NCBI GenBank assembly: GCA_977016875.1
Contig: CDRNST010000308.1
Span: forward strand, 310,001 to 374,000
DNA from: Pavona decussata
Taxonomy: Eukaryota
Length of the DNA stretch: 64,000 bases
Direction of reading: 5' to 3'
The translations under genes and the position numbers were made by a program. A model generated the notes under the pieces. The model searched no databases and had not been told where the DNA came from. It worked only from the letters and a program-made list of their open reading frames with translations. Shown here one piece after another: positions 1-64,000 of this stretch. Each line of letters starts with the position of its first letter. Positions within the stretch are counted from its first letter, which is position 1.

Positions 1-656
1 CAGGCTGAGAGTCGATTAAGAGCGTTTTTATTTTGCTAATCTGTATATAAAATAAGGGTAACAAATGTAAATTAACCATGTTTTGTATAACATTAACAAT
101 GGTGACCCACATCTCCGTTTGTCATAATCAGCAGTTCTTGATACCATATCTCAGCAGGCAATGCACTTTGTTAGGTTTCCTGATCACGTCCTCATTGATT
201 CACTGAAATACATGTACTGTATACCATGTAATTTAAGAACGTTTTCAGGCTCAAATCGCCAAAAAATATAAGAACGTTTTGCCTCAGCTCCAAAATTAGA
301 CGTTCTTATAAAAAAAAACAGAGTGTATCAATGTTTTTCAAGGCTCAAACCTCAGTATCGATAGAAATGGAATGAAATTGTTATTTAGGGCCTTGAGGAC
401 TACTGTCCTACTAGTTTCCCGGTCTTGCCAGCCGTGTGAAGGAAATTTGGTTGGCTGAGGTAAAAAAAAACATCTTTGACCTCGGCGGGAATTAAACCTA
501 CGATCACGACCTCTGGATTAGATCACCAGCGCTCTGGGAGCTGGTCGTGGAAATTGAGGTATTTAATTCGCCGCAATGGGGATTTTTTCTTTCAAGTACT
601 ACAAACTGTGTGAGCCCCGTAGCACCCTTGTAATGTGATAGAAATGGAATGTAGTA

Positions 657-721
<65 letters not shown>

Positions 722-1179
722 AATAATAATTTCATTCCATTTCTATCGCATCATATGGGTGCTACGCGGCTCACACAGTTTCTTAATTAGTATCGATCAA
801 ATATCAAGCATATCATTTGGCACCGATATTGGCCGTCTCTTATTTTGAACTGTTTATGCCGCCGACGGTTTCAAACTTTAGCTCATTTCTTTACAACTTT
901 AAACCGTTTTTCCCAACACTTTAGTTTCTTGTTACAAAATTTTGTATTTTCAAGTCAACTGATCTTATAATTTAGGACGTAATCTCGCTCAAGCTGCATC
1001 AGATGGCGAATTGGTACGCTTCGTCCGTCTGAACTGCACCGGTTAACTGAAGTAGAAACTCTAAACTCCATGAACCGGACTTTTCAGGTACAAATAATCA
1101 TTATTTTTATCAATTTACTGAAACCTAAGACTACATACAATGATAGTTGTCAGTTCATTAGCACGCAGTGCGGGCTGCG

Positions 1180-2620
1180 GCGCCGCAAGTTGAAACGTGT
1201 GGCCAGAGAGATTCACCCTGAAGTTATTTCATTTCTTCCTTCGTTCGTTTTTCACTGTTTAGCATTTCTTGAACTCTCTACCGGATCTGTGCCGTTTCTT
1301 AGTTTCCTACTGGTGAGCTCACTAAAATACGCGCATAAGATTATCATCCTTTACTTAACTTAGAATTAAAGCCTGTGCTTTAAGTTTGCATTAAAATATA
1401 AGAAAATCGAACCTTTTAAACGCGGCTTATTGCTGCAAACAAAAGAGCTGTCCACTTAGTCGTTCAGCTGTTCGTCTGGTTTCGCCAGTTCGTTCACTCG
1501 GTTTTTCTTTCGTTGGTTTTCACCGGTGGGCACTCCATGGACCGTTTGATCGTTAACTCGGTCATTCGGCCACTCGTTCGCTCGTTCTTTCGCTTGCTCG
1601 TTCGTTTGTGTTTCTGGTTTGTTCAGTTCCTCTTCCTTTTGTCCAGCCGAGTCTCCTTGCTATTCAAAGGCATAAACATGTTATAAACAGTTAAACTAAA
1701 TTAACTAAAAGCTGTATTTAAACATTACGAGGAAGTTTCTTTTTTCAATACTTATGGCTGTAATGCTATAGAGAAAGACTTCTTCTTTCTCCTCTTATCT
1801 TATTCCTAAAAGTAAAGTTGTAAGTTCCGGCACGTAGGGCCAGCTGCAGTGCCGCAGTTTGAAACGTGTGCGCAGCTTCTCCGTCGACATTACGTTTACA
1901 TTTCTTTCTTCTTGCGTTTTTCATTGTTTAGCCTTTCTTGAACTCTCTACCGGGTCTGTTCACTGTGCCCCTGACGAGAATGACAGACCTTCTGAGCAGA
2001 CGAATCTTTTCTTTTTTGCTTTTGTCAATCTATGCTATTTTCCTTTTCGATGAGCTCACTAAAATACGTGCATAAGATTATAATTATTTACTTAGCATTA
2101 AAGCAATAAGAATGACTAAAGCCACCTCGTTTCTCATTCATTAAAAAAAGGATATGCTCTTTTAAGCTTTCATTAAAATATAAAAAAATCGATCCTTTTA
2201 AACGCGTCTTATGGCTGCAAACAAAACAGCTTTCCACTCGGCGCTCGTTCAGCTGTTCATCTGGTTTTCGCGCTAGTTCGTTCACTCGGTTTTTCGTTCG
2301 TTCGTTTTCACCGAGGAGCACTCGATGGACCGTTTGATCGTTAATTTGTTCATTCGCCTATATCCGTTTGCTCATCCGGTTGTTCGTTCGCTCGTTCTTT
2401 CGCTTGCGTGTTAGTTTGCGTTTCTGGTTTGTTCAGTTGCTCTTCCGTTTGCCCAGTTCTCTTTGCTATTCATGGGCATAAACATGTTTTCAATAATAAA
2501 CTGAATTAATTAAAAGCTGTTTTAAAACATTACGAAGAAGTTTCTTCATGTTTTAATACTTATGGCTGCAATGCTTTACAGAAAGGCTTCTCCTTTCTCC
2601 TCTAATCTTATTCCTAAAAA
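1180..2620 (+). repeat. Two diverged tandem copies (~650-750 bp) of a dispersed repeat; a further fragment lies inverted at ~40820-41010
   Basis: Shared blocks TTGAAACGTGTG, TTTCTTGAACTCTCTACCGG, TGAGCTCACTAAAATACG, TCTTATTCCTAAAA. Confidence 0.85.
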
Positions 2621-3511
2621 TCGATGGTGTTAAGAAAATTTTGCCCTCTGTGTTATAAACACGTAATCGCACGAGGCCGAGTAAATTTAAGGATTAATTT
2701 TCATTTTTGAATATACGTGTGAAGATTAATTTTCATTTTGAATATACGTGTCAAAATTAATCCTTAATTCTACTCGGCCTCAAACGATTACACATAATAA
2801 TTGTGAAGAACATCTGCAGTTTTCTTGTATAAAATGTTAATTCTCCAACATTCATAACACTTTGTTTTCGGAAGGCTTAAAAAGTTACGATTAAATGCGA
2901 TGTAAGGCCAGCGCTAGAATTTTCTGAAAGGCAAAGGCGGCCAAAAAATCGGCTGGATGAAATCCTGTTTACTACGATTAGACTTACTGTCGCACTGAGG
3001 AGATCATTCGAAAAGAACAGACCGTGTTTATTGACAGAAATAGCTTTTTCAAAGGAAATACAGGTAAGCAGAGAGAAAATGTTACTCTATAAGTGTTTGA
3101 GAAAATTTTTTTGTTAGTTGCTCTGACGTTTAGTCTTCAGCGGTAGTGGTTACCATAATCACTATATTTTGATATTACCTGAACTACATGCAGACTGATT
3201 CCTAAACGTTCATGAAGAGGCCTTGAATGAATTGAATTAGTGACATGGAGCAAAATTTATTTTTGGAGGTTGTCAGCTTTTCTCTGAATTTTATTCATGG
3301 TGGGGGAAGGGGGAGAGGATATACATTTCTCTTTGTGTTTATTGAGGACAGGCGGATGTTAATTATGATTCTCGTTGTCACGTTACTTTCTAGCTATCCC
3401 GCCCCCTACCTGATTTCCTGCTTATTAATAAACGGTCCTTTAAGCAAATTACTTCATGTCTTTCATTTTCTTCTTTTCAGGACACGAATGTGATCTCCGG
3501 GACCTTTGGCG

Positions 3512-6500
3512 ATGGGATGCTCTGCTTCGTTTCATCATCTTACTTCCTTGAAAAATGCGCTTCCCTCTACGCAAGATTTTAGAACCGTCCCCATTCCTTT
3601 CTCACGCAAGACTAAGGACACCTTACGAGAGTCCTGGGAACTTGTTGAACCAGTTAAAATAGAGGCGGGAAAAGCAATGTTTATGAAGTAAGTCAAACCC
3701 ATATAACCTTGTTAGGGGGGGGGGGGGGGTTAGTTTCTAAAAAAACTGTGGTGCTGTGCAGGTGTGTGTGTGTGTATGGTGTGGGGCGGGGGGGTGCATG
3801 GGAGGGGAGGGGAAACGAATGTTTACTTTTATCCAGAGTTGATAAGGTAATTTGATCACTGTAAAGATATCAGTCGAGAGCTGGCGCCTCGAGCGTTAGC
3901 CCTTCGTCAGAGTAAATAGCCCTATCAGTCGAACCATCAGAAATATTTTGGAGGCGTTGTGTTACATGAATCAAAGCTACTGAGCAAAATATTCCTGTGG
4001 TACTCTTCGTTATGATGGTTCTAACATCTGTATCCTTATGTTTGAAATTAAAGGTAGTTAAATATACCTTTCCTCTGGTCCTTTTCGTTTGCTGTACAAG
4101 GTGGTCCTGTATAGGTCTGTGTGTACAGCGGGTAGCTACGTCCCTGGATGGGGTTATATAACTAAATGACGATCGACTATTAGAGTGTTGGTGTTTTTGT
4201 TGTAATAGAGGGCTCCATAAAGAATTTTCTGCACAATTAGATGTCGAGGGAGATTGCAAACTTTGACTTTGGAAAAGTAGACGGCCAAAATTACAAAAAA
4301 AAAAACAACTAAGTAGCTAAGTAGTAACGACCATTTCTTTACTTTTAGACTCTTCCAGACACATCCCAATATCCAAGACACCTTCCCGTCATTCAAAGGT
4401 GTCACCCTTGATGAAATGATGAACTCGCGTTCGCTGTATCTTCACGCCAAACGAGTCATGGCCGCTGTAGAACAAACTATCTGCTCTTTAGATGACGCCG
4501 AAGTCTTAATTGAGACTCTTACGAAACTGGGTCGAAGACACCAGCCATGGTCCATCAATGAGGAGCATTTTAAGGTAAATAAGTTTATTGTGGTTTGCAT
4601 TCGGTCTGCATCGGAGCTTGTAACGACAAACTATGTCGGGGACGATCATTATTTGACAAGCGTGGTCTGGGATAATGTTTCTCCGGGTTTCAGTTCTGGG
4701 CCAATCCTCGCATCATTTGCCAGTCCGAGAATCAGATCACCTTTCTGAGTATTGTTTGTTGATTTTGATCTGTTTCTGATTCTGTCAGAAAACTCAATGT
4801 TAGCCTCCTGTCAACACGACTTAGTGGCTGGCATCTTTATCTATTGAATTGTATTGTGCATCTTTACTCAGTGATATGAAGGGTTCATCAGATTTGATTA
4901 CGAGTACCAGATTGAGTACGAGTACGACGTTTCAGATCTGGTTTTCTTGGTTTGGGTAACCGATGGTCACACCAATCCTGTTTTTGAGGTCTCCTTGTGT
5001 GCTGGTAAACAACGGGAAATGGGCAACAGTTCTGGGGATGTGACTGATTTGAAATATAAAAGTCGTATTCGTACTCAATCTCGTACTCGTACTCTGATCT
5101 GAAGGTCCCTAATTTATTATGTCTTGGCGGGACCCGGTTTTATTAAAGATTTAAATATTGATAGAAATAACCTATCTTTTACTACTTTTTGCTAAACCAT
5201 TCTCAGCGATTAAAACTGTTCAATTCAATGTTGTGCTAAATGCATTCCATTTATTACTTACTCACACCAAAGATAACTGGTCGCTAGCATTGGGGAACTA
5301 TTTACCACACATTACAGTGAACAATCTCGGAGTTTCTAGAAATTTTATCCGACTTTTATTTCAAGGGAGGCGGCAACTCAATTTCGAGGGAGAAGGCAAC
5401 TCAATTTTTAGGAGGCGGCGTGGTCCAACGATTTAGCGCACTGGACTTGAAATCCGGAGTCCCCGGGTTCAAGCCCCGTCCTTGGCCACGCTTGTATATA
5501 GCTAGCCTGCCAGTTGGGATTTTTTGAAACCTGTTATGTTTAATTTTATTATTTGTTTCCGTTATTTCTGAGTGGAATGCCTGTAAACCAGCTTTGGGTA
5601 GCTAATTGGATTGCCATTATAAAATAAAAAAAAGAAAAGAAAAGAGAATCACCTAAATTAGCCATTCCTCTGGGGAAGGGGAGCGGGATAGTCCTCGGAA
5701 TTTTTGTTGGGGGTGTTCGGCTCGGTTCTTCTATTTCAGACCAAAATATGTAATTTTTCGGTACCCATTATCAGACCTGGGGCCCGTTTCTCGAAAGACC
5801 GGTAACTTATCGGGCCCGATAAGTGTCTTTGGTAATAAACTGTTTCTAAACAGAAGTCAATTTTTGTTAGCTTTGAATACTAGATTTTTAAATCTTACAA
5901 TTTTATGAAAACATTGGCCAAGTATCATGTCTGTAATCACTGTGTAATCGGCGAAAATAACATTTAAAAATATACTTATCGGGCCCGGTTAGTTACCGGG
6001 AGTTTCGAGAAACGGGCTTCTGGACCGTCTATAATCCATACCCGTTTCTATAAAATCCATACATATTTTCAGACTTTCAGACCAAAATCTTTTGGCTGCA
6101 CATACCTTTTAATATAGCTTACATATCGAAAGATCCTCGCAGTTGTAACGCAACTTAAGCAGTTGCGAAAAGAAAGCCTGAAAAAAATTCAGGCTTGAAA
6201 GGGATGCCAGCGCAGTGCTCTATATATAGCTCACATAGGAAAGTACCCTCGGGGCCATTCCCCTGTACCGTCAAATCTGTAAACTGTCAAACTGAAGCTG
6301 AGAAACATAAGAAAACAGAGGAGAGGTAATTAATTTTGTGTACAGATAGCTAAACTGATCGATGATGACTTTGATGCAATAACTCTAAAACTTAAACACC
6401 ATAAGATAAAAAGTATCTAATTGATACATGCCGTTTCCTGTTACCCTTTTCTACACTTTTCGTACTACAACAATCTACACTTTTCATTTCTTTCCCTTCT

Positions 6501-6954
6501 TTTTATTTCCCTTTTGCTCTTTTTATAAATATTGTAAAAAATATGGCAGTGTATAACGTAATAATACAGGTTTAAGACTTCCCCGCCTCGACTAGCGTGG
6601 CTCAGATTTGCGGGTCAGTATAATATGTATATTATTTTCTGTAAATAAATAAATAAATAAATTGTTGTTGTTGTTGTTGTGGTTTCTTCAGTGTCCATTT
6701 GTTTACACGTCACTGCAGATTAAACAACTCATTGGTTGTCAAAAGTAAATCAAACTGTAACATGTGCATGGTTGAGATGAACTTTTTTTGTTCTTTGTTT
6801 GTTTGTTTATCAGGTTGTAGGTGAAGCCCTTCTGTGGACCTTGCAGGATATGCTTCAATCCAACTGCACAAGCCAAGTCATAGAGGCCTGGAAAGAGCTG
6901 TTTAATTTCATAACGAAATTGATGTTAAAGGGCGCCTGTTTAAATGATTTTTAA
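3512..6954 (+). CDS. Globin 1, N-acylated globin X/neuroglobin-like, 180 aa; exons 3512-3687, 4349-4574, 6814-6954
   Basis: Spliced by hand: MGCSASFHH...LRESWELVEPVKIEAGKAMFMK|LFQTHPNIQDTFPSFKGV...LYLHAKRVM...LGRRHQPWSINEEHFK|VVGEALLWTL...AWKELFNFITKLMLKGACLNDF*. GT-AG introns in phase 2 (B12.2) and phase 0 (G7.0); CD1 F, E7 H and F8 H present. Confidence 0.95.
4880..5111. mobile_element. MITE with TACGAG-rich TIRs
   Basis: GATTGAGTACGAGTACGAC ... GTCGTATTCGTACTCAATC; a related end occurs at ~58426-58475. Confidence 0.65.
5411..5610 (+). mobile_element. tRNA-derived SINE
   Basis: GGAGGCGGCGTGG...GGACTTGAAATCC...GGTTCAAGCCC head plus a body shared with 56245-56450. Confidence 0.75.
5779..6020. 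mobile_element. MITE nested within another repeat in globin 1 intron 2
   Basis: TIR GCCCGTTTCTCGAAA ... TTTCGAGAAACGGGC; the host repeat resembles 36785-37050. Confidence 0.75.
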
Positions 6955-7841
6955 TGTTAAATGTGATTTTTCCATTCTGCCTTGCCTTGCAAAATGCAAT
7001 TATAGAACATTCTTAACAGTAATCACCAGTTACTTGGGCTGCTATTGTGGTGACCTCAGCTGGGCTTTGACTATGGGCCATCTGATTCGTCGATCATTCA
7101 TCGATACCTCTTGTTGGCCAGGGTCCACAACACCGGTGTCTTTTGTAAGCAGGCCCATTTGCGTGGATGAAGGTCTCTCTCTCTACCGGTGTCCACGCGC
7201 GGGAGTCCACAACGCACGCTTAAGCTGGCCGTCTGACGGCTCGGGATGTCGTCTGCAGACCACGGTAGAGGTCAAGATTTGACAAATGCTCTCCTGACAT
7301 TTTTGGAACTGATCTCTCAGCATCATCGTAAAGCAACTATTAGTTCAGAGACTATTGCAGTTACATAGGAAAAATGGACGTGAATCTAATAGTATAAAAT
7401 GTAATAGCAGTACAAATGTAGTCTTTCCAACCTAGTTTCAATCTTATAATTTCAGTGTTTTTACAAAACGTTGCTTTATCGTTTTTTAAGCCAGTGTCAA
7501 ACTATCACAGTTACACATTTTAGTCATGAATCCTGGCTGCAAGTTTAGAATTTTTCTTTTAGTTTTCTAATGGCCATAAAAAGTTTTTCAGTGATGACTT
7601 CCCCTCTCTTCCCTGCACAAAGGTTATGCTTGTTCGTATTAGCTTATGTCCAAGTAAAAGAACGCGCCTGGCACATAATCCACAAGAATATTTAAAGTGG
7701 GTAAGCGTAAGTGTAAAGGACCAAACAATTTTCCTTTTTCTTATGCCTCCCAGCGTTTATTCTTACGTCTACGTTTATGCAGCTAGTGAGTATAAACGCT
7801 AGCTTAAACTTGAACATTAATATTCTTGTTATCTGTTGAAT

Positions 7842-7926
7842 ATTATATTTTGACCTGATGATGGTGTCATGAGGACACCAAAACGTTGTAAATATGATTC
7901 TACCCGTTATTTTCATCATCAAATTA
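7842..7926 (+). ncRNA. Penelope-type hammerhead motif, same family (GAAA mutated to AAAA)
   Basis: CTGATGA-T-GGTGTC-ATGAG-GACACC-AAAACGTT plus the shared downstream flank. Confidence 0.6.
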
Positions 7927-7959
7927 AAACTATCTACCTGCAATAAACCTTAGGTGGAC

Positions 7960-8680
7960 TTAAAGCAGGAGGAGTTAGTGAATCTGGCCCAGGTCAATAA
8001 TTCTACAACTATCCGGACTCAACTTCAGATCATAGAGTGGCCAGCATAACTTCACATAATAATTCTTAACTATGAAAGAATTGAATTCTGTTCGCATTAT
8101 TTTACAAATCCGTTTCGTGGTCTTTGAAGTTAGTTACTGGCCAATTTGTGAATTAAGTCAGTACACTCTTCAAGTGTATGACAGGTACAGTTAATCTGGA
8201 CCTCACCAAATACCTTAAACCTGCTGAAAGCTCCACATAAAATCTTAGACACGTAAATTATTCTTTTAAGACTAGATACGCGAGAACCGATATTTTAAAA
8301 TTTTCATATTTTAGAGGGTAGCTAAAACCTGGAATGAATTACCATTTTGTTTAAGAAAAATTGACTCTCTTACTGACTTTAGGAAAGGTCTGAAATCTTA
8401 TTTGCACAAGAAGGATGCTTCTGCAGATTACTGAAGCCATGAGCTATTGGTTTTATCAGACAGCATTTGAATTTAAATTTTAGTCTAGGTTAATCTTAAC
8501 TTTATCAACAGTATGTATAATTTATGTGATAATTTAGATGTTTGTAATGTCAACTTTTGATGTCATTTACTAATTAATCTAGGTAACACCACATTTGGGG
8601 AAGTACTTCCTGTTTAGGGTTTTCTCAATACACTTAATTTTCCCTTTGTTGTCAATGTAAAACATTAAAGTTTAAGTTAA
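7960..8680 (+). mobile_element. 5'-truncated LINE (CR1/L2-type) 3' end
   Basis: KTRYARTDILKFSYF...WNELPFCLRKIDSLTDFRKGLKSYL, then 3' UTR, ATTAAA and a short GTTAAA-like tail. Confidence 0.7.
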
Positions 8681-9757
8681 AGTAAGTTTTGATTTTCTTT
8701 TGCTTGCTCCTTTCCCGCCATCATGGTTCCAGTCATAAACTGGAATAAATCTCTCCAAGCGTTTGAGACTTCTTCAGTGCAGTCCTCACCAAGAATGTCT
8801 TTTAATGCTAAAATTAGGGCTTTTTCCATGACCTGACAAATTAAAAAAAGTCAGGTTTGTTCAAGATGCTGTACGTTTTAAGACGATACTCAAATCCACC
8901 GACAAACGATAAAACACACTTTTGCAACGAGCACGAGCATAAAAAAAACATGGCCCAGAATGCAATAGCGTGTTCACAAGCACAAGCGTAAGAAATGTTA
9001 TTTATCACCAATATCAGATGTCTATTCCTACACTTTGAAAAAATCATTAATTAATTTGCACATTCCTAAATCTAATTTGGGGATTGCTAACTGTAGCCTT
9101 CATTAAAAAGGATTTGTCTTCTGGAGCAACATCCCTGTCGAAGCAAGAGCTCAGAGTAGCTTTAGAACTTTTACATGAATCGTACTTACTAAATAACAGA
9201 AATGTTTTCAGTAAAGTTTCGGGTATATTTTATAAACATTGTAACTGTTGTTTTAAGTTATTTTAATTACCACAGCTCACAGGAAGACCATGTTTTTTCT
9301 TGTACATGTAAATGATTTTGATACAGTGTTTACATAAAGATAATGATGATGATGATGATGGTGATGGTAATGATGATGATGATGATATTTGAGAAAACGA
9401 GAAGCAGAAAAAGAAGCTTTTATCTTAGCTCTTTATTTCACATTTGTGTTTTTATTCTAGGTTTTGAGCCAAAGATTAGCTTATATTTGATTAGATTATG
9501 ATTAGATTAGATTAGATTAGACTAAATTAGATTAGATTGAATTAGATTAGATTAGATTAGATTAGATTAGATTAGATTAGATTAGATTAGATTAGATTAG
9601 ATTAGATTAGTTTAGATTAGATTAGATTAGATTAGATAAGATCAGATTAGATTTTATTATCACTGGTGTAAATTTTTAATGTGATTTTTGTTTGAATACT
9701 ATCTCATTGTAAAGCGCCATGAGCCATGGACATGGCGCTATATAAATCTTTTTATTA

Positions 9758-9796
<39 letters not shown>

Positions 9797-11054
9797 TAAC
9801 TCACCTTAAAATGCTTTTCAGTGATTGTGATTGCGCTATGTCTTTCACCCAGGGTCTTAAGATAATCAATGAAATCTTGCCCATCGTCTAGCGAAGAAAT
9901 AGCGTTTTCTACTGCCCCCATCAAACGCTTGGAGTGCAAGAATAAGGAGCGAGAGTTCATAAGCTCATCCAGCGAAACTCCTTTAAACGAAGGAAACGTA
10001 TCTTGTAGATCTGGATTCAGTTGCAGAAGTCTGCAAGAAGTGAAGAACAAAAGTATTATTACGGACGGTGCCTACTAGTTCCAAGGTATTTTTGCGTGGT
10101 TTATGAATATACGGGTAAAAATCTTGGAAAGAAGAAAAAAAATTGCGGAAAACCCCGCATTTTTCAAAGAAAATTAATCAACAATATTTGTAAAAAGCGC
10201 TAAAATACAGTAACAATGTATGGAATTTTTCTCCAATTTTAACTTAATTATCTCTGAAAATGCGCGGTTATCCCCACTTTTCTTTTCGGATTTCAATAAC
10301 ACTTGCTAAGATCTTCTTTTCCCTCATATTCAAAAACTGTGCAAAAACTACCTTTGAATTAGTAGGCAGTGTCCTAAAGAAATCCGAGCCTCTAGGACTT
10401 ACTTGAGATGCGCAGAGCGTATGCGTTGTAGCAAAAGTAGGCACCGTCCTTACTGTACAGTTTTCAAAAGTACAACATTGTTTCGACGTCTTCATGGCAT
10501 TATTGAAATGAGATAGAAAGGAGATCTAAGATGTATAATTTAATTTTATTTCCGCGTCTCCGAATGCTGAGAGACTTCGTAAGACGGACGGGATCAGACG
10601 GTGAGTTTGTGAATAAAAAGACATTCGACGTTGCATTTTTGAGAATTGAGAGTTCTTTTGCTTTCTTTTACAGATCATTGAATGCCTTGACTAAATCTTT
10701 AAAACAATTACAGAATGATAAACATTAGCATGATGTATATACAACAATTAATGTTACGTGTTTCAAAAGAAAAGAAAAGACCTGCATAAAAATAGGATTC
10801 GGGGGTTGACTTGCTCTCTAGACGAAAATAAGTTTTTATCCTAATTTGTTTCGGTCCCCGTTTAACAATCGCCTTTTCCATCAATCCCCCACCCCCCTCC
10901 CTTATCCGACCGGTGCATTTTCTGACTAAAAATGCCGTAATTCTGAACTTTATTTAACGTGGGAAAACAAGCGCCCAGTTATACGGTTTAGTTCAAAAAC
11001 TGCACTGGCTAGTTTACAGGCATGCCACGATAAAAATAAATAAATAAATAAATA

Positions 11055-11117
<63 letters not shown>

Positions 11118-11389
11118 AACTATATACAGGATAAAAAGCAGTTTATGGATGCTACATCATTGTAGTATTGATTCATTTACTAAAAGTAATATTGTTCTTT
11201 GGAAAACTGAACTTGTTACCTGACAAATATGTTCCTTCCAAACACGTATTTTTCTTCTTCCAGACTTTTCCAAGATGCCCTCAAGATGTTTTTGTGTGCA
11301 TCGGAAACTGGCAGTGAAACAGCTTTGCTTGACACCTTAGGATAAATCGAGGGTCTTTTCTTTACGTGCTGAGATGCAGCACAGCCCAT
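8677..11389 (-). CDS. Globin 2, N-acylated globin X/neuroglobin-like, 183 aa; exons 11389-11220, 10030-9805, 8832-8677
   Basis: MGCAASQHVKKRPS...LRASWKSLEEEKYVFGRNIFVR|LLQLNPDLQDTFPSFKGV...LFLHSKRLM...LGERHSAITITEKHFK|VMEKALILALKDILG...AWRDLFQFMTGTMMAGKEQAKENQNLL*. Same intron phases; 226-bp middle exon. Confidence 0.94.
9490..9652. repeat. (TTAGA)n microsatellite
   Basis: Direct inspection; lies in globin 2 intron 2. Confidence 0.95.
10059..10452. mobile_element. MITE in globin 2 intron 1, about 30 bp from the exon 2 acceptor
   Basis: GGACGGTGCCTACT ... AGTAGGCACCGTCC TIR, with a second internal end at ~10361-10377. Confidence 0.75.
11034..11118. repeat. (AAAT)n(CAAT)n microsatellite
   Basis: Direct inspection. 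Confidence 0.95.
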
Positions 11390-11476
11390 AGCTGAAGTAT
11401 TGGGTATTTACTAAACAGTTTAGAACAGAGAAAAATAGCAAGCCGTTAATAATGCAAAAGAAGATCATAAAAAGGG

Positions 11477-11663
11477 TATAAACCATATTCCAAAATGGCT
11501 TCCATTTTAATATTCTTTTGTTCGCAATCAAATTAGCCCTTCTTGCCTCGTTCAAGGTAAAATATTATTTTGATTTTTGAGCTTAAGAACGAGGCAAGAA
11601 GAGCTAATTTAAATACCAACAAAAAAATATTAAAATAGTAGCCATTTTGGAATAAGGTCTATA
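11477..11663. mobile_element. Fold-back MITE just upstream of the globin 2 start
   Basis: Near-complete hairpin (TATTCCAAAATGGCT...AGCCATTTTGGAATA; TCTTGCCTCGTTC...GAACGAGGCAAGA); related element at 46366-46547. Confidence 0.8.
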
Positions 11664-14600
11664 ATGACCTTGGGATCAGCTCGGTTTTAAGAAAACTGAA
11701 TAAGCATTAAATGGCTGGGGGGTAACGCCAATGATTTTTGCGTAATAAAAAAACATTTGAGTGAAATGCTCACAATACACAGCTCAGCGGTATGGCCAGT
11801 ACCTCTTCACGCATGCGCACAACCCTATCTCTTGGGTGGTGGCACCCATAGAGCGTGCATCCTTGTCTCCAGAGCCTACGATCTTTTGGTCAGCGGTTGG
11901 ATATAGAGCGTGAGGTGCCAGTGAAGCACCTTCCATATACCGCAGAGCTGTGTTATGTGACCATTGCATTCAGATGCATGGTTTAGTTGGACTTTTGAGG
12001 TTTGTGCATTACTAAACATTCAGTGCCGATATTACAAATTGCTGAGAGAGATTAACAGTTGTTTGACAATTCACCGCGTACATCGTGACTACAGATATAT
12101 ATGTGGAGTCTACTAATTCTACATCTGTTTAAACAGCAATCGACATTCATGAAGAGTTGTAGTAGACTCCGAAAACCTTTTAGACTTACAACACCGTTGT
12201 TTTCAGGGCAAGGTATTAAAACCAGTCCCTCAATTAACTATGTTTACAAGAAAACGAAATTGAACTCTTTTCCAGTCACGGTCGAAATAATACGTGACCC
12301 CGCAAATTGAAGCTGTTGATGGGAAGTTTATTTTTTTTACACTTTTTGTGCCGCAAAAAGGTGGCTTTATTACTTTCTAAGAGTAATAAAGATGAAAGCT
12401 GTTTGTAATTACTTCCCTACTGATTTTTCCCACGGAAAAAACAATAACAAAAATCATCTATTTTTGCCTTATCCATTTTAACACCTCAGTTTTCAAGGAA
12501 AAGGTATCTTTTTGAATTGTTTGAAAATGAATAGATGCTTTTAGCTCCTGGCGTGTAGAAGTTCTTGATAATTATCATAATTTTGTGTAGCCGTATTCGA
12601 TTCTGGAAAAAGAGATAACAGTATAGCTGGCAACTTCTCGTTTTATACAAAATTTAAAAGACGTGTTATGCAAACTTTTGATGTCGCAGCATAGTAAAGA
12701 CGCATTTTGTTTTCCGGTAACTTCAAAGAAGCACTTTTTGTATTTTTATGTTGGAAAACGATCAATCGAAGCCACTCTTGTTTTGAACGTGTCGGTAACA
12801 TACACGCCGACTCTTTAATCACACTCCTCGCACTACGCTTAAAGGTTTTATGGCGAACATAATCTATTCTTCACTCGACTGAACGTTATTAAGTGCATCA
12901 TGTTTTTAATAGGATAGTGCAAATGAACTTTCTTAACGACGTCCCTTCAACGCCACTGGCTTAAGAGTAATTATCCTTCTGTATTTTAAAATATAAGAAA
13001 ATTTAGTATGAGAACCATTTTCTTAATAGGAAACCTCAATTCAAAGAAATTCTTGCTTCATACAGTTTTTTCTGACTCTAGTTTATAGATAAGGTTATGA
13101 GCAGACAGAAATTATTCAGATCCCCGCTGAACCATCAGCAAAGCTACTTTTGAGCATCATTTTGTTTTTAATTCGGTCTCTCCAGGTAGCGTGCGTGACG
13201 TACTTGACTTATTTTTTGTTGCTTTTGACAGAAAGTAAAGCCTTGTGCATGATCTGAGATGTCAGTTGGCTTTTTACTTATCTACGTGCACTAACTTTAA
13301 TTTCGTTAAAGCTATGATGGCGATTTGCAAGGGAGATGTCACGTACTATTTTCCTTAACAAAATCCCACACCGCCCAACAAAACATTAACAAAAGAGAGA
13401 GAAATGACAGAAAAATGATACCCTTAAGAGAAATTTCGGCATGGAAGAAAACCAAAACAAAAATGTGCAGCGTACGTATTAAACGTTCATATGAGAAAAG
13501 AGTGAATTTCCATAGGATAAATGGATAATTATTGCAGGAAGTTACAGCCGCTACAGACTCCTATATTTTATTTATAGTCGACTTGGAGAAAAGCCACGCT
13601 CAGTCGTATTGGTATAATTTCAAAATTTTAGTGGCATACATATTTCACAAAGTCAAACCTATTGCGATGTCTGCATGAGTTGGTTGTTTCACCGTTTGTT
13701 TGTTACGTTCCAGCCGAACCGGTCAACGTTTGGAAAATTACGAAATTCGCTTGCTTCAGCAATTAGTTCAGTCGATCTTGGCAACATGCAGTGCTGACGT
13801 CTCTTGGAAATTGACAGACTCTCAAATTAGAGTGATAGAAATTTAGAAGATACTTAAAGCAAATAAAAACAAGAAAGCGATTGCGTTCGGCAAACCAGAA
13901 AAACAGAAGTCGTTAAGTACGTCGATACCTTACCTTCAATGTGTAAGAGAACAGTTGGCATCACATTTCTATTCCTTGTACATGTGCAAAAGTGTTTAAT
14001 AATTCAGTCTTAAAGTTCAGTTTAATGTGTACATAATGACCTTGGGAAGAAAGTGTTAACCTCGTCGCGTAGCAACCAGCTCACAACAAATCAATTTATA
14101 TCCGAAAAACGCTCTGCTGTAGGTCAACATATTGCAGAGAAATATGTGCATAGTGCAGAGAAACATGATATGTCAAGTGTCTTGTGCCTTGTCTTCACCG
14201 ACCTTTTTAGTATAGTTTTCTTTCTCACAATGGGGGTTTCAAAACAAACAAAAGAACACAAAGAAAACGTATCTTGTAAAAGTAAAACCAACGAATTTAT
14301 TCCTGGCCAATCGCATCAAACGGATGTCATACGTAATCACAATCTGAACCAATCAGAAATGTAAGTATATCATGCGAACGACAAGAAAGCGAGAAAAGCA
14401 CAGGCAGCCCACGTTACGTTACGCGAAAGTGATAAACTACAAATCTTTTTTAAGTTTCTCTTCCGATCCTTTGGGAATGGGTCTTAGTGAATCAATAATC
14501 ATCGAGAGTTTTAATTTCTTTATATGATCTTGATTTTTGTCACCAGGTCACGGTATTTATCAATTTCCTCATCAAGATCTATAATATAGGAAGATTGTGT

Positions 14601-15084
14601 TCCAGTTCTCTGTTTGTTGGGACACTGAATTCCCTCCCCTGATGCTCTCAGGCCTGGCTGAACCACTCTCTCGTTTAGGTAACACAGACCTAGTGGAGAG
14701 CCCAAGCTGACTGTACCATCATGCGTCCATTTGTATTTTTCTCGCCTCGTTTAGGGACACTCTCCTCTTTCTTTGTAAGTACGCGCCAAGGTGGATTATC
14801 CTTTAAAAGTCAATATTTCTTTCGGTGTTTCCGGATGTTTCATAGTGCCACTTCTGGCAACCAGTGGTTCAGTGGTTGTGCACTTCATTTCTGCGGTTAC
14901 AATTGAGTTTCCAGTTGAGCTCACAGATTTTAAAACTTATCTTGGATATTCATTGAACTTTCAGAAATCATTTTGGACGACTTCCTGTACTGCTGAAATT
15001 GGTCATCGTACATCGTTTATGTTTTTCTAAATCTAAATCTAAATGTCGTTTAGTCGTCAAAGTCGTGGGACAACACGCCAACTC

Positions 15085-15390
15085 TAAAATAATAATGAAT
15101 AAAACTATTCTAAAATATACAAAATAACAATAAAAGTTTATCTACCAATAAGAATTAAATTAACTAGTTTACTTTTAAAAATAAAGAGTGATTGGCTGGA
15201 AATAGTTTCTTCTGAAATTTTGTTCCATTCAGTAATCGTCCTGGAAAAGAAAGAAAATCTAAAAATATCTTTATGTCCTTTCGGTGCAACAAATTTAAAA
15301 TCATGGCTTCCCCGAGTCCTCTTTTCTCTGCTTGGTATCAAATAATCCCCCCAGTCCCCATCTAGGAGGCCGTGGCACATCTTTCGTACG
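15085..15390 (-). mobile_element. LINE ORF2 C-terminal fragment
   Basis: RTRGSHDFKF...KDIFRFSFFSRTITEWN...SLFIFKSKL, typical of a CR1/L2-clade C-terminus. Confidence 0.7.
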
Positions 15391-18300
15391 TTCAATCGTG
15401 AAAGCTTTTGTCGAAACTATTGCCTCGCAAAAATAACACAAAAAAACATAAGGATGTATCCTTTTATCACCAGTCGTAAGACTTAGACATTTTTCTTTCT
15501 TGAAATGTCAAATTTTACAGGAAATCGTTCCCGGTCTTCTGTGTTTCCTTTGACGATCGAATTCGTTATCGGGTCTTATCGTAATGCGTAACCTTCATCA
15601 TTAGGACAAGAAAACCTCGCTCTCAACATAAGAAAGCTGTCGAATATTTCTGTTAATCGATCATAGACTTCCAATGATAATGGGAAATGCGAGGAAGAAC
15701 AGGCTGTAGCCTAATTCTTCAATGAACTACTCTATTCCCAATAAAATAGAATGAGTAAAATTCAACCAATATAAGTTTTGTGACCAACCTCGTTCCCAGG
15801 GCTTTTCCCTTGCCTGGAAACGAGGCTGTTTTGTGACTACTCAACGGCGGATCTAGGGGAGGCGCCTGGGGGATCCCGCCTGAAACGGAGGCACGTAGGG
15901 CCGAAGGGCCAAGATAGTCGATCGTTTGAGAGTGGGTCCCCACTTAGCTACCTTACGTACCTAGCAAAAGCATTCGTGTCATACCTCACGTCACAAAAAA
16001 GCCATACATCTCACAACTATAAAATACCTCTTTTGGAGTTCCTATTTGTCCACAATCATTATCTTTTTTTGATAACCTTATGATATCACTGAGTTGATGG
16101 TATGCGTTACAGAAATCGGGGATGTCTGATTATGGTACAGTTTTATATTTGTTTGATAACACGGCCCCACAAGCTTCCTGCTAGCTTTAAATCTAATCGT
16201 GTATAAATAAACCTTCTTTACTTTACTTTTATTAATATTCCCAGGATTGTATTAGAAGTTAGAAGTGTTGGTCATTGATGAGGTAGGTAAACCGTGATAC
16301 ACAGAGAAGAACCGTTGGACTTTTGTTAAAAATCTAATAATACTTTGAAAAGCGTAATATAATTTTAAAGATAAATTTTATAGCCCAGTACGGCTTGGCT
16401 TATTGTCTAAGATGTTGAGACTTAGGTCTTTGTTCTAGCTTATAATTTCCGTCTGCCTAATATAAATATATATTTATGAAATATTCCGTAGGAAAACAAA
16501 AAATATAAATATGTCGTGCTTCTTAATGCATATCATAGCTTTTATCTGCCATATCCTAATTGCAAACATATTTCCGCAAAGAGCATTTTAAAGATTTTAA
16601 AGGGCTCCTTAGAGACATCGACCAAATTAAGAAATGTTTTATACTTAAATGATTTTTAATATTTATTTTCTTCCATTTTTTCTTTACCGCTAGGATGATG
16701 TTCTTTTTATTGCTTACAAGTGACATTTAACGCAATAACGCCTTTCAGGCCGCAGGCGGTATGAAGCGTTCACTTCACAGTAGCCTTTCAAGGAGGCTTT
16801 CGAGACGATTTTTTTTTCTATTACCCAGTCAGTTGTCAATTGCTGACGCAATCTTTACATTTTGACCAACAGGCTGTCTGAAGTGGGTTCTTTTATTACG
16901 CTCACAAATTGTCATTTCGTAGTGATATTAAATTGATTGCAGGGTTTTCTTTTTTCCGGTCCTACTGCTTGCGTTGGTCTAACTATACAACAAAGAAATC
17001 AATTCCGAATTGGTGCTCTTTTTTTCGAATTTCGGATCCACAAAAAGACTTCAACGATTTGTCGAAATTAACAGAAGTCTGAGAATCCTTTTACTGCTAG
17101 AACATACAATGGAGCTTACAGAGTGTAAGGTTATATTGTGCATTTCCTCGTCAAAGCTTTCTTCAGTTGACACTTCTCAATCTTGATTTTCTTAAGAGCA
17201 ATCAATCCAGCCGGCGCTTTGTGACATGTTGTCAGGTGAGCTAGTGCTTCCCTTCAATCTTTTGACTTTGATTATGAAATGTTGGTGGTGGTTTATTGTT
17301 TTCACAGCTTTCTAAACTCCAAATATTTATTAGAAGAGCCATAAATCTGGTAAAATACCTTGGTAAGTTTACCTTCCTCGCTTTTCTTTACTTAGCGGTT
17401 TTGACAGATTACAGTTACTTTTGTGATGGTAATATTTTGTGGCAATGTTCGTAAAATATTGCCACGTTTTGACTCCAAACATAATCCCGATAATTACAGG
17501 CTTAAAAATGATTTCTTATGACATTTTACGACTAAATCCTCTGTCTATTATATGACGAATAAAACCTATTTTATGAATTGGGCGGAGGGGCAAGATATTG
17601 AGAAAAAGTGATAAATAATGATTGCAAAATTTGTATATTTTTAAAACGTAAGTCGGTGTTACTTGTTCTGTAGGATTTTCTACATGTTTCCCCACTTTCT
17701 TAATAAATATTTTTTTAGCATTCCTTTCAATATTTTTAAGAAAGGAAAATAAACCGGCGGGTAATTTTTCTGGATTTCCTCTAAAATTTTGAAGCCCACA
17801 GGGGCAGGTGCACGGTTTGTATCACATATCATAAAAAGTCTGGTTTAGCTATAATGCAACTTATTCACTGAAAAAAAAAGTTATTCACTGATCGTGAAGT
17901 ACAGAATCAAAGGAATAAGTAATAACTGTTCGAAACATTATTCATGGTTTATGCTACGTGTGTGTAGCTTTATTGTGTGTACTTGCTCTTAACACTGGTC
18001 AAACAACGATATTCGACAAGTACTTTTGGGTTATACCGAGCACCGCTCCAGGCAATCACAAGGTTTATTTGAAGATATTTTTTACCCTCCCTCAAGACAA
18101 AAAACCTGCCAAGATATAAATAAAGTAGAAAATTGAATATTGCTCAGCAGGTTATATGGGGTTGGACCTGTTAGCAGTGACACAAATGCAGACAGTTTGG
18201 TTCCTCAGACGGTTTAATGACCCACTGATTGTTAGAAAAACACAATAATACAACCATACAATCACCTGCCACAGTTTGCACACGTTAGAGGTTCTTGCAT

Positions 18301-19707
18301 GCATAATATTTTGATAGCCAACACAGTTATAGTCTGGGCTTCTAAAGGTAGCGACACTATGACTGATTTATACGCTAGTCAAAACCGAAATGAATCTCAA
18401 GCGAGCTTTGGCAATATTCGATAGTACACCGTCAATGGTCTGCACCGCCAGTATCTAAGACGCCATATATCAACGATTTCAATCATCCGCCTCAGTGGCG
18501 CGCTTACCTCAGCTATCACCGCCACCAGCGTTTAAAATCGTTCACTTTGTCACTTGCTCGGACTGAAATTTGCATTTAATTATAACAAAAAATTATATTC
18601 GCTTATATAGTAGTTCTGTATGGCTGGCATAAATAACATTGGAGTATTAAATTAATGGCGAAGCAGGAAGTATCATATATTCTAACCAGTGTGATCATGA
18701 CTATTCAAAGAAAACCACTCAAAAATACTTCACAGTTAGCTAAACTGTGATGCAAGGTATTATGCTGTACAAGCTAGTTTTAACTTTTGCGTGAAATCCC
18801 GGGTTAAAGAGTGATTATTCAAAGGAAATGAATCCACCTAGCAGACTTTTCATGTTGTTCTGTCTCCTGAGCGCCTCAATATTTTGCAAAACGAAATCTA
18901 TTTTCTTTCTCAGTCTTGGTGAAACTCTAGCCACTCTTACTGTCTTAACTGGTCCCCTGGAGTAGACAGTCATCCTTTGGCCAGTTTAGATTAGATGCAA
19001 TTTGAACACCAAGTTTAGGGGCATGCTCTACTTAACCGTTCAAATTACATTTTATATCCATGTATTCTTCGTCTAAAAGAGAAGCGATATGTGTACAGAG
19101 TACAGTTCATATTATTTACAAGGAGAATTGAAAATTTACTGCAACAGATAACACAATTCCTTCTTGAAGACTTAACTTTCAGTTTCTTGGAAAACTGCAG
19201 GTTTGTTACATCTTCTCAATGATACAATGTTTTCCTTTCTTGTACCGTCGCATAATTCCATTTTAAAGCACAATTCGCAGCTAAGCCGGCTGGTTACCAT
19301 GCACCCTTCCCAGTTTTTACTTCTTCCGCCGATCCTCACGTTTACTTGCAAGAGTGAAACACGAAACACTGATGTTCAAAACGTTTCGTTCTTTGTGAAA
19401 TCAAACATGCAACTTTTGTGGCCAAAGAAAAGAAAAGTGTTTTTGAAAGAAAGAAACATCGTCCTCAATCGCAATTAATTTGGTTGGGGCGCAGCACGAA
19501 ATATAGCGCGGGTTAGTAAGCCATATTTACCATGTATCATATTTACACGTTAATTTGCGCAGTAGAAATACTAAATATTATTATTGTAAGTGCAGCATAC
19601 GAATGCTTCATAATAATTGTTCTCAGTCTTTTGTGCGGGCCAGCCTCTTTGAAGATTATGTTTAGTTGAATGATATTTGTAACATTTGAATGTGTACTGG
19701 AAAGAGT

Positions 19708-20911
19708 TTACGGTGACTGCAGTCCTTTTACCATTGTGCTTGAAATGAAACGGAACAATTTATTCCACGCTTCTTCTGTTTCTGGTGTCCATTGGTGATT
19801 TAACAGTTCTTTTAAGGCCTCCATCAGGGATTCCTGCATTGCCTGCGGAGATGAACAATCGAGAACGTGAACGAGGCTTGTAAACGTGAAAGGTATTGAA
19901 TTCCGTGCTTATTCACATCATAGAAAAATTCATGTACGGGTGTGTTTGATCAATTACGGCTATTTGCGATAGCGACTATTATTGGACATGCCACATAAAC
20001 AGGCATAAGTCTTAAATGTAAGCACAGTTGATTTATTTACAGTTGAACTTGACTTTAGATGATGAAGATGGGATTTTTAATCGTCAAATCGACGTAGGGA
20101 ATATCAAGAAGTTAATCCAAGATCGATAAATCGACGGTTTTGATCTTCAACGCCTTGCGAACAAACGGCCCAATTCTACCGTAAGTTACAAAGCCGAGCC
20201 GATCGAAGGCGAAGGTGGTCGACTGTTCGTTTGAATTTTCAAATAAACTGAGAACTGTGCAAGGTTAATGCATTTCTTCGGCCATTTGAGGTCAGTAGTT
20301 GTAGTTACTGAATTTTTGTCGTTTCTTATGCCAATAACCGCAAAATTTCCCGCTTAATAGTTTATACTGTCTACCTGCTGTTTACATAGCATGTGGGAAA
20401 AAAAACCCGCGCTATTCTCTGGTATGCATGTAACGCTGAAAGTGGCTTTTGGTATATGCATCAATATTTCCTTACATCGAGATACACGGGCTTCAATGCA
20501 CGGGCCTTATGTCTCCTGCCTAGTTCCTCCAAGTAACCAGCAAAGCTAAATGCATCGTCCAATGAGGACACAGCATTCTCCACAGCTTTCATGACACGTT
20601 TGGCGTGACCGTAAAGCGCGCTCGTGTTTTCCAGCTCCGCCGGATCCACGCCTTTAAATTCCGGGAACAGCTTTTGGTACTCTGGGTTTTGCTGAAAAAA
20701 TCTAAAACAACGTAAAGTCAAATGAGTACAAATACGCTACTTCTCTGTAATGTGAATACTGGAATACTGAGAATCTAGTGTAAATTATCATCCGGTTGAG
20801 TGTAGTCCTGAAAAAGACTGTCTGTGGTGACATTGACTGACGTTTGGACAACCTGGGTCGACGTCATCGTCACACATCATGGAACATAGCGCAACAACTA
20901 CAACAACAACA

Positions 20912-20943
<32 letters not shown>

Positions 20944-22897
20944 GATGATGATGATCATGATGATAATGTTGATGATGATATTTAGTCAGAAGGCGCCTCT
21001 CACCATGGTGATTTTTGCCCATGGCCCTTCCGATCACCATAGCAACGTGAAAAAAAGCAAAAGTACAAAGGCCTCTGTGAATTACACGTTTTGCTTTTGC
21101 TTAGTCTTGCGTTAGAATTATGCTGGTGAAACCAGACAGTCGTGTGGGGCCGCCTCTTGAATGAACTCGTTGTTAACGTACCGTTAAACGTTATCAGTAG
21201 AATGAATATTCGAGACTTAAAAATAATGCTTTATCTTCTTATGTCAAAGACGTTCTACCTTTTAATTATAAGGGTGAATTTAACCATCACTTGAAACTGT
21301 TGAGTACTACTTTTCTTCAAGTCGTAGTGTTATTTGATATTTTGTAAGAAGATTCTTGTAACGTTTGATTATTTAAATAAAAGCGATCAAGTAGTGATTC
21401 CATGTGATCTTTTTGTTTTGTTATTTTTTGCAATTTTTAAAATATTTTAGTTTTTAAGCTGTCGTATATTATAAGAGTAAAGAGGTTGTCTTAAGGGAGC
21501 ATTAAATGTTTCAAAATTCAAAGATTTTAGTGCTCTAATTATTTGTCATTTGGGAATTATGGCGGCAAAAAGTTTTGATAGATAGCATAAAACAACATTC
21601 ATCTCAGTATCTGCCGCCGCGAGCGACTTAGCATCAAACACATCATGTTTGAAAATCATCGAATCTGCAATTTTGTTCTTCATTTCTTTTGCCGAAAGAA
21701 AGGGTCGTACAATTGGCGTCTCAGTATAGCCGGCTGAAAGCAAGGCCAGCGCGACAGAAATAGTTACAAGCAAACGAACTAAGCTTCATGTTGACTTCTT
21801 GTTATTTTATCGCGTCACAGAAGTTAAATACACCTGCTGTAGTCTCAAAATACTTCCAATTTGCACTTGTTGGTTACTTTAAAAAAATAACCGGAGATAC
21901 AGTGTAATATTGCGTTTCGTTTGAGTTGCGTGAATTTAAGGAGCAGCCCTAACCATCTGCAGTAGAGAAATAATAATAAAAAAATGGAAGACAGGAAGTT
22001 TGGAGTTTCAAGCAAGCACACGAGATCGACTTGCTTTCAACAGCTACCTTATAGCAACCGCTTTACGATTTAAACTTGGTCAAATGTACAGCATAATGGT
22101 AATTCTCTCCTGAAAGGAGCGAAATTATTGCCAATATGTGTGCGAAAAGGATTTCAGGCAGTTCAATAGTTGTGGTAATTATTCATAAGCTGAGCTTTCT
22201 CATAACCCTCTGTTAGGAGATTACTCTGTTTTAGCAATTTCCATTATGTCATATTCACGTGAAAGGGAAAGCATTATTTTCCTTATATTTAATTATGAAG
22301 GAATACAACAGAAGAGCCAACTTGTTGAAATTACTACTCAAAGTCTAAGGGGTCAAGTTTGTGAATTACAAGCAAGAAAGACTGAATGAATATTAAAGTG
22401 CCTAGCGGCGAAAGTTGTTCAGAAATGACAAAGGTTTAAAACAGAGAAAGACGATTTAGTGAGTAGTATGGTATGGTCATAAGCGTGTAATGTATGCCCA
22501 ATAATTTAACGATTGTGGTGATAACTTTTGTCTGTGTTTGTGAGTGATTCAGCAAGAAATATTAACAATTTCTTGCCGGCTACGCACAACAGAAATAAAT
22601 TATTATCTTAACTTATTTCAAGTGAGGATTTCACCGAGAAAGAACCGTGAATCGATCTTACTGATCGCAAGATGTGCAGACTATTCTACTCGTTCTGTAA
22701 TCTGTGCGTCTCGGTAGTAGCTTCAGAATCCTTTCGATCAAAATAAACAGTGGTTACCTTAGAAACGTCTTTTTCCCGACGTTGTTTTTGTGTTGTTCCA
22801 CAGTCTCCCATGTCTCTCTGACAAGAGATTTCTGTGTTTCCGACAGCGGCAACGAAATATGGCCACCTTTGTGGCCCACAGAAGACGAACACCCCAT
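19708..22897 (-). CDS. Globin 3, N-acylated globin X/neuroglobin-like, 166 aa; exons 22897-22758, 20701-20476, 19842-19708
   Basis: MGCSSSVGHKGG...VRETWETVEQHKNNVGKKTFLR|FFQQNPEYQKLFPEFKG...ALYGHAKRVM...LGRRHKARALKPVYLD|AMQESLMEALKELLNHQWTPETEEAWNKLFRFISSTMVKGLQSP*. Canonical splice sites. Confidence 0.95.
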
Positions 22898-24797
22898 GTT
22901 TAATGAAAAGTAATGCTCGCGCTTCTTCACCCTGTCTACCAGTAATAACAAAATGTGTAATTAGTGTACTGGGGGAAACTGGCACATGATCTTATGTAAA
23001 CTAACTTAGTATTTGCCACATGTATTGTTAGTTGTATATCAATATGACCACCTTCCAAAAAATCTTTAACTTATTACATTGAACTCTTATCTTGGAGCCG
23101 CTCCAAGGTAGTTCTTTGCACTAGTGCTTCTGCGCATCGATTTAAATAAGTAGATGAGTAAACCAAACGTCATAAATTCTACCCAACTTGCCGTCAACAA
23201 AAGCTAATTTTAAAAACAGGTTCGGAAATTCCTGGCGAGAAAAATACATATTTGGTTGGTTCTAATGTGTTTTTCTGATTTGCATATTGGCGGCATAATG
23301 AACAGATGGCTTAAAAGGTACTTTCTTCATTTGTTTCGAAAAGAGTTTAAATAATGCTGTCTTATTTAAGATTACTTTTAGTGTTCTACGTGGCCTATCA
23401 TATATGTGCAAATCGTCAGAGGAACATTCTACATGTCCACTTAAACACTCCAAACCATGTTAAATTTTATTTTTGAAGATAGAAGCTGACAATTTCCTGG
23501 TTGCAAAATTACCATATTTCATTTAGTTTTCGATTCGGCTAATTGCCCACAGTGACATCACTGGCAACTATGAATAAATATTTGGAGAACAACTGTTGGT
23601 CATAAATCAGTTGGGAAAGTCACCAATCAATCAAACATAAACTGCTAAGACCCACAGTAATCTTGAGTCAAAACAACTTTATTGGGTAGTTAACTAGGGG
23701 GGGGGAGGTGGGGAGAAATAGTTTCAAACTTAGGGGACTGAAGCCGCAATGACAACGGTAACGGCAAGGAGAGCGCTGCAAAACAAAATGAATCAATGAG
23801 GAAAAGCCCCTCTCTGCACGAGCGGTGCACATTTCTTAGCCGTCCTCTTCAAAACCACAACGTGAAATGGCCATATTCAAGGTTTTGTGGAGAACGTGAA
23901 AACACGACGGTGAATTGTTCCCTAAAGTTTAGTTCCTGGATAGTTCGGTCACATTGTAGAAGTTGGAATAATCGCGACATAGTTGAAATAATATGAATTT
24001 ATATTTTTCAAGTGATATTCTTGTTTGTGTTTCTGTCGTCCTAAAAAGAGGGACTAGATTAGTCTAGTTTAGATTGCTCTAAAATGGCGGCCGAAAGGGC
24101 GGTTTGTTTTTAGCTTGAGACGTTGAAGAGATTCCGTTTTATCAGGCTCTTCTCGCGACAAAAAGTGCTGTATCCGAGGAGTTGCAAGGATGAAAGTTAT
24201 TTTGGAAATTTGCTTTCAAAATTTTCGCATTAAAGAAACAACAAACCAAGACAGCTTTCAGATAGCATTGTACTTTATGAGACATGCATGCATGGTTGTG
24301 AATCTCAGCTGCAGGTTTTACTTGAGTTCGGAGATCTATTAGAATAGATTCATCACAAACGTTTGTAAACAGTATGCGCAACCATCAAATTAATTTTGAT
24401 AGCACTGATAACCAAAATAATATTGCATGCATAATTAAAATATTCTTGTCACAATGTTTATCTCACTTGTGCAGTCTTTGTGTGGGGCACATATATAAGA
24501 AGAGTAGTGGGGGGGGGGGGGGGGGGGAGGAGGCAGAAACTTCCTCTTCTCATCCAAATATCTACTTTCTGTGAAGCTGGTACTAACCCTGAACGTGATA
24601 ACACGAAGACAGTTTTAGTAGATGTAAATGAGGTTAGTGCTGATGGTGGTTCCTTAGATTGAAGCAAGGAAACTTGGAAACTAGAGCGAGAAGGGCGTAT
24701 AAACTAACTCTGCAGATGTCAAGATTGTGGGCGAGTATCAACACATGGATGCATAATTATCATAACTGTTCTCCATGCATTTCGTATGGCAGTAGTA

Positions 24798-25379
24798 CAG
24801 TAGAACCCCGTTAATACGGTCACCAATGGGTCCCAAAAAATTGGCCGTATTAACGGGGTGGCCGTATTACCGGGCCAGGGTCAAATGACTAGGTATATCG
24901 CATTCGCACTCCCTGAACAACCCGTTCTCTCTAATAAACAATGGCAATGTAGATGTACGGAATTGTACAAAATACTTGAACTTAGTCGTGTCAATCGTCT
25001 TTGTTGCGAGGCACATTGACTCAGTCGCTTCGTAATTTGCCTATTAAAGGCGAATGTCAGCCGGTCAAGATTTACTGTATTTCCTTTGTCATGTTTGTAA
25101 AGGAAATCGGTTGTTTGATTAGAGTAAATGACGGAGGTCAATGAAATTGACGTGTCACAGGTGTTTTGGTTTTCTAAATTTAGCATGAGTGGCCATATTA
25201 AGGGGGTGAAATTATAAAGGATTGTACAGTTTGGGATTTCAAAATGTGGCCGTTGGCCGTATTAACGAGGGTTTTTTTTTTATAAGAAGTTGTATGGCCC
25301 TTTTGCCGCGCCAAAAAACACTGGCCGTAATAACGAGGTGACCGTATTACCGAGGTGGCTGTAAGGCAGGCTTCCATTG
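24798..25379. mobile_element. pogo/Tc1-mariner-like MITE
   Basis: TA|CAGTAGAACCCCG ... CAGGCTTCCATTG|TA with repeated subterminal GGCCGTATTAAC motifs. Confidence 0.75.
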
Positions 25380-27293
25380 TAGTTGTTGTAATGAGAAATT
25401 AGATGCTGATATTATTGGGGTTTAAAGGGTTACAGGTCAGCCTAAAATGTAACGTACCTAAGAGAACTAGAAGCTTTTTATGACCATGCTGTTGAAGCGT
25501 TCCGATATTAAAGGAGAAGGTTGGCTTCCAAGTGAAATTCACTGCAAGACAAACCGCAAATAACTTTAGTGCTGATGTTTTGCAAGTTTTGTGGATACTC
25601 GTTTTACAGCTTACATGAAACGTTTTGCACTTTTTCCATTAGACTTTTAAAAGGACACCGTGTAGGAATTGGTAAAGGGAATGGCGGATGTTTTATCTCG
25701 TCAGAGGCTCGCTGCTGATTGATACTTTCGTCTTCTGTTTTAACCAAGAAACTGAAAAGTATTTTTCTGAACTGCTTCATTTTACAGCAAAAATCTGGCT
25801 AAAATCTTTTCTTTCATTACCGATGTCTTGTTCTTTTGCAGACAGCTGTTTGCGCCCTCTTAATATCCCATCTATGCGCGTGCTATTTCAATAGAAGTGA
25901 ATTATCGGTAGCTTTCGTTGACTTTCAATTAAAAATAATTTGCAGCGGAGGAAAATTCTTCATTTTTTAAACTGATTCAGCTTTGGGTTTTACGATAAAT
26001 GGTAAATGTTCGTTTCTTGTGCCATCAGCCTTACAAAACGTAAAATTTGAATGTACGGTTCGAAAACTCAACGTAAACTCTCTTCAAACAAAAATTAAAA
26101 GAAGAAATCTTTTTAATTACTACCCAGATTAAGCTTGCCTTGGACGTGTTTCATCACAACTAACTTAATGTTGAATACAATTTAATTTGAAATACCTTTC
26201 GTTAAACAGCCGATCGCATGTAGATGACATCCTTTCAATGTGATTCAAAAGTTTTAAAATTTCGCTATCGTATTTTTCCTTCGTATTTGTATACAAGTTG
26301 AAAAGAAGAGGAGAAGAAAGAAAAAAAACAAACAAAAAACATTTAAGGATTTTAAAACTACATTAGTTGCAAAGTGATTAAAAAAAATTATACTGATATT
26401 ACTACCCCCTTGATGGTGGAAGTAAGAATAGTATTCGTGATCTTGCACTGCAAGGAGACAGACACAGAACAGATAAGAAACTTGTACATCAAACGAGCAG
26501 TTAAAACCATGGTCGTGGTTTCCTTGATGTTTGCTGTAAACACGAGGTGAGATGTAATCCTCCTATTGAAAAGTCCTCATACCAAAATGGACAGCTGCAA
26601 AACTAGCTTGCCATTGAGAGACTTTAACCAAACCAAGTTAGAGAACCCAACATTAGATTCACGAGTCCGACGTTTCGACGACTCGAGACGTCGGATTTAC
26701 TTATCGCAAATGAAAATGTTTGCCAACATCTCCAGTTATTAGATGATTAATTATGGTTTCCCTTTTTGCCCATAGAACGCATAGATTGAGCCGATAGTAA
26801 TGAAATCAATTTGTAGTAGTATATATTAGTACAGTACTAACACTCTTGAATCTTGGCCTTAGTGATACAAAAGTATCAAATTTGCTATCGCCAGCCTGAA
26901 AATTGACCAATGCTATACTTTTAATTTCGTATTTATCTCAGCTTGTGTAAAACATAACTTTTTTTCAATACTTCTTTGAGTAGTGTTCCTATAGGAAATA
27001 CATTAATTGTTTATATTTGAAAACTGCTGTTGATTTAGCATTTTAAATCAGCTATAAAGAAAAACACTTTGCAGTTTACGCATGCTAAGCGTGGCAAACA
27101 ATGCTTGCTGTGTGTGGTTTGCGTGGTTAGTGAGTTTAATCATCGCAAAAGTTTCATTTATTTTTTCTCTGGTAAACAAAACATAATCTCTGTATGTTGT
27201 ACAAAGCCGTAGTGACTCGTTACGTAACAACGTTTTTAAATTCAACCTTTTCATTTTACTTGCAGGTGGTTTCGCCACCTCCTTCACAGTAAA

Positions 27294-30200
27294 ATGGGAT
27301 GTGGGTCATCAGCGAGTCGCAAGAGTCAAGACAAAATCGCCTTAATTCAGCTCTCCGCTGCCCAAAAGTACCTGGTGCGCGAAACATGGGAGATAGTTGA
27401 TCTTCATAAGAATTCTGTGGGAAAGAAAACTTTTATGAAGTAAGTACATAAAGCTTGTTTTTATCTGCGTCATTATAATCACAACATGGTTTCCTTTGCG
27501 TTTTTTTAATGTTTGTAAAGTAACCACTTGAACAAATTCATTTTATGTCTCCAATAGACCAAAACCATCAAACGCGTAAGGTGGAGTTTGTGATCTTCAT
27601 TGAAATATTGAGAGTATAAAGAAAGATTGTGGCGTAGAAGCCCCTTGTTTGTAATTCTGTCAGTAATTTGCATATTCAGAATAAACTGCTCAGGATTACA
27701 ATTTTCCCTAAATACGAACACACTGCAAAATTTGTTCTAAGCCATTTTCCCCTGAGGTCTGTGTTAGTAATAACTATCTAGCGTCATGGATACTGATTTA
27801 CAGATTTAAGTTTCATTATTTCGTCGGATTCCATCTCCAAGCAGTGTAAAATGGTGTATGCTAAGTAGAACGAGCATACAGTTTTTTAAAACAATAACGA
27901 AAAAACTGTGATTTGAGCAATCACAGCTGCCAAAACTATAAACTACACTTTTTTAACTTCTGATTATTTTATTTATAACTGAATACCAGATGAAAAATTA
28001 ACCTACACTGTACTGCTCTGCAAAAAAAATATGCGCGTAGAGTCATCGCATTTGAAAAAATAGAAAGGGAAGTCTAGTTGTAAGTCTCTAATGTTAACGG
28101 AAAATGCGTTACATTGTGAATCAAACAAAGCTGACGAAAATGATTCTCAGGCAAAACAAATAACTTATATATATCCCTTAACAGATATGCTTAAAAAGTC
28201 ATTAACTTACCGTAATCGTTTTGGAAAAAACGATTTTCTTTGTTGGAGATGCGAAACGTTAGAATGAACTGCGTTCACTGCTTAAATAACTCTTAACTTT
28301 ACATTGGGTGGGTTATTTAATGCGTTTATTTCCATATGATAATTTATCTAATTTCAACATTTTCTCATCATCAAGGCCGAAAATCGTTTTTAATTCACTC
28401 AGTAAATATTAAGAAGAAATGTTCTGAATAATTAATGTCCTTACTTCTTTGTTTCGTTATGGTAGCTCGAAGTATGTAATTACAGTAACTTTAGAAAGAA
28501 ATTAAAAAATTTTAGATGACTGTTTGTCAACTAAAATGCAATTAAAGGCCTCAATTCCAAATCAGAAACGTCTCTAGTTTTAAGCTGTTAAGCAAGACGT
28601 TACAACCCAAGAGTAATATTCAAAAATAACGTAAAAATCTCCACTACAGGGGGAAATACTCAAATAATACTCAAATATAAATACTCAAATATAAATAAAT
28701 ACTCAAATTTCCGTTATCTTGAATCAATTTCCCTGCTGGTGCCATTCAGGTTACTGATTTAGAATTCGCAAAATAATAGTTTGCACAACACTGATTGGTG
28801 AAACGGGTAAAATATTTCTGCTATTTGTTGACGATTTCTTTCCAAACCAAATTTTGGCAACCATACATTTTGCGCAAAAATAACGAAAACCGTTCATTTT
28901 TAATAAAGAAAATTAATATGCAGAGCTTTTTTATATTAAACTGTCACAACTGTCGCCAAAAACGCAAAGAGTAAAACATGAGAACAAAAGCTAAACCTTA
29001 ACAATGAAACAGTTAGTAAATAGTATTTTATTAAAGTTAACACGCCCTCTTATGAAGTAAACCTTGATTCACGCCAAGGGTTGATAGCGGGAAGTACGCG
29101 TATAATTTGTAAAAAGCAAATCAAAGCAATAACGTTTTGTATAAAAAGATCGGCCGGGAAAATTATTCAAACAATGTATAAATTAAGCTGAAATGTCGCA
29201 TTAAAATACTCAATTTTAGGTCGTATATTCCCTTATGCAGAGATATTTTATTTTTTCGAGGATATTAACAATGACAAGTTTCGCATTATTACAGCAGTTA
29301 CCAGTAACACGTGACCAATCTCCTTCAAAAGAGTCTGAAAAAGTTGCGTTTTGGTCGACATCAAGCAAACAAAAGCCGTTGAAATTGTTTTGAATTCTGA
29401 CAATATTTCAAGGCAACAGAAAAGAGAAATTGACAGTTTTATCCGATGACAGATGGTAAACTTTATCAAAGTTGATTTCCAAGCCAGTTTATGTGAAACA
29501 AAGGGCATCATTTAGAGGATAAAATCAGCGATGTGTGCGAGTTAGCAAGTTATCACGTGCAGTGACATTTTAAATTTTTAATTCAAAACTACCCTTTTCT
29601 TTTCGCATGATCTGACTCGGAAATCAATTTAAATAAGGTTTTACGTTCTTTCTTATGAGGTAAATTTCTCAGTTTCTTGCACGGTTGCCTTGAAACCTTG
29701 TCAGAATTCAAAATAATTTCCACTTGTTTTCTTTGATTGACGTTCATCATAACGGAACTTTCTCCGACTATTTTGGAGGTGGTAGGTCGAGTGCTTTTGG
29801 TAATAATAATAAACCCAGCACCAGCACAGCCAGCGGTTGCAACACAATGCGCTATTTGTGTTCCCATGTGAAAGTGAGTTCTAGCAGAGCGTTTTTAAAG
29901 CAAATATCAGGATTACTTTTCAATAGTTTTTTCTTTTGATAATCAGCAGCTGTTGAATTGTTTTCACCACACCCATTACAAAGCCTCGGATTCATACCCG
30001 GTTACGCATTGAAACTGGGAATACGTTTCGGCCAAATGGTTGGGATTTCGGGCATAATTCGACCAAAAATTTCCAAATATCTAATTACTGTTTACTCCCC
30101 GAACTTGCAAAAAACATCTTCAGCTAAACAACAATAGAACACGGCGTGCACTTTGAGTGCAGAACTTGATTTAGCCCCGTGTAATGTTGCTTCTAAAACG

Positions 30201-30675
30201 CTAATTAATTTCAAATGCCATGCAATCGTGAAGTTAGGTAGATCCAACCTTTGAGTCGCTAAACATAACACTCTTGTGTTATCGTCCAGATGAAAACTGT
30301 TTAGCAATGGTGTTGTAGGTGTTTTTTATCTTTAGCAAAAACAAATGATAGCTATGATGTGAACGTTTTCCGCTCATGCAGCCCCAATAGGAAAAATACA
30401 TATTCTGCGATGTTCAGGGATAGCCTCACATCCAGGTCTGTGAAAATTTTGCATCACTGATACATGAAAGAATTCACGAAAGAGACTCAGCTGGAGTGAG
30501 AGTGTGAGAATTTTGGATTTAACAGCTGTAAAGGATACGTGGTTTGAAATGCTACAGTAAAGAAAAAATGAGGTATTAAACACAGCAAAAAGAAAAATGG
30601 CAATGATAATATTGAGGAAATTCGTAGCTGTTTTGACCTGTTTTCTACTAATCTTAGTTTACTGATAAAATGAAA

Positions 30676-30708
<33 letters not shown>

Positions 30709-33164
30709 TTATAAACTTACTATAGCCTTTTAATATAAAAATGTTCAAAAGCGCTTTAAAAAAACATTAGTAAATAGACTAGATAAAAACGAAACAAAAA
30801 TTCCTAGGCTTCTTTGAAACTTTGAAAGTAAACAAAAGAAATATTAAAAACTACTAAAAACTAGCTAAAAGCTAACCTAAAAAGATAAGCTTTTATATAT
30901 TTCTTAAAAGCGCCAAGTGGTTCTATCTCACGGATATGCGCGGGAAGGCTGTTCCACAGCCTAGGTGCGCCAGCGTAAAAAGAACAAGCGCCCAAAGTTG
31001 TGAGCATGTAATGTAGAGGTCTTCACCGTCATCCGTTCGCTAAGCACGCTCTTTTTCTTTTTCTTTTTCAAACCTTCCCAAATAATTTTCTCTTCCATCG
31101 TAAGCAGTGCCCAACTCGAAAGTAGCATGCTCCTTTGGGCACTGCTCACACTAAACCAAACAAATTTATCCTAATTCTTTTTAATCCTCCTTGTAATATA
31201 AATGTTTATTTTTTTTATGTATTGTATTGAATCTCGTTGTACGTGTGAAAAATGAAATTGAATTGAATTGAATTGTATGCGCCAGGCCCCTCTGGACGAT
31301 CTAAAAATATTGTATAATTCGATTGCAATGAATATGCAGAACAGGACCTAATGCTGACTTAAAAGTGATAATTGATATTTTAAAATTGTGTGTAGGATGC
31401 TGACGCACGTGCCAGCTGTGTAAATTTGCACAATTCCTGATTAATACGAGGCAAAGCCAGCTTGATGAGTCATTATAGTATTTTTAGGTAAGGCCAATAA
31501 AAGTTAATGGACCCGATACCTAACTTCTCTAAAAAATTCAGAAGGTGATTCCAATGCCACAGGTTCGTGAAAGCTTGTAAATAGCCGCCCACTTTCTTCC
31601 AAAAAACCCTTTGCCCTTCCCTTCAAGTTTTAAGTTCTAGTCAGAGTTTCTATAGAAGAGACAGTCTCCATTTAAAAAGGAACAATTTACAATATTGCAT
31701 TTTGTCCACTGTTTATAGATTCTTTGAAACCAATCCAGAATACCAGCGACTATTTCCAGAGTTTAAAGATGTACCTCCCTCGGAGCTGGAAAAAACGAAC
31801 GCCTTATATGGGCATGCTAAGAGAGTAATGAAAGCTGTAGAAAATGCGGTGTCTGCTTTGGATGACGCGGAGAGTTTTGGCGCGTATTTAGAAGAGCTGG
31901 GGCGGAGGCATAAAACTCGAGCCTTGAAACCAATCTACCTTGATGTAAGTCCAAAAAGCAAACACACCTTAACATTTGCTTTCAACTACTATTTTGTGGA
32001 CTCCATCGTGTCTAGATCTTATTTGAAGAAATGTTTTACAATCCAATTCAATCGTCAATATGGCTACGTTAAAGGAAACCTCCACTACAATACAATACTT
32101 TATTCATTCTCCCCGAGGGGTTTTTCAGAATAAATTAATAATCCACTCTTGAAAAAAATCAACCTGAAATTGTTGAAAAAGCAATCTAGTTACAAATTTC
32201 GTTGGAAAACATGGAAATAATTTTTCTGTATCGGACAAAACAGGATTTGATTATCGCCCATTTTCCCTTTAAATTTCCCGGGCGTCACAATCTTGGATAA
32301 CGTAATACGGTTGCTCAATTGTTTCACTCAAGACAACTTCTGCTTACTGACAATAGCGGCAACCGTATGACGTCATTAAAACAAAAATGGCGACGCCCGG
32401 GAAATTTAAAAGCGAAAATAGGGGATAATCATACCTAATTTTTAATATACTTGAATGTTATTCCTACTTTTGAAGCTAAAATTTTAGAATTTAGACGCTA
32501 TTTGCAACAATCTAATTTAATTTAATTTGCTGTCGGAATGGAGGTTCCTTTAAGGCCAAAGATAAAGCCCAAACTGTAACTTGTGTCTTCAGCTCCGAGA
32601 CCAACATGCACATTCTTCTCACTGTTCTCTAGAATTTTCTTGTGGTTCTAGTTAGGAGAATTTGTTTAAACATCAAGCTTTGGCGATGACGTCCATTAGT
32701 CCTATTACAGTTAATTCCATTCACAAACATCAGGCCATAAAGTTGGTCATATTACAAATGAGTGCTTAAATAGACGGGGTTTTAAGTGAGAAAAAGGCTG
32801 CACGTATGACGAGGTTGGTTGTTAATCAGCAAACTCTACTCCAAAATGCGAGGTGAATCCTACTCTCCAGTCTCCCTCTCTCCACCGAAAAATGCCAGAT
32901 CAACCGGTAGATAGCAAATATAACTTCTGTTTCAGTCGACAAATTGTGAGGTGTACTTTCCTCTCCGCTCCTCCACACAAACAACGAAACATACTAGATA
33001 ACGGTTTAATATTAAATACTATTTATTTCCAGTCCATGCAAACCGCTTTGATGTCCACTCTTGAAGACTTGCTTAAGTCAAGCTGGACCCAGGAGACCGC
33101 GGAGGCCTGGAACAAGCTGTTTGAGTTTGTCAAAGATAAGATGATTCTTGGCCTGCAGTCATAG
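27294..33164 (+). CDS. Globin 4, N-acylated globin X/neuroglobin-like, 167 aa; exons 27294-27439, 31719-31944, 33033-33164
   Basis: MGCGSSASRKSQ...VRETWEIVDLHKNSVGKKTFMK|FFETNPEYQRLFPEFKD...ALYGHAKRVM...LGRRHKTRALKPIYLD|SMQTALMSTLEDLLKSSWTQETAEAWNKLFEFVKDKMILGLQS*. Canonical splice sites. Confidence 0.95.
30676..30995 (-). mobile_element. L2-like LINE 3' end with (TTA)n tail, in globin 4 intron 1
   Basis: APRLWNSLPAHIREIEPLGAFKKYIKAYLF on the minus strand, followed by 3' UTR and a microsatellite tail. Confidence 0.7.
32073..32549. mobile_element. Kolobok-like MITE in globin 4 intron 2
   Basis: TTAA|AGGAAACCTCCA ... TGGAGGTTCCT|TTAA, with an internal inverted repeat at ~32249-32430. Confidence 0.8.
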
Positions 33165-34362
33165 TGAAGCAAAACTTGTACTGGATAAAGATTGTGCCGG
33201 CACAAGTTTGGCTATTAAAGGAGCTATACTTAACATTTGCTGTTCGAATGAATTTCCATCATAAGCATTTTGATTTTCATCATGTTATTAACTAGAGTTA
33301 TTAACTAGGGATCATTGTTCGTTTTGCTAGCCTTTTTTTATGACTATAGTGTGTACTATCAATGACTTGACGAGACTAATATTTTATGAACATGTTTGCT
33401 TTATTCCTGTTATGTATAATTACCGCGCGTTGTACGTATATGTTTTTTAGTCGCTGTACTCAGACAGTAATATCACTGCTGTCGTCAAAAAGTTGTAAGC
33501 GCACGTAATGGCGTGACGGCCTAAAGCCTGTTATTTTTCTTATTATAAGGAGTTTTTCTGTAAATGATGTTAAAATTAGTGGGTCACACAACTTATTTGC
33601 TGCCAACAAATTTTTTGGTTGAATTATCGAATTAGCGTCAATGCCTTTGGTGCATTACCGAGCTACAGGATAGCTTGTTGTAAATACAAGTTTCAAATAA
33701 AGTGTTCAACACTCGCTGTTTAGAGAACGGTGAGTAGTGATATACTTTTTACAAAATATAAAATATATGCACAAATAAAAAACTTCCGTGACGCTGATCT
33801 GCGGTTGTTTCGGTATACAAACTACTGTTTGGTGGCTTTCTCTCTACCGTCGCCATACGAGGTTGCATAAGTGACTTGCGGTCCCATTTAGTAATAAGCC
33901 ACCAATACTCTGGTGATTAGCTTTCCTTTTTCTACACCCATTCAAGATGGTGAAAATTTTCTAAACTTACTCTGTCGAGATCCTACCTTATTATTGGCAA
34001 AGGGACTGCTAATAGTAAAAAAACAAGGAAAAGAACAGCAAAAGTGAGATTACTAATATAAAGTTAACCTTGCCTCAAAGACTTTGATGACGTTCCCTGA
34101 TAGGTTCTCATATATTGGCACGAAATCGGTTCACATTAAGAGAGGGTGCTTGATGCATGCACACTCTGTAATTTGGAGCCAAATTTCCTTCTACTACATC
34201 TCAATTTTGAAACGCGAAAAAACTCTTTCCAAAGTTCCAGACTATAGTACTTTGAAATACAAACAATGCTGTTGACTTTTTAATTAGTGGCTTCCCTAAG
34301 ACTTTTACCTTATTAAGACTAAGAGATTAGCCACATGCCATGAATTTCACTCACAACTTGGC

Positions 34363-37300
34363 TTAAGTGTCTTGCAGGCCTATTTTTATTGCTACAAACA
34401 TAAATTGGAATAAAGCACTCCAGGCTTCAAATGTTTCTGTTGTCCACTTTGACTGAAAGAGTTCCTTTAATGACGTCATCAGTGCTTCGTGTATCACCTA
34501 AGGTTGAGAAACAAGAATATTAAATGGCTGACTGAACAAAAGAACGAACGAAAGAAAGAAATGAACAAAGGGAAGAAAGGATGAATATATGGCTGAAGGG
34601 ATGGATGGTTTAAGAAAAAAAGAATATGAAAAATAAAAATAATGAAAGACCTAAGGGAAGGAATGAACGGATGAATGAAAAAATGAACGAGCGACCGAAC
34701 GAATGAATGAAAGAATTGATGAACGAACGAAGAAAGGAATGAATGAATACATAAATGTATGAATGTACGAGNNNNNNNNNNNNNNNNNNNNNNNNNNNNN
34801 NNNNNNNNNNNNNNNNNNNNNNNNNNNNNNNNNNNNNNNNNNNNNNNNNNNNNNNNNNNNNNNNNNNNNNNNNNNNNNNNNNNNNNNNNNNNNNNNNNNN
34901 NNNNNNNNNNNNNNNNNNNNNNNNNNNNNNNNNNNNNNNNNNNNNNNNNNNNNNNNNNNNNNNNNNNNNNNNNNNNNNNNNNNNNNNNNNNNNNNNNNNN
35001 NNNNNNNNNNNNNNNNNNNNNNNNNNNNNNNNNNNNNNNNNNNNNNNNNNNNNNNNNNNNNNNNNNNNNNNNAATGAACGAATGGACCAGTGAATGAAAG
35101 AACGAACGAACGAAAATTGAGAGCAGGGGATCAGGTTCCGTTTATACAAGATCCACTCTGATTCACTCTCAAGAAAGAGTCACTTATTAGACAGCGAAAT
35201 GCTCACTCACACCTTGCAGAATGCAGCGGTTTTCTGTCCTCTAAAGCAATTTTTTTTCGAAATCTTGACGCACCGCACTCTTAGACAAGTCGGTGCTCTT
35301 AGCATTGTTAACTTCATCTCAAGTAAAATTTGATCTCACCTAATAATCGTTGCAATTTGACAGCAAACAATACCTCCTCCAGATTTTACGACAATGTAGT
35401 CACCGACACAACACTCACCTCCAAGTACTGAGCTTTAAGTGGTCTGACCTGATGTCTTCGTCCAAGTTCCACCAGGTAACTAACAAAGCTTTCACTGTCA
35501 TCCAAGGAAAGTACTGCGTTTTCAATACACTTCATGAGTATCTTACTATGGCCGGACAGCGTCCGCGTTGATTTGAGCTGCTCAATGTCAACCTTCCCAG
35601 GAAACATGTGCATCAACTCGGGTCTTGCTTCAAAAACTCTGTAGAGAAAGATGAAGTGTATACTAAATTAGTGAAATGAGTCTCGCTATGTTTACAGCAC
35701 GAGAATGAATCTTTATTCCTAATCAGTCATGTAAGCCTGCTTTCTCGTGACATCTTTTATAACAGCTCCAGAACTGCGGGGGCGGATTTTTTTTGGGAGG
35801 GGGGGGGGGATGGAGAAGGGTGGAGGGGCCCGCCCCCTTTTGTATATCTAAAAAGTTTTTGTAATCGTCTTTCGAATGGTGTTATGAAATCAATCATTTT
35901 TAAAAATCCTCTTGCACTCTTGCCACAGTTTCGTCGGCTCCCTCTTTATGGATTTTCTGGATTGAAGTGTAACTGTTGAGAGCAAACAATTAGGGAGGAA
36001 GACAAGCGTCTACTTTTTCACGAGAACGTAATCAAATTACAACTTTATAGGTGTTTTTCACACGTAATAATAACCATTGCCAATCATAGTTTCGTTACAA
36101 CAAAGGCTCTGTTACTTCTCGGAGTTTTCAGAGGAATCGGGCAGTATTCTGCCAAAGCAGTAAAAAAAAAAACTTTGTCAGAGGTTGCAACTACGCGAGC
36201 CAGTTTCTTTGAAAATTTGTTTCAAATATTTTGACTTGTTCGTCTGCGATAGGCCAACTAGTTGTTAAAAGGTGAACCGGGTTTTTTCTATATATCTAAA
36301 AGAGAAAACTTGTTAAAGGAAAACTTGGCCGATATTACCATACACACCAGAACATAAATCTTGCAGATTTTTATAACTAGCTGCCTGTTTAGAATTCTCA
36401 CATGTAACACGGCCTTTTATCGAATGCATGGAGCGGCAGTTGTGTTTAAGTGCGAAACTGCTCGGCGGAGAGACCGACTACATTTGATCTTCAGATCTGC
36501 AAGCAAAATCTGTTTTATTCTATAAATATTCCATTACATTTTTAATAAATAAAAATAAATAAACTATTGCAGTTTACAAGAAGGATGCTATTACTAATAT
36601 ATTCAATGGTTACTGTACGCGTTAAGGAGATTTTAGCCTTTCAGGTGAGAGACAGTCTGGCTGCACTCTCTTACATTATTTTACGTCAGGTAACTCAAAT
36701 GCATCAGCACAGCATTTTCAGAGTAAATTTCACTGACATTTTTTTGTAGCGAGTTCAACGTTTTTGTTTGTCAGAACTCCCCCTTGGGGGTACTCTTCGT
36801 AATTTTTGCTGGGGGTGAGCGACCGGTTCTCCAAACCCTGATTCTATTTCAGACCAAAACATGTATAAATTTTGCGATAGCCTTTTTCAGACCCGACCTC
36901 TCAAACTCGTACCCATTTTTAAACCTGGTTTGCATAATCCATAGCTGCAGTTTCTGTTAAATCCATAACCGTTTTCAGACTCAAAAATCATACATACCCT
37001 TAGGGGTCGCACGTACCTATTTAGGTTATATGGGAGAACATCCCCCCGCCATCTTGGGCATCAGACATGCAGATATTAAACTTGAGATCTCCGAGATTTA
37101 CTTGATGGGATTTCCAAATTATAGACATTTTTAGTAACAACGAGGTTGTAAAAGTATGCTCGTGACATTTCCTTGAAATTCAAATATTCGAAAATGTTCT
37201 TGATTTAGGACGACAAAAATCAATTGAATCTTGTCTGTCAGCAAACGTCACTCAAAACTCCAACCAACTGGCCAGTAATAGGTTCGGGTCACGTGCAATC

Positions 37301-38618
37301 TGTAAATTATATTCTGATCCTTATAATTGTTAATAAACGCTGTCTTCACTAATCGCAATGTTTTATTTTTGGTTACATACCAAGGGTAAAGAAAGGATAA
37401 TTCCGGTCAAAATCTCAATTCAGAAGTCCTCATAAAAGTCTGATATTCGGATTTACGGACTGTAATTAAATCGCACGTTGAAGTTCCGGAAATGGAAAAT
37501 TAAGGTCCGCAAATTGTTTTATGAGAGATAAGAATAGACCAATTTCGATATTATAATATTGAAATTCATACTTGGGTACGAATCTTAGAGGAATAAAACA
37601 ACAGAAATGAGGTTTAGAGATGAATAATTAATTTCTTTTGTTTTATTCTTCTAGGCCTCGTAGTCAAACTAGAATTTTAATATATCGAGATTGGTCTATT
37701 GTCGATCTCCGTACCAAATAAGTTCAGATGGAGCTATTGGAAATTAGAATAACTATATTCATTGTTTAAAATCGTCTAACACCCAAGATGAAGAAAGTCA
37801 AAAGAACAAAAGCTACTCGATGACCAAATAAATAACGATTTTGAACGCCTTAAAACAATGAGGAGAGGATACACGAAATCTATGCATTTGATCACGTTTT
37901 GTGTAGGGTGTCTCTGATAAATGTTTCTGATAAAAAAGAGAGATGCATATTCCATTTTGAAGATGCATAAAGCATTTTTTAAACAACTTTCGTTCGACTG
38001 AGCTCTTTAGTTTATTTGTTTATTTTATTATATTTTCCGGCCGTTTTTCTCATTACTATGCAAAGAACAAAATTTTGACAAAGTAGAATATTTTGTATCA
38101 GATCAAATTAATTGAACATACGTGTTAAAACAATGGCAGATGAAAGTCAACTTTTCTGTTTACAGGTTTTCCGACTTTAGATAAATGTTTAAATTCTACA
38201 ATTAATGCAGTTGCCAAAAAAAAAAAAGCCTCAGTCGCGTATTGACCTGAATTTCAATATTTTCGGAACACGGAACACAGAGCGGTAAAGAATGCAAATT
38301 TATGCACTTTCATTAGGTAGCAGCTTTGTAAACAGTGAACTTAGTTTCAACACATTTTAAGAATTAAACTTGAGGAAGCCACTTAATCTTTCAGTTTTTG
38401 ACTTGAATTTGTAAAAGTATTGTTTCTTTTTCTTATTTTCTGCTTACTGTTTCGAATTCTTACCTTAAAAATGTTTGTTTTCCGACTGTTGTTCGATTCT
38501 CGTCGATCATGCTCCATGTTTCTTTAATTATTGTCTTGTGCGTGTCGGAAATACTGACCGGTAAATCTTGAGGACTGAACAGTTTGGCTTTCGGTTGCAT
38601 TGAAGATGTGCAACCCAT
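34363..38618 (-). CDS. Globin 5, divergent N-acylated globin, 169 aa; exons 38618-38464, 35638-35419, 34497-34363
   Basis: MGCTSSMQPKAK...IKETWSMIDENRTTVGKQTFLR|VFEARPELMHMFPGKVD...LSGHSKILM...LGRRHQVRPLKAQYLE|VIHEALMTSLKELFQSKWTTETFEAWSALFQFMFVAIKIGLQDT*. Middle exon is 220 bp; intron 2 contains the N gap. Confidence 0.93.
34772..35072. other. Assembly gap (301 N) inside a GAAT/GAAC low-complexity repeat
   Basis: N run flanked by (GAAT/GAAC)-like repeats spanning ~34530-35115. Confidence 0.99.
37533..37700. mobile_element. Small MITE in globin 5 intron 1
   Basis: AATAGACCAATTTCGATAT ... ATATCGAGATTGGTCTATT. Confidence 0.7.
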
Positions 38619-38974
38619 TTTACAATAAAAAGGGCCAAAAAATGTAACTATTTTATGTCAAGACAAGGGCACCTTGCTCGACAATGAACTGACGTTACGT
38701 GTTTATTGCCTGCAGGAGACTCGATTGAAGAGCGATTGAGAGTTGCCAAGGTTACATGCATTCAAAAGATGTATCACGAGGTGTTGTTTGTTTAATGTGA
38801 CGTCGGCGTTAAGAAAAATATAGCCGTAAATCCAGGAAAAAAACGAGCGTTTTGTCGTTATTAGAACATCACTATTTATTTCCATAGACATGAATGGGTT
38901 AGATTACTTAAGATTAGACAGGGCCCTTTTGAAGACCATCTGTCAGTCATTGAATTTTAGATAAAGCTTATAAT

Positions 38975-40812
38975 AATCGATTAGTATGTTTTTCATCCTA
39001 ATACTATACACTCTCAATTTTTCTCGCTTTTTTAGAGTTTTTTAGTTTAGCCTAATTTTCATCATAATATTAAAAACGCTAATTTTTGGCTTTTTGTGGC
39101 TTTTTTGGAGTGACGATAGTGTTGATATTGGAGTGATGATAGTGTTGATAGTGGAGTAATGATAGGCCAATTTTCATCACAATACTAGACACTCATTTTC
39201 GTCTTCTTTCCCCCTTTTTGAAGTTGATGATGGTGTTGGCTTTAAAGGAGAACGGAAGCTGAAAATGGAACGTTCTTTACCTGCTTAACAATATGCACAT
39301 TAATCAAATATCCCAATATTTTAAGGTTTACCTACCTTTTAACCTCATAATGATAACGAAAAGTTCCACGCTGTTTGTTTTGAAGGCTTGGATACTTAGC
39401 ATTACGTCACTGTACTCACTTGCAGACGTTCGTAAATATAATCATAGACACAGAAAAAGAGATGTTCTGTTTGACAAAAGCGTAAGGGGGTTCGATTGGC
39501 TACAAGAGCATTTAACCTCCAAGATCAGGGTTCGAAACAAAGGCGAAAATAGCAAGTTGACGAAGTTAATATGAAATTTACATACTTGTTTTTATTTCTT
39601 GCGGTTTTCTCGTCACGCGCACTTGACTAAACCCGACGATGGCATTCTCTAATACTTCTCTTTGTAAGCTAACCCTTTGAAAGCTAGGATGCTGTGTTAT
39701 ACAGCGAAAAGGCGGATCAACTTCCACATCAAAGCCAAATATTAAACGCAAAATTTAAGTTAATGTCACGGTCACGCAAAAATAGCAGCAAACAACAGAG
39801 TCACTTCTTTAATGAGTCTAGGATTTTTTAATATCTCTTGAATAAAAAAATGTTCAACTGAAATTCTATTCACAGTTTCATCGATCTTCTGGCCTGAACA
39901 TAAACATTCACCTTCTTATTGCCCTTCCCAGTTTTTACAAAGGTCATAACTGCACCACGTTGTATTTCCTCTTCTCGGTTCTTCACCTTCACTTGCTTCG
40001 TCCGCCGAACTGGAGTTGTTTCGCATTGGTTCAAAAAAATAAGGTTCGAATTCGGCTGTTGCCGTGCATTAATGGACAATTTATATAAATAAAAACAGCG
40101 ACCATACACACATTTTAGTAAGGAAACACACTCGCACCGCATCGTGAAGAATCGCATGAGCGCAGTGACGTCACAACATGGCGACTGGCATTCCTTTTTT
40201 GGAAGTAACCGGAAAAAAATGTGCAGAAAATGGCGGACATTCAACATCGCAGAATGAGTAAGAATTAGCCCAGTTTTTAGCGCGCTAACAAAACATTACT
40301 TTTTTGTTGTTTCTTAAAATTTAATGCTATTTCCGCGAATTTCGGTTGTATATATAGTCTTCCGTTCTCCTTTAACTCAGCTTAATTTCCTTTTTCGTCT
40401 TTTCTCGCCCTTTTGGAGTGATGGTAATGTTTCCATTAGCTTAATCTATTTTTTATCCTTATACTATACACTCTAATTTTGGTCCTTTAGTCGCTCTTTT
40501 GCGATGTGATGTTGGTTTTGGCATTAGTTTCGCCAAATTGTCGACTTTTTATCGCTAATGTTTTGAGTAATGGTGGTGTTAAATAACGTTAGCCGTAGCT
40601 TAATCTAATTTTCCCCCTAGGACTATACACTCAAATTTTAGGCTTTTCTGGCTTTTCTGGCGTGACGGTGGCGTTGGTATTAGTTTAACTTGATTTTTAT
40701 CCTTATACTATACACTCTAATTTTGCGACATTTTGTCGCTAATATTTGGAGTAATGGTGGTGTTAGCCGTAGTTTAGTCTAATTTTCCTCCTAGTACTAT
40801 ACACTCAAAATT
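38975..40812. repeat. Degenerate tandem minisatellite split by the Kolobok-like element
   Basis: Recurrent TACTATACACTC...TTTGGAGT(G/A)ATGGT...TAATTTT units on both sides of the insertion. Confidence 0.75.
39246..40371. mobile_element. Non-autonomous TTAA-target DNA transposon (Kolobok-like)
   Basis: TTAA|AGGAGAACGGAAG ... CTTCCGTTCTCCT|TTAA: perfect 13-bp TIR with TTAA on both sides. Confidence 0.85.
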
Positions 40813-41503
40813 TCATTGTCATTCTCGTCAGGGGCACAGTGAGTAGACCCGGTAGAGAGTTCAAGAAACGTTAAACAATGCACGAGGAAATTTAAGGGTA
40901 ATGGTGATTGGGGAAGTTTAAATAACTTCAGGGTGAACCTCTCTACCACTCGTTTCAAACTGTGGCACCACAGCTGGCCCTGCATGCCTAAACTGACAGT
41001 TATCATTTTATGTATTTTGTCCGGTGTCTGCAGAAGAAGAGTTCCTACTTATCATTAAATACAGCTTGATTAAGGTTCCACACCGTAAGGTTCCACTGAT
41101 GCTTCAAGTTTTCGCCAATCCTCGTTATCATCTGTGTATATCAACTTTCCATTTTGAAGGCTCTTTAAGATCTCGGTCGTCATTAACATTTAACTACGTT
41201 TCAGTTTACACAATAAGCAAAAATACTTAAAAAAGCCTTACTCAGGCAAAAATGCAATCGTCTGGAAGAGAAGCAGATCGGTTGACTCATCTTTCAATAC
41301 AAAATTTTTAGTGCTTCATATAAATTTCCAGACTCCTTAACTTGTGGCCGACTAAACTTCAGAAGGAAAAACATTTAAAAGAAATTCGTTAGTTAATGAA
41401 GCAGAACGACAAACGTTAAACAACAAATTTATTTCAGTTGTTATCAGAATATTAGCAGAGCATCTCGTGGCGTCCCAGACAGATCCACATCCTCACCTGA
41501 AAG

Positions 41504-41761
41504 ATGAAGCCACATTTCTGGTTGTCGGTTGCGTTTCTGATGTCCCGGATCGGTCTCATTGAAGCCGCTGGTCAATGTCGCGCGGGAGATACCACCGTTA
41601 ATGGAATGTTCCTCCAAGGTCACACGTTTAAAACAGTTCAGGCTGGAAATCCTGCGATATGCATGATGAGATGCGAGGAAGAGGTCAGATGCCAGAGTTA
41701 TAACTTTGTCATTGGTCCAAATATTTGTGCGCTGAACGACAGAACAAAAGAAGCCAGGCCT
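41504..41761 (+). pseudogene. Truncated copy A of the PAN/apple secreted-protein gene (signal peptide + most of PAN exon only)
   Basis: MKPHFWLSVAFLMSRIGLIEAAGQC...CQSYNF...CALNDRTKEARP, then homology to copies B and C breaks off at about 41761. No splice donor, and exons 2 and 3 are absent before the next copy. Confidence 0.85.
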
Positions 41762-42053
41762 CAACGCGCAAAACGTGACGACATAGAACGCAGACCCACA
41801 ATTGCATTATTCATTACTTATTACTCTTGAGAACTCAGACAGAAAGGACATTTCAGACGACACATGGCCGTTATTTTGGACGAAACCTCTTTGACGCATT
41901 ACCGATGACATTTGGTCTTTACAGGCTAAGTTACTCACAAAACTGTCTTGGTATTTCATCTATTCAGTTTTTCATCCACTGTTATTATATTAGATAAGAT
42001 TATTTGCATATTTCAATCTTGTTTATAAGACTGTGTGTCTTATTGCATAAGCA

Positions 42054-45000
42054 CAAAATGACTAGCTCCCAGTTGGCTTGCGCACCCGGAATCGCAGAGA
42101 TCCTGTGTTCGACTCTCGTTCAAGCCTGAATTTATTTAAGGCTTTCGTTTTTTGTACATAGCTGGAATGGTCCTTAATCTATTCAGTCTTTCACCCGTTG
42201 TTGATATATTAATGATTATTAATGTATTTTACTCTCATTTATAGCATTAGCAATAGACCATTCTGGATCAAGTTGCTAATAACCTCATTATGAAAAAGAG
42301 GTTTCGTGCGAAGGACCATTCTAAAAGGCCTACACTAAGATACGAACGCTTGTCACTCCAGATTGCTGTAGGTTGGGTATTACAGTTTATGGTTGAATGG
42401 CCTCCCACACACTTTGTCCAAGGGAAAGAAGTATATGCTTTTACATACTTCATACATTATGGGTACCTTTGACGGACTAACATCTCAATAAGGATTTGGG
42501 GGGGGGGGGGGGAAGCTGTAATGACCACCCACTTGGCTACTGAAGTCGAAAGGCAACGGGAGTCTTGAGTAATCTAGTTTCCAGAAATCTTCTTTACTGT
42601 GCTATCATCTGACGCTACACACACTAAAATAACCAGAAATACGTGACTCGCAAAACCTCGCGAAGCTGGGGCTGGGTGGAAAGCCCTCTTTACTCGTATT
42701 GTAGCATCAAATGAGGAGATTAAAAGGGGCATAGGAATTTTTTTTGATGAGCATGGTCTTTTCGTAGTTCCACAGGCTAGTTTGCGGTTGAAAAGCTATT
42801 TCTGACGCCACGTAATGTACAACAGGCGTGCAGCGCTGTCGAGTTCGATGAATTTATTTCCCACGGAAAATTATTTTACCGCGACCACAAAACGTGTAAT
42901 TTCTTCAATGCAATCTTGCACAAAAAAGATTTCTAAAAGAAAGGGAAAAGATTCTGGAGAGATAGTTCTGTATCCAGTGAATATTGATGAACATTGCAGT
43001 TGAAATTTGATCATGCACGCATATTTTTTCTGATGTATGCAAATTTTGCTCCAGACGACGCCAGACAGTCTGGCGTCATTCATACTTTGTTTTTTACTGT
43101 TGCCAGGCAACAGTGCGGACACCTTCAAAGATATAAACATATACACATATATATAAATATATTTTTCGCTCGAATTCGCGCGGCTTAGCTCCGCTCGGGC
43201 CGGCTCGGCCCGACAAATTTATTAACCTCGCTTCGCGAGGAAAAATACAGAGTTAAACTTGTCTGGCTAAGTTTTAGTTGTGCAGACCTAGAAGACATTT
43301 CCAGAAGGCATGGTCGACGGAAGAAGTTCCTTAACCCGATATGCTCGTTACTTGGGTCCTTTTTTTTTTTCAAGTAAAGCTAAAGCTATAGACTCAGCCT
43401 TGCCTTGATATTAGATAGAGCGCATGTCAAGCGTCGCTGAGATGCAGCCTTAGCGTGAAATCGTTTTCTGCAGTGAGTGACAAAGGGTTGGCCGTAACAG
43501 CTAGTATGAGAATCTCTGGTTTATTTCGCTTTTGTATCCTCTTCCTATAGATCTCTCAGCATTTAAAGTGTTTCAAAGGTTTTTATATTCCTTGCATTCA
43601 ACTTTGAAGGTGCCGCCGTGTTAAAGAGAACCGGTCCAAAGGCATGAAAAGAATATCGGTGAAAGTTGCTTTGAGAATTATATTGGATACGATGCACTGC
43701 ATGCGAGATGTGCCTATATCTTGTCAAATGGGAAGTGGAGAGACATTTTCTATTTTTATTCCTTATCAACGGGTGTATATAAAGAGAGAGTCTGAAAAAC
43801 ACGAAATTGAAAATGAGGGTCTCAATGGGTGATAGCTTTGACGGTTGACAGTTACATTTTAATATTGACTTTTCTGTTTTTTAATATTAAAAATTGTGTT
43901 CTAGAGGTTAGTTTGTGGTCAGAAAATAGTTATCAATGCAGTAAATTATTAAGTGGCAAAGACCATAAAGTCTATATATTTCGGAACATGCAGGAAATTG
44001 GTTTACCAGTTAAAATGATTCTTTGAGAGCCAGACGTCTGGCTGACGGTTAAACCCATTAAGACGCTCGAAAATGTGTCTAGAAAGTGATAATTTTAGAC
44101 ACGATATTGAATACTCTTGTTATTTTAGTCACCATTCAGCAGGCTGAAGGAAGTTCACTCCTTTGAATAAATATTATCATTCATTATTTATCGTTTAAAA
44201 ATTACTCGAAAACTCGGCCTCAATTGTGAATTAATTGTTTTATGTTTGGGTCGGATAATACACAATTATTAGCAGCGAAACTACTCCTGCAGGGCGTCTG
44301 CTGTGACCCTTTACATGAAGAAATTGAAATATCCTGTTTTCCCCCGCCTCCTGCCGCCTTAGGGTTCAGTAGGGAAGCGTCCTCTATCGGTTCTTTCGCG
44401 AGTCTCTAGCGCACTAATTCTTTATCACATTTATTTATTTATTATTTAAATTCCCTTACTTTATATTTAAAACTTCGTCTGATGATTTCACAGATTTTGC
44501 CGAAATATAAACTTATTCTTCGTTTCCTGTTTTCGGTTTTTGTGTTTTGCCTACATTGGAGACAATACACTGAATACACGATATCACCTTTATCATTAAT
44601 TACTGAAAATAATCAGCTGGAAATGGAATTCTAGCTGGATCATATTGGAAAGTTACCTTGTATCCAAGGAATTATAACGAAAACGAATTTAACTTCGGCC
44701 AATAAGAGCACCTTTATTGCTTTGACGCGAGTGAAAACAAAATGATATGCATAAATTTGACACAGTCAATATGCAACAAGGAAGTAACTTTATGTGGTAT
44801 TTAATTCCTCCAGCATTTTGGCGATATCTCCCCTGTCATTCTCATCTCTCCGAAATTTTCTTTCCTTTCGACATTCTTAGCGCTGAAAGGTACAAAAGAT
44901 AGCTCGAGTCATATTTTGACGGTCACTGCTGTCTTAGATCTCCAAAGCCTTTTCAGTGGAGTAACGGATACTGGTGAGTGCGTTTCCATTTCTGTCGTGT

Positions 45001-45842
45001 TAAACCTCGAAACTGATTTTCGTTTCACTTAACTTAGTTCCACAACGATAGTTCACTTACTTTAAGATTTTTTAAAGCCTTTAACTTTTGGATTTAGTGT
45101 CAATAGTACTTTCGGTTATTTTCAGGCGTATTTCTTCCATCCCATTCTTTTCTGTCTCTCTTTTATCCTCCATGTGGTCCGTGTGGCTCGGGGAACCCAA
45201 AGTATATATTTCAAACCCAAAAAAGTTTTATCTTTCAAGGTTATTCAGCTGAAACTAAACTGAATATTGTATCTAATGATAATTTTAATCTCTGCGTAAT
45301 ATGGAAGTCTGTTCATGGTGCCATGAGGACGCCGAAACGTTGTAAATGTGATTCTACCCGTAATTTTCATAATCAAATTATCATTATTACCACTATTACT
45401 ATTATTAATATTAATATTTATCTATTTATTTATTTATTTATTTATTTGTAACTGTAAAGTAATTGCACCATCTTGATCAATCTCCTATATGTCTTGTGCC
45501 ATATATAAAAGCCCCTGGCTTCGGCATCTCAATTTCGATTTATTACTTATTACTGTGTACTCTCTCGTATGATTGTTATGAATAAAGAGCATTGCGAGTT
45601 TGCCTGTGTCATTACCGAATGATAAATCATTCTCATTTGTTCACCAGGCTTAAAATATTACATTCACATTTCCTTTCATTGCGCATATGCCACTCAATGA
45701 CATTCCAATCCTAGCAGTATGCAGGATGTTTGTCCCATGAACCTAGTTTAATGACCTTAGCTCCCACGAGTCTTCTGTAGCTCAGTGGCAGAGCATGCGA
45801 ACTAGTAGTCGGAAGGTCTTAGGTTCGACTCCTGATAGGAGC
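42054..45842 (+). repeat. Segmental duplication, copy 1 (paralog of ~49581-52734)
   Basis: Colinear blocks; 44005-45307 is nearly identical to 50371-51675. Copy-specific indels. Confidence 0.95.
45771..45842 (+). tRNA. Duplicate tRNA-Thr(AGT)-like sequence fused to PAN copy B
   Basis: Paralog of 52663-52735; its 3' flank and terminator are replaced by PAN exon sequence. Confidence 0.5.
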
Positions 45843-45872
45843 GTCCCAGACAGATCCACATCCTCACCAAAG

Positions 45873-48107
45873 ATGAATCCACATTTCTGGTTGTCGGTTG
45901 CGCTTTTAATGTCCCGGATCGGTCTCATTGAAACCGCTGGTCAATGTCGCATGGGAGATAACTCCGTTAATGGAATGTTTCTCAAAGGCCACACATTTAA
46001 AACAATTCAGGCTGGAAATCCCGCAATACGCATGATGAGATGTGAGGAAGAGGTCAGATGCCAGAGTTATAACTTTGTCATTGGTCGAAATATTTGTGAG
46101 CTGAACGACAGAACGAAAGAAGCCAGGCCTGAGGACTTCATACCAGATGATCAACGAATCTACATGAGGCGCACATTCAACCGAGGTGATAATTACAAAA
46201 ATTGTATGTTGCTTGATCACGTGGTTAGTGTACCCTGGTTAGACAGAAATATACTTTCTCTTACTCTCTCTCTCTCTTGACTTGTTTGTGTTAAGTTTTA
46301 TTCATACCTTACGTGCAGTTAACAGTTTGGAAAACATATATCAATCAGGGTTTCGATCGAGTCATGGACCTTTTTCATAAATTGCGGCCGATTTATCATT
46401 CCTTTCAATATGTGTTAATTAGCCCTACTAACCTCGTTTTAGAGTAAAAATTCCATTGAATTTTGCACATGCTAACGAGGCTAGTAAGGCTAATTTCTAT
46501 GAAAATAAAAGAATAATTTACCGGCTGCCATTTATGACAAAAGGTCTCTTGCAACACCACAGTTTTACTTGATGCTACCAATCAGTGATACTTCAACATT
46601 GACAATGGTTTAGTCACCTCCGTTGGTTTTCTTGATCAAAGCTTTTGACACGATCGATCATGGTATTTTAATGGGTAATTAAGTCTTTTCGGCGTTTAAA
46701 ACAATTCCATTTGCTGGTTCAAATCATATCTCACCATCCAGCAACAGAGACGCCGAGTTTAAAAAAGTATACATTTTTTTGTGGTGTACGTCAGAGATCA
46801 ATATTAATGCCTTTACTTTTGTTATATACATTTAAGACTTTCTTTGTATTGCGGCTCTTTTAGTACTTTAGAAAAAGCGATCAGTAATGAACTAGTCTCT
46901 ATTGGTTTGTAGCAAATAAATTGAGCCTAAACGTCGTTAACTCTATCTAGACTTTTGGCTTTTTTTTCTGTGTGTGTTCTGGGACCCGTGGGACATACGT
47001 CCTAAGATGTTTCGTTTGAGGGTCACAACAGGTAATGGTGACGTCGTAATTACGTCATGATTTCCAAATGGCGACCATCTTGGATCTGTCATCTTTTATT
47101 TTTTTGTGGATTTCCCCAAAACTTCTGAAATTGAACGAAAAATAATCAAGCTCAATATGAGCTAAAACATTACAGTAAGAGTGAATTAATTGTCATGGTA
47201 ACATCAAAGTTAAAGAACACTTACCGACCACAACAAACCCAATAAACAGAGTTTTAAGGCCAGGAGTGGATATTAGCGAAAAACATATTTGACAATAATA
47301 CTGGTGCTGAGTGTTTGCTTCGAATTACTCATACTTCTTGGTATCGCATTCATTCTTTTATTACGCAGAGCGATTAGGCTCAATTCAAGATCTTCCTGCC
47401 GAGTCATGTAGCGAAATCAAGGCAAGTGAAAGAAACAAAATGGCTACCAGCGAGTACTGGATATACTCCGATGGAGAGCCTGGTCAGGCAATCCTGGCTC
47501 GATGCGATGGTACTATATTTAAAGTTTTACATATCAGTAGTAAGGTCTTATGTTCCTGTTGGTTTTGTTCAGAGCAAAAATAACGGCAAGAAAAATTGCT
47601 TTCAATAACATTGTTAATAATTTTTTTTCACTTTCAGACGTTTGGCAAAAAATCAACACAGATCCTGTTTGCTTTGGAGCTCGAAATAACTCTTATGGAG
47701 CCTTCAACATGACAAAGACTGGGAGTGTCAAGACCATGAAGCTCGTTTACAAATCAGGTTCGATTCGCTGCAACCAAAACGGTGATTCATATTGGGGGTG
47801 CAATAGAAATCGAAAGTACGCCAATAAGAGTTTGACAATCATAACAAATACTCACATGACAGCCCTTCTGCCAACCATTGAAGACTTGGAAAGATTGGAG
47901 AGTCTTTGTCAAGGTAAAAAGCATTTCTACAACGTCGAAGGAATTGGGCATAAATCACCCGAGCTGGTGTTTCGCAACCTTCCACGCCCATTGTCTTTGT
48001 CACGATACCAGGAGTTGCAGATATGGTATGGGCAGGACTGGGTAGACTGTTCAGAGGACAACAACAGTGGTGTTACTTGTGTTGATGTTTATGCGTGGTA
48101 CATATAA
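45873..48107 (+). CDS. Secreted PAN/apple + fibrinogen/COLFI-like N-module + uncharacterised C-terminal domain, copy B (307 aa); exons 45873-46185, 47369-47509, 47638-48107; possibly a decaying copy
   Basis: Open spliced frame with phase-1 GT-AG introns. PAN motif C...CQSYNF...CELN, then PAESCSEIKASE...YWI, ending CVDVYAWYI*. One PAN Cys is changed to Arg and the native upstream region is deleted. Confidence 0.8.
46325..46940 (+). mobile_element. Degenerate L2/CR1 reverse-transcriptase fragment in PAN copy B intron 1, interrupted by a MITE
   Basis: YQSGFRS.H...LLDATNQ*YFNIDNG...FLD..AFDTIDHGIL; a matching remnant lies in copy C at ~54345-54437. Confidence 0.75.
46366..46547. mobile_element. 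Fold-back MITE nested in the LINE fragment
   Basis: GACCTTTTTCATAAAT ... ATTTATGACAAAAGGTC; absent from the paralogous intron of copy C. Confidence 0.8.
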
Positions 48108-49580
48108 ACTTCTGCTGGCATAGAGTCGAGATTTAAAAAAGCCTTGTTGCTCTTATCGAAACCAGAAGCGCGCGGCTCCCTGTTATTTGTAGTTTGAGTG
48201 ACATTTACGTCACCGTTTGGAAATTATCATTAAGTTCAAGTAATTCAGTATATGAGTGCAGTCGGACATTGTTGTATAAACAAGATAAAGACAGTTTTAC
48301 TCAATTGTATCATATGTATCATAACGAGTAGATGCTCTAGCAGTGAAGTGCGACGGTAGCCATATTTGTTTTACTCAAGTTACACTTGAATGAGTGTGAC
48401 ATAGCGGGATTGTACTTGTACAGAGTACTAATACACTTCCGAAGCGTACGATGTCCGGATGTTATTTTGTGCATGATTCATGATAATTAGCCAATGCACT
48501 GCATGATTCTAGACTTAAGTTTGTGCATTTAATTCGATTCCTGCAATTTTTTCAGTTTAATTTTATTAATTAAGTAATCTCACATTTTGTAACACATATT
48601 ATACAGTGGTATAGTCAAAAAAGGGTAGTTATAGTTCAAGTTGAAGAAGTTATCCTCTACTTTGAATAAGCTAATTGTCACTGAATCGTCATGCATCGCT
48701 CATCCGCATTATCTCCTCCAATACTTTTTCCACTGTAAGAAATACATAATTTTGTCAATTAATTAAAAGGAAATAAAATAATCGTTAATAAATGAAACGG
48801 TGACAAAACACATACTTGCAAAACATGGACCCAAGCACACTTTGGAACAATTCTTCAGTCACCCATTAGACGTGAGACTCATGCAAAATGTGTGACAAAT
48901 ATGGTGAGCATAATTTTTTATCCATTTAGGTCAGTGATACGTTGGAAACACGATCGAAAAACTACTTTTAATGACATGGAACCTTCATCTCTGAGGCGAA
49001 CCCGAGCCACACTGGTGAGAGGCGAGCGAGTGTCACCACTACGAACGCCGGTTGTAAATGAAGTGTCTGTTCCTTAACCCTTTTTTACCATTTTCGACCA
49101 GGGGGTATTCCCCTCCCGCCTCCATAAATTCGCAACTAGAGAAGCTACGTCCAAGGATGTTTCCTTTGAGGTCCCAAACGGAAAGTAATGATGTCATATG
49201 ATGCGGTAATTACGTTATAATTGCGAAAAGGCGACTATCTTGGATCCGCCATCTTGGATTTCTGGATTTCCCAAAAACTATTAGAAAGCGCCGACACTAA
49301 GCAAACAGTAATCAAAACCAATAAAAGAACACTAATATGAGCTAAAAACGCAAAAAAGGCTTCCATTTTCTCCAAAAAAAACTGCCTGTCAATTTTTCAT
49401 GTATTTCTAGTTATTTAGCGTTATATTACAGTTTACGTATATGTATATACAGTTTGTATTTATACACAGTGTTTCTTTCTTCAACCTGAAGTTCTTGTTA
49501 ATTGCCTGGTTCTGGATTTTGGAGGGTTCAGGTCTCCTCCAAAAGAAAAGGGGGTTTTCCTGACGAGCAGTAGGCACGAA

Positions 49581-62508: not shown

Positions 62509-62984
62509 TTATATGTACCATGCATACACATCAGCACAAGTAAAACCACTGTTGTTTTCTTCCGTATAGTCCACAAAGTCCTGCCCATACCATATCTGCA
62601 AATCCTGGCCTCGTGACAAAGGCAGTGGGCTCGAAAGGTTACGAAATACCAGCTGGGGCGAATTGTGTTCAATCCCTTCAAGACTGTAAGAGTGACCTTG
62701 TATTAAGTGTCCCTTAGCATCTCTTCGCGCTTCCAAGTCTCCGCTGGGTGGTAGTAGGGCCTTTGCGTCTGCATCTGTAATGATTGTCATCAACTCTTGG
62801 TTGGCATATACGCTATACGGGCAGCCCCAATAGGAATCATCGTCATCGTTACATTTTACTGAACCCGTTTTGTAAACGAGCTTCATGGTCATGACACGCC
62901 CAGTCTTTGTCATGTTGAAGGCGCCATAAGTATTATCTCGAGCTCCAAAGCAAACAGGATCTGTGTTGATTTTTTGCCAGACGT
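62509..62984 (-). CDS. Terminal exon of a fourth, inverted family member (copy D); upstream exons presumably lie beyond the window
   Basis: ag|(D)VWQKINTDPVCFGARDN...TCADVYAWYI*. Same phase-1 acceptor as copies B and C, no internal stops. Confidence 0.88.
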
Positions 62985-64000
62985 CTAAGGGTGAAAACAC
63001 TTGGTCAGCTATATATATATTATCGAACGGCAAGTCAATTCAGCGGATACACACTTGGCTTAAACGTACATTTTTCGAATTTACTTATCCTTTTCAATAG
63101 GGCCGAAATCAAAATTCACTTCAAGGTTTTCAATTCTACTTAATATAATACTTAACGGAAGTTTTGTTTAAGATGAAGATCTTTTAGTTCAATGATCACA
63201 TCATATTTCATACAATAAAACTGGAACACACTTGTCGTCACCAAAAAGGTGACAGAGGTCGGATTCACAAATCCCTCCTAAGATGTATCCTGAGTATTGT
63301 GTTTTAGCAATAGATCATTGTTATTCCAATAACAGATCATTTATTATTAAGAAAAAAAACTGAGTCATGCGGAGCATTCTGCTTCTCTCAGGATTTAGCC
63401 ACGGTGACAGAAGATTTGGTGCCCGCCTTTTCCTAGCTCTCCGTCGATGTAAGCTGATTGCAGGAGCGAGCAATTGGCCGGGTATTGTCCAAACTAAAGG
63501 CACATTTTTTTACGAGTCTCATTCTGTTATTCCTTTCCTGGTTTAGTAATGAGAGAATAAGTGAAATCAGGTTTTCAAAAAGAACCAATATTCTGAAAGC
63601 GAAGAAGGTGACCTGAGAACCAGCGCTCCGAATATTCTGGACCCGACTTCCAGAGGTCGCTTTCACGTCGACACATTGTTTTACCGATTGGCGGGGCCCC
63701 CAATAGAACGCATATTCTGCGTATTCGGTTTAAACCGTGTTCTGGCTATTCCGTTCATTCTGCTATTGGGAACAGAATGAAACGACCATAGGGAAGATCA
63801 GAGCGGGCTAGATAGGGCTCAAGGCGTACTTCAGTGAGCTCATCACAATGAAACAGTATGATAATTTGTAAAACAATAATTTGTCTTATTCTTTTGTGCA
63901 AATGTTCTTTGATTTCGACATTTTGGTCAATTTTGGTGAATTAATGGGAAATCCAAACCTCAAAAATAGTGAATCATCGATGGCCATCGTTTGGACACGA

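Follow-up and report, generated by a model that had tools for sequence, protein, structure and literature searches.

A 64-kb stretch of DNA from Pavona decussata (64,000 nucleotides; referred to here as the window, with positions counted from its first letter) raises the question of whether the five globins in it that seem to open with MGCxxS are complete genes, and whether their products are held at membranes. A previous sequence-only reading had proposed both, and had assigned the locus to an animal probably without blood; the nearest relatives of the genes indeed proved to be those of scleractinian corals. The interpretation favored here, and regarded as having a high probability, is that five old, paralogous 3-on-3 globin genes form a tandem cluster conserved in scleractinians, and that their products are probably dually acylated and membrane-anchored.

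A six-frame scan of the window returned exactly five MGC..S strings, at 3512 (+), 11389 (−), 22897 (−), 27294 (+), and 38618 (−), with a chance expectation of ~0.3 per window according to a rough hand estimate. Each of these openings lies in a first exon that closes at a phase-2 donor of the AG/GTAAG type. Five second exons matched Pfam Globin (PF00042) at 32–59 bits against a cut-off of 22, including those of g1 (55.8 bits), g2 (48.4 bits), and g3 (59.1 bits), and a frame search of the whole genome with the same profile gave the same five loci within the window. The five third exons were located by similarity. Joining the exons at canonical GT-AG sites—for g1, donors GTAAGT and GTAAAT and acceptors TAG and CAG—yielded five in-frame products, as follows.

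3512..6954, + strand: g1, opening MGCSAS, 180 aa; exons 3512-3687, 4349-4574, and 6814-6954 including the stop codon
8677..11389, − strand: g2, opening MGCAAS, 183 aa; exons 11389-11220, 10030-9805, and 8832-8677
19708..22897, − strand: g3, opening MGCSSS, 166 aa; exons 22897-22758, 20701-20476, and 19842-19708
27294..33164, + strand: g4, opening MGCGSS, 167 aa; exons 27294-27439, 31719-31944, and 33033-33164
34363..38618, − strand: g5, opening MGCTSS, 169 aa; exons 38618-38464, 35638-35419, and 34497-34363

Thus, g1 and g2 are convergent, as are g4 and g5, and g4 diverges from g3. Searching the window with the five models by tblastn recovered these 15 exons and no additional globin fragments. 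All five genes have one intron at B12.2 (phase 2) and another at G7.0 (phase 0), as do the four globin genes found outside the window; the repertoire of this genome amounts to at least nine globin genes, at least seven of them with an MGC start. For the C142 globin, a motif search did not find exon 1 within ~9 kb upstream. Phe at B10, Phe at CD1, His at E7, and His at F8, which the sequence-only reading had reported for every gene, were present in all five upon alignment, the positions being anchored by the alignment with cytoglobin. With the six-frame scan, the Pfam matches, and the in-frame GT-AG models in agreement, the window is confirmed to contain five real, intact, neighboring three-exon globin genes.

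Two of the exon junctions were borne out by spliced sequence, namely those across intron 2 of g4 and intron 2 of g5, in strandless contigs of run X1, which was only guessed to be an RNA run, but whose spliced contigs argue that it is. The g4 intron (31944 to 33033, GT..AG) is spliced in a 1821-nt contig, and a 538-nt contig joins 35419 to 34497 exactly, with the g5 intron removed (CT..AC, cut +4, skipping 921). The former carries 202 nt ahead of g4 exon 2 and the latter 227 nt beyond g5 exon 2, equivalent to the 146-nt and 155-nt first exons plus 56 nt and 72 nt, respectively, with these extra 56 and 72 nt matched by length only. Two further features are defined in this region.

33165..34425, no strand assigned: transcribed stretch behind g4 and into g5 exon 3, an unbroken continuation of the g4 contig
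34772..35072, no strand assigned: assembly gap (N) in g5 intron 2, between exon 2 (ending at 35419) and exon 3 (starting at 34497)

The transcribed stretch is the 3′ untranslated region of g4, of g5, or of both. The gap is intronic and therefore cannot alter the g5 reading frame, and since the contig joins 35419 to 34497, the exons on either side of it are parts of a single transcription unit. A GAAC/GAAT-rich tandem repeat (34657-34748) adjoins the gap and is its likely cause. Runs X13–X15 (metatranscriptome, labeled "coral metagenome") matched with 41-nt repeat pieces only and with no globin exon, and hence carry no information on expression. P0048, which is 100% identical to g1 exon 2, was rejected as evidence of a transcript: it runs unspliced through exon 2 and into the introns that flank it, and thus gives no evidence of g1 splicing. 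It derives from four short Logan contigs, the intron-derived parts of which differ from the window and perhaps come from a close relative.

The encoded proteins were compared with known structures and sequences exon by exon, or with full-length orthologs that had been retrieved; the joined spliced models served only for alignments, dN/dS estimates, trees, and tblastn searches of retrieved loci. The representative search was dominated by multi-domain globins, and only single-domain hits were taken. An AF2 model of the g3 ortholog shows a globin fold (pLDDT 88.6) with an unstructured N-terminus, having pLDDT values below 50 over residues 4–11 and its first helix no earlier than residue 20. Among solved structures, the model agrees best with cytoglobin, neuroglobin, and a tardigrade hexacoordinate globin, with TM scores of at most 0.85 (query) and 0.92 (target). 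Neuroglobin and cytoglobin (6q6p, 4mpm, and 2dc3) are the closest solved matches in both sequence (E 3e-18 for cytoglobin) and fold (TM up to 0.85 by query and 0.89 by target), and His F8 and His E7 of the five genes align with their cytoglobin counterparts. Both relatives are hexacoordinate-type globins, and the folds nearest to the coral protein are hexacoordinate; with His at E7, the coral haems may be so as well. Unlike what is predicted for the coral proteins, to which they are only 26–28% identical, neuroglobin and cytoglobin are cytosolic or nuclear and carry no acylation signal.

The five paralogs are 31–68% identical in protein sequence. Silent sites (dS) are saturated between g3 and g4, and a duplication date is therefore not obtainable from them. 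In the tree, every paralog falls in its own well-supported ortholog group with other stony corals: g1 with Oculina, Desmophyllum, Pocillopora, and Stylophora (support 99/95); g2 with a full ortholog in a third coral assembly (L020) that opens with MGCVRS (100/99), its exon 2 having relatives of 74–87% identity in other coral assemblies; g4 in a group supported at 100/99; and g5 with Acropora P0118 and Orbicella P0213 (100/99). g3 and Acropora Cytoglobin-1 (P0020) share 87% identity. Numerous short Logan contigs carry the Acropora g3 ortholog, and transcript contig L012 among them holds an unbroken spliced coding sequence; dN/dS between it and g3 is 0.048, showing that g3 is under purifying selection. 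In NCBI, coral orthologs of the cluster have already been named automatically, for example as globin-1-like, neuroglobin-like, or cytoglobin-2-like.

Synteny with other anthozoans, a check suggested in the sequence-only reading, was found in part. Gene order is collinear in Desmophyllum pertusum, the cluster of which contains at least eight globin genes, and the g1/g2 pair recurs in L020, with the g2 ortholog convergent with a g1-like gene. In Nematostella, on the other hand, the two homologs that were located lie 10.6 Mb apart on the same chromosome. At the g3 locus of A. digitifera, no second globin was found within 10 kb on either side. The cluster is conserved among stony corals, and single lineages reach further: a Nematostella gene belongs to the g1/g2 lineage, and an Exaiptasia gene to that of the C132 gene.

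All five predicted proteins carry the Gly2/Cys3/Ser6 dual-acylation signal that had been ascribed to them. The PROSITE pattern for N-myristoylation is G-{EDRKHPFYW}-x(2)-[STAGCN]-{P}, and it is matched by each of the openings MGCSASF, MGCAASQ, MGCSSSV, MGCGSSA, and MGCTSSM (residues 1–7 of g1 to g5). Likewise, the N-myristoyltransferase consensus is present in 5/5, with a small uncharged residue at position 6 and no Pro at position 7, in addition to Cys3. Among 17 coral and sea-anemone orthologs, M1, G2, C3, and S6 are invariant, whereas the segment from residue 7 to ~25 is free to change in both sequence and length, a pattern that marks the acylation signal itself as the target of selection. 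Zebrafish globin X, a hexacoordinate protein, depends on the equivalent Gly2/Cys3 pair for its localization to membranes (PMC3176823).

The resemblance to globin X (GbX), which had led to the genes being called globin X-type, stands as a functional one only, and orthology is not supported. In the tree, the coral genes belong to an anthozoan clade (100/97) that is separate from an MG/MGC clade including reptile MGC globins (100/99), with the branching between the two forming a polytomy. The reptile proteins concerned, P0168 and P0175, are annotated as "neuroglobin-like" and are presumed here to be probable GbX; they are 221–222 aa long, in contrast to 166–183 aa for the coral proteins. Moreover, each coral gene is interrupted by two introns only, whereas GbX genes reportedly contain extra introns beyond B12.2 and G7.0. 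Vertebrate globin X nevertheless shares with them the Met-Gly-Cys signal, located on an N-terminal extension that precedes helix A, a haem pocket with His E7 and His F8, and the proposed roles of membrane protection, redox signaling, and nitrite reduction (Blank et al., 2011, PMC3176823). A sister relation of anthozoan globins to GbX has moderate support in one study (PMC6077788), and the anemone globin clade was left unclassified in another (PMC7771090).

Closer relatives are the MGC globins of sea anemones (e.g., Actinia tenebrosa AUV50079 and Exaiptasia AUV50091), which fall in the same anthozoan clade (100/97) and share the MGC opening, the B12.2/G7.0 introns, CD1 Phe, E7 His/Gln, and F8 His. 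The novelty assumed for the locus was consequently overstated, the MGC motif in most sea-anemone globins, the B12.2/G7.0 introns, and the GbX affinity all having been published (Smith et al., 2018, Genome Biol Evol, PMC6077788) and the coral orthologs having been annotated. That work counted only 3–5 globins in the single coral studied, reported the motif to be absent from most non-anemone cnidarian globins, and found expansion to be greatest in Actiniaria; by comparison, Pavona has its at least nine globins and at least seven MGC members, with five packed tightly into 35 kb. What is new here is the conserved coral cluster together with this coral repertoire, and the advance is a modest one. 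A functional precedent is provided by GLB-26 and GLB-12 of Caenorhabditis elegans, both N-myristoylated and the latter also palmitoylated, which are membrane-bound and act in redox signaling rather than in O2 supply (PMC3520999, PMC4686822); they belong to a nematode-specific radiation (PMC7771090), and their likeness to the coral proteins is a functional one.

From these features, a mechanism can be proposed in which each product consists of a neuroglobin/cytoglobin-like globin domain on a flexible, poorly conserved tail of ~15–35 residues starting with Met-Gly-Cys-x-x-Ser. The initiator Met would be removed and Gly2 N-myristoylated during translation, after which Cys3 would be S-palmitoylated, with the dual acylation anchoring the haem domain at the cytoplasmic face of cellular membranes. 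Globins anchored in this way would most likely carry out redox chemistry and not bulk O2 transport; protection against reactive oxygen species (ROS) and lipid peroxides, nitrite/NO turnover, and redox signaling are the candidates. The five paralogs may have been subfunctionalized by cell type or condition.

The rival that bears most directly on this mechanism accepts the genes as real but holds that MGCxxS is not acylated or that translation starts upstream, making the products ordinary cytosolic neuroglobin-like globins. Some NCBI ortholog models (P0009, P0010, P0021, P0050, and P0055) indeed begin at an ATG upstream of MGC, the use of which would bury Gly2; putative acceptor sites ~30 nt ahead of the ATGs of g1 and g4 would allow for additional exons further upstream; and no report on acylation, localization, or haem spectroscopy of cnidarian globins was found in the literature searched. 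However, the N-terminal extensions of those models differ between species and are not conserved; an in-frame stop lies 21–66 nt upstream of the MGC ATG in 5/5 genes, with no in-frame ATG between and with a purine at −3 in each; and in the Acropora contig L012, the coding sequence is preceded by a 154-nt leader in which an in-frame stop occurs at −27. Together with four invariant signal residues next to a variable linker, this makes the rival improbable. Somewhat less probable still is that the cluster is functional only in part, with at least one of g1, g2, and g3 a silent or decaying duplicate. Splicing was demonstrated for g4 and g5 only, and the g2 branch was the longest of the five in the tree before its ortholog was included, but frames, canonical splice sites, and key haem residues are intact in 5/5, each gene has conserved coral orthologs, and the low dN/dS of g3 and the contigs of its Acropora ortholog argue against decay.

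A similarly low probability is assigned to the suggestion in the sequence-only reading that the cluster is an adaptation to the day–night oxygen swings of a photosymbiotic host. The size and diversity of the Pavona repertoire would fit it, but no coral globin expression study was found in the literature on coral hypoxia or symbiosis with globin or neuroglobin. Desmophyllum pertusum, a cold- and deep-water coral that is not known to host algal symbionts, has a collinear and even larger cluster, and the ancestry of the paralog groups extends to sea anemones, among them Nematostella, which is not known to be symbiotic either; both observations speak against a specific link to photosymbiosis. As for the copies being assembly artefacts (haplotigs, or collapsed or duplicated sequence), the gap within the region could be taken to point that way, but it lies in an intron and a spliced contig spans it, the copies form separate ortholog groups whose order is kept in two other assemblies, and the divergence between them, up to dS saturation for g3 and g4, rules this reading out for practical purposes.

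Returning to the preferred interpretation of a conserved cluster of probably membrane-anchored globins, a more far-reaching version of it is conceivable, although it is held only tentatively and is rather unlikely as a whole. In this version, the cluster would be an ancient, subfunctionalized hexacorallian "membrane globin locus" in which anchoring may be regulated via alternative first exons or starts masking Gly2 and via the overlapping, convergent 3′ ends of g4 and g5. Starts of this kind are hinted at by some NCBI isoforms of orthologs. If true, regulated anchoring would amount to a tunable membrane O2/NO/ROS system that is not included in existing models of oxygen and redox physiology in corals.

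Corals have no blood and experience large swings in oxygen and ROS, and their globins are essentially unstudied; no coral-globin papers were found in the open literature searched, in which a single paper deals with cnidarian globins. The locus reveals no new kind of molecule or mechanism. The Pavona and Desmophyllum counts do correct the impression that an expanded globin set and the MGC motif chiefly characterize sea anemones. Furthermore, the locus supports an ancient origin of membrane-bound globins in animals, as proposed by Blank and Burmester (2012), cited in PMC7771090. Overall, the five verified gene models make it possible to test whether lipid-anchored globins protect membranes or act in redox signaling.

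A six-frame scan of the 64-kb window, itself part of a 602-Mb assembly, found exactly five MGC..S strings, at 3512 (+), 11389 (-), 22897 (-), 27294 (+), and 38618 (-), reading MGCSAS, MGCAAS, MGCSSS, MGCGSS, and MGCTSS, respectively; these are the five N-termini named in a sequence-only reading of this DNA, and the first and last of them set the span of 3512-38618 that it gave. Pfam Globin matches five frames in the window with 32-59 bits (cut-off, 22), each frame opening directly behind an ..AG acceptor, with one A then completing a split Lys/Arg codon, and each of these second exons closes with a phase-0 GT donor. The first exons of all five genes end in a phase-2 donor of the ..A(A/G)/GTAAG type, and the five third exons, located by similarity, each have a CAG or TAG acceptor directly before them. 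When joined by a local script, all five models are in frame, with two introns each, at B12.2 and G7.0, as is classical for globins.

Gene models of the globin cluster (window coordinates, exon by exon)
g1: 3512-3687, 4349-4574, 6814-6954; plus strand; globin, 180 aa
g2: 11389-11220, 10030-9805, 8832-8677; minus strand; globin, 183 aa
g3: 22897-22758, 20701-20476, 19842-19708; minus strand; globin, 166 aa
g4: 27294-27439, 31719-31944, 33033-33164; plus strand; globin, 167 aa
g5: 38618-38464, 35638-35419, 34497-34363; minus strand; globin, 169 aa

The joined models were used solely in local scripts, and the database searches were made with single exons, exon frames, or full-length orthologs. A tblastn comparison of the five models with the window returned the 15 model exons and no other significant match, and therefore the window holds no extra copies or pseudo-exons; no further long ORF lies between the genes. 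The introns of g2 contain the simple-sequence arrays (AGATT)36 at 9473-9653, (TTA)15 at 9752-9796, and (AATC)21 at 11035-11117.

An N run (34772-35072) sits between exon 2 (end 35419) and exon 3 (start 34497) of g5, that is, inside intron 2, and thus this gap cannot disturb the g5 reading frame; an adjoining GAAC/GAAT-rich tandem repeat (34657-34748) is its likely cause. Four sequencing runs were compared with 31650-37649, namely X1, which is of the kind "RNA?" and bears the same organism label as DNA runs containing the locus, and three labelled metatranscriptomes (X13-X15), which gave repeat matches only across this region. A 538-nt X1 contig joins 35419 to 34497 with 921 nt skipped (CT..AC, cut +4; minus-strand GT..AG), so that the exons flanking the gap are joined in one spliced molecule, and its 227 further bases past exon 2 match in length the 155-nt exon 1 and another 72 nt. 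In a second X1 contig, of 1821 nt, 31944 is joined to 33033 (GT..AG), precisely across g4 intron 2, and the 202 nt before exon 2 match in length the 146-nt exon 1 and another 56 nt. The junction check proposed along with the sequence-only reading, run for g4 and g5, accordingly found intron 2 of both genes spliced in X1. The 1821-nt contig also extends in one piece from g4 exon 3 through ~1.26 kb to 34425, inside g5 exon 3. Since the X1 contigs carry no strand, the claim is limited to convergent g4 and g5 transcripts abutting or overlapping at their 3′ ends (33165-34497), where a sense-antisense overlap could occur. Very high summed depth from contigs of unrelated coral metatranscriptomes was seen at 32050-32450, 36820-36870, and 37600-37650, which are probably interspersed repeats within the g4 and g5 introns.

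The genomic sequence places an in-frame stop 21-66 nt ahead of each MGC ATG, without another in-frame ATG in the interval, and a purine occupies position -3. For the g3 ortholog of Acropora, transcript contig L012 shows an in-frame stop at -27 within a leader of 154 nt. Two caveats on this start are acceptor-like sites that precede the ATGs of g1 and g4 by ~30 nt, and the NCBI ortholog models P0009, P0010, P0021, P0050, and P0055, which open at upstream ATGs; the resulting extensions show no conservation between species, and nearly all full-length database matches open with MGCxxS. M1, G2, C3, and S6 are shared by all 17 orthologs aligned, while the linker behind them differs in both sequence and length, a pattern that argues for direct selection on the acylation signal. 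When 1.84 billion representatives were searched with a profile, 8503 relatives emerged, and among the best 150 of these are 49 single-domain proteins, 18 starting with MGC and 10 with MG plus another residue.

The heme-pocket residues claimed by the earlier reading are present in all five aligned products: Phe B10, two residues ahead of the B12 intron codon; Phe CD1, in the context ..F-P-x-F; His E7, in ..H-[AS]-K-R/I..; and His F8, in ..G-[RE]-R-H... When the g3 ortholog of Acropora is aligned with cytoglobin by HMMER, its B10, E7, and F8 residues fall on Leu B10, the distal His, and the proximal His, respectively, and with this anchoring the assignments hold. An AF2 model (pLDDT 88.6) was built on an ortholog alignment headed by Acropora Cytoglobin-1 (P0020), which is 87% identical to g3. 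The modeled N-terminus lacks structure, residues 4-11 falling below pLDDT 50 and no helix forming ahead of residue 20, and leads into a full globin fold. Among solved structures, Foldseek ranks cytoglobins of fish and human, neuroglobin, and a hexacoordinate globin from a tardigrade highest, the TM scores reaching 0.85 (query) and 0.92 (target).

Exon-wise searches with stop-to-stop frames around exon 2 returned anthozoan proteins only (Stylophora, Porites, Oculina, Desmophyllum, Acropora, Montipora, Orbicella, Pocillopora, Actinia, and Nematostella), automatically named globin-1-like, cytoglobin-like, or neuroglobin-like. For a careful IQ-TREE run of 62 rows (supports, ultrafast bootstrap/SH-aLRT), eight rows had been removed, five flagged as very long in a quick tree and three others by choice. 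Genes g1-g5 and a further Pavona gene on contig C132 (MGCTHS) fall within one anthozoan clade (100/97), each cluster gene having its own stony-coral ortholog group (g1, 99/95; g2, 100/99; g3, 97/92; g4, 100/99; g5, 100/99). The g3 and g4 groups each span Acropora/Montipora/Porites-type and Pocillopora/Orbicella/Desmophyllum-type corals. Nematostella "neuroglobin-1" (P0092) lies inside the g1/g2 group (100/98), an Exaiptasia globin deposited by Smith et al. inside the C132 group, and Actinia and Nematostella g3/g4 orthologs beside both the g3 and g4 groups, in an order without resolution. From these placements, the g1/g2, g5, C132-type, and g3/g4 lineages would date from about the time of the coral-anemone split or from before it, and the g3-g4 duplication would predate the radiation of living stony corals. 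The paralog identities of 31-68% among g1-g5 and the saturated dS between g3 and g4 agree with such old lineages. Between g3 and its Acropora counterpart, dN is 0.076 and dS 1.59 (dN/dS 0.048). Two reptile MGC proteins annotated as neuroglobin-like (P0168 and P0175), probably globin X (GbX), belong to a separate 15-row MG/MGC clade (100/99), whose branching relative to the anthozoan clade is without resolution in this tree.

The cluster recurs in other stony corals. Desmophyllum pertusum MU826353.1 carries g5-like, g4-like, and g3-like genes in the order and relative orientations of the window, and, farther along, OS493_008835 (MGCTAS), a further pair of MGC genes, and the g1-like genes 008841 and 008842, giving at least eight globin genes at ~454-549 kb. 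In a third coral assembly (L020), g2 (MGCVRS) and g1 (MGCSAS) orthologs stand tail to tail, as in the window, and matches on contigs of equal length, a proxy only, suggest such co-occurrence in three or four more assemblies. Nematostella has a g3/g4-like gene (4.69 Mb) and a g1/g2-like gene (15.34 Mb) on one chromosome, with no cluster. A PAN_1/F5_F8_type_C gene (L008:20963-22194) lies ~9 kb downstream of the former, and a PAN/apple gene family (45873-62984) starts ~7 kb beyond g5 in the window; these may be a trace of old microsynteny. A GFP-family gene (L017:827-4438) lies ~5.5 kb upstream of the Nematostella g1/g2-like gene.

Four globin loci were found beyond the cluster in the Pavona decussata assembly, on contigs C132, C60, C57, and C142.

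Globin loci outside the cluster
C132: L004:5922-6092 and L007:929-3157, ~2.632-2.637 Mb; MGCTHS start, 176 aa
C60: L003:6998-9965, ~5.533-5.536 Mb; MGCGGS start, 223 aa
C57: L005 and L001; MPEAAR start, without acylation motif
C142: L006 and L002; start not located

A decayed extra first exon (L007:5786-6091), ~2.6 kb downstream of the end of the C132 gene, keeps the MGCTHS opening, with two in-frame stops behind it in the homologous frame. The C60 globin has a ~75-residue Lys/Glu/Thr-rich N-terminal extension and Gln, not His, at E7, and may correspond to the anemone "pentacoordinate" Gln E7 group (PMC6077788). The C57 and C142 genes have the same two intron positions as g1-g5; a motif search of ~9 kb upstream did not find the first exon of the C142 gene. 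Together with the cluster, the genome thus contains at least nine globin genes, at least seven with an MGC start.

An MGC "GbX membrane binding motif" was reported in six Actinia and seven Exaiptasia globins, as were B12.2/G7.0 introns in sea-anemone globins, both features common to the coral genes, along with tissue-specific expression and a moderately supported sister relation between GbX and an anthozoan clade (Smith et al., 2018; PMC6077788). In that study, the globins of other cnidarians mostly lacked the motif, the expansion was framed as mainly actiniarian, and only 3-5 globins were found in Acropora digitifera, in contrast to the count in Pavona. Most sea-anemone globins have also been predicted to be membrane-bound, with the anemone clade left unclassified (Song et al., 2020; PMC7771090). 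The MGC motif, the introns, and the GbX affinity are already in PMC6077788, and what is new is limited to correct models for five coral globin genes, a tight globin cluster conserved across stony corals, and a coral repertoire that equals the anemone one in size and in MGC content. The proposed relevance to photosymbiosis is unsupported, because the same cluster occurs in Desmophyllum pertusum, a coral that is not known to host algal symbionts.

Overall, g1-g5 are five intact, conserved, and selected genes; splicing is shown for two of them, and all five encode globins whose invariant MGCxxS sits on a flexible tether. A small residue at position 6 together with Gly2 forms the N-myristoyltransferase signal, and a Cys next to Gly2 serves as a palmitoylation site. 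Membrane localization of zebrafish globin X, a hexacoordinate protein for which a non-respiratory role has been proposed, requires both Gly2 and Cys3 (PMC3176823). Reduction of nitrite by GbX (Corti et al., 2016) is cited in PMC8525914, and PMC3520999 and PMC4686822 describe acylated C. elegans globins as working in redox signaling. The coral globins would be dual-acylated peripheral membrane heme proteins that may serve ROS, NO, or redox chemistry or signaling at the membrane, with the paralogs possibly partitioned by cell type or condition.

What the first reader, a model, noticed from the sequence alone, without database searches (positions are those of the whole stretch)
45873..62984. Secreted PAN/apple family with constant framework and hypervariable loops in an unnamed C-terminal domain
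Seen: the signal/PAN exon is highly similar among copies. The ~155-aa last exon has conserved ends (VWQKxNTDPVCxGAR; LQIWYGQD...NNSGxTCxDVYAWYI) but three loops that vary in length and charge: CNQNGD / CNTRYGD / CNDDDD; NRNRKYANK / INPVAYSTK / PYSVYANQE; TIEDLERLESLCQGKK / PIKTLEGRTCGKK / PSGDLEARRDAKGHLIQG. Known: PAN and fibrinogen-related modules mediate glycan/protein recognition. Inference: a birth-and-death family of diversifying secreted recognition proteins (innate immunity, symbiont recognition or allorecognition) built on a domain I cannot assign.
Basis: partly seen in the sequence, partly recalled or inferred. Interest (0 to 1): 0.8.

Follow-up and report, generated by a model that had tools for sequence, protein, structure and literature searches.

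The report
Hypervariable AJLec-type lectin genes, coral
The 'unnamed' domain belongs to a known sea-anemone sugar-binding protein family (AJLec), and in this stony-coral genome it sits in a large tandem gene family whose sugar-binding loops appear to be evolving under diversifying selection.

Summary
The window holds three intact genes (A and B on +, the last exon of C on -) plus one truncated PAN exon. Each gene has three exons joined by phase-1 introns: signal peptide + PAN/apple, a 47-aa weakly COLFI-like module, and a 155-aa last exon.

The last exon can be assigned. It is an AJLec-type jelly-roll lectin domain (PDB 6A56, the Ca2+-dependent galactose lectin of Anthopleura japonica). Each window copy hits it at E 3e-19 to 8e-25. 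A profile hits at 4e-34. An AlphaFold model of an Orbicella relative (63% identical to gene A) matches it at TM 0.81.

Loops 1 and 2 are named binding-site loops of AJLec, loop 2 holding its galactose-contacting Arg64. Loop 3 aligns with the sugar-contacting Tyr97.

Codon models on 24 paralogues favour positive selection (M1a/M2a p 1e-10; M7/M8 p 1e-13). About 18 of 38 loop codons but only about 4 of 125 framework codons fall in the ω>1 class. The PAN exon shows none (p 0.46).

The genome holds at least 101 AJLec-domain matches, some broken.

One correction: the PAN exons of A, B and C are alike because they coalesce more recently (dS ~0.2 against ~0.65, same dN/dS), probably through gene conversion.

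Binding, secretion and expression are untested. Coral AJLec homologues were noted in 2018. The architecture, the scale and the selection signal were not found in the literature searched.

The parts
45873..46185 (+). Gene A exon 1: start codon, putative signal peptide and PAN/apple domain; ends in phase 1 at a GT donor
   Evidence: Pfam PAN_1 at 27.3 bits against a cut-off of 21.4; sequence and donor read. The signal peptide is judged by eye only.
47369..47509 (+). Gene A exon 2: 47-aa two-cysteine module, weakly like the N-terminal part of the fibrillar-collagen C-propeptide (COLFI)
   Evidence: Splice sites. COLFI hits fall below the gathering cut-off in 15 of 21 family members (best E 2.3e-4). 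The profile finds no solved structure. AlphaFold confidence is low, pLDDT 48-69.
47638..48107 (+). Gene A exon 3: complete AJLec-type lectin domain plus stop codon, with variable loops 1-3
   Evidence: phmmer to PDB 6a56_A at E 8.4e-25 over residues 6-164 of 164; acceptor site.
53946..54258 (+). Gene B exon 1: signal peptide and PAN/apple domain
   Evidence: Pfam PAN_1 at 35.9 bits; aligned with A, C and D.
55585..55725 (+). Gene B exon 2: COLFI-like module
   Evidence: Splice sites; COLFI at E 1.1e-4, 22 bits, below the 26.2 cut-off.
56925..57391 (+). Gene B exon 3: AJLec-type lectin domain plus stop codon
   Evidence: phmmer to 6a56_A at E 3.1e-19; acceptor site.
62509..62984 (-). Gene C last exon: AJLec-type lectin domain plus stop codon. 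It lacks both cysteines of the family-specific loop-3 pair. Upstream exons lie beyond the window end.
   Evidence: phmmer to 6a56_A at E 7e-24; acceptor site; exons 2 and 1 found in L034; cysteine covariation.
41504..41782 (+). Copy D: lone PAN exon, 83-87% identical to A and B but diverging about 55 bp before the exon end, with no exon 2 or 3 downstream. Probably a gene relic.
   Evidence: tblastn; DNA alignment; blastn.

Best explanation
The window carries part of a tandem array of stony-coral genes for putatively secreted three-module lectins. The modules are a signal peptide plus PAN/apple domain, a short two-cysteine COLFI-like linker module, and a C-terminal AJLec-type jelly-roll carbohydrate-recognition domain. 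The lectin domain is encoded whole on one exon, and all introns are phase 1.

Shown here:
- Homology and fold identity with AJLec.
- Conservation of its two intrachain disulfides and of most metal-site positions.
- The three hypervariable loops lie at the AJLec sugar site. Loop 1 follows Cys48, whose carbonyl binds the Ca2+. Loop 2 holds the Arg64 and Phe67 positions. Loop 3 holds the Tyr97 position.
- Codon models place ω>1 in these loops, while the framework and the PAN exon are under purifying selection.
- There are at least 101 AJLec-domain matches in the genome, including broken ones.

Inferred: each paralogue binds a different glycan, or another surface ligand, through the diversified groove. 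The array would then act as a germline-encoded repertoire of soluble pattern-recognition lectins for microbes or symbionts, renewed by duplication, loss and positive selection.

Within this cluster the 5' PAN exon has been kept similar by a more recent shared history, probably gene conversion, while the lectin exons are old and divergent.
For: Identity of the domain:
- Single-sequence hits of the three window exons to 6a56 at E 8e-25, 3e-19 and 7e-24 over the whole domain. A family profile hits at E 3.8e-34.
- AlphaFold model of the Orbicella relative P0082, residues 100-307 (63% identical to gene A's lectin exon): pLDDT 85 overall and above 88 over the lectin part. The top Foldseek hit is 6a56_A at E 1.7e-11, TM 0.81, rmsd 2.4 Å. 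The next hit has TM below 0.3.

Binding site:
- Site residues and loop elements come from PMC6070535 and were mapped through the HMMER alignments.
- C15, C48, C61 and C156 are conserved in 119-120 of 120 sequences. D142 and N151 are invariant.
- A family-specific cysteine pair links loop 3 to the residue next to the Met147 position: both present in 101 sequences, both absent in 14, mixed in 5. With the C48-C61 bridge, this ties all three loops to the metal-site segment.

Selection:
- 24 lectin exons: M1a/M2a LRT 45.8, p 1e-10, 13% of sites at ω 2.8. M7/M8 LRT 59.1. Gap-free columns only: LRT 18.3, p 1e-4.
- The expected number of ω>1 sites is 17.7 of 38 loop codons against 4.1 of 125 framework codons. 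The strongest site is the Arg64 equivalent. The framework sites flagged are the equivalents of Met147, Lys154, Thr47 and Arg22.
- Eight independent close pairs: loops dN/dS 1.61 against framework 0.51, at similar dS; Fisher p 0.003.
- Control on the PAN exon of 12 genes: LRT 1.5, p 0.46. The lectin exon of the same 12 genes gives LRT 37.8.

Family size and gene death.

Mosaic history: exon 1 dS is 0.16-0.22 and exon 3 dS is 0.63-0.74, at equal dN/dS. A, B and C form a clade with 100/100 support in exon 1 only.
Against: - No binding, secretion or expression data exist. RNA contigs laid on gene A are short, mismatched and show no splice joint.
- Two of the three side-chain Ca2+ ligands of the AJLec sugar site are changed in the window copies: Glu141 to Gln (115 of 120 family members) and Asp150 to Asn. 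Ca2+-dependent sugar binding is therefore not assured.
- The AJLec dimer disulfide (Cys3-Cys122) is absent.
- Averaged over the loops, M0 ω is 0.80, not above 1. In the close-pair counts the loop ω of 1.6 is not by itself significantly above 1.
- Site-model tests can be inflated by loop misalignment and by recombination among tandem paralogues. Recombination evidently occurs here. I ran no formal recombination screen, and branch lengths were fixed up to a scale factor.
- Loop clustering in 3D rests on the published AJLec description and the disulfide pattern, not on measured coordinates.
Confidence: 0.68

Rival explanations
1. The domain is an AJLec-type lectin, but the loop variation is relaxed constraint rather than adaptation. 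The loops tolerate almost any sequence and length, and the ω>1 signal is an artefact of misaligned indel-rich loops and of gene conversion among tandem paralogues.
For: Mean loop ω under M0 is 0.80. The loops carry many indels. Exon-specific histories show that recombination happens in this family. Loop ω of 1.6 in close pairs rests on only about 10 synonymous changes.
Against: - The LRT stays significant on gap-free columns.
- In close pairs the loops and the framework have similar dS, so the excess is specifically non-synonymous.
- The PAN exon, exposed to the same recombination, gives no signal.
- The top sites coincide with ligand-contact positions of AJLec: Arg64, Met147 and the residues after Cys48.
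Confidence: 0.2
2. The domain keeps the AJLec fold but no longer binds sugars through Ca2+. It would serve as a variable protein-binding or matrix/mucus scaffold, with the PAN domain as the main binding module.
For: Glu141 is Gln in 115 of 120 members. The Asp150 position is Asn, Gly or another non-acidic residue in 83 of 120. Arg64 is not conserved. The dimer cysteines are lost. PAN/apple domains bind proteins as well as carbohydrates (established knowledge of the family).
Against: - Asn151, Asp142, Glu148 and the disulfide frame of the site are conserved.
- The AJLec authors themselves noted that homologues keep Ca2+ ligands but vary in the sugar-contact residues.
- Selection targets exactly the groove residues, as expected for a working ligand site.
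- From general knowledge of C-type lectins rather than from any test here, Gln and Asn side chains do coordinate Ca2+ in their QPD and EPN motifs.
Confidence: 0.1
3. The copies are decaying pseudogenes, and the variation is simply decay.
For: Some copies carry stops or are fragments. Expression was not demonstrated.
Against: Genes A, B and C have intact frames, conserved phase-1 GT..AG junctions and framework ω of about 0.16-0.5, with invariant cysteines and metal-site residues. Full-length 307-aa orthologues are annotated in at least six coral genera.
Confidence: 0.02

Closest known systems
AJLec, the galactose-specific Ca2+-dependent lectin of the sea anemone Anthopleura japonica (PDB 6A56; PMC6070535)
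   Same: Homologous over the whole 160-aa domain, at about 29% identity to the modelled Orbicella relative. It shares the small jelly-roll fold and both intrachain disulfides. Asn151, Asp142 and Glu148 are conserved. The binding-site loops sit at the same places. The family is restricted to cnidarians, and the authors already listed 29 uncharacterised Stylophora homologues.
   Different: AJLec is a single-domain protein of 186 aa that forms a disulfide-linked dimer through Cys3-Cys122. The coral proteins fuse the domain behind PAN and COLFI-like modules and lack those cysteines. They have Gln for Glu141 and mostly Asn for Asp150, and they lack Arg64. Most carry an extra loop-3 disulfide. They form a family of 100 or more exons whose site loops appear to be positively selected.
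Diversified invertebrate immune lectin repertoires, such as snail FREPs, amphioxus VCBPs and expanded C-type lectins
   Same: Works alike by inference: multi-copy, tandemly arrayed, secreted proteins with a constant N-terminal module and a variable ligand-binding C-terminal domain. The resemblance is drawn from general knowledge and was not tested here.
   Different: The fold is unrelated: no Fibrinogen_C, Ig or Lectin_C Pfam hit. No somatic diversification is implied; the diversity here is germline paralogy.
PA-IL / LecA of Pseudomonas aeruginosa
   Same: The AJLec authors report a similar small jelly-roll fold and a Ca2+-dependent galactose site in a similar position.
   Different: There is no sequence homology, and the authors regard the resemblance as convergent. 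It did not appear among the Foldseek hits here.
Fibrillar collagen C-propeptide (Pfam COLFI, PF01410)
   Same: Exon 2 resembles profile positions about 21-75: the 'SC.EIK...YWI...C' pattern with two cysteines.
   Different: Scores are at most 22 bits against a gathering cut-off of 26.2. Only a quarter of the domain is covered. The rest of the protein is AJLec-like, not COLFI.

Membership tests
AJLec-type lectin domain (PDB 6A56) | Significant sequence similarity over the whole domain | tested here: met
   E 8.4e-25, 3.1e-19 and 7e-24 for the three window exons, covering chain residues 6-164 of 164. The profile gives E 3.8e-34.
AJLec-type lectin domain (PDB 6A56) | Small jelly-roll beta-sandwich fold | tested here: met
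   AlphaFold model of the family member P0082:100-307, pLDDT above 88 over the domain. Foldseek to 6a56_A gives TM 0.81, rmsd 2.4 Å and E 1.7e-11, and it is the only convincing hit. The model is of an Orbicella orthologue, not of the window protein itself.
AJLec-type lectin domain (PDB 6A56) | Intrachain disulfides Cys15-Cys156 and Cys48-Cys61 | tested here: met
   The four cysteine columns are conserved in 119-120 of 120 family sequences, including A, B and C. The pairing is inferred from AJLec.
AJLec-type lectin domain (PDB 6A56) | Side-chain ligands of the sugar-site Ca2+: Glu141, Asp150, Asn151 | tested here: inconclusive
   Asn151 is invariant. Glu141 is Gln in A, B, C and in 115 of 120 members. 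The Asp150 position is Asn in A, B and C; family-wide it is N 64, D 34, G 13. Gln and Asn can ligate Ca2+, but this is unproven here.
AJLec-type lectin domain (PDB 6A56) | Galactose-specifying Arg64 and the hydrophobic contacts Phe67, Tyr97, Phe103 | tested here: not met
   The Arg64 position is Asn in A, Pro in B and deleted in C, and it is the top positively selected site. Phe67 corresponds to a conserved Tyr and Phe103 to a conserved Phe/Tyr. Tyr97 aligns with the loop-3 Cys. The fold family holds, but AJLec's galactose specificity should not be transferred.
AJLec-type lectin domain (PDB 6A56) | Second, structural Ca2+ site (Asn21, Asp142, Asn145, Glu148) | tested here: met
   A, B and C have Asn, Asp, Asp and Glu at these positions. 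Asp142 is invariant and Glu148 nearly so.
AJLec-type lectin domain (PDB 6A56) | Disulfide-linked homodimer through Cys3-Cys122 | tested here: not met
   The Cys122 position is Ser or Leu in the family, and the N-terminal Cys3 segment is replaced by the fusion to exon 2. The oligomeric state is unknown.
AJLec-type lectin domain (PDB 6A56) | Ca2+-dependent carbohydrate binding | not testable with these tools
   This needs recombinant protein with glycan arrays or ITC, with and without EDTA.
PAN/apple domain (Pfam PF00024 PAN_1) | Score above the Pfam gathering cut-off | tested here: met
   27.3 bits for A and 35.9 bits for B against a cut-off of 21.4. The full-length orthologues score likewise.
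Fibrillar collagen C-terminal domain (Pfam PF01410 COLFI) | Score above the gathering cut-off over the 233-position domain | tested here: not met
   The best score is 22 bits against a cut-off of 26.2, covering profile positions 21-75 only. 15 of 21 members give sub-threshold hits.
   No hit at E up to 1 on any exon or on the full-length orthologues.

The most novel reading that the evidence does not exclude
Stony corals maintain a cnidarian-specific, germline-encoded hypervariable lectin repertoire of 100 or more AJLec-type domains under a split evolutionary regime. The 5' PAN exon is homogenised by gene conversion. The single-exon recognition domain escapes homogenisation, and its glycan-contact loops are driven apart by positive selection. 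This would give the holobiont a diversified recognition system for telling symbionts from pathogens, a functional analogue of snail FREPs on an unrelated fold.
Probability: 0.3. Interest if true: 0.75.

Novelty: new variant of a known kind. Interest (0 to 1): 0.6.

Why it matters
How corals tell beneficial Symbiodiniaceae and bacteria from pathogens is an open question, and lectin-glycan recognition is a leading candidate mechanism. This family gives a concrete, testable set of candidates. It has a solved structural template and a defined binding groove. It also offers a natural series of paralogues whose groove residues differ at positions shown in AJLec to set sugar specificity.

It also attaches a structure and a likely function to hundreds of coral proteins currently annotated 'uncharacterized' or 'Apple domain-containing'. 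It flags a lectin fold that Pfam does not model.

The contrast between a homogenised 5' exon and a diversifying 3' exon is a clear example of exon-specific evolution in a tandem array.

Tried and rejected
- Pfam on the last exon gives no family at E up to 1.
- The fibrinogen-related reading of exon 2 finds no support. Only sub-threshold COLFI hits appear, and a PDB profile search with exon 2 gives one meaningless hit at E 0.92.
- I expected stronger purifying selection on the PAN exon to explain its similarity among A, B and C. This is rejected: dN/dS is the same (0.29-0.57 against 0.30-0.38), and it is dS that differs three-fold. In the young C49 cluster, however, the PAN exon really is more constrained than the lectin exon at equal dS.
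- A formal test of topological conflict between the exons was not decisive. The AU test did not reject an A+B+C clade on exon 3 (p 0.18). The evidence for gene conversion is therefore depth (dS) plus the 100/100 clade in exon 1, not a proven conflict.
- Partitioned M0 does not give loop ω above 1 on average (0.80 against 0.42). Only the site models and the close pairs show ω>1.
- Expression and splicing check: RNA-labelled runs hold only short contigs of 60-250 nt with mismatches, probably from paralogues or related corals. They show no exon-exon joint. No conclusion is drawn.
- A literature search for 'apple domain' + coral + lectin returned nothing relevant. The 15 papers that mention AJLec contain no description of this architecture or of selection on it.
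- Exons were searched one by one by reference, and public full-length orthologues (P0082 and others) stood in for the whole protein.
- The large representative-protein search was not used, because no claim here rests on absence of relatives.
Full report
**What is there.** Reading the junctions directly gives the following models.
- Gene A (+): exons 45873-46185, 47369-47509 and 47638-48107.
- Gene B (+): exons 53946-54258, 55585-55725 and 56925-57391.
- Gene C (-): last exon 62509-62984. Its two upstream exons lie beyond the window end and were found in locus L034.

All introns are phase 1 with GT..AG ends. The predicted protein of gene A is 307 aa, the same length as annotated 'uncharacterized' or 'Apple domain-containing' proteins of Orbicella, Acropora, Stylophora and Oculina; related models in Montipora and Desmophyllum differ in length. 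The genome is therefore that of a stony coral. A fourth PAN exon at 41504-41782 loses homology about 55 bp before its 3' end and has no downstream partners, so it is probably a relic. Each exon was searched by reference, and public full-length orthologues stood in for the whole protein.

**Identity of the modules.** Exon 1 passes Pfam's PAN_1 threshold. Exon 2 is a conserved 47-aa two-cysteine module. It gives COLFI hits below threshold in 15 of 21 members, covering only profile positions 21-75 of 233. A profile search finds no solved structure, and AlphaFold confidence is low. I call it 'COLFI-like' and no more. There is no fibrinogen-domain signal.

Exon 3 has no Pfam family. However, a profile of 22 family members hits one PDB entry, 6A56 (AJLec), at E 3.8e-34. 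The three window exons each hit it alone at 8.4e-25, 3.1e-19 and 7e-24, over residues 6-164 of 164. An AlphaFold model built on a 120-sequence alignment has pLDDT above 88 across the domain. Its target is the Orbicella relative P0082:100-307, which is 63% identical to gene A's lectin exon. Its only convincing Foldseek match is 6a56_A (TM 0.81, rmsd 2.4 Å, E 1.7e-11).

AJLec is a Ca2+-dependent lectin of Anthopleura japonica specific for β-galactosides, with a novel jelly-roll fold. Its authors already noted 7 Nematostella and 29 Stylophora homologues, all uncharacterised (PMC6070535). A 2023 review repeats that homologues occur only in cnidarians.

**The variable loops are the binding site.** The paper places the sugar site on helix 3, the β3-β4 loop, the β4-helix 1 loop and the helix 3-β7 loop. 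It names these residues:
- Ca2+ ligands: Glu141, Asp150 and Asn151, plus the main-chain carbonyls of Cys48 and Met147.
- Galactose hydrogen bonds: Arg64.
- Hydrophobic contacts: Phe67, Tyr97, Phe103 and Met147.

Loop 2 runs from Cys61 and contains the Arg64 and Phe67 positions. Loop 3 contains the Tyr97 position and ends at the Phe103 equivalent.

Conservation in the family is as follows.
- The four cysteines of AJLec's two intrachain disulfides are conserved in 119-120 of 120 sequences.
- Asp142 and Asn151 are invariant.
- The second Ca2+ site is kept in A, B and C.
- Differences from AJLec: Glu141 is Gln in 115 of 120. The Asp150 position is Asn in the window copies (family-wide N 64, D 34, G 13). 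Arg64 is Asn in A, Pro in B and deleted in C. The dimer cysteine Cys122 is absent.

A family-specific cysteine in loop 3 covaries with a cysteine next to the Met147 position: both present in 101 sequences, both absent in 14 (gene C among them), mixed in 5. This implies a disulfide that pins loop 3 to the metal-site segment. With the Cys48-Cys61 bridge joining loops 1 and 2, it supports one contiguous variable surface. I could not measure distances in the model.

**Family size and turnover.** A six-frame search of the 602-Mb assembly finds at least 101 matches to the domain, nearly all as single open exons. Twenty-six belong to the close subfamily (54-77% identity to gene A). They lie in tandem arrays on contigs C308 (five copies, three of them in the window), C49, C114, C108, C126, C91 and C151. 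The rest are more distant arrays at 32-48% identity. Two close copies carry stop codons, several are fragments, and one C49 gene has a broken PAN exon. Architectures vary. Within 8 kb upstream, the C114/C108 clade has exon 2 but mostly no PAN exon, and the C126 clade has neither. An Oculina relative carries an EGF domain instead. Phase-1 introns would make such shuffling easy.

**Selection.** I aligned 24 intact lectin exons by codon and built an ML tree under GY94+F3x4. I wrote a site-model likelihood with the tree fixed up to a scale factor. It reproduces IQ-TREE's M0 likelihood exactly (-5074.62).
- M2a beats M1a: LRT 45.8, p 1e-10, with 13% of sites at ω 2.8.
- M8 beats M7: LRT 59.1, p 1.5e-13.
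- On gap-free columns alone the LRT is 18.3, p 1e-4.
- Posterior weight for ω>1 sums to 17.7 of 38 loop codons but only 4.1 of 125 framework codons.
- The highest-scoring aligned site is the Arg64 equivalent.
- The few 'framework' sites flagged are the equivalents of Met147, Lys154, Thr47 and Arg22, which lie at or next to named site residues.
- Eight phylogenetically independent close pairs give loops dN/dS 1.61 (58 non-synonymous against 10 synonymous changes) and framework 0.51, at similar dS. Fisher p is 0.003.
- As a control, the PAN exon of 12 genes shows no signal (LRT 1.5, p 0.46). The lectin exon of the same 12 genes gives LRT 37.8.

Caveats: mean loop ω under M0 is 0.80. The loops carry indels. 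No recombination screen was run. Branch lengths were not re-optimised per model.

**Why the PAN exons look 'constant'.** Among A, B and C, dN/dS is about the same in exon 1 (0.34-0.38) and exon 3 (0.30-0.38). What differs is dS, at 0.16-0.22 against 0.60-0.73. Compared with other clusters, exon 1 of A, B and C is as distant (dS 0.6-1.3) as exon 3 is. So the lectin exons of A, B and C are about as old as the split between clusters, whereas their PAN exons are young. In exon 1, A+B+C form a clade with 100/100 support on a long stem. In exon 3 they do not: B pairs with a C91 gene at 90/89. The AU test does not reject their monophyly, however (p 0.18).

Introns are unalignable beyond about 20-175 bp from the exons, which fits an old duplication. 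The simplest reading is gene conversion, or unequal exchange, confined to the 5' part. It also covers exon 2 for the pair A-C (dS 0.20). In the young C49 array the picture differs. There dS is low in all exons, and the lectin exon has ω of about 0.7-1.1 against 0.2-0.4 for PAN, which is true differential selection.

**Expression.** RNA-labelled public runs contain only short, mismatched contigs over exons 1 and 3, and no splice joint. This shows neither expression nor silence.

**Verdict.** The domain is a known, structurally solved lectin type, so this is not a new kind of thing. I found no description, in the literature I could search, of four things:
- the PAN/COLFI-like/AJLec architecture;
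- the size of the expansion;
- the concentration of apparent positive selection on the sugar-site loops, including the specificity-determining Arg64 position;
- the exon-specific history.

Function as a diversified secreted recognition repertoire is inferred, not shown.

Noticed in passing
window 45771-45843 (+) and 56374-56447 (-): ARAGORN calls tRNA-like elements at both places. The first ends 30 bp before gene A's ATG. Upstream of about -30, gene A loses the homology that B, C and D share with one another. This looks like a tRNA-derived SINE replacing A's proximal promoter. The second lies in intron 2 of gene B.
   Followed up: partly
window 44580-45842 vs 50946-52734: Two blocks of 730 bp (96%) and 555 bp (93%) are shared between the upstream regions of genes A and B, but at different distances from the ATG. 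They are probably a dispersed repeat rather than part of the duplicated gene unit.
   Followed up: no
G000:C308:399210-401439 (locus L032): Two AJLec-type exons lie only 1.3 kb apart on the same strand. One is 77% identical to gene A's lectin exon but carries a TGA. No PAN or exon-2 homologue is found within 7.5 kb upstream. This could be a dead duplicate exon or alternative 3' exons.
   Followed up: no
family alignment A2; window gene C 62509-62984: A cysteine in loop 3 and the cysteine in the 'DC' motif next to the Met147 position are gained and lost together: both present in 101 sequences, both absent in 14, mixed in 5. Gene C has lost both. This predicts a third disulfide that AJLec lacks.
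   Followed up: yes
loci L036-L040, L042 (C114/C108) and L046, L050 (C126); protein P0038: Within 8 kb upstream of the lectin exon, the C114/C108 copies keep the COLFI-like exon but have no PAN exon, and the C126 copies have neither. An Oculina relative has an EGF domain in front of the lectin domain. The lectin exon appears to be shuffled among N-terminal modules.
   Followed up: partly
window 4416-4748, 31702-32133, 32853-33164 (+): ORFs with globin-like motifs, such as 'GHAKRVM...LGRRH', suggest two globin genes upstream of the lectin cluster. This was judged by eye only and not searched.
   Followed up: no
window about 34770-35070: A run of 301 N, either an assembly gap or masked sequence.
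   Followed up: no
protein P0139 (Stylophora pistillata LOC111346456 isoform X1, 421 aa): This is a longer annotated isoform of a 307-aa family member. Its PAN domain starts at residue 147, so it carries an N-terminal extension of about 114 aa with no Pfam match.
   Followed up: no
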